64,000 nucleotides of DNA, from positions 310,001 through 374,000 of the forward strand of contig OZ237752.1 in the NCBI GenBank assembly GCA_965178125.1, read 5' to 3'. The stretch comes from Bilabrum cf. latius. Lineage: Eukaryota. The notes beneath the pieces are model-generated. The model was not told where the DNA came from and made no database searches. It was given only the letters and a program-made list of their open reading frames with translations. Both the position numbers and the translations under genes were made by a program. Each line of letters begins with the position of its first letter. Position 1 is the stretch's first letter. This document shows positions 1-64,000 of this stretch, one piece after another.

Positions 1-3000
1 GTGGTGTGCGTGTCTCCTGCGTTGTCTGGCATGGGCTCTAACGAGTCGTCAGTGTCGGTGGCAGTGTCAGTGAGCCGGAATGGCATCGACTTCGGGTCAA
101 GCTCTGGGGCGTTCCTTTACGAGCGCGGCGCCGTGGTGTCATCTGTGTCGCCTTCGACGGGCGTGGTGGGAGGCGGCACGGCAGTGGTGGTATCAGGATC
201 AGGCTTTGAGAATCGGACTGGTCTGTCATGCCGGTTCGGCTCTAGCGGGTCCGTGCCTGCTGTGTACGTGAACTCGAGCGCAGTGCGCTGTGTGAGTCCA
301 CCGGCATCGTCAGCGGTGCCATCTGGCGGCGCAGATGGCGGTATGGTGTCTGTGGAGGTGTCTGTGAACGGGGCTGACTTTTCTCGGGATGGCCAGCGGT
401 TCCAGTACTTGCCTTCGTCGTACGTGAGCTCCGTGTCTCCATCGCTCGGACCTGTATCTGGGGGCACGTCTCTTCGTGTGCGTGGCCTAGGGTTTGCCAG
501 CACTGGCGATCTGGGCTGCGTATTTGTGGCAGCTGGATCTGTGTCTGATTCGGCTGGGGCGGTATCTTTGGGTGCAGTGTCGGCTGGTCGATGGTTGAGC
601 AGCGGTCAGCTGGTATGTGACAGTCCTGCAGCAGGCTCTGTGCCTGGTGTGTCCAACGAGGGCGGGCTTGTGGACGTGTATGTGACCACGAATGGCGTGG
701 ATGTATCGGATTCGTCTGCCTTGTTCGAGCTGCATGGGTCCGTGACCGTTTCGGGCGTGTCACCATTGAGCGGGGGCATGGCAGGCGGCACGGCTGTTCG
801 CGTGAGTGGCTCTGGCTTTGCATTCGGCAGTGGATTGTCATGCCGCTTCGGGGAGGACAGCACGAGCGCACAGTATGTGTCGTCCACGGAGGTGGTGTGC
901 GTGTCTCCTGCGTTGTCTGGCATGGGCTCTAACGAGTCGTCAATGTCGGTGGCAGTGTCAGTGAGCCGGAATGGCATCGACTTCGGGTCAAGCTCTGGGG
1001 CGTTCCTTTACGAGCGCGGCGCCGTGGTGTCATCTGTGTCGCCTTCGACGGGCGTGGTGGGAGGCGGCACGGCAGTGGTGGTATCAGGATCAGGCTTTGA
1101 GAATCGGACTGGTCTGTCATGCCGGTTCGGCTCTAGCGGGTCCGTGCCTGCTGTGTACGTGAACTCGAGCGCAGTGCGCTGTGTGAGTCCACCGGCATCG
1201 TCAGCGGTGCCATCTGGCGGCGCAGATGGCGGTATGGTGTCTGTGGAGGTGTCTGTGAACGGGGCTGACTTTTCTCGGGATGGCCAGCGGTTCCAGTACT
1301 TGCCTTCGTCGTACGTGAGCTCCGTGTCTCCATCGCTCGGACCTGTATCTGGGGGCACGTCTCTTCGTGTGCGTGGCCTAGGGTTTGCCAGCACTGGCGA
1401 TCTGGGCTGCGTATTTGTGGCAGCTGGATCTGTGTCTGATTCGGCTGGGGCGGTATCTTTGGGTGCAGTGTCGGCTGGTCGATGGTTGAGCAGCGGTCAG
1501 CTGGTATGTGACAGTCCTGCAGCAGGCTCTGTGCCTGGTGTGTCCAACGAGGGCGGGCTTGTGGACGTGTATGTGACCACGAATGGCGTGGATGTATCGG
1601 ATTCGTCTGCCTTGTTCGAGCTGCATGGGTCCGTGACCGTTTCGGGCGTGTCACCATTGAGCGGGGGCATGGCAGGCGGCACGGCTGTTCGCGTGAGTGG
1701 CTCTGGCTTTGCATTCGGCAGTGGATTGTCATGCCGCTTCGGGGAGGACAGCACGAGCGCACAGTACGTGTCATCCACGGAGGTGGTTTGCGTGTCTCCT
1801 GCGTTGTCTGGCATGGGCTCTAACGAGTCGTCAGTGTCGGTGGCAGTGTCAGTGAGCCGGAATGGCATCGACTTCGGGTCAAGCTCTGGGGCGTTCCTTT
1901 ACGAGCGCGGCGCCGTGGTGTCATCTGTGTCGCCTTCGACGGGCGTGGTGGGAGGCGGCACGGCAGTGGTGGTATCAGGATCAGGCTTTGAGAATCGGAC
2001 TGGTCTGTCATGCCGGTTCGGCTCTAGCGGGTCCGTGCCTGCTGTGTACGTGAACTCGAGCGCAGTGCGCTGTGTGAGTCCACCGGCATCGTCAGCGGTG
2101 CCATCTGGCGGCGCAGATGGCGGTATGGTGTCTGTGGAGGTGTCTGTGAACGGGGCTGACTTTTCTCGGGATGGCCAGCGGTTCCAGTACTTGCCTTCGT
2201 CGTACGTGAGCTCCGTGTCTCCATCGCTCGGACCTGTATCTGGGGGCACGTCTCTTCGTGTGCGTGGCCTAGGGTTTGCCAGCACTGGCGATCTGGGCTG
2301 CGTATTTGTGGCAGCTGGATCTGTGTCTGATTCGGCTGGGGCGGTGTCTTTGGGTGCAGTGTCGGCTGGTCGATGGTTGAGCAGCGGTCAGCTGGTATGT
2401 GACAGTCCTGCAGCAGGCTCTGTGCCTGGTGTGTCCAACGAGGGCGGGCTTGTGGACGTGTATGTGACCACGAATGGCGTGGATGTATCGGATTCGTCTG
2501 CCTTGTTCGAGCTGCATGGGTCCGTGACCGTTTCGGGCGTGTCACCATTGAGCGGGGGCATGGCAGGCGGCACGGCTGTTCGCGTGAGTGGCTCTGGCTT
2601 TGCATTCGGCAGTGGATTGTCATGCCGCTTCGGGGAGGACAGCACGAGCGCACAGTACGTGTCGTCCACGGAGGTGGTGTGCGTGTCTCCTGCGTTGTCT
2701 GGCATGGGCTCTAACGAGTCGTCAATGTCGGTGGCAGTGTCAGTGAGCCGGAATGGCATCGACTTCGGGTCAAGCTCTGGGGCGTTCCTTTACGAGCGCG
2801 GCGCCGTGGTGTCATCTGTGTCGCCTTCGACGGGCGTGGTGGGAGGCGGCACGGCAGTGGTGGTATCAGGATCAGGCTTTGAGAATCGGACTGGTCTGTC
2901 ATGCCGGTTCGGCTCTAGCGGGTCCGTGCCTGCTGTGTACGTGAACTCGAGCGCAGTGCGCTGTGTGAGTCCACCGGCATCGTCAGCGGTGCCATCTGGC

Positions 3001-3857
3001 GGCGCAGATGGCGGTATGGTGTCTGTGGAGGTGTCTGTGAACGGGGCTGACTTTTCTCGGGATGGCCAGCGGTTCCAGTACTTGCCTTCGTCGTACGTGA
3101 GCTCCGTGTCTCCATCGCTCGGACCTGTATCTGGGGGCACGTCTCTTCGTGTGCGTGGCCTAGGGTTTGCCAGCACTGGCGATCTGGGCTGCGTATTTGT
3201 GGCAGCTGGATCTGTGTCTGATTCGGCTGGGGCGGTGTCTTTGGGTGCAGTGTCGGCTGGTCGATGGTTGAGCAGCGGTCAGCTGGTATGTGACAGTCCT
3301 GCAGCAGGCTCTGTGCCTGGTGTGTCCAACGAGGGCGGGCTTGTGGACGTGTATGTGACCACGAATGGCGTGGATGTATCGGATTCGTATGCCTTGTTCG
3401 AGCTGCATGGGTCCGTGACCGTTTCGGGCGTGTCACCATTGAGCGGGGGCATGGCAGGCGGCACGGCTGTTCGCGTGAGTGGCTCTGGCTTTGCATTCGG
3501 CAGTGGATTGTCATGCCGCTTCGGGGAGGACAGCACGAGCGCACAGTACGTGTCATCCACGGAGGTGGTGTGCGTGTCTCCTGCGTTGTCTGGCATGGGC
3601 TCTAACGAGTCGTCAGTGTCGGTGGCAGTGTCAGTGAGCCGGAATGGCATCGACTTCGGGTCAAGCTCTGGGGCGTTCCTTTACGAGCGCGGCGCCGTGG
3701 TGTCATCTGTGTCGCCTTCGACGGGCGTGGTGGGAGGCGGCACGGCAGTGGTGGTATCAGGATCAGGCTTTGAGAATCGGACTGGTCTGTCATGCCGGTT
3801 CGGCTCTAGCGGGTCCGTGCCTGCTGTGTACGTGAACTCGAGCGCAGTGCGCTGTGT
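1..3857 (+). repeat. Coding tandem repeat, 891-bp unit (297 aa, three IPT/TIG domains), ~4.3 near-identical copies visible; continues upstream of the window
   Basis: Units start at 1, 892, 1783, 2674 and 3565 and differ by only a few SNPs. Shadow ORFs recur every 891 bp. Confidence 0.97.
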
Positions 3858-6800
3858 TAGCCCCCCGCTTGTATCGTCTTGGCTCGTATCGAGTTTTTCT
3901 GCGATGCAGGAAGTTGAGGTCGAACTGGTTTCGTTGGATGGCTGGGTCGCGTATTCAATCGATAGCGTTTTCTCGTATGCAAAGGTCCCTATCGTTTCTC
4001 GTGTGTCACCAAGTGGACTTGTCGTGTCATCAGTGCAGACCTTGGACTTCTTCGGCGAGTCCTTTGGCCCGGTATTTGATGCCGTAGCTGACGGCGTTGC
4101 CACCTGTTTGATCGAATGCGGCGGAGTTGAACTGGAATACACGGCGGCAATCAGTAGCTTGTCGAGTGGCTTTTGCGTTGTGAGCGCACCTGAGCAGGAG
4201 TGCCAAGCCAGCTTTGCTTTGCGCATTGGTCCAGGGTCTCTGCAATCGTAGTGGGTCGAACTCCCTGTGTATGAGCAGCCACGAGTTCAGTCACTGCACC
4301 CCAGTTTCGGTTGGGTCGTTGGCGGATCGGAAGTTACAATTGTTGGCGAAGGGTTGGATGCCTCGCCATCCCTGATTGACGATTTCCGATGCAAATTCGG
4401 TTCTTCCTCTGTGGCCGGGATGGTCATCAATGACACTGCTGCAGTTTGCGTCTCGCCGCCTGGAGAGTTCGTTGGGGATGACGTCGGGGTTGATGTCTCC
4501 TTGAATGGTGGAATTGACTTCACTTCGCAGGGAGACTAGGCGCCTAGGTTCTCCTTTGAGCAACCGCCCACGGTGGCAAGCATTCCCCTTCTTTCTGGCA
4601 CGGGATCCGGCGGCGTGTCAGTGCCAGTCTATGGGACTGGGTTGTCGGCGTCTGGCATGAGCTGCGCATTCGGTGGATTCGGCTCCTCACTGTTTGTGGC
4701 GATCAACGATACGATGGGGCACTGCTTGTCGCCAGCACTTCCATCACCCATCGGAGAGGTGCGGTCGGTGCCTCTGCAGGTGCGGTGGGGCAGTCTGCCT
4801 GCACTGTGTGGCAAGTCTGCCAGGCAAGGGTGCAGCTTCTCATTCACGTACCTTCCATCCGCGCGAATCGGTGCCGTTTCTCCTGCAGTGGTGCAGGAGG
4901 CCGTTCCGACGCAGGTTCGGCTGTCTGGTCAAGGATTCGCTATGTTTGGTCGCATTGAGTGCAAGTTTGAGAGCAGCAGCCATGAGGCCACCGGAAGGTT
5001 CCACTTCGTTTCATCCTCGGAATCGTCGTGTGCTGTGCCCCGAACTCTGCCTCCGGGAGAATACGCAGTGTCTCTGGCGTCCAGCACAGCAAAGCTGATT
5101 GAGCAAGGCACTATTCCAAGGATAATTACGGTGCTGCCTGCTTTGCAGTCGTCAAGTGCTTCGCCAGGGATTGTCCCAGCGGAAGGCGGTCATGCCTTGA
5201 ACGTCACAGTTAGTGGTGTTGCCACTGATTTCGAGGGCGCTTTGGCCTGTGTATTTGGAGGCGGCGGCGTGACAGATGGGTATGTGGTTGCCCCTGGGAC
5301 CGTGGAATGCACGACTCCGCCCTTCAGCTCATCGGAGGAAGTATTCTACCAGGGTTCAGTGCGGGTTGCGTACGAATCAGCGTCGCATTTCGCTGCCATG
5401 GTGGCCGCATCCAGGGATGCAGACACCAGCGACGCAGCAACGTTCTGGCTGGACGCCCGGCGGTCATCCGCGCAGCAAATGATATCCGCCTCCGCGTCTG
5501 TAGCACCTGGTGGCTCTTTGGTCTCCATTAAGCTGGCTTCGGCCGCAGTTCCGCCTGCGGAACTGTTGAGTGGGACGTCGGGTACACCTACGTGTTTTGT
5601 GAGACTGCACGACCTTCCCTGCGGGCCGTTTGCATTCAATGGGGACTTTTCAGTTGATGTCTCTGGTGGCGGGAGTATCACGTGCGAAGTTGATGGGACG
5701 GAGGCGATTCGAAAGCGGTGTGTTTCCCTCCAGTCGAGCACATTCGCAGGGGCGTGGGATGCCTCCATCAGCGTCTCATTCGGCGGGATGCAGTCGTGGC
5801 TCGGACCTGAAAATGACGTGCAGCTGCTGGATGTGGTCAGCTTGCGCGAGGTTGACCCACCCATCACGGTTTACGGGGCGTAGATCGAGTTGTTCCTTAC
5901 AGGTGAGGGCTTTGCCCCTGTGGACGAGGTCTACTGCGTTTTCATTGCGGTAGGTGGCGCTGAGGATGTTTACCCGCGGTCTCGATTCCTACCCATGTCG
6001 AGCTAGATGGGGCGGTGTGCCCAGCCCAAAAATCTGGTACCCGGTGACTATCTTGTCCAGCTGTCAACTGAAAGCGGAGGCGCCGTATCGATGGGGCAAT
6101 CGCCGAGGATAAAAGCTCTACCTCACTCCGGCATCTCGACCGTATCACCTCAATCGGTAAGCAGCCGGTCAAGCTCAACGCTCGTACTGCGGGGCTCTGG
6201 TTTCAACCACATCGATGGGCTCCGTTGCACGTTTGGCATGCATTCCTCTGTGGCCACGGTGGTTAATTAGAGCGTAGTGACGTGCGAATCGCCAGTACTT
6301 CCGACGTCTGCGATGTCTGACCGGGCCGGGGAGGCCTGCCAAGCTGATGGTTAGTGCAGTGCGCAGGTCCGGGTTGGCCTCGCGATTCGCGGCTTCAATG
6401 TGGCCGATCCGGCTGATGGCCCGGTGCTCTTGTTCTAGAACCAAGAGGGCTTGGCCACCATTTCGCCCGCAGTCGTGCCTTTCGACTACGCAGCCTCAGG
6501 CGGTATCGTGAACGTATCGGTAGGAAGCAGCACCGTGGACGTCGGTGATGATGCTGTGCAGTGCAACTTTTTCGATGGCTCAGTGTAGTCGATGGGAACC
6601 GTGATCGTCTCGGAATCTACCAGCATAGTGCAGTGCACGATGCCCTCTGAAACTGATATCGGGACGGTGGTCGCTCAATCGGAAGCCAGCGGAATTGCAA
6701 GCGGGTTCAGGCTGCGAGCAGACGGCAGCCTCTCTATCCGACTCGAGCTGAAGAGCGGGTTTGGGATGGGTACCGTTGGAGCAACTGCAACCATTGCTGA

Positions 6801-9800
6801 GGGCACCATTGTCCAACTGCAGGAGTTTGCGGTCACGTCGGTGGAGCCTCCTGTAGTCACTAGCATCCGAACTTCTTCACAAGGTGAAGCGCGGGTCCTG
6901 CGGCTCAACGGCCGCGGTTTTCCCACGTCAGTACCGGGCACGTGCGTATTTAGGTCAGGCGGTGAGTCAGTCAGGTCAACGTACCAGGCAGTCAGTCAGG
7001 ACACGGTCTTATGCGACCTTCCCGCTCTAGCCCCGGGGAGGGTGAGCGTTTCTGTGCAGTTCTGGGACCAGTACGGCGACCATGATGGCCTTTCAGCGCA
7101 GTCGGACAACGGTTCGGCGGCAATGCTCCTGGTGGTAGAGCAGCCAAGCGTAGCATCCATAGTGCCGCATATCGCCCAGCTCGGTAGCACATCTCAGATC
7201 CTACTGGCGGGCGCCAATTTCAACGCCAACCTTGGGATGGAATGCCTGTACAAGGCAGCCTCCTCCGGGAATACCAGCTCGCCAGAGGTGCGTAGGCCGG
7301 TGTCTGTTTTGACCGCGAATCACGCTGAGTGCGCGCTGCCGGCCTACCTTCCTGGCGCCGGTGCCGCGAGCAGCACCGAATCTAGTGGAGTGTTTCCCGT
7401 GACTATCGAGCTCGTATCGACCACGGAGACGGACCTGGGTCGGACGGAGCCGCTGCATAGAGGCGATCTCGTTGCTCTGCAGCCGTTCAACCCGTCTGCG
7501 GCGCTGACAATCAGCCCGCAGAGGGGCCCGGTGCGAACCAGCGCGCCAGTACGAGTCACCGTTTCACTGCCGGGCGGCTTGCAGCATGCCCGCGTGAAAG
7601 CGCCATTCTGCGTGTTCGACCTGGTCCGAAGCCCTGCAGTAGAGACGTCACCAGGCACGTTCGAATGCAACGCAGCGAGGCGAGCAGCAGCGGGTGCCTC
7701 AAGGGTGGCTCTGTACCCGGATGGGGAGAGCCGCCTTGTGGTCGCCACTCCGTTCGAGTACCTCGATCCTATATCAATCGCTGGGGTGTCGCCCCCCGCC
7801 ATTCCAGAGGCTGGAGGGGTCACCGTAGAGATTCGAGGCAGCGGGTTTGTAATGTCACGGCAGCTGCGGTGCCGATTTTTTGGCGAGATCTCTGTTGATG
7901 CCATGTGGATTAGTCGCCAGGCAATTGCTTGCGTAGCCCCTGTGGGTCCACCGGGCAGGGCCTCTGTGCAGGTGTCCAACAACGGCGGCGACTCTTGGGA
8001 AGGCAGTGGATCTGTCGAGTACCTCCCAGCACTGACTATTACGTCAGCCTCACCTGCTGTTCTCCCTGCAAGCATCGGTGGAACCGTGAATGTGACCGGT
8101 ACCGGCTTCATGGGTGGTCGCGGGCTGCTTTGCCGTGTTGGTTCCTACGAGATCGGTGCAATTCCTGTGGATTCGCACACAGTTCAATGTCCGATCCTTG
8201 GGTCCTTCCGGGCGGGGTCTGCCACGGCCCCGCTGGAGCTGCGGTATGCAGACGTGAGGGCAGCTGAGTGGGTGTCGGCTGACGACGTCACCATCAGCTT
8301 CGCCGAGGTGCCTGCTGGTCTTTTGGTGGAGCCCAATGCGATCGATTCAGGAGCGTAGACCGAACTCATCTTCAGTCTGCCGCCCGATCACCGCGGCTCG
8401 TACCCCGTGTCAATCAACAGTGACTCATTCCTTTGCATGGGTGCAGCTTCCCGCGGTTGCGATGCATCCACGCTGTCGTGGAGGCTGATGGTGCGGCCCC
8501 AAGACAGCCCGGAGGACGAGAGCACGGGCCCTTGCCATGCAACCACGTCGACGCTTTCCTGCACTATTTCTGTTCCTACCGTGTACATGGGCAGTGGCGC
8601 CGTAGATCTGCTGCTGTCGCCCAACAATGGCAGCACATTCCGGGCCACGAGAGCCGACCTGCAGGTGGTGCACCCTTCGGGCGTTCTCGCGACGTCCCCT
8701 GGCGTGCTATCCGAGCCAACCTCAGGGCATCAGCCAAGCATTAAGGTGTATACCACCGCAACAGTAGCGGCATCTGCTCGAATGCGGTGCGTGTTCGGGT
8801 CTGGCGGGGAGGCCACGACGCCAGCTCATGCGATCGACGCGCGCACAGTGCAGTGCGCAGTGCCGCAGCTAGCCCCCGGCACACACCCTGTCCACGTCGG
8901 CGCAGTCTCTAATAGGTTGGCTGCGCGGCGTCTCGCAACCCGACCTACTTCGGCGCACGTCACTATCTTGCCCGTTGCCACCGTTGTTGGGGTCTCGCCA
9001 AAGCTTGTATCGAGTGTGTCCACGACGTCAGTGCGGGTTTCTGGTTCTGGCTTTGTGAATTCGGCGGCTGCGCAGTGCAGGGTATTCGGTGTCGTCTCAC
9101 CCGCTACGGTCTTGTCTGCAAATGTCATGGAATGCAAGGTGCCCCCAGTCATGCAGGGGATCGATACTACCGGTGGTCTTAGCCCCGTCGAGGTCAGCAT
9201 GGACGGCGTGCAGTTCGTGTCAGACCCTTTGGTTACCGTGTCTGCGCGGCAGGAGCCACTCCGCATTCAACTTAGCTCGACGAGCGGCCCAAGGCACGGA
9301 GGGGGCACGGTCGAAATCAGTGCCCTCGATGGACTGGGCGCAGATGCGTCGGTCGTGGATCTGGGCCTCGTGGCCGGCACCTCGCTCGACCAAATCAGCT
9401 GCGAATTTAACGGTACCGTTGTGGCAGGGGCAGTGGCCCCGAGCAGCGGCAAGGCGATGTGCACCGTGCCTCCAAGCTCCAAGACGGGCCTGGTCACAGT
9501 GAGGCTCTCGATCGATGGAGGTACGTTCCTGAGGGCTACGGGGACGTACACGTACGTTGCTTCAATGGCGGTGCTTGAGGTGCGGCCCAGCGTACTCCCA
9601 GAGACCGGTGCCAGATAGCTGCGAGTGCTTGGAGAGGGCTTCATCAATTCGCCCGAGCTTCTTTGCAGGGTGGTTGGCTCTTCACCGACCCGTGCCACCT
9701 GGATCAACAGCAGCAGCATCGTTTGTTCCGCCCCCGCCCGTCACCCAGGCTTATCTGCCCTAGAGATTTCCAACAATGACGGCCACTCGTGGGAAGGCTC

Positions 9801-12800
9801 ATTGCAGCTGGAGTACCTTCCAGCCTTGACAGTGCAGAGCGTGACACCGTCAATTCTGGTAAGCAGCAAGGGAGGCGATGTTACCGTGTCGGGGACCGGC
9901 TTCTAGTCACACCGACGGATGGCCTGTCGCATCGGCCGCGTAGTTGTAGCCGCTTCTGTGATCAACAGCACCAGCTTAGTGTGCGCGGCTCCGAATGCAG
10001 TCGAGGCGGGCGTGTCCCGTGCTGTTGTGGGCGTGGGATTCTCTGGGTTTGACACCGTACCGTTCGTGGAATCTGACCTCGTTTCGGTCGCGTTTACCTC
10101 GGTCCCAACGGTTGTACGCATAGCCCCGAACAGCGGTGCGTTCGAGGGCGGGACTCGAATTAGCCTTGTGCCTGCAGAGGGCCAGGCGTTCCAGAGCGAA
10201 GCACGTGGAATGCCACTGGACTGGGAGTGCGTGTTCATGGTCGAAGCTTTCCCCGGCACGGCGGCGAACGTGCCCTTGGCGCAAAGGGCTGGGCAAACTT
10301 TCAGGGTTGCCGCACAGCTCGACCCGAAGACGAACCAGCTGCATTGCGTGGCCCCGACCATCTCGCGAGGTCCTCGGAATGCAGGCACCCTGCGGGCCGA
10401 CGTGCGGCTTGCGCCGGCAGGAACGGGCCTGCGCAGCTTGGCCCCAACTGGGCTGACGTTCACGTACACGGTAGGACTGCTTGCCACTGCTGTTGGTCCT
10501 GCGACTGGCCCTGAGACCGGCGGTTTCACGATCACTGTGTCTGGCCGTGGCTTTGAGCCGCGTAAGGAGAGCGTGTGCGGCTTCAGGCCTGCAGCTGCGC
10601 ATCCGGGGCAGGGACTGGTGCTTGCCGACGCCATGGCCCACACCGTGCCCCTCGAGTTCCGGTCCTCCACCGAGGTACGCTGTGTGGCGCCCGGCGGGAG
10701 ACCGGGTGAGACGATGATGGTGCACGTGTCAAACGATGGTGTCAGATACAGCCCAGTGGGACTGCAGCTGCAGTACCACTAGCTACCCGCGCTCATGTCC
10801 ATTTCACCCACGTCTGGGCCGATGATCGGCGGATCACTCGTGACTATCCGTGGCAAGGGCTTCGACTTCTCGCCGGATCTCCGGTGCGCCTTTGGTGGGC
10901 TCAAGCTGGTTCCCGCGCTGCTGGTGTCGGACACGGAGATTCGATGCATCACACCGCCGCGCCCCTCTGCGGCCGAGCGCTCCGCGTTCCTGGTGCAGAC
11001 CGGTACACCGCTGGATCAGGCCCTGCGCATCGGTGCCATGTCCGGCCCAGTCGATACGTCTGTTGACGTGGTGAGCAGTAACGGCACTCTTGCTTTTAGT
11101 AGCGGGAGTCAGACGGTGGGTCAGCTGACCTTCAGGTACGTGGATTCGCCCACGGCCTCTGCCGTACTCCCATCGCACGGGCCGCCAAGCGGCGGCACAG
11201 TAGTAACTGTTACTGGCACGGGATTTGTGAAGGGTAGCTCCAGGTGCCTGTTTGGACCTGTTCCCGATCCAGTCCAGGGGGAAGGTGGTATTGCAGTGCC
11301 AGCGAACGTTGTGAACAGCACTGTCGCAACGTGCATCTCGCCCCGCATGCCGGTCGAAGCATCGGTATCTCCGATGCAGTCCGAAGGTGCGGTGGCCGTG
11401 CGAGTGTCAACCAACAATGGGGCCGACTATGGCCACAGTAGTGCTAGATTCCACTACCTGCACGCACCTAGGCTGCAGAGAATGCTGCCGACCACCGGAT
11501 CCGAGCTGGGGGGCACCACGATCCGCTTACAGACCGTGGGATCATCCACCCTGTTCCACCCGTCGTGTGTGTTCCTGGCCAGGAACTCTTCGCTGGGACT
11601 TAGAGGAGGAAGGTTGGACTCTATTTCGGAGATCAAGGACCAGCAGGCAGCCGGCGTGCTCGCCGTTGTACCAGCCCTGCAGACGTCCCCAACGCAAGTG
11701 GAGTGCATGTCCCCCCCTAGCCCAGCCCGGGAGCCCCTCATCACGCTGAGGCTGACTACGAACGGGCAGGACCTATCGGGGACGTTCCTGTCCTTCAGGT
11801 ACACGCTGCCCATGGTGGTACACGAGCTCAGACCGGCCAGCGGGCCATCCACAGGCGGCACCACCGTGCAGGTGATTGGTTCTCGATTTGAGCAGGGCCA
11901 CGGACTCTCATGCCTGTTTGGGCGGCAGCAAGTTGCGGCTTCCTTCATCAGCACATCCATTCTGGCGTGCAGAGCTCCCGCGGCTGCCGTCGGTGGGGTG
12001 CCCGTTTCGGTCAGCCACAATGGGTTCGACTTTGTTCCCTCCGCTGATATTGCACCTCGGTATACGTACGTGGAGCCGTTCGCAGTTAGGAGCATCCGCC
12101 CGAGCTTCGGTCCGGTGGAGGGCGGCACCAGGGTGACGGTACGAGGCGGCGGGTTCGCGTCCGCCTCAATGGACAGCAGCGTTACCTGTCGGTTCGGAGA
12201 CTCGATTGTGGACGGCAGTGTTCTCTCCGACTCTGAGCTGGAGTGTAAAGCACCCGCGTCACCCAACCTGAACCGCCTTGGCGGCGGCGGCCTTGGCTCC
12301 ATGGCCGTAGCAGTCTCTTTCAACGGCAGGGACTTTACTGAGACGATGCTGCAGTACCGATACGTCCCCAGTGTGGTCGTGCTCACGGTGTTCCCCAGAA
12401 TCATGGTTGAAGGTGTTAGGTCTAGAATTAGGATTCGGGGGGACGGGTTTATAGAAAGCAGCCTGCTGGAGTGCCGCTTCGAGCACACGGCAGCTGCAGG
12501 GTCTAGCGTGCCTGCGGTTGGAAACAGCACAGCTCCCGCGCGATTCATCAGCCCGCAGGAAGTTTCGTGCGATGCGCCTGGCGTGCCGCAAGGGATACTG
12601 CGCGTGCGTGTGTCCAATAACGGCAGGGATAACGCTGCTGTGACGGACTCTGCAGCCGCTTTGTCGGTTGTTCCTCAGCTGACCCTTGCTGCAAGCCCTA
12701 CTGCCGGATCCGTCTTTGGAGGAACGCACGTGCAGCTCCGAGTGTCTGGCTTTCCCGCCGCTCTCGAGACACGCGCCTATTGCGTGTTCGATCGAATCAG

Positions 12801-15800
12801 GGTCGCTGCGCTTGCCCTGCAGCAAGAGCCCCTCCATGCGGCTCAAGCGGTTGGGGGGTCCCCGGCGCCACCACCCGCGTACACCCTTGAGTGCATCGCT
12901 CCAGCCGCCAGTCAGCCCGGTGTTGTAGACGTGAGAGCATTTGTCGGGGGGGCCGACCCGGAGTTGGCCCCATACGAGGACGATGCTGCCGTGCCACTGG
13001 GTTCCGTACAGTTCGAGTACACCAGCGAGCCTGTGCTTCACAACGCTTCGTCAGGGGTGGTATTTGCCTCAACCGGAGGAAACACACTGGTTGTGCACGG
13101 ACAGGACTTGCTGCCCACCTCCGTGGCGCACAGAGGGTAGAACATGGCATCGCGGCTCGATGGTGGTCTTGCATAGATGGGACTGGAGCCCTCCTGCCGC
13201 TTCCACGGAGCCTTGTGGAGCAGCGACCCGATGGACGCACCAACCGTAGCGGCCACTTTCATAAATCAGTCTGCTATCCAGTGCACGGTTCCGGGGGGGC
13301 TGGAACCCGGCAGAGTCACGCTGCAGTACTCAATGACGGGGCAGGACAGCGGGTACACTCAGGCAGGGCTTGCTCTGCAAGTGATTTAGGCACCTGAGCC
13401 GCAGACTGTAGTGCCAAACGTTCTCACAGAGGAGACTTTCGTGGCATTGTAGGTGTTTGGCAGCAGATTTGTGCCCGCCGCTGGGCTGTCTTGCATCTTT
13501 GTCCGACAAGACTAGAGCACGTTGTCCCCTGCGCTGTTCGATGGCATGATGCATTCGCATGTGACAGTCGTGTCTGAGTTCAAAGCAACGTGCATCACCC
13601 CGAAGCTGAGGCCTGGGCGATACTACGTGGGTGTCTCGCTATCCGACTCTGTTGCAGCTGCTGCATCAGCGGTGCGCTGGCCAATCGCAATGGTGCGTGA
13701 ACGTCCCAGCGTTGGCACTGCTGTGCCGCAGGAGCTGCCATCCACTGGCGGCATGCGGGTGCGTCTCATCGGCTCGAATTTCATGCATGGGGTGCGGCAC
13801 GTGTGCCGATTTGCTCCGGTGGATCATGATGGCAAGGGGGCTATTCAAGTGTTCCCCAGCTACTCGAACGCCACCGTGGTCTCATCGAACGAAGTCTCGT
13901 GCCAGGCGCCTGCTCGGCCGGCGGGATCTTCCTCTCGCGTGACAGTCGGTGACCACCACAGCGGCTTTGGTGACGATGCCTCTGGGGCACTAGTCACGTT
14001 CGCCAACCCAGCGGTGATCGAGCGCATCGAGCCTGCGTTCGGGCCTGCGTCCGGTGGTACCATGGTTCGATTGTACGGACATGGGTTCAGGGCGGAGGAC
14101 ACAAATCTCTGTCACTTTGGGCAAACGGCATTGACCGAGGCATCAGCACCCGCAGGACTTGGTGCCTTGCTGGTGGCGGCTGCAGATGCTGCGTCGGGAG
14201 TGCGCAAGGCTGTCAGTGCAGGGGCTGGAGAGCTCGTCACACTGCCCACGCCTGCGCGGGTACTCAACTCGACCGTGATTGAGTGCCAGTCGCCTCAAGC
14301 AGTCACTACCAACCTTGTTCGCACTGGAGACCGCGGTGCCACGAGAGCACGCGTGTCCATTCGCACGGTGGCAGGTAGGATGACTGAGTTCGGTCCATCG
14401 TTCACCTTCTACACCCCCGCAATTGTGACATCAATCGAGCCAAGTTCAGGCCCGGATGTAGGTGGTACGTACATCACGGTGCGCGGCGGGAATTTCTTGC
14501 CAACGCGGCAATTAACCTGCAAATTCGGGGCGATTGCAGTGCCAGCGGTGTACGTTACCGAGAGCGAGGTCGGCTGCTGGTCGCCTCCGGCGTGGCAGGC
14601 TGCCGAGGCCGAGCGAGCCGTAGCATCGCCCAGCGTTGTCGCGGTGGTGGTATCAAACAACGGTGTGGACTTTGCGCCTGCCTTCTCTGGACTAGACGCT
14701 GGCTCTGCAGTGGTAAAGGCAATTGCTGCGGCGTCGCAGTCTACAGCCAACCTGTCTGATTCGGACGCTGGCGTGGTTGCATCCATCCGAAGGGCGGCGG
14801 GGTCAGCCGAGACTTAGGCTGAGATCCTCTTCGCTTACGCCAAGCAAGTGGATGTGCTCTCCGCGCAACCTGCTATTGTGTCTGGCTCGGGTGGAACCAC
14901 CGTCACCATCCGCGGCGGCCCTTTCTCGGGGGCGTCATCGGGGAGAGCTCGGTGCAGCTTCGGAGGAAAGCAGGTGGCAGCTTCCGTAATTAACTCAACG
15001 CATCTGCGATGCGAGACGCCTGCCCTTGGAGTAGGGTACACCGATGTGCGTGTGAGCCTGAACGGGGGCGCAGACTACTCCCACGCTTCGGTGGCTGTGA
15101 CTGCCATCCGCCCAGCACAGGTCGACACGATCAGGCCCATTCGAGGTCCAGCAGCTGGCGGCACCCCAGTCGCCGTGTCAGCCATCGTGTCTATTGAAAG
15201 CTCAATGCTGTCTGAGCTTATCGGCACCGCTGCTTGCCGGTTCGGGCAACACGATGTCGCCCCAATCAATGCAACAGCAGTGCCGGCAGGCTTGCACGGC
15301 TCCCAGCCCACGCATCAAGTCTCGCTCACATGCCTGTCGCCGCGGTACATTGACGCCAGCCCGGCGTTCCCCGGAGACGTCGACTCGACCCGCGACCGAC
15401 TCTCCGGCCCAGTCACTGTGCAGCTTCGGCTCGGTCCGGAGTTCAGCCCATTCGGGGGAGTGTTCCGGTACGACCCGCAGATGAACGTGACGAAGGTGCA
15501 CCCGTCGGCATTAGTGGCGTTCCAGAGAGATCCGGCCACCACAAGCATGGCTGGGGCCCTGCTGTCTGGATCTCCGAGGTCTGAGGTCACTCTGACTGGC
15601 TTCGGGTTCAGGGCCGCTGCCTCGGTGTCATGCCGCTTCCGCACGCTGCCCTCGACGTTCCTGCTTGGGAGCGAGCCCGAAGCGGGGGTGCGGCTGCGCG
15701 GGCTGCCGCCGCAGCAAGCGATGGAGAACAAGTACCAAGACTTTTTCACGAATGCCGAAGTGCGCTCCGAAGAAGAAGTCAGGTGCGAGGTGCCTCTTGG

Positions 15801-18800
15801 GGCAAGGTCTGGAGGGTATGCAGTGGCGGTGTCAATGAACGGCGGCGCCGACTACACTTACGATTCTCTCGATGCGGAGGTTGACGGAACCGCAGGGTTC
15901 TCGTCTACTGGGGCTGGGATTGGCAGCGGCGACTTCGCGCCGGGACCTCACGTGGTGTTCCTCGGCCTGCCTGTGGCGGAGGACGTGTCTCCTCGCCACG
16001 GGCCCCTGCACGGAGGTACCGTGGTGCGCATCCGCGGGCGCGACCTGGTTCCACGGCGAGACACGGGCGGCGAGTTGCTATGCAGCTTCGGTTCAAAGCA
16101 GGTTACACCTCTCAAGCACAGTTTCGCCCCAGAGGTCCTCCCAGTCGGCGCGGCTGACGACGAGGCGATGGACGAGGTGGTCTGTGTTGTGCCCGCTGTG
16201 TCTCTTGCCGCCGTGGTTGCGGCTGGGGGTGTGCCAGGCGTGGACGGAGCTGCGGTGCCTGTCGGCCTTTCCGTAGACGGTGGCCAGACCGTAGTGGATA
16301 CAGGCTTTACGTTTGAGTACGCAGCAGATCCCGGGCTTGTGGACGTGCTGCCGGCGCGTGCCGGCATATCCGATGACGTGGTTGTTACGGTCAGGCTGAG
16401 TCAGAAGCTGATGGCTTCGCCTGCATCCGCGCTGTCCGACAACCCCTTCTCGAATTTAGTTGCAAGGGGCGGTCTCGGTCGGGCCCTGCACCCTCGAAGG
16501 AACGCAAGCCTTGCCGCGCTCGTGGGTTACAGCAACTAGGAGGCCGAGCTCATCTTTGCGTTTGCCAACGGGACTGCGATCGGGACGGAGCTTGCAGAGA
16601 TGGCAGCTGCGTCTTCGGCGCCGGAGCAGACTTCAGTGCGATGCCGCATCGGTGGCTCCGCGGGGGTGGTGGTGCCTGCAATCTATCCGGGCACTCCTCG
16701 CCGCGCAGCTCCCGCGCTGGCCTCGCTCCGGTACAACACGCTGCTGGGTCCATCGGACGGAGGAGCCTTTACCGCGGCTGTGGAGGATCGCACGTCGGTG
16801 CCCCTTGCAGGATCACCCCTCGCCGGGCTGTCCAACGAGGCGGGGTGGTCAGACCCGGAGCTACACGTGGACTGCATGGTGCCATCGCAGCTGGTGGACG
16901 CCATTGTACCAAGGACGCAGAGACCCTCGCAGGCAGTGGCCACAGATCCGCAAACGGTGGCAATCGAGGCCGCCCGGCGGCTGGATGGAGCACAGATTGA
17001 GATTTCGACCAACGGCGGGGATTTCTCGACCAGCTAGGTGCGAGTGAGGCGGCCTGCCGTTCCTGTCGTCAATCGCATCTCTCCTGCCTTCCTGGAGCCT
17101 AGCGGCGGTTAGAGCGTGCTGATCGAGGGGTCGGGATTTGAGCCTGTGCTGACTCTCGTTTGCCGTTTCGATTTCTCCGGGGCTCCGGACGGGGGTGCCT
17201 CTAGCAGGCAAGGGTTCGGTATGCCATTCAGGGGCGCGGCTGGGGTGAACACTAGCGTCCTCGTCGCCGCCAGCTGGCTGTCTGCCACCCAGCTGCGCTG
17301 TCACGCACCCCCTGCAGCTGATGGGCCCATGTCCGTCGCTATTGTGGAGGTCTCGAACGACGGCGGGGCGACATTCTCCCAGTCCGGCCGCTCCGTCACC
17401 TACAGAGAAGTCCCGGAGGTGCACGCCGTGAGGCCGCAAGCCGGACCATACCACGGTGGTGTAGTCGTGACTGTGTTTGGCCGCGGGTTTGCCGCTGCTC
17501 AAGGCTTCGAGAGCATCGTGCCGAACCAGAACGCGCGGCGGCCCATGCTGTCGTGCCGCTTCGGGTCGGTGGAAGTGCCTGCGCTTCGGATCGTCTCCGA
17601 CAGTTCGCTGCAGTGCATTGCACCTTCCTAGCCCGCCGGTGCCGTTCGAGTGCCCGTAGATGTTTCCGTGGATGGACAGACCTTCTCGAGTTCTGGGATC
17701 TAGTTCAGGTACCGGGAGCCATCCTTCGTCACGAGCCTCCTGCCGGCCAAGGGGCCTGCCACCGGAGGCACAGCGATGCTGGTACTCGGAGAGGGCTTCG
17801 AAGATGCATCGCCAGCCTATGACGAGAGCGGCCTCCCAATGACCGGCGGCATCGTGCTGGGCATGCCCGAGCCGCTCAGCGGAGGCACGCTGCAGAACGT
17901 CGTGACGGAGGCTAGCCTGGTGACTGACCCGCTGAGGGCGGGCCCCGGTATGGCCTGGGGCACGCGAGACTTGACCGACAACGACGTGTTTGCTTCTTCG
18001 CTGCGGTCCAGGGGCAACCTTCTGTGTCGGTTCGGAGACGTGGATGGCGCCACTGTGCCTGCGCGCTACGTCTCGGAACACGCTGTGGAGTGCGTGACAC
18101 CATCCGTCCAGCTTCACCCGAGGTCGGACGGCCTGCAGGACGAGACCACCCGGGAGGTGGTCGTGCAAGTCAGCATGGATGGCGGTCTGAGTTGGGCTGA
18201 CTCTGGAAGCGTCTTCACGTTTGAGCCGGAGGTTGTGCTCGAGTCGCTTGAGCCCGCCTCTGGCCCGGCCGGCATGGGCGGCACGTTGGTTACACTGCGA
18301 GGGCGAGGCTTCACCAACACGGCTGTGCTCGGGTGCCGTTTCGGCCAGCAAGACGTGCAGGGGAGGTTCATTGACGAGCGAACTATCGTGTGCATTGCAC
18401 CCCCGCTAGGTCTCGGGGCGGTGCAAGTCCGTGTTACGCTGAACGGCGTGGACTACTCTCCGGCACTGCCTCAGGCCGTGGAACGGCGAAGCTTCGGCGG
18501 CGCGGTGGGCAGGAGGGCTGTGGATGAGCTAGCGTCCCTCGGCATCGGTACCTTCGAGGCGTGGCCGCGAGACGGCGAGTCCATCGCATGGGACGCGGAT
18601 GCGACCGAGATCGATTTGGTGGCAGCGCACAGGCTAGCCCTGGCCTACCCGGAGACGATAGACGGAAGACAGCCTCCGTCTGAGTGGGTGGATCTGCTGG
18701 CGAGCGGGCCCAGCACTGCGCCCGTGGCGCCCCTCTTCCATTACTTGCCACTCCCCACAGTCGCCACTGTGTCACCATCTCAGTCGCTCTGGTCGGGGTC

Positions 18801-21800
18801 GTTGCCGATCTACGTGCGAGGAGCCGGGTTCGCCAACACGACCGGCCTGGCCTGCGCGTTCGGGCCCGCTTCCGTCAAGGCTGTCTTCGTCAGCCCCACA
18901 TTGCTCATCTGCCCCGCACCGCAGCGCAGCAGCGCGCAGCGTTTCCCGGCCCAAACAGTGTCCGTGCGCGTGACGCTCAATGGACGCGACTTCAGCCAGA
19001 CGTCTGCTGCCTTCCAGTACCTCGGCTTCGTTCCTCCCGGCTACTACGCCATGGGGTACCAGCTGCTGCGAGCACCAAACGGCACCTACGTGCAAAGATA
19101 CGGGGCTCACAACTTCACCCTGGCTGAGCCGGGGTACTTTCAGCCTAGGGCAGGCATGACCGCACAACTGCCTTGCCCGGTTGGGTACTACTGCCCTGAC
19201 TTTGGGCTCTCTGCCCCCGTTCTGTGCGAGCCGGGCTACGTGTGCGACCGGCTCGGACTCGTGCAGCCCCGCACGCCCTGCCCGCGTGGACACTTCTGCC
19301 CTGCTGGCACCAAGTCGGACGACCCGCAGGATTTCCTCGCGGTGGAGTACCGGCCCCTGTCGGTCGATCTGGAGGAAATGGCCGCCCGAGGCTCGCTGCT
19401 TGACAATGAGACGGTGCTGGACCGGGAGGGCCGCAGGACGTTCCTCGAGGAACTGGACGACTGGAGGATGTCCGTGCTCGGGTACAACCGGGAGACTGCA
19501 GAGGACCCCGCCTGGGACGAGTGGTCGCTCAACCGCGAGTTCGGGCTCGCTTCGTTCAACGCGGGGCCCAGGGGATGGGAACCGCTGCCGAGGCCCTACC
19601 CAGAAGAGGGCAGGGAGCTGCTAGAGGACCCCCACCCGGGCTTTGATCGAACGCCGAGGAGGGACGACAGACACCTTCACGCGGAGAGGCCTCATCCTTG
19701 TCCTCTGGGCGACTACTGCCGCACCGGAGTGGCATCGAACGTCTCAATCCCCAAGAACTTTAGCACCCCGCAAAGATGCTTCGACGGGTTTTTCTGCTCC
19801 CGCGGGTCAGAGACCCCAGAGGGCGTGGGCCCGTGTCCCACCGGTTTCTACTGCCCGACCGAGACCGAGGCGTTCATCTGCCCGCCCGGGCACTACTGCC
19901 CGGGCACGGCCAACGTCAGGCCGCTGAGGTGCTATCCGGGCACCTTCAACCCGAACAGGGAGCAGAGCAGCTGCTCGCTGTGTCCCCCCGGGCACATCTG
20001 CCCAGATTTCAACATGACGGTGCCGGTCATCTGCCCGGCCGGGTTCATCTGCGCCGAGTTTGGGCTGCCGGAGCCGGTGGTGCAGTGTCCACCGGGCTAC
20101 TACTGCCCCGCGGGCGTCCTCACCTTCGATCTCGCCGCCAGCGTCGCGGAGGACCCGTTCGCAGCCCCCTTCGATGGCGACTACGATGAGACGATCGATG
20201 CCGCCATCCTCTCGATCGACGACGGCATCACTAGGACCGTGTCGAGAAGGCTGGCGGCGCTGAGGTTAGAGGAGCTGGACGAAGAGCGAGCCGTGGCAGG
20301 GGCTGAGATGCAGGCAAAGGACAACGCGGAGCAGCTGGGCTCGGGCCAAGCAGCCGCGCTGGAGATGCTGCAGCAGGCAGGGGAGGCCGTGAGGCAGGCG
20401 TGGGAGGGCAGACGAACGGCACGTCAGGTCGCGATGCTGGAGCTGGCTCACGATGCCGGCCTTGCTGCCGGCCTGCCGGTCAGCGCGCTTCGAGAGAAGG
20501 CGAGCACTGGGTTTGGCGGGGCGCTGCGTGCCGAGCACCTGGAAGCAACGTCCGCCGAAGCGCGCCGCCGGCTGCTCCGAGCGGTCGGCTCGGAAGAAGA
20601 CAAGGCCGCCACCCCAGCGAGCGCGTCACATGCTGCCAGGAGGCTCATAGCGAGTGCTGCCAGGGCGGCCGGCTCGGCGGCAACAGCTGCCGACAGCCCG
20701 CTGCCTTCTCGTCTGGATGTGCCACTCGAGGCCATTGCAGGGTTCGAAGACGCTCGCAGGCGTCTGGGCATCCAGGACAACGGTCAGTTCGACAACGCGC
20801 CTCTCCCAACCGCCGACGACATCACTCAGACGAGGCAGGCCGTCGTCAATTACCTCGAGGAGATCATCGGGCCGGACTTCCCCTCCCGCGCGCAGTTCGA
20901 GGCGAGCCCTATCAAGCCGGTGGCTTGCCTGCCGGGCACATTCTGCTTTGGTGGCGTCGCTAGCAACGTCACCTTGGATTGGCTGCCTCAGAGCCCCAGC
21001 GGTGCGTCTGCTCCGTAGACCTGCACGGAGGGTAGCTACTGCAGGTTTGGCGCGGGTTCGCCGGCAGGATCCGGCGCCTGCTTCCCTGGCCACTTCTGCC
21101 CCCCCGGGTCTGTGTTCCCCACACAGGCACCGTTGGGTACCTTCGCGTCTGGCTCGGGCAATGTGGCGCCGACACTGTGCTTCCCGGGCACGTACGCGGC
21201 GCTTCTGTCAACGTCGGAGTGCAGGCCGTGCCCCGCCGGGTTTACTTGTGCCGGGTACGGGACGTACATCCCGACCATCTGTCCAGCCGGAACCTACCGC
21301 ACGCTTGCCGACAGCATCAGCTGCAGGTTGTGCCCCGAGGGAACGTTCTCTGCGCGAACCGGACTCACCTCCATTCTTGACTGCGAGCCGTGTCCCGCGG
21401 GCCGCGTGTGTGGGCAGGAGCGGATGACCAACCTCACGCAGTCCTCGCCTTGCCCCGACGGACACGTGTGCGGAGACGGCACGACGAAAGCGAAGCAGTT
21501 TGACCACCCGTGTCCCGCAGGCGTCTACTGCGATGAGCAGACACGGCCTGCCAACCAGCTGGACTCGGCGTGCGAGCCCGGCAGCTACTGCCTCCGGGGC
21601 ACCAAGGCCTACCTGCGCAACAGGAACAAATGCTCTGTGGGCTACTACTGCCCGCTGGGCACGACGGATTCGTTCCCAACAGAGACCATGTGTCCTTTCG
21701 GCACTACAAGCAAGTCGGGGGTCACCCGTATCACGGATTGCGAGCTGCAGCCGGTGCGGGTCTGCGACAAGGACCCCAACCGTATTTACTACCCTCGCTT

Positions 21801-24800
21801 CTCGTACACGTTCAACGGGGAAGACGTGGTCTTCGACGATGGCGAGAATGAGATCGAGGTGCTCCGGCACATCAACCCTGTTAACGAGAGCGCTTCGGAT
21901 GCGTACTGGCGCAACGACTCGACGCCGGTCACTCGGATCTGCCCCAGCATCGTCACACCCGTCGATCTGGGAATCCCTGACGGAGCCACGGGTGATGCCG
22001 ACGTCTCTGAGGTCGAAAACGACCCGGGCACAAGCCTTGACCTGGTTGTGATCGGCCGCAACTTCGATCCTGATACGCCGCTGTTCTGCCGCTTCCAGAT
22101 GGACGTGACGGCGGGCAGTGCCCTGGACGGCGTGGTGCAGGGCACGGACAGCCTCTCGGCAGATGGAAGGCTCAGGCCGGTGACCTTCACTCGCGGCACG
22201 GTGCACTCGGAGTACAGGCTCACGTGCCCGCTGCCATGGCACACTGGCATCCCCGCGGGCGATGCCTGGCAAGCCGCGCTGGATGCCGGAACAGCCGGCG
22301 TGCCCGACTCGATCACCCTGAACGTGACAGTGCTTCAGCTGGCGGGGAAGTCGGTGGGTGAATCAGCGCAGCTTGTGGTGAGCCCCAACCGCCTGGGTCT
22401 GACCAACGCCGAGTACCAGTCGCAGCAGCTGGACCAGTGCGGCGCGCGGCTGGCAGGGGAGGAAGAGCCTCTCCCCGACGACCCGCTAAACCGGTGGTTC
22501 GAGGTCAGGGGTCTCAGCGTCGCCCAGATGCAGTTCGACTTTGCCCACCTTCCGGTAGAGCTTACCTACGACGAACACTTCCGTATCGCCATCACTGTGG
22601 TACCCTCCATCTGCACGGACGAGAAGTGCGACGAGGAGAGGATTCGCGTCTCAAACACTCCCGAGAATGAGGCACTGCTTGAGACGACCCCTTGCAAGCA
22701 GCCGCTGGCCCTGAGCACCTGGTTCCTGGACCGGAGCGTGGAGAAGCGAAGGGTCCTGAACGTGTCCGTCGTGGCCATGGAGGACGTCCGCATGAACGTG
22801 CAGCTGCACATGATGTACGGGCTGTACCTCTCCGTGGCGCCCCAGCTGATCAACACCACCACGGTACGGATCTCCTCGCCCGAGAGGGCCAGGATGATCT
22901 ACGGGGTGGATCGGCCCTCCACGCGGGTCCTGCCCGAGTGGCTGACTTCGCAGGAATAGAGGCGCTTCGTCGAGTACACGTTCGCCGCCATCTACAGGAG
23001 GGAGTACCTGGAGGAAATCTCGGTGCCGCTGAACCTGCCGCCCAGGTTCGAGGGGCTTGAGCGGGGCCGGGTGCTGCCCATCTTCAACGTGTCGGAAGAG
23101 ACCTCCCAGTCGGAGGTGCCGTGGGTGCGGGACCCTACGGAGGACGTGCGTCCCGGGCCGGAGTACTGGGAGCCCCCACTGGGGAACCTGGCTTAGCAGA
23201 TCGAAAAGTACAGGGAGACGTACCACGAGGCGTTCCAGGCCGGGGACGGGCTGCAGTACACCTTCACCAAGCTGACCATCCCGTACCTGCCGTACATTAG
23301 CAACTGCAAGGGCTACGACAGCTACATTCCGATCTTCCACCTGCTCGAGTCGGACCAGTGCGAGCTACCAGTAGAGGGCACGGCACCTGACAAGCTGTCC
23401 CACTTTTCCTCGGACTACAGGCAGGGCTTCTCCCAGTTCCCCCACCCAGACGACATCGAGGTCGTGGAGTGGACCGATTTCTTCCAGTCGCCGGTGGCGG
23501 ACGAGTGCTACAGGGTCCTGCAGTGCAAGTACGAGGAGACGCTGCCCACGAGGGATGTCAACCCGAGGTGGTTCGAGGTGGCCTCGGACACGGAGCTCTT
23601 CCAGCTGCTCAGGCGGCCCATGACGCTCGAGGAGATCCAGCAGGGCGGCAGGAGGCTCGACGATGTGCTAAACGACGAGGGCCTTGACACGTTCATCCCC
23701 GTGCTGGTGGATCGAAGCGACGCTGATTTGATCCGTGGTGAGTGCACGAGGCTGTGTTTCCCGCGGGCGGTAGACCTGGAGCTGAAGTACTACCAGCAGA
23801 CGCGCAACATCAAGCGCATCATCAGCGCGACGTTGTACCTGCGTGACTTCGACAGGCAGGCCACCTCGACCGAGTACGAGTTCAGCGTGCTCTTCCACCC
23901 GCTCAACTACCTCGATCTGGTGATTGCCTTCGCGTTCGAAGAGCTGACCTTTGTTGTGCTCTTCATCGTCGTGGGCGCGCTGACCCTGCTTGCGTCCATC
24001 CTGTTCTGGGCCGTGCACAGGGTCTTCGCCAGGTCGCCCATCCCGCTGAGGTACCGCTTTTTCGTCAAGCTGGTCATCCCGCCTGCCTTTGCCGGGATCC
24101 TGCTCGGCCTCGTCCCCGTGGCTATCATCGTGGGCGGGCTGCACCTGCTCATCCGAGGCGACCAGCACTTCAACCCGGACGCCGATCTTGAGGACAGATG
24201 GCTCCTCGACAACCTGTACGGTCACTACATCGAGGCGGAGGTGGACACCCGGCTGATCCCGACCTACAGGCGGGGCCGGCTCGGGTTTGGCTTCCTGGTC
24301 ATGGCGGGCTTCCTGCTCGTCCTGTCGTCGTACATCTTCGTGCCCAAGCTGATCAGCAAGCGCGAGAGGCGCATCGAGCAGTCTGACGATGTCGTGCTAG
24401 GGCGGGACTCGACGTGGACCCCGACTATGTGGAAGCGAAGCCTTCACGTGATCGTCAGTGTCATGTATGCCTTGTTCCTGGTGGGCATTGTGGAGTTCTC
24501 GTTCTGGGACAACTACGGGACTTACATCTGGTACGTGATTGTGGCCCTCAAGTTCGTGGCCATCTTCACGGACCTCGTCATCGGCAATTTCATGAAGGAG
24601 TCGCTGCTGGTGGCTCCTCTTGGGGCGGCCATGGGTATCGTGCAGACGCTCATCACGCTCGGTTCGGAGGACTTTGCGGATTTCCTGCTGGCGTACTCGA
24701 TCGAATTCGGGCTGATGCTTCTAGAGCGGACCTACATCGGCCCTCTCATCGATTTCCTGATCGATTTCGTCTCCGAGACGACTGCCACCGTCATGGACTG

Positions 24801-26442
24801 GATCCGCGGCCAGATCCGCGCCTTCCGCCGCGCAACTCTGGAGGAGGAGCTGCTTGCTGAGGAACAGCGGGCCCGCCGGATGGTGAAGAACAGGGAGGTG
24901 GAGATCCCCGTGGAGGGCCAGAACACCGTCGAGCCTCTCTTGGATGCATTCGCGGGGTACTCGATGGACACGCTGGCCCTATACTACAGCCCTGTCATCA
25001 TCTTCATGTTCATCTTCTTCCGGCAGGAGATGGAGATCCCCGACCTGTACTCGATCCGGGAGCAGGACATGAGGTACTATCTCTGGTTCGCGCTGATCGT
25101 GGGCGCCTTTTAGCTGCTAGCGGACATCTTCCTGCTCAACGTGCTGGAGCTTTTCCACGGCTGGAAGATCCACGACTACTTGTCCTACACCGAGTACAGG
25201 TTCGCCCAGAGAGAGGAAAGGTGGAAGGGCATGGGCGACAACCTGGATGAGTGCATCGAGGAGTCTAGGAGGACGTTGGACCTCATGTGCTTCTCCTCGC
25301 AGTACTACCTCATGTGCACGCTGCACTGCTCCGGGATCGTCTTCTTCATCCTCGGGCTGGAGATCGTGATCCGCGCAAAGTACAACTTCTTCGGTGATCC
25401 CGCCGCGCTGCTGCTGATCGTGCTGGTCATCGTGGCGTGCCTCCTCCTGATGCGGCTGCTGCTGCTGCTCGCCGACATCGTCGGGCTCTGGCAGACGCGG
25501 AACCAGGGCACGGCATGGCACGTGGACGCGCTGGCAGAGGAGGGGCCCGAGGAGAAGCTGCCCGGCTGGGACGAGCTGGAGAAGATGCGCGGGGCGGCGC
25601 ACGAGCAGTACCTCATGAACCAGAAGCTGACCAGCGAGACCTTCCGGTTCAAGTTCCTGGACTACAACCGGGAATGGCTGGTGCAGCAGCTCCCCAACAT
25701 CCTGACTCCCAGGACGCTGCGGAGGGCGAGACCCTACCTCATCGCGCAGTTCGCCCGTATCCTGGGTACCGTCAACCCCGACATCAGCTCTGATGAAGAG
25801 GATGACGATGACCTGGAGAGGAGATTTGGGCCGGTTGACATGGGTCCCACGTCGCGGACGATCGCCCGGATGTGGCTGTCGCTCGCGAGGCGGAGGCTGA
25901 AGCTCAAGGAAGTGGTGAGGCCCTTCATCGCCAGGCAGCCCAGGGAAATCCAAGCGGAGCTGTACCGCTGCGTGGATCCTCTTGGCGACCGCTTCGAGCG
26001 GGAGAACCCAGACATGGAGGAGTTCGACCAGGTCAAGTGGAAGCGTTTCTTCGAGGAGCACGCCCTGCCCTTCATGAGGGAGAGGAGGGCGGCGGAGGCG
26101 GAGAGGAGGCAGCAGCGGCTGGGAGAGGGTTTCGAGGACGACGCGGGGCTGGAGCAGGACTATGGTCCGGTGTTCCTGAGGCGGCCAGCCAAGGCCATCA
26201 TCTCCAAGTGGCTGAACGACGCGAGGCGAGCCATCGCGAGGCGCCGCGGGGAGCGTGTCCGCTATGACGTCAGCGATGATGATGACTCGGACGATAACGT
26301 GGCGGGCTTCGAGTGGGCGAGGCAGCCGGTGCGCGCGTCCGAGTCCACCAAGGCGATCGCAAAGAAGTGGCTGCAGCACGCCAGGTACCAGGCGTCCAAG
26401 CGGCCCGGGGGACTCAAGGGCAAGAGGAGGAGGCCTCGGTGA
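1..26442 (+). CDS. Giant cell-surface protein (>=8813 aa, 5'-incomplete): many IPT/TIG-like domains, then Cys-rich CPxGxYC (GCC2/GCC3, ephrin-receptor-like) repeats, a multipass TM domain and a cytoplasmic tail; requires TAG=sense
   Basis: All long + ORFs from 1..4251 to 25141..26442 share frame 1. I read the gaps: only TAG separates them (4249, 4537, 5881, 6004, 6268, 6352, 6436, 6586, 8356, 9616, 9904, 10780, 13138, 13174, 13387, 13450, 13513, 14815, 16537, 17035, 17110, 17629, 17701, 21016, 22957, 23194, 25111). The first non-TAG stop is TGA at 26440. IPT/TIG pattern (SxSPxxGPxxGGTxVxVxGxGF...CRFG...CxSP...VSxNGxDF) runs to ~19000, Cys repeats ~19030-21750, hydrophobic helices ~23890-25490. 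Confidence 0.92.
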
Positions 26443-26623
26443 TCGAGAGATTGCGCTTGGAACGATTGTTGGTAGAATATATTTCAACTATGATTCGAAA
26501 GGCTCATATGCATTCAAGTAGTGACCGAAAACCACATGCCGCCTGAGAGCGTGAGGCATATTTTGATCAGACCGGAGCTGAACGGACAGGTTGCCGACGA
26601 AACTGTACAATCGAGATTTTGCG

Positions 26624-29600
26624 ATGGCAGTCGATCCATTGAGGCTATCAAGGTACATTGACTAGCCTCACTTTCGAACAGTACCAGCATCTACATTCAG
26701 GCGCGAGAATTTCGCCGACTTGGTGAGATGGATGCCACGCTCAATATATTGGTTTTTGCGCAGCGTGTTCACTTTCAATATTCTCGCTATGATATCTCAT
26801 CTTCTTGCATATTGTATCAATTTGCAGCCTCGACCGGCGCTTCGTAGCCGAAATGCTTCTACAAGAGCTCGTTCGATGAGGACAACCCGCCCTGGCTACC
26901 GACTTGCCGAAGGGATGGTAGAGAGCACCAGGCGGTTGGCTGTGCATGAGTCTGAAGACCCCCTACGCGACGGAACGCTTCGAACGGTGCAAGACCACCC
27001 GGCAGATGTCGGTACGGTCCCACCGTGAGTGTTGTGCCGCTGCCCCCGCCCAGCGCATGTTTAACGCTGCCATCCATATGCACATCCCACGTATAGGTTG
27101 CGTGCGCACGGACTGAATGCGTGGGAACAATGGTAGCAAAATCAAGATTTCTGGTTGTTTTTCGATTCGGCGTAATGCTCCGTGCACCGCAGCATTCCCG
27201 ATGACGCCGATCCGTCTCGGGCCCCTCTGATGGCGGCACCTTGCCGCGCAATCATGGCGCGCCCCAGGTTCCGCACAGGGGCGGTCGAGCAGCCAGTGGC
27301 ACTCCAAGTGCGGGGCAAGGCCGGGAGACTCGCAGCTCGCGGGATCCTGCCCGTGGCCCGTCGGGGCCGCGGTGGCTTGGACCACGGGGCCGAGGCCGCC
27401 GGTGAGGCATTAGATCGGAGCATGCGGATCTCCGGGTCGCTGGCTTCGGACCATGCGCCCATGGTGGACAGGCTGTCCAACACGCTCGGCGGTCGCATTC
27501 GCGCGCGCGACGACGACAGCGTGGCGGGCGAGCTGGGCGAGGACGGCGAGGACGGCGATGATGGTGATAGTGGTGATGACAACGACTTGGCGCAGTTGGT
27601 GGATGACGAGGACGTGGCCATGGGCCGGTCGCAACCTATCAGGAGGAGAGATGGGAGGCAGGGGCACGGTGGCGCCATTGAGACAATGAGGAGGAGGAGG
27701 GGCTTGTCGAGGCTGCAGCTGGCGGCCGCGAGCGCAGCCATGGGAGGCGGTGCGAACGCAGCTCAGGCGCAAGCCACAGCTTCGTCTGGGATCACCTCCA
27801 GCCCGATCGTGGGAGGAATCAGGGGCCATGGGCAGTCGTAGACGGGGGGATTCCCCGGGGGACAGGGAACAAAGCAGGGAACAAATGGGGTACTGGCGAG
27901 GACAAGGGCGCTGAGCCGGACCATGCCTGGATCAGTGCGACGAGGAGCGAGGGGAGACCCAGGGAACAAATCAGGGGCCAGAAAAGGGGGCCTTTTGACG
28001 CTCAAGGACAGTCTCACTGCTAGCCTAAGGCCCGGCTCGAGAATGCGTCCGCATCCGCTTCACGACGCTGACGCAGCTGCCGCGGTGCGTGCTCTGTAGG
28101 ATGCCACTGGCGCTGACACTGACGATAGCGACGACAATGACGAAGCTGAAGGCATGCCCAAGCAGCCCGCGTTATACCGTGGCTCTGTGCTGGACGGCAC
28201 TGCGCCCATCGGCCGCGTGCTACTTGCAGTGGACGGTGTTGGGGGCACAGACACTTCATCACGGGCTGCGGCGCTCAGAATCGGAGGCAGCATGGCCGGC
28301 CCAGCGGCCCGCAAGGCGCTCCGGCAGTCCGTGCGCGCATCTAAGCGGGCAGAGAGCAAGGCTGGGAGCAGTGACTTTGGGGAGGTTGACGATGACCACC
28401 ACCGAGACAGCGACGGCGGCGCTGACGAAGACGAGGACGAGGAGGCTTTCCTCGTGGGCGAGGCCCGGGCGAGCTCGGCGCCCATGCACGCCTCCAGGGG
28501 ACGACAGGTGGACAAACCCGGCGCCGACACGGCAGAGGCGGCCAGGCTAGCGGGGGCGGGGGCGGGCGGGCCGGGGGCCCGGCTCGCGCCCGTGCAGCGC
28601 ATGCTCGGCTTCGCTCTCGCGGGGGGCGAGGGCCTCCGGGGAACAAGGGTGGTGCAGAGGGTGCCTGGGCTGCTGGACCCCGCGGGTAGGAGGCTGACGC
28701 ATGAGGCAGAGGTGCTGGCCGTGGAGGCTGACGTGGCACGGCGCCGCGCAATTGCCCAGCGGAATCGGCGCAGGTACCTTTTGCTGACCCGACACCGGCA
28801 GGGTCTGCCCGGGCTTGCCAGCGATCCGGCCGGCACTCAGGTGCTGGCAGGAGATACGGAGGAGCAAGGTGCCGAGGAGAAGGAATCCGATTTAATGGGT
28901 GGCCGGGATAGGTTGCGTGCACTTCGACAGAGAGAGAAGCGTCGGGCCATGACGGCGCACGCCCGGAGGCGCAGGCTGCAGGTGGCCACCGACAGCACGG
29001 CCCGCCGTGGCTTCCCCCTGCTGTCTCACCTGGGTCAGGATTCGGAGCCGTGGAAGGAAGCGAGAGCCATGGTGGACGGCGGCCGCAGGAGTGTGACGAG
29101 TGTGAGCGCGCAGGAGATCCAGAGACGCGCCGAGGAGGGGGCCCGGTGTTCCCTGAGCGCCTCGTTGCGGGTTAGGGGCGCCTACGCGGCGGATCCCGGT
29201 TCTGAAACTGTGACGAGTGCGGCGGCGGGGGTTTCTGGGCGCGTGAGAGGCGATGGCGGTGCTTCGTCAGGCGGGGCAGTTAGGACCCCGCTGACCCCCC
29301 GTGCGCTCGCTACGGCTGGAGCCGCGGCCGGTGCTCCCGGCCCGCGGGAAGCGCTGCGGGACGGGGGCCTGGCGCCCTTGGCCGCCAAGAGGCGCGCGCC
29401 CGAGGGATTTGCGCCGCCAAGTGACACGGCGTCGCGCGTGCTAGGCGGAGAGGAGCTCTGGAAGCCGCGGGCGGAGCGGATCCGTTGGAAGGTGAACATG
29501 GATTCTGCCGGTCGAAAGTTCAACATCGTGACTGGCACGAGGCGCCAGGGCGTCATGGAGCCGACCGCGCCTGAGCCGAAGCCCTCTCGAAGAGAACATC

Positions 29601-29638
29601 CGAGCATCAGCGCCTTGCAGGGGATGGTCGACCGGTGA
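26624..29638 (+). CDS. Hypothetical Ala/Gly/Arg-rich low-complexity protein (~913 aa); exons 26624-26722, 26828-27024, 27193-29638
   Basis: Two GTGAG...CAG introns with matching phase. In-frame TAGs at 26663, 27839 and 28097 link ORFs 27182..27841 and 28154..29638. Ends TGA. The 5' exon model is less certain. Confidence 0.62.
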
Positions 29639-30087
29639 TCGGTCTTTTTGTTTTTTTTACAAAAAGTTGACAATCGTGGCTGGCGGTTTCCGGTTTGGCG
29701 CGATTTTGTGTCGAGCATGTGTGATGACTCACCTTATCACTAAGTGGATAGGTGCAGTTCCTGTGTGGAGCTGCTTGGAATGCCGCGGAGAGCGGGGAAT
29801 GGCACGGTCACTCCATACCAGTTGGCGAGTAAAGAAAGAGTCGTGCACGGTGCACTTCAGTGCGCATACCTTGAAATGTGAAATCTGATGTAGTGTCAAG
29901 CATAGCCGAACAATGGGTGCTGCACAAGGCAGCATGGCCACGACCCTCTTGTGCCGGTAGTCAAGTTCGCAACAGTTGCTTTTGCTCTCTCTCTCCCGAG
30001 AAAAATCTATGTGCAGCCAATTCGCCGCCAAGAGACATCTTATCATTTTTCTTGCATTTATGTTGCACAAAGTCTAAATCACGAAGA

Positions 30088-33000
30088 ATGCGAGCCGCGC
30101 CACGACCTGAGGTTGGCTCAATGCAATGCAAAGCAGTGTCAACCTTCGTTCGAATCCGTGAGAATGCTGTCTCGTACAGCACGCACAGCTCGATCCTCAG
30201 GAGGCTCCTTTCGCTCTGAATTTTCCTACTCTTGTGCATAAATGAAATGCACCCCGCGCAGCCGAAACTCTCGGACTTGTCACCGAGTTCACCGGTGCCT
30301 CCGTACTGCAACTTGCGCAAACGTGCAGAACTCTCGGGGACGTCATAGCCAATGAAAGCGTCCTAATGCGCAGCCTGTTCCGCAGCTATGCGTATGATGC
30401 TCGCATGTATACGGGAAGTGCCAAAGCCGGCAACGCCATGCAGTCAATGCTGCTGTCTGTCCACACGAGCTCGACGTTCAACGTGGCAATGCGTGTGATC
30501 TCACGCGCGCAAGGCATGCCGAAAACACAAGCTTGTGCAGCAATGTATAATGTTCTGCATGCAATTAGCCGGAATGCCTGGGTCGGCGGCCTGGTCCGTG
30601 CCTTGGCAGAGCGCGAGAGCATGGGACAGCAGCTGCTGGAGTTGGCAGCGAGACATGGGATTCTCGTGCGCGGCTAGCCGCCACAAGGTGCTGGCAGCAA
30701 CGCTGGTGAAGCTGCATCCAGCAGTATGAACCTAGATAGCGAAGCAGATGTAGGTCCTCCAGAGTCGTGCAGAAGGTTCATCGACAGCGTGCGAGCCGCC
30801 GCGCACCTGTGGGCTATCCAACAGTCTACGATCACTTTAGGGCGGTGCAAGCGCTATCAGCTACTCGGCAGCTTGATTTCTCAGGACAGACGCGGTCTAC
30901 AAATGAGTGGAACTACTGTGGACATGCTCACAGATCTCATGCCTCACCTCAGAATCTGGGGCGCGGATGCAGTCGAGCTTGGGCAACACGGCGATGCAGT
31001 TGGATAGCAGCCTCGATGCCGGCCCCTGCAGCGGGTCGATTCTCGGAACGATGGTCCCGCCTTAAAAGACGATATGATTGACAACGACCCGGAGATTGCT
31101 CCGTGGGATGGTCCGCTCCCACCGCCAGATGGCCTGCTGCAAGACCACAATCGGCCTGACCTGGAGCTTCCATCGCTGCGGTGGGGTGCGTTTGTCGCCC
31201 CAACACCAGTTGCCACCATCCGAGCCGTGCACAACCGGATGCAGGCAGAGTTGACCCACCTAAACGACTACATTGAAGATGCGGAGTCCAGTATACGCAC
31301 AGCCAGAGGGCCAGGTGGTCCCTAGTAGGCAAGCGCAGGGTATGACGACCAAATCGCTGGTGCGAACACCAGGCCGGCAGAGATTCCCGACATACATCCC
31401 CCTTGCTCCTGGTGCAGCTGCGGCAGGGTGCTCTGTCCCTCCTTCTCCTGGCAGTACCTCTGCTGTCCGCTGGTGGACTGCCTGCATGTGGGTGTGCCGT
31501 CGGTGCTCTGGGCTTGGGAGCTGGTTGACCTGTTTTGGTATCGGCTCCCGATGTAGTGCACAGTGGACATGGTCCAGGTTTATGCTCGTAGTTACGGTCA
31601 TAATCAGTATGTAGGGCTGGTCGCGGCAAATGCGACGTTGGCCACGAGATCGCTGGCGGCTTGCATGCAGTATTGTGGAACCGACAATTATACCCCGCAA
31701 TTAATGCAGCAGTACCGCTCGAACGCAATGGGTGGCATCGGATGGCCGTCGCTGGTAGCGCTGGCGCTGGTAGTGCTGGTGCATGCAGCAGACTGGTTTT
31801 TGTACTGCCATCATGTGCTGTGCAGTAGACGAGGCATTCACTGCAACTGTGGTTTTATTTCCTGGTGTTGGGGTGAAGTGGACGGTATGACTTGCTACTG
31901 TCGCTCTCCCAAGCCGTACAAATCTCCCATTCACTCGATGCGGCTCCTATGGGGGGACGAGAAGGTAGACCGGCTGACTCGCGCCGACCCGGCGACGCAC
32001 AAGGCTCTCCTGGCAGCGCCCGATGTCGACGGTGACGGCACTACGCATCGAATAACGTTGCGTCGAGCTGCAGAAATATTAAACGATGCGGAGCAGCCTG
32101 TCAGGTCTTGGATGGTGTTCCCCCGAATGCCTGGTAGCCAGCACCGATTGTCTCGCTTGCCAAAGTCACAGGACGATACCAGCAATGCCAAGGTTGAGTC
32201 CTGTGGCACGGCTGCCGCCGTAACCCAGGTAGTAGGGTGCTGTGTCACGGCTATCATGTGGCTCTGGCATCTTGCTGGCCAACCATCATGGTTCTATGCT
32301 TTCTTGTGCATGAGTTTGGTTTGGGCCACTGGCTGCGCTTGGTATGTGTCTATGTATGTGCAGACACGTACTAGTTGCATGTGCTGCCAAACTCCGCTCA
32401 AGGCGGTTCGGCTCTGTGCGTGGCAGGGGCTTGCTCTGATGACTGATCCGCTTCTGCATGAGCTAGCGTGGGCCATGGTGATCTCACTGTATATGTTTGT
32501 CTATCATGAGGCGACGTCTGATGAGTGGAGCCTTGGGACGTCGTTTCTATCGAAAAGCTCGGGTAGCATGTTCGGTATGTTGGGAGACATGGCTGTTGAA
32601 CTCTCCATGGCGATTGTTCTCTTGCATTGCGTCTTGATGGTCGTGGGCATCCAAAGCTGTGTTCAGCAACGGGTTAAGGCTGTGTGCGCCCGATGCTGCC
32701 GTGTGACCGAGCAAGGCGCAAGCACTGCCATGGCTAGAGGCATCTTTATTGCAGGCTTCCAATACCTCAGGATTATTGTGTTTATCACTGTCCACCTCTG
32801 GGTTGGCAAAGTGAGCCAGTCAGGGATGCCGTGGATGTTCGGCCTCCATTGGTGCGTCACCTGGGGAACACTTACAGTAGTGATGGCATACTTGATGCTG
32901 GCAGCGCTCGCCCAGCCGTACGTGATGCTGTGTTGCAGCCCTGCCTGCACTGAGACCGATGACAAGCAAATGCACCCATACTTGGAGTACCTCACGGAAT

Positions 33001-34169
33001 TTCAAGAGTTTCCTTCGTGGCGAGAGCTACTCGTTTAGGACGTACAGAACATCTTCGGCACCGAGACACCTAGGGCCGTGCATGCCAGCCTCGGCATGGA
33101 GCGGGAGATCCAATTTTGCTTCAGCCGGATCTTGCGAGCCAAGCAGATAGACACTAGGACACGCGCTGATTTGCGCTGTTTGGACTGGTACAACTGGGCC
33201 ACCGGTGCTCGTGCCGATGCACGGCCTGCTGAAAATCCCATAGAACCCCTCAGGTCCTGGTACACACTATGGAGCACATCTGACAAAGATCCGGACCGAG
33301 ACGGTCAACTTCGTTATGCAGTGGTGGACACGATGGCGCGGAGTGCAGCAGCTGCGCTCCTTGAAACCGTCGATAGCGCAAGCCTCGCATGCCACAGAGC
33401 CAGGCCAGTAGAAGATGGCCATGGCTTGGATCCGGATCCAAGTCAATCAGCAGTGCACAGACAGGAGGCAGATCGCCATTTCGCGATGTACCTGCGATTG
33501 GATGCTCTGCAAAGGTACCTACAACGGATGGAACAAGAGGGTGGATCGCAGCCTCGCGACCTAGATCTCGGCTTGGTCGCAGCCGGCGTGGCAGCTCTAA
33601 GTGCCGTGCGGATGTGGCAAGCTGGTGGGGACGAGAACGCGAAGGACAATCTGCTGGGAGGCTAGCATATTTTGCCTGAAGGTATGAATCCCAGCCTGGC
33701 AACGATGCGCGACATGCGCGATCGCGCGAGGCACCAGTGGAATGACACGGTAGCACGGGTGCTGCGATGCGTGCCAGCTACGGCAGACGAAGATGAGCGA
33801 GACAGTGCTGACCTACATTGGCCAGATGCCAGTCTCGAGTGCTTCGAGTGCAAGGGCAGGAGCTTCCCCGAGTGGGGCCGCGACGAGATGATTCCTGAGA
33901 AGGGAGGAGGCTGGTACTGGCAGCAAGAGGATACACCAAGCTCGGGCATCGAGGCCCAGAGCAGATCTGGACGGTTGATACTGCGAATGCCTGCCGGTCA
34001 ATCAGGCCTCCATCTCAATTGGACTGATGTCCGTGGCGGTGCAAATGACGGTGGTGAGGACGGTCAGCATGCAGGTGACGAAGCAAGCGATTCTACTTCT
34101 ACAGGCCTGCGCAGGCGGGTGCAGGCAGTGTCGGCTCAATCAGGGCCGTCTGAAGCACCGTCGCAGTGA
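30088..34169 (+). CDS. F-box-like N-terminus plus Cys-rich multipass membrane protein (~1325 aa); exons 30088-30157, 30262-34169
   Basis: Six ORFs (30366, 30726, 31074, 31563, 33078, 33672) are in one frame, joined only by TAG (30675, 31005, 31323, 31326, 31554, 33036, 33663), ending TGA. Splicing the GTGAG..CAG intron gives FVRIPETLGLVTEFTGASVLQLAQTCRTLGDVIANESVLMRSLF, an F-box-like pattern. Several hydrophobic helices lie at 31740-32930. Confidence 0.7.
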
Positions 34170-34889
34170 GTCGCTAAGCGAAGTTGATCTCTTATCACGC
34201 CAAACAATCTACTCTAGGCCTGAGCCGCTGGCCGCAATAAGATCTGCCCACCAGCGCTCGAATACCTTCGTCTCGCTTGCGCTCCGTGCATGATTGTCCG
34301 ATGGCTCAAAAGAAAATTCCTGCCCCCGGTCCCGCGGACCCCCTGGGCTTCACCCCGAACGACTGGTTCTTCACCAGCCCACCTGAATGCGGTATTCATC
34401 TGACACTACGAATGTACACACCACTTTCCCAATGCACACGACTGGCCCCGTCGCTACATGGCTTTCTGTTCCTGTTCCCCGCACTAGCGACCGTGTGCTT
34501 TGCTCCCTGCATTGCCACCTTGGCCCTATCCTTTCAGCTTGCACGCGCCGGTCCTGGCCGACCTGCCGTGCGCCCCATCCAACGGATCTGTCCACCCGCC
34601 TGTTGGCCCTCTACGCGCTGCTGGCCATGCACCCGTGAAGCGCAGGTGAGGCTTGGTCACTGAGCATCGTGCCTGATCCATTGGATGTGGAGTGAGGTGC
34701 GCCCCCGCGGGGTCCCTAACCGGGGTGAAGACCTGGTAGTGAGAAATGACTGGCAGGCTGTCAGATACGTTCGTTTGAAACTTTATATCGCCATCATCTA
34801 TCCTTGAGTTTCGCATCATTCGTTGGAAAAACCAAAGGACCCTGTGGTGAAGGGAGACTTGCAGCCGTCAACAGCCGCGCCACTCCCGC

Positions 34890-36575
34890 TCACAGCTTGG
34901 CGCGGCCTGCCATACCGGCAAGACAGCTCGTACTCAGATATTCCTCGCCAAGCACGTCCCGCGCCTGGGCACTGCTTCCAGCACAGCGACGTCGTCGTTC
35001 AATGGGCGGGTCACTACCGCAGGCACTCAACCCAAATTTCTGCATTGACCGGGCTGCGGTTGCAGCCAGCAAAACATCCGCATCCGGCGTGCCGATCCTT
35101 TCCCGGCCAAGACAACCACTTGCTAGTATTGAACCAGGTGCGCTTGATACCCCACAGCTAGCCAAAGAGCTCTCAGCGGCGCGGCTTTCAACAGTGGCAG
35201 TCGCACTCCCAAGACCGGCAGGAGCACAAACAGCAGACGAACGGCCTTTGACGCGCTCCACCGCGCTTGCCTCCAGCTTTGATCCAGCCGGGGTGTAGTC
35301 CACTGGACCTCCTGCTCCTCCTACTCCCTCTATCTTCCGTTTGCCACCCGCGCCAGCACCCGCGCCGCCCCTCTCCGAAGGCAGCACACCTCTGGGCAGC
35401 ACTGCATCCACATCGATCACCCTGCGGTCCTACGCCGCGAGTGTCGCAGCCACCCCGAGCGCAACGGCCCAGGCCCCGTCCTCGGTGGTGACCTCAACCG
35501 ACCGCTTGCCCCGCACCGCCTGGCAGAACCGCACGATCTCAAAGTACACGCTACCGAAATGGGTGCCCGCGGCGAGTGCCTCCTCGTCTACCTTGATCTT
35601 GGTCCTCTCGATCCCGTCCGATCCACCCTCCCTGCTTCCCACTTTGACCACCGCCTCCGGGATCCTCACGCTGGCCTTGCCCTTGGAGCCCACCACCTCG
35701 ATCTGCTCCTGCTCCTCCGTCCCTTCCGCGTACATGCACAGCTCATGGAAGGCCCTGGAGCCGTCCTCAAACTCGATCAGGAGCATGGCTGCGTCCCAGA
35801 TGTCGCATGGTTTCCCGTTGAATTCTTCCCCTCTGAAGTTGACGTCCATGCCTGCCAGGCATGCCACGCGCACCGGCCTGACCCCACGCTTGAACTGGCG
35901 AATGAGGTCCAAATAGTGGCACGACTTCTCCACGATGGTCTGTCCCGTGTTGATGGCGTGCTTGTTCCACTCGGCGGCCTTGGGCAAGAACGGAAACCTG
36001 TGCTCCTTGACGGTGCAGTGCCACACCTTGCCCAGGTCGCCTCTCTGCACCCGCTTCAGCACCTCGGAGACGGGGGCCATGTAGCGGTACTCCATGGCAA
36101 CCCATACGATTGGTAAGAATGCGTCGCCGTGTCGGGCGCGCTGGCTGCTGCTGCTTCCGGCCCCGCCCTGCCATCGTGCCAAGCGGGCTGTGTCCTCGTT
36201 CACCACAGACAGGGCATCAGCAATGGTGGTGCAGAGCGGTTTCTCTGCAAGAACCGCCCACCATGTAGCACGAATTATTAGCAAAAGCTGCGAATGATGC
36301 TGGTAATTTGGAGTGCACAGAATTACGCAGTCCAGCCTATCCTTCTCTTCCTCTAGCATAGCGTCCAGCGACGTGTACCTTCGTCGCTCCGATTCCAACT
36401 CCTCGGCTTCGCATTCACCTTCAGCTGCATCAAGAGCCGCGTCGCTACAGTCGCAAAGAGCATCGATTGATAAGCCTCCGCTGCGACGATACAAGACGCC
36501 TATGTTGCGAATGTGCTCCAGAGCAATCATGCCGCATCCAACTATTCCAATTCTCAGTCCATCTGTGGATGACAT
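34890..36575 (-). CDS. Gfo/Idh/MocA family NAD(P)-dependent oxidoreductase (inositol 2-dehydrogenase-like)
   Basis: Rossmann motif LRIGIVGCGMIA, plus CTPNYQH, AEKPL, EYRYMAP and EKSCHYLD. TAG at 35430-35432 falls in the C-terminal helix (AATLAA-Q-DRRVIDV). Reading through it extends the frame to TGA at 34890; the low-complexity tail is less certain. Confidence 0.82.
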
Positions 36576-36874
36576 CAATTTAATTCAAAATACGGATTAC
36601 GACAGCGGCAGAAGTATCTTGTCGTGGAGATATCTGATGTTCTGGCTTTTTCATGTTCTTGTCGGGTTCGTGAAGGTTCCAAACTCTAACCTAGAAGTGA
36701 TCGCGATTGGATGCCATTTGACCATTAGGAAGGTTGCGGAGTGACCTTTTTCATTTACAGTTCCGTTGGTATTTATAGGTATACGCTGGACTGCGCCGTG
36801 AAAGTGGCAATCTATTTGAATTTGAGGAGATATTTTAAGCGAGCAATTACGGGACGAGTTCTCAGAGCATAAGA
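36576..36874. promoter_or_regulatory. Probable ~300-bp bidirectional promoter region between the oxidoreductase (-) and Ku80 (+)
   Basis: AT-richer gap between two divergent ATGs (36575 and 36875). No specific motif identified. Confidence 0.4.
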
Positions 36875-39800
36875 ATGGCGGCAGATGAAGCATTAATCCT
36901 CGCCATCGACGTTGGATAGTCCATGCATGGCAGAAAATTACAGCAAGCTCTCGATGGTGCGTACTTGTTGATGCAGCAGAAGATAATAAACGCGTACACG
37001 CGAGATTCGGTCACCATAGTCCCTTTCGGAACGAATGGTGAGAGTGCCGTCGATCAACCTGCCTAGGTTCATTGAGTTTGTTATGATTTGCATTATTGCA
37101 TGCGCTGAGCACTCGAAGTCAGATTAATATTGCTATTTTTCAAATCGGACTCGCCTTGTATCGCAGAAACGCAAAACGCAGTTGCGGATGAATTTGCCGC
37201 ACAAGGCATAAACGATCAGTATCAGCACGTGACAGTACTGCAGCCAGCATAGCAGCAACCTGGGGTCCAGCACCTGCAATCCCTGGCTGCCCTCCGTGCT
37301 CGCTAGCAGCAGAACCAGCATGGTAATTTCCTAGACGCTCTCGTCGTATGTTATGGTATCGCCGGAGGGATCCGCCGGCCAGCTGGCAAGGCCAACAAAC
37401 GGCGTATCCGAATCATGATGATCACAGACGCAGTCGGCGAAACATTCGCGCCACCAGTGCCCGGGGCTGGAGGAGCAGCCGTGGGTGCAACAGGCCAGAC
37501 AGGAGGCAGCCAAGCCACGGGAGGCGCTTCAAGCCAGCAGATGGAGCCAGATAGCGACTCAGATAGTGACTCAGATGCTGGATCAGACGATGGAACCGAC
37601 GGGCACACTATTGTGATGGACGCTTTGGTTCGCAACATGACGACGAGCAATGTGGCACTCGACGTGATCGGAGTGGACTTTGGAGGTGCGGGCGCGGGTG
37701 CAAATGCAAGTGCTGCCAAGGATGGTGCGACCAGCAGCAGCAGCAGTGCTATCAGCTCCTCATCCTCCTCGTCATCGTCCTCTGCTGCAGCTGCCGAGCA
37801 CCCGCCGTCCATGCCGCTGGACCCCGCGATGCTCGACTCGAAGCGGCGCAACGAAGCGGCTATCGCAAAGCTCGCCAGGCTCGTGGGGGGCCAGGTGCTG
37901 CCTGCCAGCCGCGCCATCGAGGTGTTCTCCTAGGTTCAAGGCAAGACCAAGGAGGTCATGAGGACCTTTGCCGGCGACCTGGACATCGCTGGGGACATCA
38001 AGATCAAGGTGATGGCATTCGCTTTCACCAAGAGGCAGACCCGGCCCTCCGTGAAGCGTATCCTGCCTCGCGCTGGTGTCGACTGGGACGGGAACCCGAC
38101 AGCCGCCGATAAAGATGAAGATGGCATGAACCCTGATGCCATCGAGGGCGGGGACGAGGAGGGGGATGAGGACGATGATGGAACAGGGGGCGGGATGGAT
38201 GGCGCTGCAGCGGTGGATGTGGTGGAAGTCAGCCATGAGAGCAGGTACAAGACTGCGGACACCCACGAGCCAGTGGACTTTGAAGACTCGCAGCGAGCCT
38301 TCCAGTTCGGGACGGATGTGGTGCCGGTGCAGGAGTCCCAGCGGAATGACATGACGATCAAGGGCTTCAAGAGCCTCCGGGTCATCGCATTTGTTCCCCG
38401 AGCGAACGTTCCTCGGCACCACTTCATGGGCACAGTGGACGCCATCGTGCCTGACCCAGAGAGCAGTGCTTCCTGCAGAGCCCTCTCTTCTCTATCAAGG
38501 GCTCTGCACGAGCAGGACGCCGTGGCCCTCGTGCGCTTCATCAAGCGCAACCGGTCGGCGGGCGTGACTCCGGTGCTGGGCTGCCTGACCCCGCACCTGT
38601 GCCCCGCCTCCGCTGCCGCCTCGGCCGAATCCACGGGAAGGGCCGACACGCGGACGGCCTTCGCAGATGACCCGCCGTACGACTGCCTCTTCTTCAACCA
38701 GCTGCCCTGCGAGGAGGACTTCAGGGACTACAGGTTTCGCCCCTTTGACACGGAGGCCGACGCTGCCCCCACTGCTGAGCAGGAGGAGGCTGCGCTTGCG
38801 CTGGTGGACTCGATGGACCTGATGAACGTGCCCGTTGGGGAGGGGGAGCAGGAAGGAGAGAAAGGCGCGGCCAGTAGCGGAGCAGGCGCTGCCACTGAGG
38901 AAGCCCTGCGCCCCGAGATGCAGTTCAACCCTGTGCTGCACAGGGTTCACAGAAGCGTCCTGGATCGCCTCATGGATGCCAACGCGCCCCTCCCAAAGCT
39001 CCACGCGAGCATCCGGGAGCAGCTTGAGATGCCGAGGGCGATTGCGAGGCAACAGCAAGCGGCGCTGCAGCAGTTCGCCAGGGCACTCCCGCTAGAGAGG
39101 CGCGATGCAGGCACAGGGCTGGGCGCATCCAGGGCTGCCGCGGCTGCTGCCGCCAGCGCCGGTGCAGGCGGGGCCGCCGGTCTTCTCGGCAGGAAGAGGG
39201 GGGTGGAGATGGCAGGGCTGGCAGCCGCTGCCGGTGCCGATAGTGGCTCTGGTATGGGAACGGCCGGGGAGGCAGCGAGTGCCAGTGCTTAGAAGAGGGC
39301 TCGTGTGGACGCGGCCGGCGATGCTGTGTTCGAGCTGGTGGGCATTGGGGGCGCCGTGAGTGCGCAGCAGCAGGCCGTGCTGGCAGGCGCGGGGATCAAG
39401 GGGGGCAGCGGGAAGGGTGGCGGGGCTGGTGCCGGCGACCCACCGGTGGATCGGGTGGGGCCGGTTGATCCGATCGGAGACATGCGCAAGATGGTCGCAA
39501 GGAAGGACAAGGACCACCTCGGCGCCGCGCTGGGCGGCATGGTGGGCGTGGTGGCTCAGCTGGCCAGGGACCCGCCGCAGCATGCGAGGGCGGTCCAGTG
39601 CCTGCGGGCCATGCGAGAGGTCTGTCTGGCAGACGGGAGCGAGGAGGTGTTCAACGAGCTGCTGCGGAAGATCAGGGGCGTGGCTCAGGCCAAGGCGGAT
39701 GGAGTGCTGCCAGCGTGCCAGGTGCAGATCGGGCGGGTGGAGGGGGATGAGGCAAAGCAGCCGGTTGCGCTGCCGGCTGCCACGGCTGCGCAGAGGGAGG

Positions 39801-40030
39801 CTGAGGCTGGGCTGCATGACGCCTTGCGGCAGGCAAGGGTGACGCTGATCCGCGCGGAGGAGAGCAGGTTAGTGGCGATGACGAGTGTGACGAAGGCTCA
39901 GCAGCAGGAGTACTTGCAACCTGTGGTGCGCTCGGCGGGTGCTGCTTCGGGCGGTGCCAGCCTTGACACCGGGGCAGAAAAGGGCGAGTCGGAGGACGAG
40001 TTTGATGATGATGATGATGATATGGACTGA
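36875..40030 (+). CDS. KU80: Ku80 (NHEJ DNA end-binding subunit), ~1008 aa with low-complexity insertions; exons 36875-37037, 37167-40030
   Basis: vWA N-terminus (EALILAIDVG-Q-SM...QQKI...DSVTIVPFGT|ETQN...DQYQHVTV...NFLDALVV...IMMITDA). Ku core motifs FAGDLDI, AFQFGTDVVPV, VPRHHFMG, ALVRF, QLPCEEDFRDYRF, LVDSMDL, FNPVLHR. C-terminal VGPVDPIGD...AVQCLRAMREVC. GTGAG..CAG intron. In-frame TAGs at 36917, 37250, 37304, 37931, 39290. Ends TGA. Confidence 0.9.
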
Positions 40031-40343
40031 TCTTGGCTGTTTCGCTCAGCCTCTTTGCTAGGACCGACTCTCGGTTGGGTGTTTACGTTGGTCGTGTTGG
40101 TCGCAAGCTGTGGTGGTTGGGTGCATCTTCGAATATACAAATCCGATATTGGATCGCCTTGTATTTACAACTTGCCTGATTCTACCAGGCACTGTTGGGT
40201 ATATCACGAGTAGTGCTGTGCAACAAATAGATACTACTGTGTCATATTCATCTACTGACTCCGTTTGAACGCCCTAGGATCGCTGCAAGTTTCAGCGGGC
40301 GTCAGTCGTTTGCGACGACCAGGCCGACCTTACTGCCGCAGAT

Positions 40344-41981
40344 ATGGCAGCAGCAGGACCGCCTGGTGGAGGTGCAGGAGGAGAAAAGCCACCTGGGGGA
40401 GGTCTCCCACCGAAGTGCCTCACCAGGCACAAAATTCCGCCGCTTGCAACTGCAAAGCTAGAAACAACGTACGCTGCGGACGGCTAGCCTCTGCAATATC
40501 TGACATGCAACGATGGTGTTACTTTCAGGATTATTAAAACTTTAGCTCCGGCACTTATGGGGAAAGTTAAGCTGTGCTGCCAGTGCTCACCGCAAGAAGA
40601 TGGCACCTTTACGGATACCGAGAACAGATTTGCGGTCAAGATGCTCCTCAAGCACTGCATATAGCGCGGAGTCACAACTGATGGGAGAAAAGTCCAAGAA
40701 GACCCAATGACGGAGGTGAAAGTGCAGGCTTACCTGCAGTCTTAGCGGTGAGTCCATTCGTGTTGCGATCGTGCTTACTTTGAGTCCGTTTTGGTACACC
40801 ATTGCATTCGTTTCATCGACAGGAACTTGAGATAAGGAAACAATTCGCGTCTCTTTCTCTCATGTTGCTTGCGGTTGCTGTTTGCACGCTTTGAACAACT
40901 TTGGTCAGCGGACGCACCGTTCCCAGAAAGCACGTCCGCCGCATCCAAGCCCCCGCACCTCGCACCGATCTTGTCACCGCGCAGAGGAGGGCACAAGAAC
41001 GTGCTTCGATTGCAGCGCGTGTGCGAGGACGAGCACATCATTTACATCATCCTGGAGCTGTGCCCTGGCGGCGACCTCTTCGACAGGGTGCAGCGGGAGC
41101 CCAGCGGCAGGCTCCCAGAGGCAAAGGCAAGGAACTACTTCATCCAGCTGCTTCAGGGCGTCTGCTTCATGCACGGAAGGGGCGTCATCCACAGGGATTT
41201 GTCTCTGGAGAACGCCATGGTGGACGGGAAGGACACGGTCAAGATAATCGATTTCGGGCTCTCTGTGGATAGGTGGTACCAGGCAGCCCCGCCACCGGAC
41301 AAGATGCCTCCAGGGGGCAAGGTAGGCAAGCCATCCTACATGGATCCCGTGATATACTAGAACGGTCCCTACCACCATCACGTCGATCTTTGGTGCATGG
41401 GGGTGATGCTGTTCACGATGCTGTATGGGGTGCCCCCGTACAGGCACCCCAACGCAAGGGCATGCGCATTGTTCAACGAGATATAGAACGGCAGGCTGGG
41501 CGGCCTGCTGACTCGGTGGGGCATGGCCGATTTTGCCTCTCCTGCGGCTCGGGAGCTGGTGATCTCGATGCTGAACCCCGACCCTGCCAAGCGCCCCACG
41601 CTCCCGGACATCCTCCGGAGCCCTTGGATCGCCGAGGATCCCGAGATCAAGAGGATTGGCGGCAGCGTTGTGGCCTCCACACAGGTGGAGCGGGTGCTGC
41701 GAGCTGGTGATGTGATGAATGCCAAGGTGTTTGCGTACAGGCACGGCAGACCCATGCCAGTGGTAGGCAGGCCAGGGCCGGGGGCAGGGGCCAAGGCCAG
41801 GGGCGGTGCGGGCGCTGGCGCTGGCGCGGGTGCGGGTGCGGGTGCGGCACCAATGGATGACGAGGATCCCCCAGGCGGAAGTGGAGGTCCTGCGAGCGGC
41901 GGGGCAGGTGGCGGAGCGGGCGGGGCAGGTGGCGGAGCGGGCGGGGCAGGTGCGGGTGGTTCAGCCGCCATGGAGACATGA
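40344..41981 (+). CDS. Ser/Thr protein kinase, CAMK-like (EDPxxE / HRDLSLEN / GKxxY type), ~466 aa, Gly/Ala tail; exons 40344-40747, 40985-41981
   Basis: Motifs FAVK, EDPMTE, HKNV, GGDLF, HRDLSLEN, DFG, GKPSYMDP, DLWCMGV, DPAKRP. GTGAG..CAG intron in phase 2. In-frame TAGs at 40485, 40662, 40743, 41358, 41484, two of them inside the C-lobe. Ends TGA. Confidence 0.9.
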
Positions 41982-42210
41982 CAGTGGGGAAGTAGGTGGG
42001 GCGGTTGTGAGGCCGCGGGTAGATCTAGGTGCTGTGTCGACGATCCACGCGTTACACATTCATAATTATATCGTATTTATCACATCAACTAATTCCAAAT
42101 TTGCACTTTCGGGAACGAGCGTGTCTAAGCGCGCCCATCCCAGCCCCGTCCTCCTCGCCCACCATATATGGCCTACTATTTGCAGTTGCAGCTGCCACAG
42201 GCTGGCCGCA

Positions 42211-43851
42211 TCACGACTCATCCCGCATGACACCCTGTCCCTCGGCCGCCCCATTGCCTTCTGCCGCTGCTGCTCCCGAGCAACTGCTGCCGGACGCTGC
42301 CGACTCATCGCGCATGGGAACACAGCCCTAGTTCATGGGGGCTAGTGCTGGAGCTGGAGCTGGAGCTGGAGCTGGAGCTGGAGCTGGAGCTGGAGCTGGA
42401 GCTGGAGCTGACGCTGGCACTGGTGCTGGCGCTGGTACGCCTGATCCAGCCCCAGCCTTTGCCCCGCCTGTCGCTGCCCCACCAGCGGCAGCTCCTGCAG
42501 CCGTCAGCTCGCTGGCATCTGCACCTGCACCTGCACCTGCACCTGCACCTGCACCTGCACCTGCACCTGCATCTGCATCTGCATCTGCACCTGCACCTGC
42601 AGCTATCCGTGCTCGCAGCCCAGCCACGTGCCAGGCGTGCACCTTGATGTTCTTTGACCTCGCTGTTACCACCACCGACTCTATTGCATTACGAGCCCCT
42701 CTCACACCCATCACCTGCATGGCAGGCTCCCCCATCATAAAGGGGCGTGTCACCATCTCCGCAATGGACGGGCGGTCCTCTGGCCGGGCCCTCGCCACGA
42801 AAAGGCAAAAGTCCTTCGCAGCGTCAGAAAGACCGCTGAATCTCGGCAGCGTCTTGATTGCATCATGCAGCGCAGTCTCACTCAGACTGTACCCATTTTT
42901 GAGCACCCCACCGCACAGGAGACGTACCGCGCACATGCCCAGCGAGTACAGGTCCGCTCGCTCGTCGTACACCTCCCCCCTCGCGACCTCGGGGGCGATG
43001 TAGTTGCCCTTCCCCGCCCAGCCCCGGATGCCATCCGCACCCTTCGGCAACGGACCACCATCGGGCGCCCTCGTCACACCCCTGGGAGGCTGCAACCACC
43101 TGTCCACGGCCTGCCCCGGGTCGATGATGACCCCCTCGCCGTCGTCTGCCAGCACCGAGTTCTCGAGAGACACGTCACGGTGCAGCACTCCCACACAATG
43201 CATGTGGTGCAGCCCCTTCGCCAGGCCATAGAAAGCCTTGCGAGCGGCTGTCTCGGACATGCCATCAAGGGCCAGTGCGACGACATCGGAAGCGGCGTAG
43301 AATGGCATCATGATATAATGGTACTCGTCGTCCTGCCCACTCTCCAGAACGGAGCAAATATTCGGATGCTACCTGTACTCGTGAAATGAAGGCATAAGAG
43401 CTAATAGTTAGGATGTGTGCTACCTGCGCTTGGCTGCTGCACATACCTACGCCATCCACGTCGCTGTTGCTTCGTCTCACCCAGTTTGCCAGCCTGTATG
43501 CACATAATCCAGAATTCGGACCTCATTAATCGGATCCTCCTTCGTAGGCATGCCCTTAGTCGTCCTCTTGGAAGCAATCAGCGAAAGCTTTGAACGCTTG
43601 ACAACGTAGCCTGAGGAATTGCCACCTGCGGCTTGTGGGCAAACCTCGTACACACCGGGCACGTCAGGCTTCTCGAAGCACTCAGCACAATACCATATGT
43701 CACCCATCATCGTCTTGAACAGTCTCTTGACGCGCTGGACTACCTTTTGCCCGTTCACGCACAGTAGCTTGCCCCTTGCAACAAATCTACTGTCACGCCG
43801 TGTACTCTAGAATGCCGTCAGGCAATTTACAACCATTGGTTGCTTTGACAT
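42211..43851 (-). CDS. Divergent Ser/Thr kinase (paralog A; DPG instead of DFG), ~510 aa, with AG/AP-repeat tail; exons 43851-43481, 43372-42211
   Basis: Motifs YVVK, EDPINE, G-Q(TAG)-HPNI, HRDVSLEN, IIDPG, GKGNYIAPE, DLYSLG, EDRP. Intron 43480-43373 has GTGAG, a CTAAC branch point and CAG. TAGs at 43807, 43369, 42328. Ends TGA at 42211-42213. Confidence 0.87.
42346..42601. repeat. Coding hexamer microsatellites (GCTGGA)n and (GCACCT)n encoding AP and AG dipeptide runs in the kinase tail
   Basis: Directly visible at ~42346-42408 and ~42518-42601. Confidence 0.9.
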
Positions 43852-44181
43852 GACTATATACGATCTCTTTTGCTTGAATGTTTAGGTACTCCTTCGACTT
43901 TTACGTTGAAAGGAGTGCCGAGAACCGCGTTTCCTCGAATCCGTCAGATGCCTCATGGCCGGACTCGACCGGAGCAAATTCGCCGCCTGAGACGGTGGCT
44001 AGTTTGGCGTAACAATTCCTTGATTTATGATTCTCAAAGTCAACCCGAGCCGGAGATAAAGGGGATTAAAGGCAGCTGCAAGTGTCGATTGTACACGCAC
44101 TTCACCACCCGCTGATCACTCCACCGAAAGTCAGACTCAGCTGCGGCTCTCCACGACACCCCCCCTGCACTCGCCGCACGA

Positions 44182-47100
44182 TTAAAAATGTAAAGCGCTC
44201 TCCAGCAGTGCCTCCAACTGCGAGCACGGCCGCCCAGCGGATCGCAGCTGGGACAGCAGATCGGTCCCGGGTACTGCAGTACCCACCGCGCCCTCGGGGG
44301 GATGCATGGCCAGCGAGGCAACCAGGGAGACAGCAGCACAGGCAGCGCCATGCCCTGCAGATCCCATGCGCACCTCCCACGCCTCCACCAGCACCCTCAC
44401 GCACTCATCATGGCCCCCGAGCACGGCCGCCATCAGCGGACCGCTCAACCAGCCCGAGTGACCAGGCCCCGGGACATCCAACACTGCCGCTGCCACTGCC
44501 ACCGGGCCACGAACCTCCATCCCACCCGCCAGCTTGCCCAGCCTCAGCCGCTTGGCCAGCTCCAGCGGCCTGCCCTCCTTGGCAGCTCGGTGCACCATGG
44601 CAGCATCTCGTTTGGCCTCCACGGCCCTCCTCCACCGGGCCAAAGGCAGGATCCTCGGGTCAATAAACTCCCGGATGAGCTTGGCCGTGGCTGTCTTGCC
44701 CCTGCAGTCTGCTTCCTCTGCTGGGGTGCGTCCGTCCTGCGGCAGTAAGTGACAGCACATAATACGTTCAGAGGTATGTCAGCAAGCTGATCTGTCGAAT
44801 CAATCCCAAAACAACCCATCTCACCTTGTTCTTGACCGTCCTGCTGGCTCCGGCCCGCAGCAGAGCGAGAGCCGCGGCATCCCTGCCACTGAAGGCGGCT
44901 TGATGGAGAGGGGTGCCCCTGTACTGCGGAATCAAGTAGCCAAAGATATCCATTATCATCTCAGGGCGAATGCCAACCCACAATCATGTTCAAGGTCCGC
45001 AGGAGAGGCGGCGAGGAGCAGCTAGATTGACGTGGATCTATCGATTTCCCGGTTCCTAGAAAAGCGTGGCGTGCTCCGACCTGATCGCGAGCGCAGCCAC
45101 CCAATAGCATGATGGGCCTGGGCGACGAGCACAATACTTGGAGCAAGAAACTGCTTCGGCTATGGACTCAGTTGATTCACTATCTCGATTTTGCACACAG
45201 GCCCGCTGATTCCGATGGCATAAATCTCATCGTTTAGCTCCTCCTACATCATGAACTGCCTCAGCTCCCAAGACACAAGCGCTCATCGACCCCCGCACGA
45301 CCAGGCCGCACCCTTCCCATGCGAAGTCACAGAAGGAACACCGACTCCCATGCATCCAATCATCCCATCTATTTCATACATCACATCAACTCACCTAGCC
45401 GTCAGCGTTCACATTGGCCCCCGCTGCAACCAGCACACCCACCAAGTCGGCGTAGCCCTCTCTGGCTGCCCAGCCCAGGGGGGTGTACTGGCCCTGTGAG
45501 GAAGGAAAGTGAGGGACGTTACGGGATGTGATGGGATGCCAATGGAAGGCAACAAGGGAAAACAGCGAATCGAAGTCAGAAACAGAGCATCGACGCCACG
45601 CAATCCACCCATGGACGGGCCTCGGGCCCCCACAGAATCCGCTGCACCCGCTCGCCCCAGCACCAAGCCGGCACTGGCACCATTCCAGCATATCCACCCC
45701 AAGTCACAAATACAACCGCACAAACAGAACACTAGACTATCCACCCATCTATCCAGGACTGCGGCAAGGCCGCCCGGCGGTCATGGTCGCAAGTTAGGCG
45801 AAGCGCAGTCGGCTGAAGGCGGTAGATCGCGACTGTGAGATTGTGTGCAACTTGCACCCGTAAGACGCAGCTCCATAAGATGACTCAACATCTGGTTGGA
45901 TCGCCTTCTTCTTCGCCCTGCATCCCGAGCTATCCCGGGCTCCAAGTCACAAGCGCTTCTCACGACCACCTCACGACCAGGCCGCACCCTTCCCATGCGA
46001 AGTCACAGGGAACACCAACTCCCATGAATCCAATCATCCCAGCCATACATACATCGCAACAACTCACTTTGCCTTCAGCGTTCACATTGGCCCCCGCTGC
46101 CACAAGCGCACGCACCACGTCGGCATGGCCCTCACTGGCTGCCCAGCCCAGGGGGGTGTCCTTGCGCTGTGAGGAAGGAAAGCGAGGGGCGGCCAAAACA
46201 GGTGAATGGGAAGAGATGGCAATAGGAAGCAACACGGGAAAACAGCGAACTGAAGTCAGAAACAGAGCCTCGACGCCGCGCAACCCAACCACGGACTGGC
46301 CTTTGGCCCCCGCACGTTCCGCTGTTCTCACTCGCCCCAGCACCAAGCCGACACTGGCACCATTCCAGCATATCCACCCCAAGTCACAAATACAACCGCA
46401 CAAACAAAACACCAGACTATCCACCCATCCATCCAAGACTGCGGCAAGGCCGCCCGGCGGGCATGGTCGCAAGTTAGGCGAAGCGCAGTCGGCTGAAGGC
46501 GGTAGATCGCGACTGTTGGATTGTGTGCAACTTGCACCCGTAAGACGCAGCTCCATAAGATGACTCAACATCTGCTTGAATTGCCTTCCTGTTCCGCTTG
46601 CATCCCGAGCTATCCCGGCTCCAAGGCACAAGCGCTCCTCGGCCACCTCACAAACACTCACATAGCCCTCAGCATCAACATTGGCCCCCGCTGCCACAAG
46701 CGCAGCCACCACGTCGGCATTGGCTGCCCTGTGCAGCGGGGTGTCCTTGCTCTGCGAGGAAGGAAAGCGAGGGACGGCCAAGGGGGGTATGAAGGGATGG
46801 CAATGAAAGGCCAACAAGGGAAAGCCGCGAACTGAAGTTAGAAACAGAGCATCGGCGCCGCGCAATCCACCCATGGACGGGCCTCTGGCCCCCACAGGTT
46901 CCGCTTCTCCCACACGACACAGCATCAAGCCAGCACTGGCACCATTCCAGCATATCCATCCCAAGTCCCAAGTACGATCGCCCAACCAAATCACAAGACA
47001 CCCCATGCAGCCATCCAGGACTGCGGCGAGGCCGCCAAGCGGTCATGGTCGCAAACAAGGCGTTACGCAGTCGGCTGATGGCAATCGACCGAGACTGTTG

Positions 47101-50100
47101 GATTGTGTGCAACTTGTGCCCATCCAGCAAAGCTTCATGCGCGGATTCATCATCTGGTTGGATCGCCTTCTGGCTCCTCCTGCATCCCAAGCTATCCCGG
47201 CTCCAAGCCACGAGCGCTCATCGACCACCTCGCGACCAGGCCGCACCCTTCCCATGCCGAGTCACAGGGAACACTAACTCCCATGCATCCAACCATCCCA
47301 GCCACATACACACTTCACGGCAACTCACTTTATTCTCAGCATTCACATTGGCCCCTGCTGCCACAAGCGCACCCACCACGTCGGCATGGCCCTCACTGGC
47401 TGCTGCATGAAGCGGGGTATGCTTGTACTATGAGGAAGGAAAGCGAGGGACGGCAAGAAGGAATGCGAAAGCATGGCAACGGAAAGGCAAAGAGGGGGGG
47501 GGGAAGCAGCGAACGGAAGTTAGTGCCATAGCATCGGCGCCGCGCAATCCACCCATGGACGGGCCACGGGCCCCCACAGGCCCCGCTGCACCCACTCGCC
47601 CAAACACCAAGCCGGCACTGGCACCATTCACGCATATCCACCCCAAGTCCCATAATCAAATACACAACCAAATCGCCAAACCATCCAGACATCCATCCAA
47701 GACTGCGGCAAGGTCGCCGGCGGTCTTGGCCCCAAGCCGGGCGAAGTGCAGTCCACTGATGGCAATCGATCGAGACTGTTGGATTGTGTGCAACTTGTGC
47801 CCAGCAGACGCAGCTCAATACGAGGACTCATCATCTAGTTGGATCGCATTCTGGCTCCTCCTGCATCCCAAGCTATCCCGGCTCCAAGCCACAAGCGCTC
47901 ATCGACCACCTCACAACCAGGCCGCACCCTTCCCATGCCGAGTCACAGGGAACACTAACTCCCGTGCATCCAACCATCCCAGCCACATACACACTTCACG
48001 ACAACTCACTTTGTTCTCAGCATCAACATTGGCCCCCGCTGCCACAAGCGCAGCCACCACGTCGGCGTGGCCACATCTGGCTGCAACAAAGAGCGGTGTG
48101 GGCTTGTCCTGTGAGGAAGGAAAGCGAGGGACGGCGACGGAAGGCAGAAAAGGGGTAGCAATGAAAAGGCAAAGAGGGGAAGCAGGGAAGGAAAGCCAGT
48201 ACCAGAGCATCGGCGCCGCGCAATCCACCCATGGACGGGCCTCTGGCCCCCACAGGTTCCGCTTCTCCCACACGACACAGCATCAAGCCGGCACTGGCAC
48301 CATTCACGCATATCCACCCCAAGTCCCATAATCAAATACACAACCAAATCGCCAAACCATCCAGACATCCATCCAAGACTGCGGCAAGGTCGCCCGGCGG
48401 TCTTGGCCCCAAGCCGGGCGAAGCGCAGTCCACTGATGGCAATCGATCGAGACTGTAGGATTGTGTGCAACTTGTGCCCAGCAGACGCAGCTCGATACGA
48501 GGACTCATCATCTAGTTGGATCGCATTCTGGCTCCTCCTGCATCCCAAGCTATCCCGGCTCCATGACACTAGCGCTCATCGACCACCTGCGACCAGTCCG
48601 CACCCTTCCCATGCCGAGTCACAGGGAACACCAACTCCCATGCATCCAATCATCCCATCTACACATACACACTTCACGGCAACTCACTTTGTTCTCAGCA
48701 TCAACATTGGCCCCTGCTGCCACAAGCGCACCCACCACGTCGGCGTGGCCCTTTTCGGCTGCCCTGTGCAGCGGGGTGTACTAGTCCTGGTAGGAAACAA
48801 AGTGAGGGGCGCCCAAAGGGAATTCAAAGAGATGGCAATAGAAAGGTAAAAAAAGGGGGGGGGGGGGGGGGCAGCGAACGGAAGGTACTACCAGAGCATC
48901 GGCGCCGCGCAATCCACCCATGGACGGGCCTCCGCCCCCCACAGGTTCCGCTGCACCCACACGCCCAATCACCAAGCCGGCACTGGCACCATTCACGCAT
49001 ATCCACCCCAAGTCCCAAATACACAACCAAATTACCAGACCACCCAGACATCCATCCATCCAAGACTGCAGTTTGGCCGCCCGGCGGTCATGGTCGCAAG
49101 TAGGCGAACCCCAGTCGGCTAAAACGGCGATAGATCGAGACTGTTGGATTGTGTGCAACTTGTGCCCAGCAGACGCAGCTCGACAAGAGGATTCATCATC
49201 TAGTTGGATCGCATTCTTCTTCGCCCTGCATCCCGAGCTATCCCGGCTTCCAAGACACAAGCGCTCATCGACCACCTCACGGCCTGGCCGCACCCTTCCC
49301 ATGCTGAGTCACAGAGAACACTAACTCCCATGCATCCAATCATCCCATCTATGCATCCATGCATACATCACGGCAACTCACTTTGTTCTCAGCATCAACA
49401 TTGGCCCCGGCTGCCACAAGCGCAGCCACCACGTCGGCGTGGCCCTTTTCGGCGGCCCAGCCAAGCGGGGTATCCTTGTACTGTGAGGAAGGAAAGCGAG
49501 GGACGGCCAAAACAGGTGAATAGGAAGGAAAGGCAATGAAAAGGCCAAAAGGAGGAACAGCGAACGGGATGTAGAACCAGAGCATCGGCGCCGCGCAATC
49601 CACCCATGGACTAGCCTCGGGCCACTGGCCCCATTCCAGCATATTTACCTCAGTCCCGAATTATACTCCACGACCAAATCACCAGACACTTCATACAGCC
49701 ATCCATCCAAGACTGCGGCAAGGCCGCCCGGCGGTCATGGTCGCAAGTTAGGCGAAGCACAGTCGGCTAAAACGGCGATAGACCGCAACTTTTAGATTAT
49801 GTGCATAGTACCCCCAGCAGACGCAGCTCGATACGAGGACTCATCATCTGGCTAGATCGCCTTTTGGTTCCTCCTGCATCCCAAGCTATCCCGGCTCCAT
49901 GACACTAGCGCTCATCGACCACCTCACAACCAGGCCGCACCCTTCCCATGCCGAGTCACAGGGAACACCAACTCCCATGCATCCAATCATCCCATCTATG
50001 CATACATCACAGCAACTCACTTTGTTCTCAGCATTCACATTGGCCCCCCCTGCCACTAGCGCACCCACCACGTCGGCGTGGCCCTTTTCGGATGCAAAGT

Positions 50101-53100
50101 GCAGCGGGGTGCTCTCGACCTATAAGGAAGGAAAGCGAAGGACGGCCAAAACAGGTGAATGGGAAGGGATGGCAGTGGAAGGCAACAAAGAGGGGGGGGG
50201 GGGGCAGCGAACGGAAGGTACTACCAGAGCATCGGCGCCGCGCAATCCACCCATGGACGGGCCTCCGCCCCCCACAGGTTCCGCTGCACCCACACTTCCA
50301 ATCACCAAGCCGGCACTGGCACCATTCACGCATATCCACCCCAAGTCCCAAATACACAACCAAATTACCAGACCACCCAGACATCCATCCATCCAAGACT
50401 GCGGCAAGGCCGCCCGGCGGTCATGGTCGCAAGTAGGCGAACCCCAGTCGGCTAAAACGGCGATAGATCGAGACTGTTGGATTGTGTGCAACTTGTGCCC
50501 AGCAGACGCAGCTCGACAAGAGGATTCATCATCTAGTTGGATCGCCTTTTGGTTCCTCCTGCATCCCGAGCTATCCCGGCTCCAAGCCACAAGCGCTCAT
50601 CGACCACCTCACGGCCTGGCCGCACCCTTCCCATGCCGAGTCACAGGGAACACTAACTCCCATGCATCCAATCATCACAGCCATACATCCATCACGGCAA
50701 CTCACTTTGTTCTCAGCATCAACATTGGCCCCGGCTGCCACAAGCGCAGCCACCACGTCGGCGTGGCCCTTTTCGGCGGCCCAGCCAAGCGGGGTATCCT
50801 TGTACTGTGAGGAAGGAAAGCGAGGGACGGCAAGAAGGGAATGTGAAGGCCAAACATGAAGCAGCAAATGGAAGTCAGAACCAGAGCATCGGCGCCGCGC
50901 AATCCACCCATGGACGGGCCTCTGGCCCCCACAGGTTCCGCTGCACCCACTCGCACCAGCATCAAGCCGGCACTGGCACCATTCCAGCATATCCACCCCA
51001 AGTCCCATATACAATAACTAAAATACACAATCCTATCGGCGACCAGACCATCGGCGTTCATGATCGCAAGCTGGGCGAAGTGCAGTCCGCTGAAGGCAAT
51101 CGATCGAGACTGTGAGATTGTGTGCAACTTGCACCCAGCAGACGCAGCTCGACAAGAGGACTCATCATCTGGTTGGATCGCCTTCTTCTTCCGCCTGTAT
51201 CCCGAGCTATCCCGGCTCCCAAGACACAAGCGCTCCTCGACCACCTCACGACCAGGCCGCACTCTTCCCATGCCGAGTCACAGGGAACACCAACTCCCAT
51301 GCATCCAATCATTCCAGCCATTAATGCATCACATCATCTCACCCAGCCCACGGCATTCACATCGGCCCCCGCCGCCACAAGCACACCCACCACGTCGGCA
51401 TTGGCTGCCAAGTGCATCGGTGTGCGGTTGTACTGTGAGGAAGGAAAGCGAGGGACGGCAAGAAGGGAATGTGAAGGCCAAACATGAAGCAGCAAATGGA
51501 AATCAGAACCAGAGCATCGGCACCGCGCAATCCACCCATGGACGAGCCTCTGGCCCCCACAGGTTCCGCTGCACCCACTCGCACCAGCATCAAGCCGTCA
51601 CTGGCACCATTCCAGCATACCCACCCCAAGTCCCATATACAATTACAAATACACAATCCTATCGGCGACCAGACCATCGGCGGTCATGGTCGCAAGCTGG
51701 GCGAGGCGCAGTCGGTTGAAGGCGGTAGATCACGACTGTTGCATTGTGTGCGTGCATTATGCGCCCAGTAGACGCAGATCGATCAGCGGGCTCCGCATCT
51801 GGTTATATCGCCTTCTTCTTCCGCCTGTATCCCGACCTATCCCGGCTCCCAAGACACAAGCGCTCCTCGACCACCTCACGACCAGGCCGCACCCTTCCCA
51901 TGCCGAGTCACAGGGAACACCAACTCCCATGCATCCAATCATTCCAGCCATTAATGCATCACATCAACTCACCTAGTCCTTAGCATTCACATTGGCCCCC
52001 GCTGCCACAAGAGCAGCCACCACGTTGGCATTGGCAGCCCTGTGCAGCGGGGTGCTCGCGCCCTATAAGGAAAAAAAGCGGAGGACGGCAAAGGGTGGAC
52101 GAGAAGAGATGGCAATGGGAAAACAAATAGCCAAAGCAGTGAGCAGAAGGTAGCACCAGAGCATCGGCGCCGTGCAATCCACCCAAGGACGAGACTCGGG
52201 CCTCCACAGGTTCCGCTGCACCCACTCGCCCAAACACCAAGCCGACACTGGCACCATTCCAGCATATCCACCCCAAGTCACAAATACAACCGCACAAACA
52301 AAACACTAGACTATCCACCCAGCTATCCAGGACTGCGGCAAGGCCGCCCGGCGGTCATGGTCGCAAGTTAGGCGAAGCGCAGTCGGCTCGAGGCAATCGA
52401 TCGAGACTGTGCAACTTGCACCCAGCAGACGCAGCTCGACGAGAGGATTCATCATCTGGTTGGATCGCATTCTGGTTCCGCCTGCATCCCGAGCTATCCC
52501 GGCTCCAAGCCACAAGCGCTTCTCACGACCACCTCACGGCCAGGCCACACCATTCCCATGCCGAGTCACAGAAGGAACACCAACTCCCATGCATCCAATC
52601 ATCCCACCTGAACGATATACATCGCAGCAGCTCACCTCATTCACAGCGTTTGCATCCGCCCCCGCTGCCACAAGCGCACCCACCACGTCGGCGTGGCCCT
52701 TTTCGGCTGCCAAGTGCAAAGGGGTGTGACAATCCTGTAAGTAAGCAAAGCGAGGGACGGTCGAAGATATAGCAATGGAAAGGCTAAATGGGAGGCGGGG
52801 GGTGGGAGGGAGCTGAAGGTAGTACCAGAGCATCGGCGCCGCGCAATCTACCCATGGGCAGGCCTCGGGCCCCCACACGTTCCGCTGTTCCCACTCGCCC
52901 AATCACCAAGCCGGCACTGGCACCATTCCCGCATATCCACCACAATCCCGAATTATACTCCACGACCAAATCACCAGACACTTCATACAGCCATCCATCC
53001 AAGACTGCGGCAAGGCCGCGCGGCGGGCATGGTCGCAAGTTAGGCGAAGCGCAGTCGGCTGAAGGCGGTAGGACGCGACTGTTGGATTGTGTGCATAATG

Positions 53101-55891
53101 CGCCCTGCAGACGCAGCTCAACTCGATGATTCAGCATCTGGATGAATCTCCTTCTAGTTCCGCCTGCATCCCGAGCTATCCCGGCTCCCAAGACACAAGC
53201 GCTTCTCACGACCAGGCCACAACCTCCCAATGCCAAGTCACAAGATACATTGACTCCCATGCATCCTATCATCCCAGCCATATATACATTACATAATCTC
53301 ACCCAGTCCTCAGCATTCACATTGGCCCCCGCTGCCACAAGCGCACCCACCACGTCTGCATTGGCTGCCAAGTGCAGCGGGGTGCGCTCGTCCTGTGAGG
53401 AAGGAAAGCGAGAGACGGCAAGAAGGAATGACAAGGGATGGCAATATGAATTCAACAAGGGAAAGCAGCGAACGCAAGTCAGAACCCTAGCATCGGCGTA
53501 GGTCAATCCACCCATGGACGGGCCTCTCGCCCCCACAGAATCCGCTGCACCCACATGCCCCAGCACCAAGCCGGCACTGGCACCATTCCAGCATATCCAC
53601 CCCCAGTCCCATAAACAAATACACGACCTAATCCCTTGACCATCCGTCCAGCCATCCATCCAGGACTATGGCAAGACCCACCGGCCGTCATGCTCGCAAG
53701 CGGGGCGAAGCGCAGTCGGCTGAAGGCGGTAGATCGCGACTACAGATTGTGTCTATAATGCGCCCAGCAGACGCAGCTTGATGACAGGACTCATCATCTG
53801 GTTGGATCGCCGTCTTCTTCCGCCTGCATCCCGACCTATCCCGGCTCCCAAGACACAAGCGCTCCTCGACCACCTCACGGCCAGGCCGCACCATTCCCAT
53901 GCCGAGTCACAGAAGGAACACCAACTCCCATGCATCCAACCATCCCATCCATATACACATCATATCAACTCACCTTGTCTTCAGCATTCACATTGGCCCC
54001 CGCTGCCACAAGCGCACCCACCACATCGGCGTTGCCCTTTTCGGCTGCCACGTGCAGCGGTGTGTTCTTGTCCTGTGAGGAAGGAAAGCGAGGGAAGGCA
54101 AGAGGGTTGGGAAGTGATGGCAATGGAAGGCCAACAAGGCGAAGCAGCGAAGGCGAGTGGGAACCAGAGCATCGGAGCCGCGCAATCCACCCATGGACGG
54201 GCCTCTGGCCCCCACAGGTTCCGCTCCACCCACTCGCCCCAGCACCAAGCCGGCACTGGCACCATTCCAGCATATCCACTCCCAGTACCAAATACGATCG
54301 CACGACCAAATCATCAGACCATCCGTCCATCCGGGACTGCGGCAAGGCCGCCCGGCGGCCATGGTCCCAAGCTAGGCGAAGCGCCGCGGCAGTCGGCTGA
54401 AGGCGGTAGCTCGCAAATGTTGGATTCTGTGCATAGTGCGCCAAGCGGACGCAGCTCGATACGAGAACTCAGCGTCTGGTTAGATCGCCTTCTGGTTCCA
54501 CTTCACATCCCGACCTATCCCGGCTCCAAGACGCCCTTCCGTTTTGGTGCCCCTGGAAGCAGCCCTGGCCCAATGCACGCTGTCACACCCACTCAAGTCC
54601 GATTGGATGCGGCTGAGTACATATGTACAGCTAGTTAGAGGGATGTACTACTGCTGCACGATATCGATGAGCATAGCCTATGCTTCCCGCTGGCATCCAG
54701 CATCGGGGTGTTCGCAAGCCTGCTAGCCAGCCGTGGCAGCCTCATTCTGCCGGCGGGCGAAAGGAAGAGCTTGCTTGCGGTCCAAGTGCAATGCAATCAG
54801 CTCCAGAGACATTTCACCGGCCCCGTCTGCTTGTTGTCAGTATGGCACAACCCAATGCCCCCATGCTCCACAGCGCAGCCGCGCCGATCGAATGTCTCAT
54901 GGAGATGAAAGCAATTCACGGCCCAGTGAAGAGATCCACTCCAGTCATACACGAACAAAACGTCAAACACTGCCCGTCTGCTACCTGCAACCTATTGGTG
55001 CAGAAATCATTGCCAAGTATCCCACTACGCCGGAAGGAGGATTCCTCGCTCAAAGACACACCCCGCTGCATGAACCAGCTTAGTACCCACACGAAACGTG
55101 AGACAATACAAACTAGGGGCACACCACGAGCAGGTACCATGCATCCAAAACCATGTTAGAACCGATCTAGTTGCCCGTGATGGGCCTTTGAAGAGTGCTT
55201 TCACGTCGCCAAGAAGAAGAAGAAAGGCAACGACATTTGGAGCAAGATTCGCATCCGTGATAGACATGATTCACATATTCTGTGTAGGGACTCACGTCAT
55301 TTTGGGCATCGACTGCTCCCCCAGCCTCCACCAGCGGCACGATGCACGAGTTGTGTCCGTTGTGGCTCGCCCAATGCAGCGGGGTCCATTCCTGGCTGCC
55401 ACGAGGGCCCTGCGATCCTAGCAACGGCGCACACTTAAATATGACTATAGAACATGAACGCCGTAGCTTGTGGTTGGGCCAGTGGAGGGAAATAGCCAGG
55501 CACTCCAGATTGGTGGCGAAAAGTGACCAACGGCACGGCAATCCGTGATTCTGGCCGATATCAACACCCATATTTGCCAGTTAAAATGTGTGCACACTCA
55601 CGTCTCCTGTCACGTTCGCACTCGTCCCAGATGCCAGCGCAGACTGCAGGGCCTCCAAATGGCCGTTCTTGGCCGCTTCAAGAAGAGCAGCTGACCTGCA
55701 GAAGGTGTGAATTGCCATACATACCATTTCGCTTACTTCAATGTGAAGCGGAAACTGCAATTATCCTACACATTCGGAACACAGCTATCGAGCAATCCAG
55801 ACACCAAGTACACACGAATCGAGTCATAAATGCGTGCCCTTACTATCCATCAAGGAGACGATATGCATGGAACATTACAGAGTACTTACAT
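44182..55891 (-). CDS. Ankyrin-repeat protein (~731 aa, 19 exons, one ankyrin repeat per exon)
   Basis: Exons (-): 55891-55890 (AT), 55695-55602 (N-cap SAALLEAAKNGHLEAL), 55391-55296, 54072-53974, 53392-53303, 52734-52636, 52062-51973, 51432-51343, 50804-50706, 50119-50021, 49480-49382, 48786-48688, 48108-48010, 47427-47329, 46751-46662, 46166-46068, 45493-45395, 44923-44825, 44736-44182. Repeat exons are bounded by YAG and GTGAG, phase 0, with TPLxxAAxxGHADVV..LVAAGANV motifs. TAGs at 51973, 48781, 45395. Ends TAA. Confidence 0.85.
45260..54535. repeat. Tandem array of 14 exon+intron cassettes (~590-690 bp each) with homologous introns
   Basis: Recurring intron blocks (GCGCCGCGCAATCCACCCATGGACGGGCC, CCAAGCCGGCACTGGCACCATTC, GACTGCGGCAAGGCCGCCCGGCGG, CATCCCGAGCTATCCCGGCTCC) surround each 90/99-bp ankyrin exon. 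Confidence 0.95.
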
Positions 55892-56269
55892 GGTCCAAGG
55901 ATGCTGGCGAATGCGCCGTTGTTGTCGGCTAGTTTGAAGGGAAGTATCAGAAATCAGAAATAATTATCGGTTTAATTTTAGTTCTCGAATGAAGCAAAGC
56001 TCCACAGGACGACTGTTCTCTCTCTCAAGAGACAGCCTCAACAAGAAACTAGCGTAGATCTCTAAAAAAAAAACTAGCGAGTTGATCCATTCCGACTGGC
56101 GCCGCGCACATGCCAACAACGGAACGACCAGGAAGGACGGTCGCACGTCACGCACGATACGTGTTTGCAATCTGGAATCCGGGGCCAGGAATCCCGGGAC
56201 TCGGGCCCACCGCCCATGGCAAGCTGTTGTCTTTACCCCTAAACGTTTCAGGCCAAATACACTCATCAG

Positions 56270-57019
56270 TTACGATGTGTCTCCCCGCATCGCTTGCTGC
56301 CCCTCATCGCTCGGATCCTCGGGATCCCCCGTGCTATCCCGCATCGACGCTGCGCCTGGCTCTGGCTCTGGCTCTAGCTCTTGCTCTTGCTCTTGCTCTG
56401 CACCTGTGCCGGCCTAGCCGTCCCGACCAGCACCACCTCCAGGCCCAGTACCAGGAGTGCCAGCCGCAACAGACAGGGGTGTGGTCCCGGCCGCCACCGA
56501 TGACCCGCCTGCCCCCCCAACTCCCGGCCTACCTTCTGCCAAAGCAGCTGTGGATCCAACCCGAGGACCCCCCGCTTGTTCCACAGCTGCCGCCGCCCCG
56601 CCCATCGCTGCCCCCGATGCACCCGCGGTTGCTGGCCCCGGGCCTGCCCCCGGTGCCATGGCCCACGCCTTCCTGTCAGTGCCACCAGCGGCTCGCAGCC
56701 TCAGGTGCTCCACGTACCTGGCGTGCACCTGGCCGTTGCGCTTCGCGGCGATCGCTATGCCTCTCTCGATGGCCAAACAGGCTGCGTATCTGCCCATGGC
56801 TGCCATGCTTGGATCTCCCATCATGAAGGGGTGTGTGGCGATCTTCGCCATGGAAGGCCGCTAGCTTGCAACTTCCCGCACCATGAAAGTGCAAAAATCC
56901 TGCGCCGCGGGGGGTAGCCTCATGTACCCTGGGAGCTCTCTGATCTGCCTGTGGAGCTCCTTCTCTCCCAGCGACTGGCCCTTGCGCGGCATGTTACCGC
57001 ACAAGAGCCCCACCGCGCA
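56270..57019 (-). pseudogene. 3' half of kinase paralog B, disrupted by a mobile element
   Basis: CAVGLLCG...AAQDFC...AS-Q(TAG)-RPSMAKIATHPFMMGDP aligns with paralog A (CAVRLLCG...AAKDFC...EDRPSIAEMVTRPFMMGEP). TAGs at 56861 and 56414. Ends TAA at 56270-56272. Confidence 0.85.
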
Positions 57020-57191
57020 TTAGCAGGTCTGGGGTTACAATCAGTAAGACCGGAACTGTAGAAACTGGGATTGATTTGCGTGAAGGCCGACTCATCTTCC
57101 CGAGGGTACGCCGAAGATACTGATCTCGGCAGTGCTCAAGAAGACACGTACTACAATGTAGTGTAGTTCTGAGTCAGCTTGCAAAAGTTTT
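57020..57191 (+). repeat. Split direct repeat A1 (left terminus)
   Basis: Matches 62792-62963 by eye (TTAGCAGGTCTGGGG...GCAAAAGTTTT). Confidence 0.95.
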
Positions 57192-57501
57192 AAAAGTTTT
57201 CGAGAGGCCTATCGGCTGGCTCCAAGGGCAATCGGGATGTGTTCGTCTCAGGTTGATCCCTATAAGGAAAAAGTAAACATAACCCATGTCAAACGCACGC
57301 TGGTATATGCACTTATTGCATAGTTGCTGCCAAAGGTCTGCTGCGAGTGCATTTCACCCGGCACTGCTTCATAACGCACACGGCACGTCAAGGCACAACA
57401 CTGCGCAACTCGACTTATGCTTGTATTGCATCCCAAAAACCATAGCAATGCCGCTAGTGAATCGTAAATCAAGATTATCATTAACATTGTGTCGCAAACG
57501 G

Positions 57502-60026
57502 GGCCTGCCACTGGCCACCTTGCTGCTGTGGGCAGCTTGGCGAGCCTGGGTGGGTTGCTGCGCGTCGTCCATTTGACGTCCGCTTGCTTTGTCTGTGATG
57601 GCGCCTTGATGCGCCTGCCACTGGCCACCTTGCTGCTGTGGGCAGCTTGGCGAGCCTGGGTGGGTTGCTGCGCGTTGTCCATTTGACGTCCGCTAGCCTT
57701 TGTCTGTGATGGCGCCTTGATGCGCCTGCCGCTGGCCGCCTTGCTGCTGTGGGCAGCTTGGCGAGCCTGGGTGGGTTGCTGCGCGTCGTCCATTTGACGT
57801 CCGCTTGCTTCTTCTTTGATGGCGCCTTGATGCGCCTGCCACTGGCCGCCTTTGCTGCTGTGGGCAGCTTGGCGAGCCTGGGTGGGTTGCTGCGCGTCGT
57901 CCACTTGACGTCCGCTTGCCTTTGTCTGTGATGGCGCCTTGATGCGCCTGCCACTGGCCACCTTGCTGCTGTGGGCAGCTTGGCGAGCCTGGGTGGGTTG
58001 CTGCGCGTCGTCCATTTGACGTCCGCTTGCCTTTGTCTGTGATGGCGCCTTGATGCGCCTGCCACTGGCCGCCTTGCTGCTGTGGGCAGCTTGGCGAGCC
58101 TGGGTGGGTTGCTGCGCGTCGTCCACTTGACGTCCGCTTGCCTTTGTCTGTGATGGCGCCTTGATGCGCCTGCCGCTGGCCGCCTTGCTGCTGTGGGCAG
58201 CTTGGCGAGCCTGGGTGGGTTGCTGCGCGTCGTCCACTTGACGTCCGCTTGCCTTTGTCTGTGATGGCGCCTTGATGCGCCTGCCACTGGCCACCTTGCT
58301 GCTGTGGGCAGCTTGGCGAGCCTGGGTGGGTTGCTGCGCGTCGTCCATTTGACGTCCGCTTGCCTTTGTCTGTGATGGCGCCTTGATGCGCCTGCCACTG
58401 GCCGCCTTTGCTGCTGTGGGCAGCTTGGCGAGCCTGGGTGGGTTGCTGCGCGTCGTCCATTTGACGTCCGCTTGCCTTTGTCTATGATGGCGCCTTGATG
58501 CGCCTGCCACTGGCCGCCTTTGCTGCTATGGGCAGCTTGGCGAGCCTGGGTGGGTTGCTGCGCGTCGTCCATTTGACGTCCGCTTGCCTTTGTCTTTGAT
58601 GGCGCCTTGATGCGCCTGCCACTGGCCGCCTTTGCTGCTGTGGGCAGCTTGGCGAGCCTGGGTGGGTTGCTGCGCGTCGTCCATTTGGCGTCCGCTTGCC
58701 TTTGTCTGTGATGGCGCCTTGATGCGCCTGCCACTGGCCGCCTTTGCTGCTGTGGGCAGCTTGGCGAGCCTGGGTGGGTTGCTGCGCGTCGTCCATTTGA
58801 CGTCCGCTTGCCTTTGTCTGTGATGGCGCCTTGATGCGCCTGCCATTGGCCACCTTGCTGCTGTGGGCAGCTTGGCGAGCCTGGGTGGGTTGCTGCGCGT
58901 CGTCCATATGACGTCCGCTTGCCTTTGTCTGTGATGGCGCCTGACTGCGCCTGCCACTGGCCGCCTTTGCTGCTGTGGGCAGCTTGGCGAGCCTGGGTGG
59001 GTTGCTGCGCATCGTCCATTTGACGTCCGCTTGCCTTTGTCTGTGATGGCGCCTGAATGCGCCTGCCACTGGACGCCTTCGCTGCTGTGCGCAGCTTGGC
59101 GAGCCTGGGTGGGTTGCTGCGCGTCGTCCATTTGACGTCCGCTTGCCTTTGTCTGTGATGGCGCCTTGATGTGCCTGCCACTGGCCGCCTTTGCTGCTGT
59201 GCGCAGCTTGGCGAGCCTGGGTGGGTTGCTGCGCGTCGTCCATTTGACGTCCGCTTGCCTTTGTCTGTGATGGCGCCTTGAAGCGTCTGCCATTGGCCAC
59301 CTTGCTGCTGTGCGCAGCTTGGCGAGCCTGGGTGGGTTGCTGCGCGTCGTCCATTTGACGTCCGCTAGCCTTTTTCTGTGATGGCGCCTTGATGCGCCTG
59401 CCACTGGCCGCCTTTGCTGCTGTGCGCAGCTTGGCGAGCCTGGGTGGGTTGCTGCGCGTCGTCCATTTGACGTCCGCTAGCCTTTTTCTGTGATGGCGCC
59501 TTGATGCGCCTGCCACTGGCCGCCTTTGCTGCTGTGGGCAGCTTGGCGAGCCTGGGTGGGTTGCTGCGCGTCGTCCATTTGACGTCCGCTTGCTTTGTCT
59601 GTGATGGCGCCTTGATGCGCCTGCCACTGGCCGCCTTTGCTGCTGTGGGCAGCTTGGCGAGCCTGGGTGGGTTGCTGCGCGTCGTCCATTTGACGTCCGC
59701 TAGCCTTTGTCTGTGATGGCGCCTTGATGCGCCTGCCACTGGACGCCTTCGCTGCTGTGGGCAGCTTGGCGAGCCTGGGTGGGTTGCTGCGCGTCGTCCA
59801 TTTGACGTCCGCTTGCTTTTGTCTGTGATGGCGCCTTGATGCGCCTGCCACTGGCCGCCTTTGCTGCTGTGGGCAGCTTGGCGAGCCTGGGTGGGTTGCT
59901 GCGCGTCGTCCATTTGACGTCCGCTTGCCTTTGTCTATGATGGCGCCTTGATGCGCCTGCCACTGGCCGCCTTTGCTGCTGTGGGCAGCTTGGCGAGCCT
60001 GGGTGGGTTGCTGCGCGTCGTCCATT
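57502..60026. repeat. Tandem array, 110-112-bp unit, ~22-23 copies, inside the element
   Basis: Unit GCGCCTTGATGCGCCTGCCACTGGCCGCC...GACGTCCGCTTGCCTTTGTCTGTGATG; starts at 57601, 57712, 57822, 57934 and onward. Unit length is not fixed at 3n. Confidence 0.96.
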
Positions 60027-60065
60027 GGATAACTTAAGGTTGTGTTACGATGCTCAACCGCGACA

Positions 60066-60408
60066 TCACTAGCCGCCAAGGAGGAGATGACCACCCCCAA
60101 GGCAGCCTGTGTGAGCAATTGCACCATATGCACCATGAAACAGCTCGACCAGAAGGTCTTGTCATAGCGACAGCACTAGCTGCCAAGGAGGAGATGACCA
60201 CCCCCAAGGCAGCCTGTGTGAGCAATTGCACCATATGCACCATGAAACAGCTCGACCAGGATGTCTTGTCATAGCGACAGCACTAGCTGCCAAGGAGGAG
60301 ATGACCATCCCCAATGCAGCCTGTGTGAGCAATTGCACCATATGCACCATGAAACAGCTCGACCAGGAGGTCTTGTCATAGCGACAGCACTGGCGGCCAA
60401 GGAGGAGA
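60066..60408. repeat. 107-bp tandem array, left block (~3 copies)
   Basis: Unit GCCAAGGAGGAGATGACCACCCCCAAGGCAGCCTGTGTGAGCAATTGCACCATATGCACC...GACAGCACTAGCT. Confidence 0.93.
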
Positions 60409-61225
60409 ACATCTACTAGCGGCGCGACGACAGCACCCCCAGCGCGAGGCGCAGAAGGGCCAGGTCACAGGGCAGCCGCGGTAGTAGGAAGCAGCACGAA
60501 CATCAGCACCGACGTAGCAGCAGCAAGGCGGCAGAGTGCCTCCGACGTTCGCACTAGAAGGAGAGGTCCGACTAGGTCACGGCGAAGGGGGACTCATACT
60601 GCCTGTCAAATCCACGGGACCATCCCTTGATGCTAGAGTTAGCCTTGGGGGGACCCGGGAGGAGGCTTCGAGGAATTAGTCGTCCGCTGTAAAGCAGGCC
60701 ACCCAGGAGCGAACTCTCGTAGCCCGTCAGGGAGCCAGAGCAGAGCACACCGAGAGGGCTATTGTGGAGCAACGTGGCGGCATGAACTCGCAGAGCAGCG
60801 CACTGAGGAGCATGCAAGTGCACAGTGGGGACAAACTGTATTGGATGCAGCCAGCTACATTCTCAATCTGCACCACGCAGTGTTGTCCGGTGGCGGAGGT
60901 GTTGCACGTCTTACGCAAGTATGGCGCGCCTTTCCACTGGTACCTCGAGCCTGACGCAGCGATCAAGGCTCCACGAGACGGTGGGGACGCCGACTGGCAC
61001 GAAGGTACCTCAACGCAATCAGCCCTGTTTACTGAGATTCGCAAGCAGGTTGAGGCAGGATTCATTCGAGTTACATCGACACCAGCAACATCAGATATGC
61101 CGAGAGCCTTGCTGGTCCGGAAGTACGCTTGGAAGCTCAGCCCCGGCGTGGGCATGCAGCGACGCATAGTACCAAGTGAATAGGCCAGGATCGTCGTGGA
61201 TTTCTCGGGACTACGACCACATGCA
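60401..61225 (+). pseudogene. Truncated reverse-transcriptase N-terminal fragment
   Basis: Frame is open under TAG=Q (TAGs at 60482, 60485, 60515, 60677, 61181). ALFTEIRKQVEAGFIR...PRALLVRK...Q-ARIVVDFSGL resembles early RT motifs (E...GxI; P..lVxK; RxxxDxxxL). Cut off before YxDD. Confidence 0.62.
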
Positions 61226-62135
61226 AAGGAGGAGATGACCACCCCCAAGGCAGCCTGTGTGAGCAATTGCACCATATGCACCATGAAACAGCTCGACCAG
61301 GAGGTCTTGTCATAGCGACAGCACTAGCTGCCAAGGATGAGATGACCACCCCCAAGGCAGCCTGTGTGAGCAATTGCACCATATGCACCATGAAACAGCT
61401 CGACCAGAAGGTCTTGTCATAGCGACAGCACTAGCTGCCAAGGAGGAGATGACCATCCCCAAGGCAGCCTGTGTGAGCAATTGCACCATATGCACCATGA
61501 AACAGCTCGACCAGAAGGTCTTGTCATAGCGACAGCACTAGCTGCCAAGGAGGAGATGACCATCCCCAATGCAGCCTGTGTGAGCAATTGCACCATATGC
61601 ACCATGAAACAGCTCGACCAGGAGGTCTTGTCATAGCGACAGCACTAGCTGCCAAGGAGGAGATGACCATCCCCAATGCAGCCTGTGTGAGCAATTGCAC
61701 CATGTACACCATTGAACAGCTCGACCAGGAGGTCTTGTCATAGCGACAGCACTAGCTGCCAAGGATGAGATGACCATCCCCAATGCAGCCTGTGTGAGCA
61801 ATTGCACCATATGCACCATGAAACAGCTCGACCAGGATGTCTTGTCATAGCGACAGCACTAGCTGCCAAGGATGAGATGACCATCCCCAAGGCAGCCTGT
61901 GTGAGCAATTGCACCATGTACACCATTGGACAGCTCAACCAGGAGGTCTTGTCATAGCGACAGCACTAGCTGCCAAGGAGGAGATGACCATCCCCAAGGC
62001 AGCCTGTGTGAGCAATTGCACCATGTACACCATTGAGCAGCTCGACCAGGAGGTCTTGTCATAGTAACAGCACTAGCTGCCAAGGAGGAGATGCCCATCC
62101 CCAAGGCAGCCTGTGTGAGCAATTGCACCATTTGC
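61226..62135. repeat. 107-bp tandem array, right block (~8.5 copies; degenerate copies continue to ~62340)
   Basis: Shadow ORFs recur at 107-bp spacing (61310, 61417, 61524, 61631, 61738). Confidence 0.95.
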
Positions 62136-62638
62136 AGGGACGCAGCTCGACAACAGAGTTTTGTAAGTTCCGGATGAACAGCACTAGCAACGACAGGACA
62201 AAATGAGCAGCACCATATGCACCATTTGTAAGCTAGACTGGGAGGTCCTGTCGAATGGATAGCACTAACAACGACGAAAGCGATGATCACTCCCGCAGCA
62301 ACCTGTGTACTTGAATGCATCTTAGGCACCAGTATTAAGCTCGGCGAGGATTTCGTATATAATTGACATCTCTGGTTGCGATCAACGACTAGGCTCATCG
62401 GTGGTACGGTGAATGCTGCAGATCAGCCACCATAACCTGACAGTTCAACACAACAGTCGATGCAAGTGGCTCCACGGTCGTCACCACCGACAGATGACTA
62501 CCACTAGTGGCAAGCAAAGCGGACAGCAGCCATCGTGGCGACTATATCCAAGGAGCGGATTAATGTGACCCACAGGTCAGTATGCGTAGGGCGGCAAGCC
62601 GCAGTGGCCACAGGTGGCCAAATCTGCGGGTCAGTACG

Positions 62639-62963
62639 GCGCAGGCTGCACCAGCAGCCGGGTCCCCTTGTGGCGCCACGGGTGGTCAACCGCCCGAGGA
62701 GCCGGGGCCCAGCACGCCCTCGCATTTTCTAGCAACCCTAACCGGAGGTTCTAGAACTGATTCGATGTAACGTACAAATCAATGTCAGTTTTTAGCAGGT
62801 CTGGGGTTACAATCAGTAAGACCGGAACTGTAGAAACTGGGATTGATTTGCGTGAAGGCCGACTCATCTTCCCGAGGGTACGCCGAAGATACTGATCTCG
62901 GCAGTGCTCAAGAAGACACGTACTACAATGTAGTGTAGTTCTGAGTCAGCTTGCAAAAGTTTT
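62639..62963 (+). repeat. Internal B1-A2 junction of the split direct repeats
   Basis: A copy of the element's right end is fused directly to a copy of its left end: ...ATGTCAGTTT|TTAGCAGG... at 62791/62792. Confidence 0.95.
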
Positions 62964-63518
62964 CCCGCCCACCCGCAAAGTGTAGAGGAAGTGCAGAGAG
63001 GAGTGTCATGACTCAAGTCCCTGAATGATGGGGCAAAGAGCCCACGCGTACCACAGCAATTTGGAGCGCGAGGACAGCCCAGGGCCTGCGATTTGGCGCA
63101 ACGATAGCGCATATCTTGCAGGGCAGGGATCATGACTCAACACCCAGAGGTACAGGGGTCGCCACCGGACACCGAAGGGCGGCACCCAGGATCGCGCGTG
63201 AGTTTGTCGGCATCCTCAGCCAACAAATCACACCGCGGGACAGTCAGCAGAAGACGGGGTCGTCATCTCAACGAGAGGGCGGCACCCAGGCATGGATAGT
63301 TTTCTTCCGGAACATTTTCGGTCTTTATAGTCCAGGCCATGCAGACACTCTGAGGGATTTGGATGTAGGGGTCGTCACCTCACTGAGAGGGCGGCACCGA
63401 GCTCGGGTGACTTTTCCCAGCCACTGGCTGGGTGTTTAGATCTTCGAGCGCATCTGCTTACATTGTATGATTGAATGATACCTCCGGTGGGTAGGCACTT
63501 TGCTTACCCGCGTCAGGC

Positions 63519-63671
63519 GCGCAGGCTGCACCAGCAGCCGGGTCCCCTTGTGGCGCCACGGGTGGTCAACCGCCCGAGGAGCCGGGGCCCAGCACGCCCT
63601 CGCATTTTCTAGCAACCCTAACCGGAGGTTCTAGAACTGATTCGATGTAACGTACAAATCAATGTCAGTTT
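63519..63671 (+). repeat. Split direct repeat B2 (right terminus)
   Basis: Matches 62639-62791 by eye (offset 880). Confidence 0.95.
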
Positions 63672-64000
63672 CATGCCCAGCGAGTACAGGTCCGCCCGCT
63701 CGTCGTACACCTCCCCCCTCACGACCTCGGGGGCGATGTAGTTGTCCTTCCCCGCCCAGCCCCGGATGCCATCCGCACCCATAGGCAGCGAACCGCCATC
63801 GGGCGCACTCGTCACACCCCTGGGAGGTTGCAACCACCTGTCCACGGCCTGCCCCGGGTCGATGATGACCCCCTCGCCGTCGTCTGCCAGCACCGAGTTC
63901 TCGAGAGACACGTCACGGTGCAGCACGCCCCTCGTGTGGTGGTGGTGCAGCCCCTTCGCCAGGCCATAGAAAGCCTTGCGAGCGGCTGCCGGGTCCATCC
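63672..64000 (-). pseudogene. Middle part of kinase paralog B; continues beyond the window
   Basis: AARKAFYGLAKGLHH...HRDVSLEN...IIDPG...GKDNYIAPE...DLYSLGM is nearly identical to paralog A at ~42934-43255. Confidence 0.9.

What the first reader, a model, noticed from the sequence alone, without database searches (positions are those of the whole stretch)
1..64000. Nuclear genetic code variant: UAG is a sense codon in every gene of the window
Seen: about 60 in-frame TAGs sit inside otherwise intact coding frames on both strands. Counts are 27 in the giant gene, 5 in Ku80, 5/3/2 in three kinases, 7 in the F-box-like gene, 3 in the ankyrin gene, 3 in a hypothetical gene, 1 in the oxidoreductase and 5 in the RT remnant. 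I found no in-frame TAA/TGA and no frameshifts in these genes. TAGs fall inside folded domains (Ku80 vWA DVG*SM, kinase *HPNI, between kinase subdomains VIII and IX), and no gene model ends on TAG. Known: stop-to-sense reassignment occurs in ciliates, hexamitid diplomonads, some ulvophytes and a few other protists. Inference: this GC-rich, intron-containing, stramenopile-like organism may be an unrecognised case, and standard-code annotation would fragment its proteome.
Basis: partly seen in the sequence, partly recalled or inferred. Interest (0 to 1): 0.97.

Follow-up and report, generated by a model that had tools for sequence, protein, structure and literature searches.

The report
UAG read as glutamine, nuclear genes
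In this GC-rich eukaryotic genome piece the stop codon TAG sits inside every expressed gene and is almost certainly read as glutamine, a rare change of the nuclear genetic code that would make standard gene prediction cut the proteins into pieces.

Summary
Seven gene models, whose introns I took from spliced contigs of public runs, have 13,596 codons. They carry 51 in-frame TAG and no in-frame TAA or TGA, and all seven end on TGA. One frame stays open for 26,442 bases with 27 TAG.

The TAGs are unchanged in contigs of three runs. Those contigs lack the GT..AG introns, so they come from mRNA. This rules out editing, assembly error and decay.

A metagenome relative (L001, 87% protein identity) has its own in-frame TAGs at other positions. 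At 10 aligned sites where one of the two has TAG, the other has CAG or CAA in 8. So TAG means glutamine.

TAA is seen neither in frame nor as a terminator. About 15 in-frame TAA would be expected if it were used like TAG. The code is therefore probably UAG-only, but the meaning of TAA is not shown.

No tRNA gene lies in the window and no genome is held, so the mechanism is inferred. The lineage could not be placed, and 'stramenopile-like' is unsupported.

UAG-to-Gln is known in a few protists. I found no report of a GC-rich case that terminates on TGA.

The parts
1..26442 (+). Giant intronless gene, open at the window's left end. It has many IPT/TIG domains, ephrin-receptor-like cysteine repeats and a multi-pass membrane C-terminus. 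There are 27 in-frame TAG, first bases at 4249, 4537, 5881, 6004, 6268, 6352, 6436, 6586, 8356, 9616, 9904, 10780, 13138, 13174, 13387, 13450, 13513, 14815, 16537, 17035, 17110, 17629, 17701, 21016, 22957, 23194 and 25111. It ends on TGA at 26440-26442.
   Evidence: Run contigs cover 24001-26493 with no differing letter.
26624..29638 (+). Low-complexity gene of 913 codons in three exons. The introns are about 26722-26826 and 27025-27192, both GT..AG. TAG at 26663, 27839 and 28097. Ends on TGA. The start is the first ATG in the open frame and is inferred.
   Evidence: Joints in X5, X6 and X7 but not in X1. Model. An orthologue follows the giant gene in L001.
30088..34169 (+). Membrane protein gene of 1,325 codons with no Pfam family. 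One intron at 30158-30261. TAG at 30675, 31005, 31323, 31326, 31554, 33036 and 33663. Ends on TGA.
   Evidence: X5 contig 30262-34210 has 0 differing letters.
34890..36575 (-). GFO/IDH/MocA oxidoreductase of 561 codons. One TAG at 35430-35432, inside the C-terminal domain. A roughly 170-residue tail ends in AKL and then TGA.
   Evidence: X5 contig 34789-36624 has 0 differing letters. At the TAG site the 97%-identical relative P0003 has Q.
36875..40030 (+). Ku80 gene of 1,008 codons. One intron at about 37037-37165. TAG at 36917, 37250, 37304, 37931 and 39290. The Ku C-terminal domain lies after the last TAG. Ends on TGA.
   Evidence: Pfam Ku (4.6e-26) and Ku_PK_bind (1.1e-10). Exon 1. Joint in X5 and X6. 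Model.
40344..41981 (+). Protein kinase 1 (CAMK/CIPK-like) of 466 codons. One intron at about 40747-40983. TAG at 40485, 40662, 40743, 41358 and 41484, the last two inside the kinase domain. Ends on TGA.
42211..43851 (-). Protein kinase 2 of 510 codons. One intron at about 43371-43478. The first bases of the TAG codons are at 43809, 43479 and 42330. The second TAG is put together by splicing (T|AG) and gives xHPNI. Ends on TGA.
   Evidence: (X7 contig joins 43370 to 43479).

Best explanation
The organism reads UAG as glutamine in cytosolic translation of nuclear genes. UGA is the working terminator.

Shown:
- TAG lies in frame in all seven verified genes, 51 times in 13,596 codons, about one in ten glutamine codons.
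- It is present in the mature spliced mRNA.
- It lies inside conserved domains and before conserved C-termini.
- It exchanges with CAG/CAA between this organism and a relative that has the same property.

Inferred from what is known of other stop-to-Gln codes (Tetrahymena, ulvophytes; PMC11687900 and PMC2984419, passages read):
- A tRNA-Gln with anticodon CUA, one base away from the normal CUG, inserts Gln at UAG.
- The release factor eRF1 has lost recognition of UAG.
- A CUA anticodon would read UAG only, which fits the lack of in-frame TAA. UAA probably remains a rarely used stop.

With 27 UAG in one gene, decoding must be close to complete: 90% per site would leave about 6% full-length product.
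For: (1) Frame +1 of 1-26442 is open with 27 TAG and no TAA or TGA. Chance is about 1e-76.

(2) The seven spliced models have 51 TAG, 0 TAA and 0 TGA in frame, and 7 of 7 end on TGA. The six introns together hold all three stop triplets.

(3) Contigs of X5, X6 and X7 (two studies) skip six GT..AG introns that the DNA-like run X1 keeps. The contigs listed cover 22 of the 25 TAG sites in 24001-44000 with 0 differing letters. None of the 40 listed variant places is a TAG site; 28 further variant places were not shown.

(4) L001 is a 6,928-base metagenome contig of GC 0.596. Its orthologue of the giant gene's C-terminus is open with 7 TAG and ends on TGA. Its next gene has 4 TAG and ends on TGA.

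(5) At 10 aligned sites with TAG in one of the two sequences, the partner codon is CAG or CAA in 8, AAC in 1 and ACT in 1. Gln beats the next-best residue by more than 10 log10 likelihood units. Gln-Gln conservation in the same alignment is 0.82, against 8 of 10 observed.

(6) More distant homologues: at residue 8371, P0122, P0123 and P0124 all have Q. P0125 has Q at 7006 and 7653. P0003 has Q at the oxidoreductase site.

(7) Domains span or follow TAGs: both kinase domains, the GFO_IDH_MocA C-domain and Ku_PK_bind. The AKL end of the oxidoreductase is conserved in P0002 and P0003.

(8) If TAA were used in proportion to CAA:CAG (0.30), 15.4 in-frame TAA would be expected. None is seen, P about 2e-7.
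Against: - No tRNA gene is in the window and no genome is held. Neither the suppressor tRNA nor eRF1 has been seen.
- No peptide evidence exists.
- Some sites do not show Q. P0125 has E at residue 7732. P0122 has K and P0123 has E at 7653, and H and D at 7732. The two most distant homologues, P0126 and P0127, have L in the stretch aligned at 8371. P0002 has T and the 11 bacterial homologues aligned have R (9), A (1) and D (1) at the oxidoreductase site. The four TAG sites of L001 in the poorly conserved neighbouring gene face K, H, R and R. The kinase 1 sites face N or R and F or K in solved kinases.
- TAA was seen neither as sense nor as stop, so 'UAG only' rests on an expectation and not on an observed TAA terminator.
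- X5, X6 and X7 are held as contigs whose library type is a guess. One is flagged 'probably DNA'. Their RNA origin rests on the intron-less joints.
- The evidence covers 64 kb of one genome plus 7 kb of a relative.
Confidence: 0.85

Rival explanations
1. The organism uses the already known UAR-to-Gln code (NCBI table 6), in which TGA is the only stop, as in ulvophycean green algae, many ciliates, hexamitids and an aphelid. TAA is simply very rare because the genome is GC-rich.
For: All 7 window genes and both L001 genes end on TGA, and none ends on TAA. In ulvophytes with this code TGA is the only stop, and TAG is used more often than TAA (PMC2984419, passages read). The introns begin GTGAG and end GCAG, which from memory resembles GC-rich green algae. 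The best-scoring Ku80 hit that a call ties to an organism is a streptophyte alga.
Against: There are 0 in-frame TAA against 15.4 expected from the CAA:CAG ratio, P about 2e-7. The Ku80 tree puts the query outside the supported clade that holds the green-plant sequence. Intron density is low, with none in 26 kb of the giant gene. The aphelid Amoeboaphelidium has GC of about 40% (PMC10608142, Table 1), against 60% here.
Confidence: 0.09
2. UAG has two meanings depending on context, as in Condylostoma, karyorelicts or Blastocrithidia: Gln inside genes and stop near the 3' end of the message.
For: The last TAG of kinase 2 lies 39 codons before the TGA, in a low-complexity tail without homology. 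It could be the real terminator. Nothing in the window rules out TAG terminators elsewhere in the genome.
Against: In the other six genes, conserved sequence or long open frame follows the last TAG. The distances are 165 to 513 codons, and the stretch includes the Ku C-terminal domain and the conserved AKL end. The orthologous genes in L001 also run to TGA.
Confidence: 0.04
3. There is no change of code. The TAGs are artefacts or damage: assembly or sequencing errors, sites of C-to-U or U-to-C RNA editing, or decaying pseudogenes.
For: Nothing positive. This is only the prior that code changes are rare.
Against: The same letters stand in runs of three studies, including spliced contigs. No TAA, TGA or frame break occurs in 13,596 codons. 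A related organism shows the same pattern at other sites.
Confidence: 0.01

Closest known systems
UAG-only stop-to-Gln nuclear codes: the fornicate Iotanema spirale and the ciliates Protocruzia tuzeti, Hartmannula sinica and Trochilia petrani (PMC5304391 abstract and passages; PMC11687900 abstract, introduction and passages)
   Same: UAG is used widely as a sense codon at Gln positions. UAA is not used as sense. A single-base change of the tRNA-Gln anticodon is the expected route.
   Different: In the phyllopharyngean ciliates studied (which include Hartmannula sinica and Trochilia petrani) UAA is the preferred stop and UGA the least used, and their GC runs from 27.4 to 53.6% (PMC11687900, passages read). 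Here GC is about 60%, and every terminator seen is UGA and none is UAA. The window shows ordinary spliceosomal introns and a 64-kb stretch with satellites, unlike ciliate macronuclear DNA (that last comparison is from memory).
UAR-to-Gln code (NCBI table 6) of ulvophycean green algae (Dasycladales, Cladophorales, Trentepohliales, Blastophysa), many ciliates, Hexamita, Streblomastix and Amoeboaphelidium (PMC2984419, PMC8271138 and PMC11687900, passages read)
   Same: Gln is the residue, TGA is the terminator seen, and TAG is commoner than TAA.
   Different: In-frame TAA is absent here (0 against about 15 expected). Amoeboaphelidium genomes have GC of about 40% (PMC10608142, Table 1).
Other UAG-only reassignments: rhizarian exLh and TARA phyllopharyngean ciliates (Leu), Scotinosphaera (Ser), ciliate PL0344 (UAG=Glu, UAA=Lys) (PMC11687900 and PMC8271138, passages read)
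   Same: UAG is uncoupled from UAA.
   Different: The residue differs. Here Gln is favoured by more than 10 log10 likelihood units over every other residue.
TAG-to-Gln recoding in crAss-like and other gut phages (table 15) (PMC9523058 and PMC10879173, abstracts in search listings only)
   Same: Same codon and same residue, through a suppressor tRNA.
   Different: Those are phage genes in bacteria. Here the genes are eukaryotic and nuclear, with spliceosomal introns.

Membership tests
UAG-only stop-to-Gln nuclear code (table-15 type) | In-frame UAG in many intact, expressed, conserved genes | tested here: met
   51 TAG in 7 of 7 verified genes. TAG is kept in spliced run contigs. Pfam domains span TAGs.
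UAG-only stop-to-Gln nuclear code (table-15 type) | UAG falls where relatives have Gln | tested here: met
   8 of 10 sites against L001. Q in 3 of 5 homologues at residue 8371. Q in P0125 at 2 of 3 sites. Q in P0003. Misses are listed in the Against line.
UAG-only stop-to-Gln nuclear code (table-15 type) | UAA kept as a stop and not used as sense | tested here: inconclusive
   0 in-frame TAA against 15.4 expected, so it is not a used sense codon. But 0 of 7 genes (and 0 of 2 in L001) end on TAA, so its stop function was not seen.
UAG-only stop-to-Gln nuclear code (table-15 type) | UGA kept as a stop | tested here: met
   7 of 7 genes end on TGA, with 0 in-frame TGA in 13,596 codons.
UAG-only stop-to-Gln nuclear code (table-15 type) | A tRNA-Gln gene with anticodon CUA | not testable with these tools
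   No tRNA in the window, no Rfam hit, no genome held.
UAG-only stop-to-Gln nuclear code (table-15 type) | eRF1 altered in its stop-codon-recognition domain | not testable with these tools
   eRF1 is not in the window and no genome is held.
UAR-to-Gln code (table 6) | In-frame UAA at Gln positions as well as UAG | tested here: not met
   0 TAA in 13,596 codons with 51 TAG. 0 TAA in the open frames of L001.
Context-dependent stop/sense codes | The same codon also ends genes near the 3' end of the message | tested here: inconclusive
   No gene needs a TAG terminator. The last TAG of kinase 2, 39 codons before the TGA, cannot be judged.
Pyrrolysine decoding of UAG | UAG at a few special sites of methylamine methyltransferases, with pyl genes present | tested here: not met
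   The TAGs are spread over unrelated genes and exchange with CAG/CAA. The pyl genes could not be looked for.

The most novel reading that the evidence does not exclude
An independent UAG-to-Gln reassignment in a so far unplaced, GC-rich eukaryotic lineage. It is shared by at least two organisms that differ by 13% in a conserved protein domain and 39% in a neighbouring gene. UGA, the leakiest stop, carries essentially all termination, and UAA has dropped out of use both as sense and as stop. That would be a state close to one working stop codon. It would also be a test case for codon reassignment under GC pressure, whereas the phyllopharyngean ciliate cases read about have lower GC and prefer UAA as their stop.
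Probability: 0.4. Interest if true: 0.88.

Novelty: new member of a known kind. Interest (0 to 1): 0.78.

Why it matters
Changes of the nuclear genetic code are rare. Cases where UAG and UAA part ways are rarer still, with about half a dozen lineages in the papers I read (PMC11687900). This case has an unusual setting:
- The genome is about 60% GC.
- UGA is the only terminator seen.
- The code is shared with at least one related organism in a metagenome.

It bears on two questions: why UAG and UAA are usually coupled, and whether GC pressure can drive a reassignment.

There is a practical side. Standard-code prediction breaks these genes up. The 8,813-codon frame falls into pieces of at most 1,416 codons. 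Database proteins of the close relatives look truncated. Any proteome, orthology or phylogenomic work on this organism and its kin needs the right table.

Tried and rejected
**Lineage**
- The word-based protein search with Ku80 gave only Chromera velia at 25% identity.
- The full HMMER search with the Ku80 core gave hits of at most 40% identity among full-length proteins. Two short fragments reached 56% and 67%.
- I looked up 30 of the best 150. Seven carry an organism name: Mesotaenium, Lapot, Ancoracysta, Protostelium, Mastigamoeba, Capsaspora and Acytostelium. They are scattered over the supergroups.
- The IQ-TREE run did not finish. The FastTree of 66 rows put the query on a long branch with no supported clade. 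I report no placement.

**Other searches that gave nothing usable**
- The Atlas search with a TAG-free part of the giant gene gave no usable hit.
- The oxidoreductase has only bacterial named relatives, at about 40% identity.
- No run on record as RNA was listed for the stretch.
- The kinase 1 TAG sites fall in variable columns of solved kinases and say nothing about the residue.
- The IPT/TIG repeats of the giant protein were compared by eye only. TAG sometimes falls at the 'GGT' position, but that column varies, so I did not use it.
- The ankyrin region at 44-55 kb was not modelled. No run was laid there.

**Calls that returned no result**
- There is no whole genome for this window.

**Considered and rejected**
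- Amoeboaphelidium as the source, because its GC is about 40% (PMC10608142, Table 1).
- Ciliate macronuclear DNA, because of the GC content, the satellites and the 100-240-base introns.

**Limits**
- Supplementary files of the papers were not consulted. Codon-count tables of the ulvophyte papers may bear on the table-6 rival.
Full report
**What the window is.** It is 64 kb at about 60% GC. It has no tRNA gene and no Rfam match.

**The open frames.** Under the standard code the longest frame has 1,416 codons. With TAG read through, frame +1 is open from base 1 to 26442. That is 8,813 codons with 27 TAG, no TAA, and one TGA at the end. Reading TAA or TGA through does not lengthen the frames in this way. 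The two other frames of the same stretch hold 345 TAA+TGA. A frame this long without them has a chance of about 1e-76.

**The genes.** Pfam names the following.
- The giant frame is a protein with many IPT/TIG domains, ephrin-receptor-like repeats and a membrane C-terminus.
- There is a GFO/IDH/MocA oxidoreductase, Ku80, two protein kinases and ankyrin repeats.
- A fragment of a third kinase, a paralogue of kinase 2, runs off the right end.
- The 1,006-codon frame at 57248-60268 is a 112-bp satellite. 107-bp repeats follow it.
- I found no reverse-transcriptase domain in the six frames of 55001-64000, nor in the 30 frames tested one by one. The 43.4-55 kb region itself was not scanned in six frames.

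**Evidence from public runs.**
- Eight public runs hold part or all of 34800-43500.
- I laid X1, X5, X6 and X7 on 24001-44000.
- X1 is collinear with the window.
- X5, X6 and X7 come from two other studies. Their contigs skip six stretches of 104-237 bases with GT..AG ends, so they derive from spliced mRNA.
- Their library type is only a guess in the record, and X5 is flagged 'probably DNA'.
- The listed contigs of these three runs cover 22 of the 25 TAG sites in that stretch without a differing letter.
- None of the 40 variant places listed is a TAG site. 28 further places were not shown.
- So the UAGs are in the message. Editing and assembly error are excluded for these sites.

**Gene models.** I used the joints to build seven gene models.
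- Together they have 13,596 codons, 51 TAG, 0 TAA and 0 TGA in frame.
- All seven end on TGA.
- The six introns together hold all three stop triplets.
- One TAG, the one before HPNI in kinase 2, is formed by splicing (T|AG).
- TAGs lie inside both kinase domains and inside the oxidoreductase C-domain. The Ku C-terminal domain lies after the last TAG of Ku80.
- The oxidoreductase runs about 180 codons past its TAG to an AKL end. Two close relatives share that end.

**Which residue.**
- A scan of metagenome contigs gave two loci.
- L002 has GC 0.42 and 38% identity. It has no in-frame TAG and ends on TAA.
- L001 has GC 0.596 and 87% identity over 1,232 aligned residues. It holds the C-terminal 1,235 codons of the giant gene with 7 TAG of its own, ending on TGA. 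The orthologue of the next gene follows, with 4 TAG, also ending on TGA. A second organism therefore shares the property.
- At the 10 aligned sites where either sequence has TAG, the other has CAG or CAA in 8, AAC in 1 and ACT in 1.
- From the same alignment, Gln is more than 10 log10 likelihood units better than any other residue. Q faces Q at a rate of 0.82, as observed for TAG.
- Further homologues agree in part. Q stands in P0122, P0123 and P0124 at residue 8371, in P0125 at 7006 and 7653, and in P0003 at the oxidoreductase site.
- Others do not agree. E stands in P0125 at 7732. K and E stand at 7653, and H and D at 7732, in P0122 and P0123. L stands in the stretch aligned at 8371 in the two most distant homologues. 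T stands in P0002, and R (9), A and D in the 11 bacterial sequences aligned.
- The four L001 TAGs in the poorly conserved neighbour face K, H, R and R.
- Kinase sites are in variable columns.

**The meaning of TAA.**
- CAA:CAG is 0.30 in these genes. If TAA were a Gln codon used like TAG, about 15 would be expected. None is seen, P about 2e-7.
- TAA is not a terminator in any of the 7 genes either, nor in the 2 genes of L001.
- I therefore favour a UAG-only change, but the window does not show what TAA does.
- The known UAR-to-Gln code, with TGA as sole stop, stays a minor rival. Ulvophyte green algae have it and use TAG more than TAA (PMC2984419 and PMC8271138, passages read).

**Mechanism.** This is inferred, not shown. 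A tRNA-Gln with anticodon CUA reads UAG only, and eRF1 no longer recognises UAG, as discussed for other lineages (PMC11687900 introduction; PMC2984419 discussion). With 27 UAG in one gene, decoding must be nearly complete.

**Lineage.** I could not place the organism.
- Ku80 relatives reach at most 40% identity among full-length proteins.
- The seven of the 30 looked up that carry an organism name, plus Chromera, are scattered across eukaryotes.
- The tree gives no supported position.
- 'Stramenopile-like' is thus unsupported, though not excluded.
- Amoeboaphelidium is excluded by its GC of about 40% (PMC10608142, Table 1).

**Literature.**
- UAG-only reassignment to Gln is reported for Iotanema spirale, Protocruzia tuzeti, Hartmannula sinica and Trochilia petrani.
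- UAG goes to Leu in a rhizarian and in TARA ciliates, and to Ser in Scotinosphaera (PMC11687900, PMC5304391 and PMC8271138; abstracts and passages read).
- Eight full-text searches found no report of a GC-rich case that terminates on TGA.

**Verdict.** The residue is glutamine. It is a new member of a known kind unless already published. Its unusual features are the GC-rich setting, termination on UGA alone as far as seen, and its presence in at least two related organisms.

Noticed in passing
window 1-4250: The 5' part of the giant gene is made of nearly identical 891-base (297-residue) units, about 4.7 copies. Each unit holds three IPT/TIG-like modules. This part has no TAG at all, which fits a recent expansion.
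   Followed up: partly
window 34006-34672: Word depth in run X1 is about 11,200, against about 100 on either side. There are many variant letters and loose ends. This points to a very high-copy dispersed repeat between two genes. Smaller spikes at 28003-28669 and 41343-42009 coincide with low-complexity coding repeats.
   Followed up: no
window 57503-60026 and 60060-62136: A 112-bp satellite of 22.6 copies at 96% match, followed by arrays of a 107-bp unit. They create long spurious open frames on both strands, including a 1,006-codon one.
   Followed up: yes
window 34890-36575 (-): The oxidoreductase is bacterial-like. Its named relatives are all bacterial, at about 40% identity. It carries a eukaryote-only tail of about 170 residues ending in AKL, which looks like a peroxisomal targeting signal. 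The tail is conserved in P0002 and P0003. This may be a transferred gene fitted with a targeting tail.
   Followed up: partly
window 43370/43479 (-): The TAG codon before HPNI in kinase 2 does not exist in the DNA as a triplet. It is assembled by splicing (T|AG) and is seen in a spliced contig of X7.
   Followed up: yes
window about 63640-63998 (-): A fragment of a third kinase, a close paralogue of kinase 2, runs off the right end. It is followed by sequence that recurs at 62423-62791.
   Followed up: partly
window 44000-55000 (-): Ankyrin-repeat exons recur several times (45960-47042, 52637-53959, 44182-44778), embedded in repeated sequence with strong strand skew. The exon structure was not worked out.
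   Followed up: no
L001 1-6928: The gene order, giant gene followed by the low-complexity gene, is kept in the metagenome relative. All 11 TAGs of L001 sit at positions other than the window's.
   Followed up: yes

What the first reader, a model, noticed from the sequence alone, without database searches (positions are those of the whole stretch)
6268..48783. Internal paralogous alignments identify the UAG amino acid as glutamine
Seen: TAG aligns with CAG/CAA in repeated motifs. (1) Ankyrin exon GAC-TAG-TAC-ACC (48786-48775) vs GGC-CAG-TAC-ACC (45493-45482). (2) Cys repeat AP-*-TCTEGSYC (21016) vs TP-Q-RCFDGFFC (CAA at 19771). (3) L-*-VFGSRF (13450) vs V-Q-VIGSRF (~11869). (4) VN-*-SVVTC (6268) vs IN-Q-SAIQC (~13267). 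(5) Kinase tail *-GCVPMRDES (42328) vs Q-GVMRDES (~42237). TAG also clusters with Gln codons: TAG CAG CAA at 37250, TAG CAG CAG at 37304, TAG CAG at 23194 and 31005, TAG CAG CAG CAA at 60515. Inference: UAG=Gln rather than Leu, Glu, Tyr or Pyl.
Basis: seen in the sequence. Interest (0 to 1): 0.88.

Follow-up and report, generated by a model that had tools for sequence, protein, structure and literature searches.

The report
UAG read as glutamine in protist
In this protist DNA the usual stop signal TAG sits inside genes and is read as the amino acid glutamine, a known kind of genetic-code change that here appears in a lineage where it seems not to have been reported.

Summary

TAG is a sense codon. 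Frame +1 of 1-26442 is one 8813-codon frame with 27 TAG, no TAA and one closing TGA. Seven supported coding frames hold 45 TAG, 0 TAA and 0 internal TGA in 13,203 codons.

The residue is Gln:
- TAG 25111 falls on Q in 86 of 128 aligned homologue stretches, and TAG 21016 on Q in 50 of 55.
- A syntenic metagenome relative, L001 (87% aa identity), uses the same code. In the giant gene's C-terminal part, 8 of 10 TAG positions pair with CAG/CAA. Gln codons themselves do so 62/84, and every other residue at most 2.7%.
- A 94%-identical oxidoreductase has Q at TAG 35432.

Spliced RNA contigs keep the TAGs unedited.

TAG-Gln adjacency is at chance (4/45, p = 0.32).

TAA is not Gln: 12.5 would be expected and 0 were seen. 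All 7 gene ends are TGA.

Named relatives are all stramenopiles. No such stramenopile code turned up in six literature searches.

No tRNA or eRF1 could be examined.

The parts
1..26442 (+). Giant gene, open at the window's 5' end. It has 8813 codons with 27 in-frame TAG, 0 TAA, and ends in TGA. It encodes IPT/TIG repeats, a Cys-rich region and a C-terminal multi-pass membrane domain.
25111..25113 (+). TAG in the membrane-domain motif F-X-LLADIF. The column is Q in homologues, and the codon is CAA in L001.
   Evidence: Q in 86 of 128 aligned stretches, 28 of the first 30; CAA in L001
21016..21018 (+). TAG in the Cys-rich motif AP-X-TCTEGSYC. The column is Q in homologues, and the internal paralogue has CAA at 19771.
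   Evidence: Q in 50 of 55
22957..22959 (+). TAG that pairs with CAG in the close relative L001.
23194..23196 (+). TAG that pairs with CAG in the close relative L001.
27176..29638 (+). Open frame of an unnamed gene with 2 TAG, ending in TGA. It is syntenic with L001 4411-6816, which has 4 TAG.
30246..34169 (+). Open frame of 1307 codons with 7 TAG, including a TAG-TAG pair at 31323-31328. It ends in TGA and is covered by an unspliced RNA contig with no differing letters.
34890..36575 (-). Gfo/Idh/MocA oxidoreductase gene with one TAG (35432-35430), ending in TGA.
   Evidence: a 94%-identical protein (P0190) has Q at the TAG
37109..40030 (+). Ku80-like gene exon with 4 TAG (37250, 37304, 37931, 39290), ending in TGA.
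40984..41981 (+). Protein kinase, exon 2, with TAG at 41358 and 41484, ending in TGA. Intron 40747-40983 (GT..AG) is removed in RNA contigs.
42211..43407 (-).
48688..48786 (-). 99-nt ankyrin exon whose second codon is TAG (48783-48781). Its acceptor is the cag at 48789-48787 and its donor is gtgagt.
45395..45493 (-). Paralogous ankyrin exon with CAG at the same codon. Its last codon is TAG, directly before gtgagt. The exon ends are fixed by RNA joints.
60353..61345 (+). It has 7 TAG in 330 codons, no family match, and satellites on both sides. It is probably not coding and is not part of the evidence.

Best explanation
This is nuclear DNA of a GC-rich (about 60%) protist, probably a stramenopile. 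Its genetic code reads UAG as glutamine. UGA ends every gene seen here, and UAA is not used as a sense codon.

Shown here:
- TAG is frequent inside conserved, transcribed, selectively constrained genes.
- TAG behaves as a synonym of CAG/CAA when compared with a close relative.
- TAG falls on invariant-Gln columns of distant homologues.

Inferred, not shown: a tRNA-Gln with anticodon CUA, one base away from the CUG isoacceptor, decodes UAG but not UAA. The release factor eRF1 has lost or weakened recognition of UAG. This is the mechanism proposed for the other UAG-only Gln codes (Panek et al. 2017, PMC5304391, passages read).
For: TAG is a sense codon:
- 1-26442 is one 8813-codon frame with 27 TAG, 0 TAA and one terminal TGA. 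The two off-frames of the same stretch carry 174 and 141 TGA.
- Seven coding frames total 13,203 codons with 45 TAG, 0 TAA and 0 internal TGA.
- All 7 frames end in TGA.

The frames are real genes:
- Pfam matches TIG, Ku, Pkinase, GFO_IDH_MocA and Ank.
- The giant C-terminus has 1238 homologues at E<=1e-3.
- Against L001 there are 494 synonymous and 148 non-synonymous differences in 1235 codon pairs.
- Runs X5-X7 carry GT..AG joints that are absent from DNA run X1. Their contigs cover 30262-34210, 34789-36624 and 37166-40027 with 0 differing letters. The TAGs are therefore in mature mRNA and are not edited.

The residue is Gln:
- Column of TAG 25111: Q 86, S 11, T 9, M 4, K 4, N 4 of 128.
- Column of TAG 21016: Q 50, Y 2, R 1, K 1, S 1 of 55.
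- Profile log-odds over 9 covered columns: Q +11.4 bits, K +5.1, E +3.4, Y -8.4, L -11.4.
- L001 is 87% aa identical, has GC 0.596 and the same gene order, and has 7 and 4 in-frame TAG.
- In the C-terminal part of the giant gene, the 10 TAG-versus-sense pairs are CAG 7, CAA 1, AAC 1, ACT 1.
- Control: partners are Gln codons for TAG 8/10 and for Gln 62/84. For other residues: His 1/37, Glu 5/191, Lys 1/64.
- Likelihood with the empirical substitution table, both genes: Q -41.0, K -62.4, H -73.4, R -76.0, E -88.4 bits.
- P0190, 94% identical to the oxidoreductase, has Q at TAG 35432.

TAA is not Gln: with CAG:CAA at the observed ratio, 12.5 TAA would be expected and 0 were seen (Poisson P = 3.6e-6).
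Against: - In the less conserved second gene (60% identity), none of the 4 alignable TAGs pairs with Gln. The partners are AAA, CAC, AGG and CGC. On that gene alone K, R and H score above Q.
- All 3 TAGs in ankyrin exons lie in paralogue columns where Lys is the majority (K 7 of 11, and K 7 of 10).
- In the 9 TIG-repeat match columns that hold a TAG, Q is among the six commonest residues in only one (2 copies). The log-odds sum there ranks K and N above Q.
- Seven of the 9 homologue columns are variable and say little.
- P0189, 74% identical, has T at TAG 35432. The 119 homologues aligned there, nearly all about 38% identical and, where named, bacterial, have R 73, A 21, D 7, Q 5, E 5.
- No tRNA gene lies in the window or in L001. 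No eRF1 gene was seen, and there are no peptide data.
- Only two strongly conserved TAG columns exist.
- The RNA runs were laid only on 30001-50000, not on the giant gene.
Confidence: 0.9

Rival explanations
1. UAG is a sense codon but encodes lysine, or another basic or polar residue such as Arg, His or Glu, not glutamine.
For: Ankyrin paralogue columns holding the 3 TAGs are Lys-majority: 7/11 and 7/10. In gene 2 the TAG partners are K, H, R, R. K ranks first in the TIG-repeat log-odds sum and second in the homologue profile sum.
Against: In the well-conserved gene, Lys codons pair with Gln codons in only 1 of 64 cases, His 1/37 and Glu 5/191, while TAG does so in 8 of 10. The two conserved columns have K in 4/128 and 1/55, against Q in 86/128 and 50/55. 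The combined likelihood is 21 bits worse than Q for K, 32 for H, 35 for R and 47 for E. K's rank comes from the very low Lys content of this protein (89 of 8813 residues) combined with the profile priors. K, R and H are common replacements for Q.
Confidence: 0.04
2. The code is the common UAR = Gln variant (NCBI table 6 type, as in many ciliates, hexamitin diplomonads and ulvophyte algae). TAA is simply rare because the genome is GC-rich.
For: GC3 is 0.6-0.74 in these genes. No gene end in the window or in L001 is TAA (0 of 7 and 0 of 2), so TAA is not shown to be a stop.
Against: CAA is not avoided: CAG to CAA is 334 to 93 in the seven frames. That predicts 12.5 in-frame TAA beside 45 TAG, and 0 were seen (P = 3.6e-6).
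Confidence: 0.04
3. UAG is still a stop codon. The TAGs are bypassed by leaky readthrough with near-cognate tRNAs, removed by splicing, corrected by RNA editing, or the genes are pseudogenes.
For: Near-cognate readthrough of UAG occurs in standard-code organisms (PMC4150775; search listing and abstract only).
Against: 27 TAGs in a single 8813-codon frame cannot all be passed by inefficient readthrough. RNA contigs are collinear with the DNA across TAG-bearing frames with 0 differing letters, and splice only at GT..AG introns that do not remove those TAGs. Purifying selection acts on the gene (494 synonymous against 148 non-synonymous differences), and TAG positions turn over between window and L001 like synonymous sites. 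No gene here ends in TAG.
Confidence: 0.01
4. [quoted passage not shown]
For: Ambiguous codes exist in some ciliates and trypanosomatids (PMC12153298 and 10.1101/2022.04.12.488043; abstracts in search listings only). Only 9 gene ends were examined.
Against: 7 of 7 gene ends in the window and 2 of 2 in L001 are TGA. None is TAG.
Confidence: 0.05

Closest known systems
UAG-only to Gln nuclear codes (NCBI table 15 pattern): fornicate Iotanema spirale; ciliates Protocruzia tuzeti, Hartmannula sinica, Trochilia petrani (PMC5304391 and PMC11687900, passages read)
   Same: UAG is a frequent sense codon that matches Gln in homologues. UAA is not reassigned together with it. The expected decoder is a tRNA-Gln(CUA).
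   Different: In those organisms UAA is the dominant stop codon. Here all 9 gene ends seen are UGA, and UAA was seen neither as a stop nor as a sense codon. The genome is GC-rich. Named relatives of the giant protein are stramenopiles, a group not listed among code variants in the passages read or found in my searches.
UAR = Gln codes (NCBI table 6): many ciliates, hexamitin diplomonads, Streblomastix, ulvophyte algae, Amoeboaphelidium (list from PMC11687900, passage read)
   Same: A stop codon is read as Gln, presumably through anticodon-mutated tRNA-Gln. UGA is left as the stop.
   Different: TAA is not a sense codon here: 0 seen against 12.5 expected.
UAG = Leu codes: rhizarian exLh and TARA phyllopharyngean ciliates (PMC5304391, PMC11687900, passages read)
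   Same: UAG alone is reassigned.
   Different: Leu is disfavoured here: -11.4 bits in the profile sum, and L is absent from the 14 orthologue partners.

Membership tests
UAG-only = Gln nuclear code (table 15 pattern) | In-frame TAG inside conserved, expressed protein-coding genes | tested here: met
   45 TAG in 13,203 codons of 7 frames. Pfam and homologue support. Spliced RNA contigs keep the TAGs.
UAG-only = Gln nuclear code (table 15 pattern) | TAG positions correspond to Gln in orthologues | tested here: met
   Q in 86/128 and 50/55 at the two conserved columns. 8/10 CAG/CAA partners in L001 for the giant gene's C-terminal part. Q in the 94%-identical P0190. Against this, 0/4 in the less conserved gene 2.
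UAG-only = Gln nuclear code (table 15 pattern) | TAA is not a sense codon | tested here: met
   0 TAA in 13,203 codons against 12.5 expected.
UAG-only = Gln nuclear code (table 15 pattern) | TAA works as a stop codon | tested here: inconclusive
   0 of 7 gene ends in the window and 0 of 2 in L001 are TAA. All are TGA.
UAG-only = Gln nuclear code (table 15 pattern) | tRNA-Gln with CUA anticodon | not testable with these tools
   No tRNA gene in the window or in L001. No whole genome is held.
UAG-only = Gln nuclear code (table 15 pattern) | eRF1 altered in stop-codon recognition motifs | not testable with these tools
   No eRF1 gene was recognised among the window's frames scanned against Pfam. 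No genome is held.
UAR = Gln code (table 6) | TAA and TAG are both sense and both Gln | tested here: not met
   TAA is absent in frame.
UAG = Leu code | TAG falls on Leu or hydrophobic columns | tested here: not met
   L scores -11.4 bits. There is no L among the 14 orthologue partners.
Stramenopiles (taxonomic placement of the organism) | Closest named homologues are stramenopiles; a multi-gene phylogeny would be needed | tested here: inconclusive
   Of 30 top hits looked up, 7 carry an organism name. All 7 are stramenopiles: Cantina marsupialis, Pythium insidiosum, Thraustotheca clavata, Aphanomyces euteiches, A. invadans and Albugo laibachii, with A. cochlioides as a cluster member. This rests on one protein family, identities are 40-46%, and no tree was made.

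The most novel reading that the evidence does not exclude
This would be the first nuclear stop-codon reassignment in stramenopiles. It is a UAG-only to Gln code shared by at least two lineages that have diverged to 78% nucleotide identity (the window and metagenome contig L001). So it would be a clade-level change, not a single strain. Unlike all described UAG-only codes, UGA rather than UAA is the working terminator, and UAA is possibly unused.
Probability: 0.45. Interest if true: 0.75.

Novelty: new member of a known kind. Interest (0 to 1): 0.62.

Why it matters
Codes in which UAG and UAA have different meanings are rare. The passages I read name four eukaryote lineages with UAG-only Gln. 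Such codes test the idea that release-factor constraints couple the two codons.

A further independent case, in a GC-rich genome that ends genes with UGA, would show that the UAG-only route does not depend on UAA being the dominant stop.

There is also a practical side. Any annotation of this organism or its relatives with the standard code will cut genes at TAG. The 8813-codon gene would fall into 28 pieces. Metagenome gene calls such as those on L001 are affected in the same way.

Tried and rejected
- Internal TIG-repeat tabulation (56 repeats; 12 TAG inside repeats, 9 of them in match columns). The columns are variable surface positions. The result only says the residue is polar rather than hydrophobic, and cannot pick Q.
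- Adjacency of TAG to Gln codons: 4/45 against 2.9 expected, p = 0.32. This is not evidence.
- Kinase homologue search. It gave 15 hits. The best, P0002 (49% identity), has L and E at the two TAG positions, which are variable positions. Uninformative.
- Ku80. The word-indexed search gave only 2 hits. The PDB alignment to human Ku80 covers the first two TAGs only in a 1.6-bit stretch. Uninformative.
- tRNA scan of the window, L001 and L002: none found.
So no genome-wide tabulation and no tRNA or eRF1 search was possible.
- The look-up of sequencing runs: no listed holder is on record as RNA. X5-X7 were only guessed to be RNA, and I call them RNA because of their GT..AG joints.
- A third name look-up of 10 further hits gave no organism names.
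- No phylogeny was made, so the stramenopile placement rests on named best hits only.
- Literature searches found no stramenopile nuclear UAG reassignment. Subscription journals are outside that library, and supplements were not seen.


Full report
**What the window is.**
The window is 64 kb at about 60% GC. It has spliceosomal introns and eukaryotic gene families. ARAGORN finds no tRNA gene.

**TAG is a sense codon.**
- When only TGA and TAA are treated as stops, frame +1 of 1-26442 becomes a single open frame of 8813 codons. It runs off the window's 5' end, contains 27 TAG and no TAA, and ends in TGA.
- The two other frames of the same stretch carry 174 and 141 TGA, 12 and 18 TAA, and 57 and 46 TAG. 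An 8813-codon frame free of TGA and TAA therefore cannot be chance.
- The product has 56 detectable IPT/TIG repeats, a Cys-rich region and a C-terminal multi-pass membrane domain.
- Six further frames behave the same way:
  - an unnamed gene at 27176-29638;
  - a 1307-codon frame at 30246-34169;
  - a Gfo/Idh/MocA oxidoreductase at 34890-36575 (-);
  - a Ku80-like gene at 37109-40030;
  - two protein kinases, at 40984-41981 (+) and 42211-43407 (-).
- Together the seven frames hold 13,203 codons with 45 TAG, 0 TAA and 0 internal TGA. All seven end in TGA.

**The genes are real and expressed, and the TAGs are in the mRNA.**
- The C-terminal 1199 residues of the giant protein find 1238 proteins at E<=1e-3.
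- Four public runs were laid on 30001-50000. Run X1 behaves as DNA.
- Runs X5-X7 carry canonical GT..AG joints that X1 lacks. One joint is 40746>40984 in the + strand kinase. A chain of CT..AC joints (GT..AG on the minus strand) links the 99-nt ankyrin exons: 44923>45395, 45492>46067, 46166>46662, 46751>47329, 47427>48010 and 48107>49381.
- I therefore treat X5-X7 as spliced RNA, although their records only guess this.
- Their contigs cover 30262-34210, 34789-36624 and 37166-40027 with 0 differing letters. The TAGs at 30675-33663, 35432 and 37250-39290 are thus neither spliced out nor edited.
- The giant gene was not included in the stretch laid.

**Which residue: distant homologues.**
- I aligned the best 150 hits to the query. 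Nine TAG columns are covered by 18 or more homologue stretches.
- Seven of these columns are variable. For example, the column of TAG 22957 reads R16 K9 E7 A5, and that of TAG 23194 reads E15 A9 K4.
- Two columns are strongly conserved, and both are Gln.
- TAG 25111 (F-X-LLADIF, in a membrane helix): Q 86, S 11, T 9, M 4, K 4, N 4 of 128 stretches. The first 30 listed are Q 28, M 1, K 1.
  - TAG 21016 (AP-X-TCTEGSYC): Q 50, Y 2, R 1, K 1, S 1 of 55.
- Summed profile log-odds over the nine columns give Q +11.4 bits, K +5.1, E +3.4, Y -8.4 and L -11.4.

**Which residue: a close relative with the same code.**
- A metagenome scan returned L001, a 6928-nt contig at GC 0.596. It carries the giant gene's C-terminus (1-3708, 7 in-frame TAG, TGA end). 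The neighbouring gene follows in the same order (4411-6816, 4 TAG, TGA end).
- In the first gene, amino-acid identity is 87% and nucleotide identity 78%. Of 1235 codon pairs, 583 are identical, 494 differ synonymously and 148 differ non-synonymously. The gene is thus under purifying selection and synonymous sites have turned over.
- The 10 positions where one side has TAG pair with CAG 7 times, CAA once, AAC once and ACT once.
- As a control, the share of codons whose partner is a Gln codon is:
  - TAG 8/10
  - Gln 62/84
  - His 1/37
  - Glu 5/191
  - Lys 1/64
  - Arg 2/223
  
. TAG behaves as a third Gln codon.
- In the second gene (60% identity), the 4 alignable TAGs pair with AAA, CAC, AGG and CGC, and two others fall in gaps. 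None is Gln. Gln's own conservation there is only 51%.
- A likelihood built on the empirical substitution table of the two genes gives Q -41.0, K -62.4, H -73.4, R -76.0 and E -88.4 bits.
- The oxidoreductase search found P0190, 94% identical, with Q at TAG 35432. P0189 (74%) has T there. The 119 homologues aligned at that column have R 73, A 21, D 7, Q 5, E 5; nearly all are about 38% identical and, where named, bacterial.

All strings are at the stated places.
- (2) and the 25111 suggestion are confirmed as above.
- (3) and (4) are pairs picked from 56 repeats. Their columns read R18 T11 V8 N3 L3 E2 and S24 E6 D5 P5 A5 T3. The TIG tabulation as a whole ranks K, N and Q on top and only excludes hydrophobic residues.
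- (1) I first suspected a 3' splice acceptor. The 12 ankyrin exon copies settle it. Each is preceded by a pyrimidine tract plus cag or tag and followed by gtgagt. The TAG at 48783-48781 is the second codon inside the exon, and the RNA joints fix the neighbouring exon ends.
  - The codon is in frame, but in the other 11 copies it is K 7, E, C, A and Q 1.
  - Two further exons end in TAG directly before gtgagt. That column is K 7, W, E, Y in the other 10 copies.
  - The ankyrin paralogues thus lean to Lys, not Gln. I read this as ordinary K/Q exchange among young paralogues (AAG to TAG is one base change). It is evidence against, and I report it as such.
- (5) is a single short repeat in one frame.
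- Adjacency of TAG to Gln codons is 4 of 45, against 2.9 expected (p = 0.32).
- The 60515 example lies in a frame with 7 TAG in 330 codons. It has no family match and sits between 107-nt satellite arrays.

**UAA and UGA.**
- CAG to CAA is 334 to 93 in the seven frames. If TAA were also Gln, 12.5 in-frame TAA would be expected beside 45 TAG, and none is seen (P = 3.6e-6). This is not the UAR = Gln code.
- Whether UAA is a stop cannot be said. All 7 gene ends here and both in L001 are TGA.

**Mechanism.**
- Shown: UAG is decoded as a sense codon, and its evolutionary behaviour is that of Gln.
- Inferred from what is proposed for other UAG-only codes (PMC5304391, passages read): a tRNA-Gln(CUA), one anticodon change away from tRNA-Gln(CUG), reads UAG but not UAA. 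eRF1 has weakened recognition of UAG.
- Neither molecule could be looked for here.

**Comparison with known codes, and novelty.**
- UAG-only to Gln is a described variant. It is known from Iotanema spirale, Protocruzia tuzeti, Hartmannula sinica and Trochilia petrani (PMC11687900 and PMC5304391, passages read). In those organisms UAA is the dominant stop, whereas here only UGA ends were seen.
- Of 30 top homologues looked up by name, 7 carry an organism, and all are stramenopiles: Cantina, Pythium, Thraustotheca, three Aphanomyces species and Albugo. This is a lead from one protein family, not a phylogeny.
- Six full-text searches found no report of a stramenopile nuclear UAG reassignment. Subscription journals and supplements were not covered.
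- I therefore class this as a new member of a known kind.

**Verdict.**
- Observation: partly confirmed.
- Interpretation: supported, with confidence about 0.9 for UAG = Gln.

Noticed in passing
window 1-4251: The 5' part of the giant gene is a near-identical in-frame tandem array. A block of three TIG domains (297 residues) is repeated more than four times and runs off the window's edge. This part has no TAG before 4249.
   Followed up: partly
window 45395-54100, minus strand: There is a tandem array of at least 12 ankyrin exons (99 nt, one of 90 nt). Each sits in a duplicated exon-plus-intron unit of about 0.6-1.3 kb. RNA contigs join neighbouring exons. They also show alternative or paralogous joins, including 48107>49381, which skips the TAG-bearing exon.
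   Followed up: partly
window ~34310-34630 and ~44100-44580: Two short stretches have contig depth far above their surroundings (bins at 1108 and 345, against about 11-20 in run X1). A joint on opposite strands links 34312 and 44516. This looks like a dispersed high-copy repeat present in inverted orientation.
   Followed up: no
window 57503-60026; 60060-60408; 61222-62136: These are satellite-like tandem repeats: 112-nt period with 22.6 copies, and 107-nt period with 3.3 and 8.6 copies. The periods are not multiples of three, so the long open frames on both strands there are probably not coding.
   Followed up: partly
window 34890-36575, minus strand: Apart from two close relatives, the best matches of the Gfo/Idh/MocA oxidoreductase are about 38% identical. 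Those that carry a name are bacterial proteins (Sphingomonas, Novosphingobium and others). The gene may have been acquired from bacteria. It is transcribed and carries a TAG.
   Followed up: no
window 31323-31328: Two consecutive in-frame TAG codons sit in the 1307-codon frame 30246-34169. An RNA contig is collinear with the DNA across them.
   Followed up: no
L002 (metagenome contig, 7400 nt): This is a more distant homologue of the giant protein's C-terminus (38% identity, GC 0.42). It has 0 TAG in 2123 codons and ends in TAA, so it looks like a standard code.
   Followed up: no

What the first reader, a model, noticed from the sequence alone, without database searches (positions are those of the whole stretch)
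42211..56272. UAA appears to remain a stop: uncoupled UAG/UAA meaning
Seen: kinase paralog A ends EGQGVMRDES-TGA (42211) and paralog B ends at the equivalent place with EGQQAMRGDTS-TAA (56270). The ankyrin gene ends on TAA (44182). The ~8,800-codon giant frame has 27 TAG and many CAA but no TAA. The other six gene models end on TGA. Known: UAA and UAG are usually reassigned together (code 6), because a UUA-anticodon tRNA wobbles onto UAG and eRF1 recognises both. UAG-only reassignment is rare (e.g. the fornicate Iotanema, some phyllopharyngean ciliates). Inference: the organism should have a dedicated tRNA-Gln(CUA), no tRNA(UUA), and an eRF1 that reads UAA/UGA but not UAG. Only two TAA termini are visible, so this rests on limited evidence.
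Basis: partly seen in the sequence, partly recalled or inferred. Interest (0 to 1): 0.9.

Follow-up and report, generated by a model that had tools for sequence, protein, structure and literature searches.

The report
UAG codes, UAA still stops
In this GC-rich eukaryotic stretch the stop codon UAG is read as an amino acid, most likely glutamine, while UAA and UGA still end genes, a rare but already known kind of genetic code.

Summary
Kinase A ends ...MRDES-TGA (42211-42213). Kinase B ends at the aligned place ...MRGDTS-TAA (56270-56272). The ankyrin gene ends on TAA (44182-44184). The 8,813-codon giant frame has 27 TAG, 51 CAA and no TAA.

New evidence:
- Contigs of three RNA-like runs splice GT..AG introns and carry five kinase-C TAGs unchanged, so TAG is in mRNA.
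- In four frames whose limits do not depend on TAA (11,657 codons) there are 39 TAG and 0 TAA. With the CAA/CAG ratio 11.6 TAA are expected (P = 4e-5; 7e-12 to 0.011 over 13 codon pairs).
- RNA-supported splicing gives one open ankyrin frame that ends on the TAA. Transcript contigs of the other runs have TGA at that codon.
- The only two TAGs in strongly conserved columns align with Gln (47 of 56 and 86 of 128 homologues). The other 25 lie in variable columns, and one scoring scheme ranked Thr first.

Best reading: a table-15-type code (UAG = Gln; UAA and UGA stop). The tRNA(CUA) and eRF1 predictions could not be tested, because there is no tRNA in the window and no genome is held. This is a new member of a known kind. 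The nearest named homologues are stramenopiles.

The parts
1..26442 (+). Giant single-exon IPT/TIG-repeat and transmembrane gene. It is open at the 5' window edge, has 27 in-frame TAG and no TAA, and stops on TGA at 26440-26442.
   Evidence: The C-terminal 1,200 aa have 1,238 homologues at E<=1e-3, and they align to within about 10-30 residues of their own ends.
21016..21018 (+). TAG codon 7006 of the giant gene, in a conserved Gln column.
   Evidence: Gln in 47 of 56 aligned homologues, and in 37 of 38 where local identity is at least 7 of 21.
25111..25113 (+). TAG codon 8371 of the giant gene, in a conserved Gln column.
   Evidence: Gln in 86 of 128 aligned homologues, Ser in 11 and Thr in 9.
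27176..29638 (+). Low-complexity frame with 2 TAG that ends on TGA. The stop just upstream of it is a TAA.
   Evidence: No Pfam family.
30246..34169 (+). Orphan membrane-protein frame of 1,307 aa with 7 TAG and 0 TAA, with TGA at both ends.
   Evidence: No Pfam family. No homologue in the word-index search.
34890..36584 (-). Gfo/Idh/MocA oxidoreductase gene with 1 TAG and TGA at both ends. Homology to solved enzymes continues at least 9 residues past the TAG.
37109..40030 (+). Ku80-like gene (Ku beta-barrel and Ku_PK_bind domains) with 4 TAG and TGA at both ends.
40344..40746 (+). Kinase C exon 1, counted from the first ATG. It holds 3 in-frame TAG at 40485, 40662 and 40743.
   Evidence: Covered with 0 differences by contigs of runs X5, X6 and X7.
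40747..40983 (+). Kinase C intron of 237 nt with GT..AG ends. It holds the in-frame TGA (40749) and TAA (40833).
   Evidence: The joint is present in X5, X6 and X7 and absent from the DNA-like run X1. Frame check.
40984..41981 (+). Kinase C exon 2 (CAMK-like kinase domain) with 2 TAG at 41358 and 41484, ending on TGA.
42211..43407 (-). Kinase paralog A, main exon, with 2 TAG. It stops on TGA at 42211-42213. The TAA at 43408-43410 lies in the upstream intron.
44182..44735 (-). Last exon of the ankyrin-repeat gene. The TAA stop is at 44182-44184.
   Evidence: Variant contigs of X5, X6 and X7 read C at 44183 on the + strand, which makes TGA on the coding strand.
44824..46166 (-). Three upstream ankyrin exons (44824-44923, 45395-45492, 46067-46166), each about one ANK repeat. 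They are separated by introns of 471 and 574 nt.
   Evidence: CT..AC joints on the + strand in X5, X6 and X7. The joined frame is open down to the TAA.
56270..57019 (-). Kinase paralog B, C-terminal half only, next to a satellite. It has 2 TAG and stops on TAA at 56270-56272.

Best explanation
The window comes from a GC-rich, intron-containing eukaryote whose nuclear code reads UAG as a sense codon, most likely glutamine. UAA and UGA remain terminators. This is the pattern of NCBI translation table 15.

Shown here:
- UAG sits inside real, expressed coding sequence.
- UAA is absent from coding frames and closes two genes.
- UGA closes seven.

Inferred, not shown:
- Decoding is by a tRNA with anticodon CUA, which cannot pair with UAA. 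This is the argument of Panek et al. 2017 (passages read).
- eRF1 has lost or weakened recognition of UAG but keeps UAA and UGA.

UAG makes up about 9% of Gln-type codons and lies mostly at poorly conserved sites. That fits a fairly recent takeover by CAG-to-TAG changes at tolerant positions, but this last point is inference.
For: UAG is a sense codon:
- There are 27 in-frame TAG in the 8,813-codon giant frame, which otherwise has no stop.
- There are 39 TAG in 11,657 codons of four frames whose limits do not depend on TAA.
- Five TAGs of kinase C lie in contigs of runs X5, X6 and X7. Those contigs skip a 237-nt GT..AG intron and differ from the window at 0 places. The DNA-like run X1 lacks the joint.
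- Homology of the oxidoreductase to solved enzymes runs on past its TAG.
- Homologues of the giant protein align right to its TGA, 442 codons after the last TAG.

Gln as the meaning:
- The two TAGs in strongly conserved columns align with Gln in 47 of 56 and 86 of 128 homologues.
- In the BLOSUM calibration the TAG columns score far below true Ser, Thr, Asn, Leu, Glu, Lys, Tyr, Trp and Ala codon columns, and below every draw of Arg columns. They fall within the range of CAA (Gln) columns: Q sum -8.1 against a CAA mean of 0.8 and minimum of -9.1.

UAA is a stop:
- There are 0 TAA among 39 UAR codons. 11.6 are expected from the CAA/CAG ratio (P = 4e-5). P is 0.011 or less for all 13 NNA/NNG pairs.
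- TAA is not rare in the DNA: 8-41 per other frame of the giant region, and 11.4 per kb, both strands counted, in 5.2 kb of non-coding sequence.
- RNA-supported joints give a single open ankyrin frame that ends on TAA 44182-44184.
- The contigs of X5, X6 and X7 over that place read TGA at the same codon.
- Kinase paralogs A and B end at the aligned residue on TGA and TAA, with unrelated DNA after the stop.
- In-frame TAAs at frame borders fall inside introns.
Against: - Only two TAA termini are seen. One of them (kinase B) is a truncated copy beside a satellite and may be a pseudogene.
- The frame after kinase B's TAA stays free of TGA for 139 more codons, with 4 further TAA. Openness alone therefore does not prove termination there.
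- The ankyrin frame would gain only 14 codons before a TGA if its TAA were read through.
- The TAA-to-TGA difference comes from contigs with 7-10 other differences, so they may be a paralog or another strain. The DNA-like run X1 has no contig over that spot.
- For Gln, 25 of 27 giant-gene TAGs lie in variable columns. A log-odds score over all 27 columns ranked Thr first (-2.4) and Gln seventh (-25.0). The same score named the right residue in 151 to 200 of 200 draws for ten control codons.
- Codon 5704 sits at a Thr-dominated motif position: Thr in 19 of 33 homologues and in 17 of 22 internal repeats.
- The Q sum of -8.1 is below every draw of CAG columns (minimum -2.3).
- No tRNA or eRF1 sequence could be examined.
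Confidence: 0.72

Rival explanations
1. UAG is a sense codon and UAA a stop, but UAG codes for a residue other than Gln (Ser or Thr, for example), or is decoded ambiguously.
For: - The log-odds score over all 27 TAG columns ranks Thr, Asn and Ser above Gln.
- BLOSUM sums are S -0.2, T -3.4 and Q -8.1.
- Three TAGs (codons 1961, 2786, 5704) sit where the IPT motif usually reads GG-T.
- UAG = Ser with UAA kept as a stop is cited for Scotinosphaera, and UAG = Leu for a rhizarian, in PMC11687900 (passages read).
Against: - Columns of true Ser and Thr codons in the same alignments score +24 to +28 and never below +11. The TAG columns score about 0.
- Ser also 'wins' in 281 of 300 draws of CAA (Gln) columns, so it is the default winner for variable columns.
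- The only two strongly conserved TAG columns are Gln: 47 of 56, with no Ser or Thr, and 86 of 128.
Confidence: 0.12
2. The code is context-dependent. UAG is read as sense inside genes but can also terminate near transcript ends, or UAA has a dual meaning, as in Condylostoma or Blastocrithidia.
For: - Only nine termini are visible, and frames were read through TAG by construction.
- Kinases A and B have a TAG 38 and 50 codons before the assigned stop.
- The oxidoreductase has an unexplained tail of about 170 aa with no matched homology after its TAG. Solved homologues end roughly 5-15 residues after the aligned position.
Against: - No gene needs TAG as its end.
- Homology continues past the TAG in the oxidoreductase.
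- In the giant gene, homologues align up to the TGA.
- The A and B tails after their TAGs keep the shared ...MRD.. and EGQ..MR..S motifs.
- TAA never occurs inside 11,657 codons.
Confidence: 0.08
3. This is ordinary code 6. Both UAA and UAG mean Gln, and UAA is merely rare because the genome is GC-rich. The two TAA 'termini' are read through to the next TGA.
For: - GC is about 0.6.
- The frames after both TAAs stay TGA-free for 14 and 139 codons.
- UAR = Gln is the common variant and is reported for several eukaryote lineages (passages in PMC5304391 and PMC11687900).
Against: - 0 of 39 UAR codons are TAA, although A-ending codons make up 11-48% of every NNA/NNG pair and 23% for Gln (P = 4e-5).
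- The paralogs end at the aligned place on TGA and TAA.
- TAA in the window is replaced by TGA at the same codon in other runs' contigs.
- GC at codon positions 1/2/3 drops from 0.79/0.69/0.54 before kinase B's TAA to 0.55/0.46/0.59 after it. The same drop is seen after the TGA stops of kinase A and the giant gene.
Confidence: 0.06
4. Artefact: the TAGs are sequencing or assembly errors, lie in unrecognised introns, are removed by RNA editing, or the genes are pseudogenes.
For: Some copies are clearly degenerate: the kinase B and D fragments beside satellites.
Against: - Transcript contigs of three runs from two studies carry the kinase C TAGs with 0 differences.
- A 26-kb frame with 27 TAG but no TGA or TAA cannot be a decayed gene or a chain of introns, since the other frames hold 52-196 TGA.
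- Two TAGs sit at conserved Gln columns.
Confidence: 0.02

Closest known systems
Iotanema spirale (fornicate): UAG = Gln, UAA kept as stop (Panek et al. 2017, PMC5304391, passages read)
   Same: UAG alone is reassigned, to Gln, and UAA remains a terminator. The predicted mechanism is the same: a tRNA with anticodon CUA, which cannot read UAA.
   Different: The lineage is unrelated. The passages describe UAA as the dominant stop there, whereas here TGA closes 7 of 9 genes. In Iotanema the eRF1 change (T32G in the GTS motif) was seen; here eRF1 could not be examined.
Phyllopharyngean ciliates Hartmannula sinica and Trochilia petrani, and Protocruzia tuzeti: UAG = Gln with UAA and UGA stops, translation table 15 (McGowan et al. 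2024, PMC11687900, passages read)
   Same: The codon table is the same. The same kind of evidence was used: conserved Gln columns and C-terminal alignments that end on UAA, not UAG.
   Different: This window is 57-65% GC (4-kb windows) with introns of 88-574 nt and satellites. From recall, not from a call, that is unlike ciliate macronuclear DNA. The nearest named homologues of the giant gene are oomycetes and Cantina, not ciliates.
Rhizarian exLh (UAG = Leu) and the green alga Scotinosphaera (UAG = Ser), both with UAA kept as stop (passages in PMC5304391 and PMC11687900)
   Same: UAG and UAA have uncoupled meanings in a nuclear genome.
   Different: A different amino acid. Here the conserved TAG columns are Gln, and the Leu and Ser calibrations are not met.
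Code 6 lineages: UAR = Gln in many ciliates, Hexamita, Streblomastix, ulvophytes and Amoeboaphelidium protococcarum (passages read)
   Same: UAG is read as Gln.
   Different: Those lineages also read UAA as Gln. Here 0 of 39 UAR sense codons are TAA, and TAA closes genes.

Membership tests
Table-15-type nuclear code (UAG = Gln; UAA and UGA stop) | In-frame UAG inside bona fide coding sequence and present in the mRNA | tested here: met
   27 TAG in the giant frame. Five kinase C TAGs lie in spliced contigs of three runs with 0 differences.
Table-15-type nuclear code (UAG = Gln; UAA and UGA stop) | UAG aligns with conserved Gln in homologues | tested here: inconclusive
   Met at the 2 strongly conserved columns (47 of 56 and 86 of 128 Gln). 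The other 25 columns are variable, and a pooled log-odds score ranks Thr first and Gln seventh. The BLOSUM calibration leaves Gln as the only residue type whose own codon columns look like the TAG columns.
Table-15-type nuclear code (UAG = Gln; UAA and UGA stop) | No in-frame UAA in coding sequence | tested here: met
   0 TAA in 11,657 codons bounded independently of TAA. 5 to 36 are expected if UAA were synonymous with UAG.
Table-15-type nuclear code (UAG = Gln; UAA and UGA stop) | UAA used at genuine gene ends | tested here: met
   2 of 9 termini. The ankyrin frame is verified by RNA-supported joints, and TGA sits at the same codon in other runs' contigs. Kinase B ends at the position aligned to kinase A's TGA. 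The sample is small.
Table-15-type nuclear code (UAG = Gln; UAA and UGA stop) | UGA is a stop and never a sense codon | tested here: met
   7 of 9 termini are TGA, and there are 0 in-frame TGA in 11,657 codons.
Table-15-type nuclear code (UAG = Gln; UAA and UGA stop) | A tRNA-Gln with anticodon CUA and no tRNA with anticodon UUA | not testable with these tools
   No tRNA gene in the window. No genome is held.
Table-15-type nuclear code (UAG = Gln; UAA and UGA stop) | eRF1 N-domain altered so that UAG is not recognised | not testable with these tools
   eRF1 is not in the window and no genome is held.
Code 6 (UAA and UAG = Gln) | In-frame UAA at Gln positions alongside UAG | tested here: not met
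   0 of 39 UAR codons are TAA (P = 4e-5 with the CAA/CAG ratio).
Context-dependent stop/sense codes (Condylostoma or Blastocrithidia type) | The reassigned codon also terminates at true gene ends | tested here: inconclusive
   0 of 9 genes need TAG as their end. Homology runs past the TAG in the oxidoreductase and the giant gene. Nine genes are too few to rule it out.

The most novel reading that the evidence does not exclude
This would be an independent and evolutionarily young UAG-to-Gln takeover in a lineage where no nuclear code change has been described, namely a heterotrophic stramenopile-like protist.

- The giant gene's named homologues are all oomycetes or Cantina.
- Its closest relative (57% identity, unnamed metagenome protein) runs 2,705 aa as one uninterrupted prediction.
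- UAG makes up only about 9% of Gln-type codons.
- UAG sits almost only at unconstrained sites.

Together these would catch a stop-codon reassignment at an early stage, with TGA rather than UAA as the main terminator.
Probability: 0.35. Interest if true: 0.75.

Novelty: new member of a known kind. Interest (0 to 1): 0.6.

Why it matters
UAA and UAG nearly always change meaning together. Per the passages read in PMC5304391 and PMC11687900, only a handful of nuclear lineages are known to split them. Each new case tests the idea that a CUA-anticodon tRNA plus a change in eRF1 is enough to split them.

A GC-rich case in which TGA is the main stop and UAG sits mostly at unconstrained sites would be useful for studying how such a takeover begins.

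There is also a practical consequence. Any annotation of this genome with the standard code or with code 6 will be wrong. The standard code cuts the giant gene into 28 pieces. Code 6 would run proteins on past their TAA stops.

Tried and rejected
- **Whole-genome tests** (tRNA, eRF1, genome-wide stop counts): no genome is held. ARAGORN found no tRNA in the window.
- **More DNA from the same organism:** a metagenome scan with kinase A gave 8 loci that were only 26-30% identical, so not this organism.
- **Word-index homologue searches:** all three found nothing. They were Ku80 whole, the orphan 30246..34169 frame and the Ku80 core. No TAG columns could be read in those genes.
- **PDB alignments** of kinase C, Ku80 and the oxidoreductase: the TAGs fall in variable or unaligned columns.
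- **Codon-usage log-odds** to test coding after the TAAs: the score barely separates real genes from non-coding sequence here. Only the GC drop was used.
- **Self-comparison of the giant protein's repeats:** the first script returned nothing. The second showed repeats too diverged to tell what TAG replaced.
- **Atlas search on the Ku core:** it only confirmed Ku and gave no usable taxonomy.
- **Run search:** no RNA holder is listed on record. Runs X5-X7 were treated as RNA-like only because their contigs skip GT..AG intervals that X1 keeps.
- **RNA-like depth after kinase B's TAA:** depth is 0 for X5 and X6 and 1.23 for X7 in bin 55687-56267, just past the TAA, while X1 covers it. This is a part without cover and is not used as evidence. 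Likewise, the contig ends about 60-90 nt after the ankyrin stop are at most a weak hint.
- **Ser as the meaning of UAG** (the Scotinosphaera precedent): considered and rejected on calibration.
- **The 57248..60268 'gene':** rejected as a 112-bp satellite.
- **Literature:** searches listed no paper on a nuclear UAG reassignment in a stramenopile. That covers only the held library, judged from listings and a few passages. Supplements were not opened.
Full report
**What the window is.** The window is 64 kb at 56-65% GC. No whole genome is held for it, and ARAGORN finds no tRNA gene in it.

When TAG is read through, the main frames are these:
- a 26.4-kb frame that is open at the window edge (1..26442, 8,813 codons) and encodes IPT/TIG repeats, Cys-rich repeats and a membrane domain;
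- two frames with no Pfam family (27176..29638 and 30246..34169);
- a Gfo/Idh/MocA oxidoreductase (34890..36584, minus strand);
- a Ku80-like gene (37109..40030);
- a CAMK-like kinase C (40269..41981);
- kinase paralog A (42211..43407, minus strand);
- an ankyrin-repeat gene whose last exon ends at 44182;
- a C-terminal fragment of kinase paralog B (56270..57019, minus strand);
- a fragment of another paralog at the right-hand edge.

The 57.5-62.1 kb region is 112-bp and 107-bp satellite DNA. The long 'frame' there is not a gene.

**The observation.**
- Kinase A ends ...GVMRDES-TGA (42213-42211).
- Kinase B ends ...QAMRGDTS-TAA (56272-56270).
- The ankyrin frame ends ...ALHF-TAA (44184-44182).
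- A and B are 36% identical, and their last residues align.
- The giant frame has 27 TAG, 51 CAA, 213 CAG and no TAA. Its only TGA is the last codon. The other five frames of the same DNA each hold 8-41 TAA, 29-75 TAG and 52-196 TGA.
- Seven genes end on TGA, two on TAA, and none needs TAG.

**TAG is in the mRNA and is read through.**
- Ten public runs were listed for the 34.8-44.8 kb stretch. Nine of them hold all or part of it, and none is on record as RNA.
- I laid four of them on 40000-57400. Contigs of X5, X6 and X7 (two studies) skip GT..AG intervals, and the DNA-like run X1 does not. These intervals are the 237-nt kinase C intron (40747-40983) and ankyrin introns on the minus strand. 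So these three runs behave as RNA.
- The kinase C intron removes an in-frame TGA and an in-frame TAA, and splicing keeps the frame.
- The spliced contigs cover five in-frame TAGs of kinase C (40485, 40662, 40743, 41358, 41484) with no difference from the window. This rules out editing, sequencing error and hidden introns for those sites.
- In the oxidoreductase, similarity to solved enzymes continues at least nine residues past the TAG.
- In the giant gene, homologues align to within a few residues of the TGA, 442 codons after the last TAG.

**What TAG encodes.**
- An all-against-library HMMER search with the last 1,200 residues of the giant protein found 1,238 homologues at E<=1e-3. I aligned the whole giant protein to the best 150 of them.
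- Two of the 27 TAG columns are strongly conserved, and both are Gln. Codon 7006 has Gln in 47 of 56 aligned homologues, and in 37 of 38 where the local alignment is good. Codon 8371 has Gln in 86 of 128, with Ser in 11 and Thr in 9.
- The other 25 columns are variable.
- There is evidence against Gln. A pooled log-odds score over all 27 columns ranked Thr first (-2.4), with Asn and Ser next and Gln only seventh (-25.0). The same score named the right residue in 151-200 of 200 draws for ten control codons. Codon 5704 sits at a Thr-dominated motif position, with Thr in 19 of 33 homologues.
- A BLOSUM-based calibration explains this. Columns of true Ser, Thr, Asn, Leu, Lys, Tyr, Trp and Ala codons give sums of +16 to +90 for their own residue and never fall below +6. 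Glu columns average +19 (minimum +0.3) and Arg columns +10 (minimum -5.3). The TAG columns give about 0 or less for every residue (S -0.2, T -3.4, Q -8.1).
- Gln is the least conserved residue type in this protein. CAA columns average +0.8 for Q (minimum -9.1), and Ser is the nominal winner in 281 of 300 CAA draws.
- So the TAG columns resemble weakly constrained Gln columns and no other tested residue type. They do lie below every CAG draw (minimum -2.3).
- I conclude Gln with roughly 80% confidence. Ser or Thr is the main alternative.

**TAA is not a sense codon.** Four frames have limits that do not depend on TAA, because they are bounded by TGA on both sides or by the window edge. They are the giant gene, 30246..34169, the oxidoreductase and Ku80, together 11,657 codons. 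They hold 39 TAG and 0 TAA.
- If TAA shared TAG's meaning with the A/G ratio of the Gln codons (89 CAA to 300 CAG), 11.6 TAA would be expected, and P(0) = 4e-5.
- Over all 13 NNA/NNG pairs, P ranges from 7e-12 to 0.011.
- TAA is common enough in the DNA: 11.4 per kb, both strands counted, in 5.2 kb of non-coding sequence.
- In-frame TAAs at frame borders fall inside introns: kinase C at 40833 and kinase A at 43408.

**TAA ends genes.**
- Joining the ankyrin exons at the RNA-supported joints gives exactly one open frame. It reads ANK repeats and ends on the TAA at 44182-44184. The other two frames have six stops each.
- In X5, X6 and X7, the only contigs over that place read C at 44183 on the plus strand. 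That makes TGA at the same codon. They also change the preceding Phe codon to Leu.
- Those contigs carry 7-10 other differences, so they are a paralog or another strain. X1 has no contig over that spot. The swap is still what is expected of a stop codon.
- Kinases A and B end at the aligned residue on TGA and TAA, and the DNA after the stops is unrelated.
- GC at codon positions 1/2/3 drops from 0.79/0.69/0.54 before kinase B's TAA to 0.55/0.46/0.59 after it. The same drop follows the TGA stops of kinase A and the giant gene.

Weak points:
- Kinase B is a truncated copy beside a satellite.
- Its frame stays free of TGA for 139 codons after the TAA.
- The ankyrin frame would gain only 14 codons if its TAA were read through.
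- There are only two TAA termini.

**Mechanism.** Shown: UAG is a sense codon, UAA and UGA are stops, and UAG has a Gln-like placement. Inferred from established knowledge (Panek et al. 2017, PMC5304391, passages read): a tRNA that reads UAG but not UAA must carry the anticodon CUA, and eRF1 should have lost UAG recognition while keeping UAA and UGA. Neither molecule could be examined here.

**Who it is.**
- Among the 20 best homologues of the giant gene that I looked up, every one that carries an organism name is from an oomycete (Pythium, Aphanomyces, Albugo, Thraustotheca) or from Cantina marsupialis, at 40-46% identity.
- The best hit (57%) is an unnamed metagenome protein of 2,705 aa, predicted as one uninterrupted frame.
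- This points to a stramenopile-like protist with no close sequenced relative. It rests on one gene family.

**Comparison with what is known.** The codon table equals NCBI table 15.
- UAG-only reassignment to Gln is reported for Iotanema spirale, two phyllopharyngean ciliates and Protocruzia tuzeti.
- UAG = Leu is reported for a rhizarian and some ciliate MAGs, and UAG = Ser for Scotinosphaera (passages read in PMC5304391 and PMC11687900).
- Code 6 (UAR = Gln) is reported for Amoeboaphelidium and others. Its defining feature, sense UAA, was tested here and not met.
- Four literature searches listed no nuclear UAG reassignment in a stramenopile. This covers only the held library, and supplements were not seen.

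**Verdict.** It is a new member of a known kind of code, possibly in a new lineage. Confidence in 'UAG = Gln with UAA and UGA as stops' is 0.72. The uncoupling itself, whatever residue UAG encodes, I put at about 0.85. Interest is 0.6.

Noticed in passing
window 1-4250 (+): The 5' part of the giant gene is about five near-identical tandem copies of a 297-aa (891-bp) unit made of three IPT-like modules. Copies alternate at one residue (V or M), which suggests a 1,782-bp higher-order repeat. This array holds no TAG. The gene runs off the window start, so it is even longer than 8,813 codons.
   Followed up: partly
window 57503-60026; 60060-60408; 61222-62136: Two satellites: a 112-bp unit (22.6 copies, 96% matches) and a 107-bp unit (3.3 and 8.6 copies). 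All three frames of the 112-bp array are open, which mimics a 1,000-aa gene.
   Followed up: yes
window 44182-55600 (-): The ankyrin gene has roughly one 33-residue ANK repeat per exon of about 99 nt. Its introns of about 90-575 nt are themselves repeated, so exon plus intron form a degenerate array of roughly 10 kb. DNA contigs of run X1 show many rearranged joints here, in keeping with a repeat family present elsewhere in the genome.
   Followed up: partly
window 34890-35400 (-): The oxidoreductase frame runs on for about 170 residues of low-complexity sequence past its TAG. Solved homologues end about 5-15 residues after the aligned TAG position, and matched homology stops about 9 residues past it. 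This could be a real tail, or an intron or alternative end that was missed.
   Followed up: no
window 30246-34169 (+): A 1,307-aa Cys- and Trp-rich multi-pass membrane frame with 7 TAG, including two adjacent TAG codons. It has no Pfam family and no homologue in the word-index search.
   Followed up: partly
window 56270-57019 and 63513-63998 (-): Kinases B and D are partial copies of the kinase A family. D is 86% identical to A over 116 residues in the tblastn match (90% over the 109 aligned columns), and it has an intron where A has none. Both lie next to satellite DNA, which suggests recent segmental duplication of this family. DNA and RNA contigs diverge from the window exactly at 57020.
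   Followed up: partly
P0002 (unnamed metagenome protein, 2,705 aa): The closest relative of the giant protein (57% identity over 1,186 residues) was predicted as one uninterrupted frame on an 8,971-bp contig. The matching part of the window's gene has 4 TAG. The relative may therefore use the standard code. Its DNA could not be fetched.
   Followed up: no

Follow-up and report, generated by a model that had tools for sequence, protein, structure and literature searches.

A fourteen-cassette ankyrin exon array with a variable binding face and a shared constant C-terminal module in Bilabrum cf. latius: a candidate recognition gene family

Repeat diversification in recognition proteins has precedent as an evolutionary regime (accessible parts of PMC3341825 and PMC4986451). 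In particular, the brown-algal ROCO-LRR and NB-ARC-TPR arrays, as portrayed in the accessible text of PMC3341825 and PMC11378527, have one repeat per exon in equal-length, same-phase exons, vary in repeat number between paralogues, are diversified on the concave face, and have a proposed immune role in a stramenopile host. The fungal NLR ankyrin repeats of high internal conservation (Podospora; accessible part of PMC4986451) are near-identical, recombine with one another, vary in number, and show selection on the inner helix and β-hairpin, and Dscam exon clusters (accessible part of PMC11378527) consist of tandem duplicated exons that encode variable binding modules. DARPin and ANK-N5C libraries (PMC8683736; PMC4308713) place self-compatible internal repeats with a fixed framework between an N-cap and a C-cap.

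Our analysis of a window of 64,000 nucleotides from Bilabrum cf. latius (contig OZ237752.1) reveals a long ankyrin protein gene on the minus strand, gene A, which, either itself or through its family, resembles all of these systems in the features named, with repeat number varying here between paralogues; the preliminary description had already likened its exon design to that of the brown-algal arrays. As far as the accessible text of the brown-algal papers goes, gene A differs from those arrays in that its repeat is ankyrin, it lacks a ROC-COR or NB-ARC domain, its introns are homologous over their whole length, it has no inactivated or inverted intronic cassettes (192 kb) and no skip among the joints listed, and its C-terminal constant module ties together hundreds of genes with differing sensors. 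Within the same limit for PMC4986451, it differs from fungal NLRs in lacking NACHT, NB-ARC, and N-terminal effector domains, in having its constant part at the C terminus, and in giving each repeat its own exon, with a homologous intron of ~570 nt. The non-cassette coding exons match only ankyrin in Pfam, with no ROC-COR, NB-ARC, or NACHT domain; having no NTPase domain, gene A therefore belongs to neither the brown-algal ROCO/NB-ARC class nor the fungal NLR class. From the combined analyses, we consider that gene A probably encodes a variable-sensor/constant-module recognition protein, with 14 recombining cassettes, binding-face variation, and a shared module, whose task is to sense rapidly changing foreign proteins inside the cell.

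Every part of gene A between its start and stop codons is assigned (positions are those of the window; all features are on the minus strand). The first exon (55890-56016; 5′ end provisional), identified from the sequence and from an RNA-like contig piece of run X9 (55888-56016), contains the 5′ UTR and the AT of the start codon, which an intron separates from its G (AT|G). N-cap exon 1 (55602-55695; joint 55408-55601 in three runs), read from the sequence, encodes a degenerate ankyrin repeat, and N-cap exon 2 (55296-55409; Pfam Ank, E 5e-7; joints on both sides) encodes an ankyrin repeat. Repeat homology then defines a tandem array of ~660-bp units (45237-54532), in agreement with the extent given in the preliminary description; each unit comprises the 3′ part of an intron, an exon, and the 5′ part of the next intron, so that the unit boundary is intronic. 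On the C-terminal side, a constant ankyrin exon (44825-44923; Pfam Ank; joints in three runs) is followed by the last exon (44182-44736; sequence and joint 44735-44824), which has 184 codons plus TAA and comprises a half-repeat cap, the constant module (44371-44664; sequence, structure model, and genome searches), and a gene-A-type tail. Behind the C-cap proposed earlier lies a constant module common to hundreds of genes. A fusion of gene A with the downstream kinase is ruled out, as the last exon stops at TAA (44182). Kinase genes are interleaved with gene A and two of its paralogues (B and C) on contig C18, and a mobile-element-like insertion adjoins gene A.

The array contains all of the 14 phase-0 one-repeat exons previously claimed (99 nt in ten cases, 90 nt in the other four), running from 54072 to 45395, each in phase 0-0 and bounded as AG|exon|GT. 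Specifically, exon structure places cassette 1 at 53974-54072, cassette 2 at 53303-53392 (90 nt, the 3-codon deletion class), cassette 3 at 52636-52734, cassette 4 at 51973-52062 (90 nt; three runs show its joint with cassette 5), cassette 5 at 51343-51432 (90 nt), cassette 6 at 50706-50804, cassette 7 at 50021-50119, cassette 8 at 49382-49480, cassette 9 at 48688-48786, cassette 10 at 48010-48108, cassette 11 at 47329-47427, cassette 12 at 46662-46751 (90 nt), cassette 13 at 46068-46166, and cassette 14 at 45395-45493 (joints on both sides), with 99 nt wherever no length is given. Cassettes 1, 5, and 10-13 are also represented in RNA-like contigs, and cassette 6, placed additionally by joint analysis, is identical to cassette 8. 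Pfam Ank matched both cassette exons tested (cassettes 2 and 8; E 8e-8 and 3e-8) and both constant ankyrin exons tested. The variable exon positions are those first reported (1-3, 7-8, 11-12, 14, and 31-33); the framework, described as fixed, is largely conserved, with minor variation at positions 19, 27, and 29.

Three cassettes contain an in-frame TAG (cassettes 4 and 14 in the last codon, cassette 9 in codon 2). Premature stops in these cassettes are ruled out, because TAG is a sense codon in this organism. One frame of 8,813 codons contains 27 TAG and no TAA or TGA; the two conserved TAG sites in it align to Gln, one in 51 of 52 homologues and one in 42 of 49, while the remaining 25 gave no information; the nearest named homologue is from Cafeteria. 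These alignments predict that UAG specifies Gln in the nuclear code of Bilabrum cf. latius, a bicosoecid-like flagellate. Such a code would explain how standard annotation misses or truncates genes of this kind. We found no stramenopile UAG reassignment in the literature, with most subscription journals outside our coverage.

To follow splicing, we treated runs X7-X9 (two studies) as RNA-like, because GT-AG introns are skipped in them; the run records do not label any run as RNA. At least 10 of the 18 introns of gene A are seen as CT..AC joints in these runs, and none in the DNA-like run X5. Among the joints listed (15 of 36), gene A cassettes are joined neighbour to neighbour in order (6 of the 13 cassette-cassette joints, in three RNA-like runs; the other 7 fall outside those listed), and the main product is therefore predicted to be one 737-residue protein. 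Gene A differs in this respect from Dscam, as described in the accessible part of PMC11378527: its transcripts join adjacent cassettes instead of using one per mRNA. The preliminary description had envisaged combinatorial output by exon skipping, and diversity arising mainly through alternative splicing, by skipping or by mutually exclusive cassettes as in Ectocarpus ROCO genes, is a distinctly unlikely alternative. Every cassette could be skipped in frame, the splice sites are near-uniform, splice variants are reported for the ROCO LRR exons of Ectocarpus (accessible part of PMC11378527), and contigs drop rare isoforms; but the six neighbour-to-neighbour joints exclude strict mutual exclusion, and there is no unambiguous cassette skip among the 15 of 36 joints listed. 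One joint in run X8 reads as cassette 6 to cassette 10; because cassettes 6, 8, and 9 have the same last 27 nt and the short side is only 28 nt, it is equally an ordinary 9-10 joint. Similarly, the 5-6 joint is indistinguishable from 5-8, and 10 of 10 distinct joints tested that had letters between the joined pieces are consecutive junctions of paralogues B-E. The best reading is diversification at the DNA level rather than by splicing combinatorics. Mismatching letters in the contig mapping were left out as polymorphism, as paralogues map at the 92% threshold.

The search with the array intron suggested in the preliminary description revealed four paralogous arrays (genes B-E) that share it, giving 45 cassettes in arrays of 14, 7, 10, 8, and 6, of which 44 are distinct; two further arrays, on C12 (17 exons) and C32 (18 exons), have unrelated introns. 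An assembly artefact is ruled out by the distinctness of these 44 cassettes, by RNA joints that follow assembly order, and by run X5, which shows 0 differences from the assembly in all 8 listed pieces. All five genes are transcribed and spliced (RNA-like contigs), and all 45 cassettes are open, have 99 or 90 nt in phase 0-0, and have intact splice sites (donors all GTRAG-type, 40 of them GTGAGT; acceptors ending in AG, 37 of them CACAG). The gene A introns are homologous, as claimed (pairwise distance 0.07-0.235, mean 0.18). The pairwise homoplasy index (PHI) gives p = 0.001, the floor of 1000 permutations, for the introns of genes A, C, and D and for all 40 introns, and p = 0.0005 within the cassette exons; in the AU test, each intron half (5′ and 3′) rejects the tree of the other (p 2e-5 and 3e-96). 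The introns and exons are thus recombinant mosaics, within and between the five paralogous genes. The idea that cassettes duplicate and exchange therefore stands, except that exchange also occurs inside exons, where a single 9-nt deletion turns up in cassettes of different genes beside differing binding-face dipeptides, and is not of whole cassettes alone. Since each unit is one phase-0 repeat of 33 or 30 codons, gain, loss, or exchange of units preserves the frame, as the preliminary description foresaw; the splice joint lies inside the β-hairpin, and every hairpin therefore draws its first part from one cassette's end and its second from the following cassette's start. We envisage that units would be gained, lost, or exchanged over generations by unequal crossing-over and gene conversion, with the homologous introns as homology arms.

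Assembly of the cassettes in cells by programmed somatic rearrangement or targeted hypermutation (VLR-like or DGR-like) is very improbable. Many variable codons do have the form NNC or NAG; but there is no adenine-specific excess in introns or silent sites (intron π: A 0.20, G 0.19, T 0.19, C 0.26; silent framework A sites 0.09-0.17), the variable sites include ones with C, G, or T as majority base, and gene A lacks the adenine-specific substitution of diversity-generating retroelements. Moreover, an nhmmer search of 192 kb around genes A-E gave 46 matches, all on known exons, with no orphan donor, decayed, or inverted cassette; the intron occurs in the genome search only at the five genes and in one exon-less fragment (G000:C26:747135-747405); and run X5 equals the assembly in its 8 listed pieces.

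Site diversity and omega across the 45 cassettes concentrate the variation on the ankyrin binding face, as first proposed. For six exon positions that we take to be the DARPin binding-site set, π at codon positions 1+2 is 0.53 (0.47 in gene A), about 2.5-fold the intron value of 0.21 (0.18 in gene A), compared with 0.14 (0.18) at four-fold framework sites and 0.07 (0.06) at framework codon positions 1+2; none of 100,000 random 12-site intron samples reached the binding-site π. Omega for this set is 3.1 (p 5e-5), compared with 0.50 for the framework. The six randomised positions of PMC4308713 give π 0.55, an entropy exact p of 1e-5, and omega 2.3 (p 0.0015). The per-site dN/dS check thus gives omega 2.3-3.1 over all cassettes, a tree-based measure that recombination can inflate, while in gene A alone binding-site omega is not significantly above 1 (1.8, p 0.28; 1.3, p 0.62). 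We infer diversifying selection on the binding-face codons. A selectively unimportant tandem expansion, in which folding keeps the framework, the surface drifts, and conversion homogenises the introns so as to mimic selection, is improbable. It accords with the result for gene A alone, with the general variability of ankyrin surface positions (accessible part of PMC4308713), and with silent divergence that is also high in the variable codons (pS 0.39-0.57, compared with 0.23-0.26 elsewhere); together with conversion perhaps depressing intron diversity, the latter means that the contrast may be partly non-selective. Nonetheless, within the same units, nonsynonymous sites are 2.5-3.7 times as diverse as introns and four-fold sites, no copy is decayed or inverted in the 192 kb, all five genes are expressed, and the pattern recurs in two independent arrays, C12 (binding-site 0.45, intron 0.15) and C32 (0.42, 0.15; four-fold sites, n = 6, 0.25), among loci picked by module or ankyrin matches and not at random.

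The last exon carries what is new at this locus: a constant module of ~90 residues (which we label the WRRA module), present genome-wide behind ankyrin, LRR, and other domains and without a named homologue among our searches. There are ~370 copies in the genome (all 150 scored among 426 candidates match; the core motif gives 408 matches, compared with 38 for the control), located behind ankyrin exons, intronless ankyrin, LRR_6, and unannotated domains, and, in outside matches, behind DUF285 and ankyrin. The module is itself ankyrin-derived, with a long helix and two ankyrin-like helix pairs with a hairpin. The folds listed in structure searches are ankyrin ones (best FEM1B, Z 8.8, rmsd 2.7, 100 aligned), and in the model of an intronless paralogue (pLDDT 95.6), 47 of the 50 structural matches listed end at residue 211 or earlier, ahead of the module, suggesting that the module is separate from the stacked repeats. 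VIA-align, PDB sequence, Pfam, and Atlas searches gave only ankyrin matches and no named family; Foldseek against PDB and viral libraries gave no module match at E ≤ 0.001, which is not proof of a new fold; 10 outside proteins and 10 further matches included no named or taxon-assigned module-bearing homologue; and the literature, with most subscription journals outside our coverage, yielded no WRRA-type module and no ankyrin exon array in a protist.

ASB proteins (ankyrin + SOCS box), ankyrin + F-box proteins, and KRAB zinc fingers form families of hundreds of paralogues whose interchangeable repeat sensors carry a small constant module; in them, F-box, SOCS-box, and KRAB domains couple varied sensors to one common downstream partner. 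The gene A family has the same layout, although its module, being ankyrin-derived and matching no named family, differs from those of the F-box and SOCS-box families. An internal role, as KRAB-zinc-finger-like or ubiquitin-adaptor-like constant-module adaptors for the cell's own proteins or those of resident mobile elements, is unlikely. It would fit this layout, the insertion adjoining gene A, the kinase genes among genes A-C, and ASB9 with Elongin BC, one of the 50 structural rows, whose alignment runs beyond the stacked repeats as far as residue 248 (rmsd 3.5). However, none of 57 module sequences matches an F-box or SOCS-box in Pfam at E ≤ 5 (filters drop weak matches), and an exon-wise search of the genome, a weak one, showed a single Skp1-type match and no Skp1-family expansion, leaving the E3-adaptor version without support; in addition, no kinase match occurs in the stretches examined at genes D and E, and stable self targets would leave repeated binding-face diversification unexplained.

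The recognition-protein reading would run as follows: selection diversifies the binding face on a conserved framework, targets are bound by the variable repeats and are likely proteins of viruses or other invaders of the flagellate, and whatever the sensor (ankyrin, LRR, or other), the constant module links it to one common downstream partner. More tentatively, this UAG = Gln flagellate may possess an undescribed intracellular immune repertoire of ~370 genes without an NLR-type NTPase, in which interchangeable sensors sit on one new effector or docking module and the exon arrays act as a natural DARPin library recombining via introns against giant viruses, virophages, and other invaders; the cassettes would then be independent expansions, at least three times, alongside sensors that are intronless ankyrin arrays, LRRs, and others. 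To our knowledge, virus recognition by unicellular heterotrophs is largely open, and the locus offers candidates, namely a large family of genes that bear the evolutionary signature typical of recognition proteins, and the small, foldable module that they share. It broadens the exon-cassette design of receptors, as in brown-algal LRR/TPR proteins, to include ankyrin repeats that lack an NTPase, a design that arose repeatedly in one genome.

The locus also provides a naturally selected counterpart of DARPin libraries, with the positions and residues varied by evolution. Gene A varies like DARPin and ANK-N5C libraries at consensus positions 2, 3, 5, 10, 13, 14, and 33; in contrast to DARPin libraries, its family is natural, has up to 18 internal repeats, varies also at positions 1, 4, 9, and 16, is diversified via recombination between exon units, and includes 30-residue deletion repeats. 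The underlying 9-nt deletion, always followed by AAT, is present in 10 cassettes from four of the genes, and these cassettes carry 7 different dipeptides at positions 7-8.

Our analysis of gene A, the ankyrin gene on the minus strand of the window, reveals that the 14 phase-0 one-repeat exons and the homologous introns around them, as proposed in the preliminary description, are both present. In particular, the cassettes (one-repeat ankyrin exons c1–c14, running from 54072 to 45395) are phase-0 exons with AG before and GT after each of them (14/14), are 99 nt (ten) or 90 nt (four) long, and, for the two tested, match Pfam Ank with E values of 8e-8 and 3e-8. The 13 internal introns are homologous, with a mean distance of 0.18. 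The first array intron contains only the 3′ ~460 nt of the unit and the last only the 5′ ~160 nt, indicating that the repeated unit comprises an intron half, an exon, and an intron half, the array of units spanning 45237–54532. A product of 737 residues is predicted. Its start codon is split by an intron and is followed by two N-cap exons, the 14 cassettes, a single constant ankyrin exon, and a last exon of 184 codons.

Nine public sequencing runs contain part of the window, none of them recorded as RNA; of ten listed runs, four were compared with it: X7, X8, and X9 (from two studies, guessed to be RNA) and X5 (other). The predicted introns are skipped exactly in X7–X9; X5 has no joints and covers the introns, with no differences in 8 of the 8 listed pieces. 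The joint analysis rests on 15 listed of 36 joints. Ten of the 15 connect consecutive gene A exons, covering 10 of the 18 gene A introns and including 6 of the 13 cassette–cassette joints and joints at two TAG codons. Four others match exactly consecutive junctions of the paralogues B–E, as do all 10 distinct 'letters between' strings (12 rows of 24), the exact matches extending over 13–48 nt. These gene A joints and B–E junction matches establish that genes A–E are all expressed and that neighbouring cassettes are spliced together, excluding strict mutual exclusion; the cassette array is a real, expressed feature. The remaining listed joint reads c6–c10 with a short side of 28 nt; c6, c8, and c9 are identical over their last 27 nt, and the joint is equally explained by c9–c10. 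The c5–c6 joint is indistinguishable from c5–c8. A combinatorial output through exon skipping, as first envisaged, is not borne out among the 15 listed of 36 joints, contigs dropping rare forms. Rare skipping could escape for that reason, but with 6 of 13 cassette–cassette joints running neighbour to neighbour, and the sole apparent skip open to a second explanation, we regard alternative splicing as a quite unlikely driver of cassette diversity.

The cassette unit is present at five genes in the genome: gene A (14 cassettes) and, directly upstream of it on contig C18, genes B and C (7 and 10 cassettes); gene D (8 cassettes) on C26; and gene E (6 cassettes) on C40. An intron-only search of the genome yielded one further place, an exon-less cassette-intron fragment just upstream of gene D (G000:C26:747135-747405). 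Across the five genes, 44 of 45 cassettes are distinct and all 45 are open with intact splice sites; no decayed or inverted cassettes were found in the 192 kb searched. On C18, related protein-kinase genes (window 42211–43407, minus strand, and G000:C18:374106, 386584, and 398752) alternate with genes A, B, and C, the kinase and ankyrin-gene block being repeated in tandem; no such kinase was found in the stretches around genes D and E.

The PHI test rejects clonal descent for the introns of A, C, and D and for all 40 introns (p 0.001, the lowest value attainable; B and E entered only within the set of 40), and also inside cassette exons (p 0.0005). Trees of the 5′ and 3′ intron halves reject each other, and nearest neighbours change gene along a single intron; for example, the first quarter of gene A intron Ai12 lies 0.02 from gene C intron Ci7. 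Ten cassettes from four genes share a 9-nt deletion that AAT always follows, and seven different dipeptides immediately precede it, which points to exchange inside exons. The longest exact tract is 142 nt within a gene versus 68 nt between genes, so units of one gene have exchanged sequence more recently, or more often, than units of different genes.

With the six DARPin positions (2, 3, 5, 13, 14, and 33) as the binding set, codon positions 1+2 have a diversity of 0.53 for the 45 cassettes and 0.47 for gene A. The corresponding values are 0.21 and 0.18 for introns (where conversion may lower diversity), 0.14 and 0.18 for four-fold framework sites, and 0.07 and 0.06 for framework codon positions 1+2. 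A second set of randomised ankyrin positions (2, 3, 5, 10, 13, and 33), taken from PMC4308713, gives a diversity of 0.55 and an entropy exact p of 1e-5. On a fixed tree, with a codon model having TAG as Gln, omega is 3.1 (p 5e-5) for the first set, 2.3 (p 0.0015) for the second, and 0.50 for the framework, such estimates being inflated by recombination. For gene A alone, omega is 1.8 and 1.3, neither significant. Also to be weighed against selection, silent divergence is raised within the variable codons. The proposed concentration of variation on the binding surface thus holds as excess diversity, in gene A as in all 45 cassettes, and as omega above 1 over all cassettes, but not as a significant omega in gene A alone.

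Two further long arrays of single-ankyrin exons, with 17 exons (G000:C12:774064-782970) and 18 + 5 exons (G000:C32:296978-311558), have their own homologous introns, unlike those of A–E and unlike each other. Binding-position diversity is 0.45 in the C12 array and 0.42 in the 18-exon C32 array, versus 0.15. These unrelated introns, with the same diversity contrast, indicate that the cassette design expanded at least three times. They also count against drift as the explanation of the array, a reading that we consider quite unlikely even though the gene A omega, the raised silent divergence, and a possible lowering of intron diversity by conversion would all fit it. Somatic programming of cassettes is more improbable still, no adenine-specific excess having been found in array diversity. 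In the alignment, the splice joint lies inside the beta-hairpin, after consensus position 2 and before position 3, so that reordering of units would be expected to make new hairpins as well.

The last exon of gene A contains a constant C-terminal segment of ~90 residues (the WRRA module), which the C12 and C32 arrays share. Of 426 genome candidates for this exon, 150 were scored and all 150 match, and the six-codon core motif has 408 genome matches versus 38 for the control, representing about 370 genes. In 40 stretches (397 kb) chosen for module matches, 57 modules were counted. Of these, 33 have one or more single-ankyrin phase-0 exons upstream and 12 have at least four; others lie behind ankyrin arrays without introns, behind LRR_6 repeats, or behind unannotated domains. 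Intronless ankyrin arrays ending in the module (G000:C13:626000-632000, C13:669600-671700, and C4:512000-517500) are built from 66-residue doublets that closely resemble one another and vary at the binding positions, and LRR (RNI-like) proteins carry or end in the module at G000:C36:358462-361419 and G000:C10:159000-190000, the C10 copies lying in tandem at about 5-kb spacing. A sampled region, G000:C14:326001-630000, is densely packed with short genes, dozens in number, that combine 1–6 single-ankyrin exons with the module and each differ at binding-face positions.

Searching 1.84 billion representatives with a profile gave 580 matches; the best 150 include many ordinary ankyrin proteins, the rest being single module-spanning matches. 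Among 47 outside matches scanned for families, DUF285 was found in two and an ankyrin match of some kind in ten, the remainder matching no family; names were found for none of the 10 module-bearing outside proteins looked up. The fold of the gene A last exon is predicted with a pLDDT of 70.6, and that of an intronless module-bearing paralogue with 95.6, the module there being modelled as a 28-residue helix, a further helix, a hairpin, and two paired helices. Structural matches to the last-exon model are ankyrin folds with middling Z, and 47 of 50 matches to the paralogue model stop before the module. By these predictions, the module is ankyrin-derived and set apart from the sensor stack; its sequences mark it as strongly conserved and of an unnamed family.

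The gene A array shares its working principle with the ROCO-LRR and NB-ARC-TPR exon arrays of Ectocarpus (PMC3341825, PMC11378527) and with fungal NLRs, whose ankyrin repeats are conserved (PMC4986451), and has the protein layout of DARPins (PMC8683736); repeat expansion through exon duplication is likewise already known (PMC1553488, PMC5100051). Gene A has neither an NTPase domain nor inactivated intronic exons and therefore belongs to neither of the two natural families. No description of the ankyrin array or the module was found in the literature searched, which was largely open-access. A family of several hundred members with an unnamed module raises the significance of the array.

Frame-neutral units, recombinant mosaics, an excess of binding-face diversity, in-order splicing among the listed joints, and a common module are established. 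We infer that unequal crossing-over and conversion use the homologous introns as recombination arms, that new binding surfaces are retained by selection, and that the module couples varied sensors to one pathway. The targets may be foreign proteins, for example those of giant viruses and virophages, which are known from Cafeteria. This joint reading is, in our judgement, rather probable. An internal adaptor role in place of foreign-protein sensing is unlikely, as no F-box or SOCS-box match was found in the 57 module sequences.

Three gene A cassettes contain an in-frame TAG. The first 26.4 kb of the window (1–26442, plus strand) make up a single 8,813-codon frame that includes 27 TAG but neither TAA nor TGA and encodes a giant IPT/TIG protein; two of the TAG sites occupy conserved columns, where Gln is the aligned residue (51/52 and 42/49 homologues), the remaining 25 being uninformative for the assignment. 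A putative CUA-anticodon tRNA gene is located at G000:C23:907607-907679 (69.8 bits), and the stop codons of the genes are TAA or TGA. Among named homologue clusters, the best for the giant protein is Cafeteria roenbergensis (55% identity), which makes a bicosoecid-like stramenopile the probable host; its nuclear code would read UAG as Gln and stop at TAA and TGA. No description of this code in such a stramenopile was found in the literature searched; PMC11687900 names UAG-only-to-Gln codes for ciliates and Iotanema and does not mention stramenopiles. Within the window, the giant protein opens with near-identical 891-bp tandem coding repeats (1–3860, plus strand), which extend upstream beyond the window.

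Neighbouring features in the window include a 1,307-codon frame (30246–34169, plus strand; TAG as Gln) that has hydrophobic stretches and lacks Pfam matches, as well as three ordinary genes: a GFO/IDH/MocA oxidoreductase (35430–36575, minus strand), a Ku80-like gene (36876–40030, plus strand), and a second protein kinase (40513–41981, plus strand). A 6.65-kb insertion (57020–63671) interrupts a kinase gene, has split direct repeats (57020–57191 = 62792–62963 and 62639–62791 = 63519–63671, both 100%), and holds tandem arrays of 112 bp (22.6 copies) and 107 bp, a layout that we take to be reminiscent of Ngaro-type retroelements.
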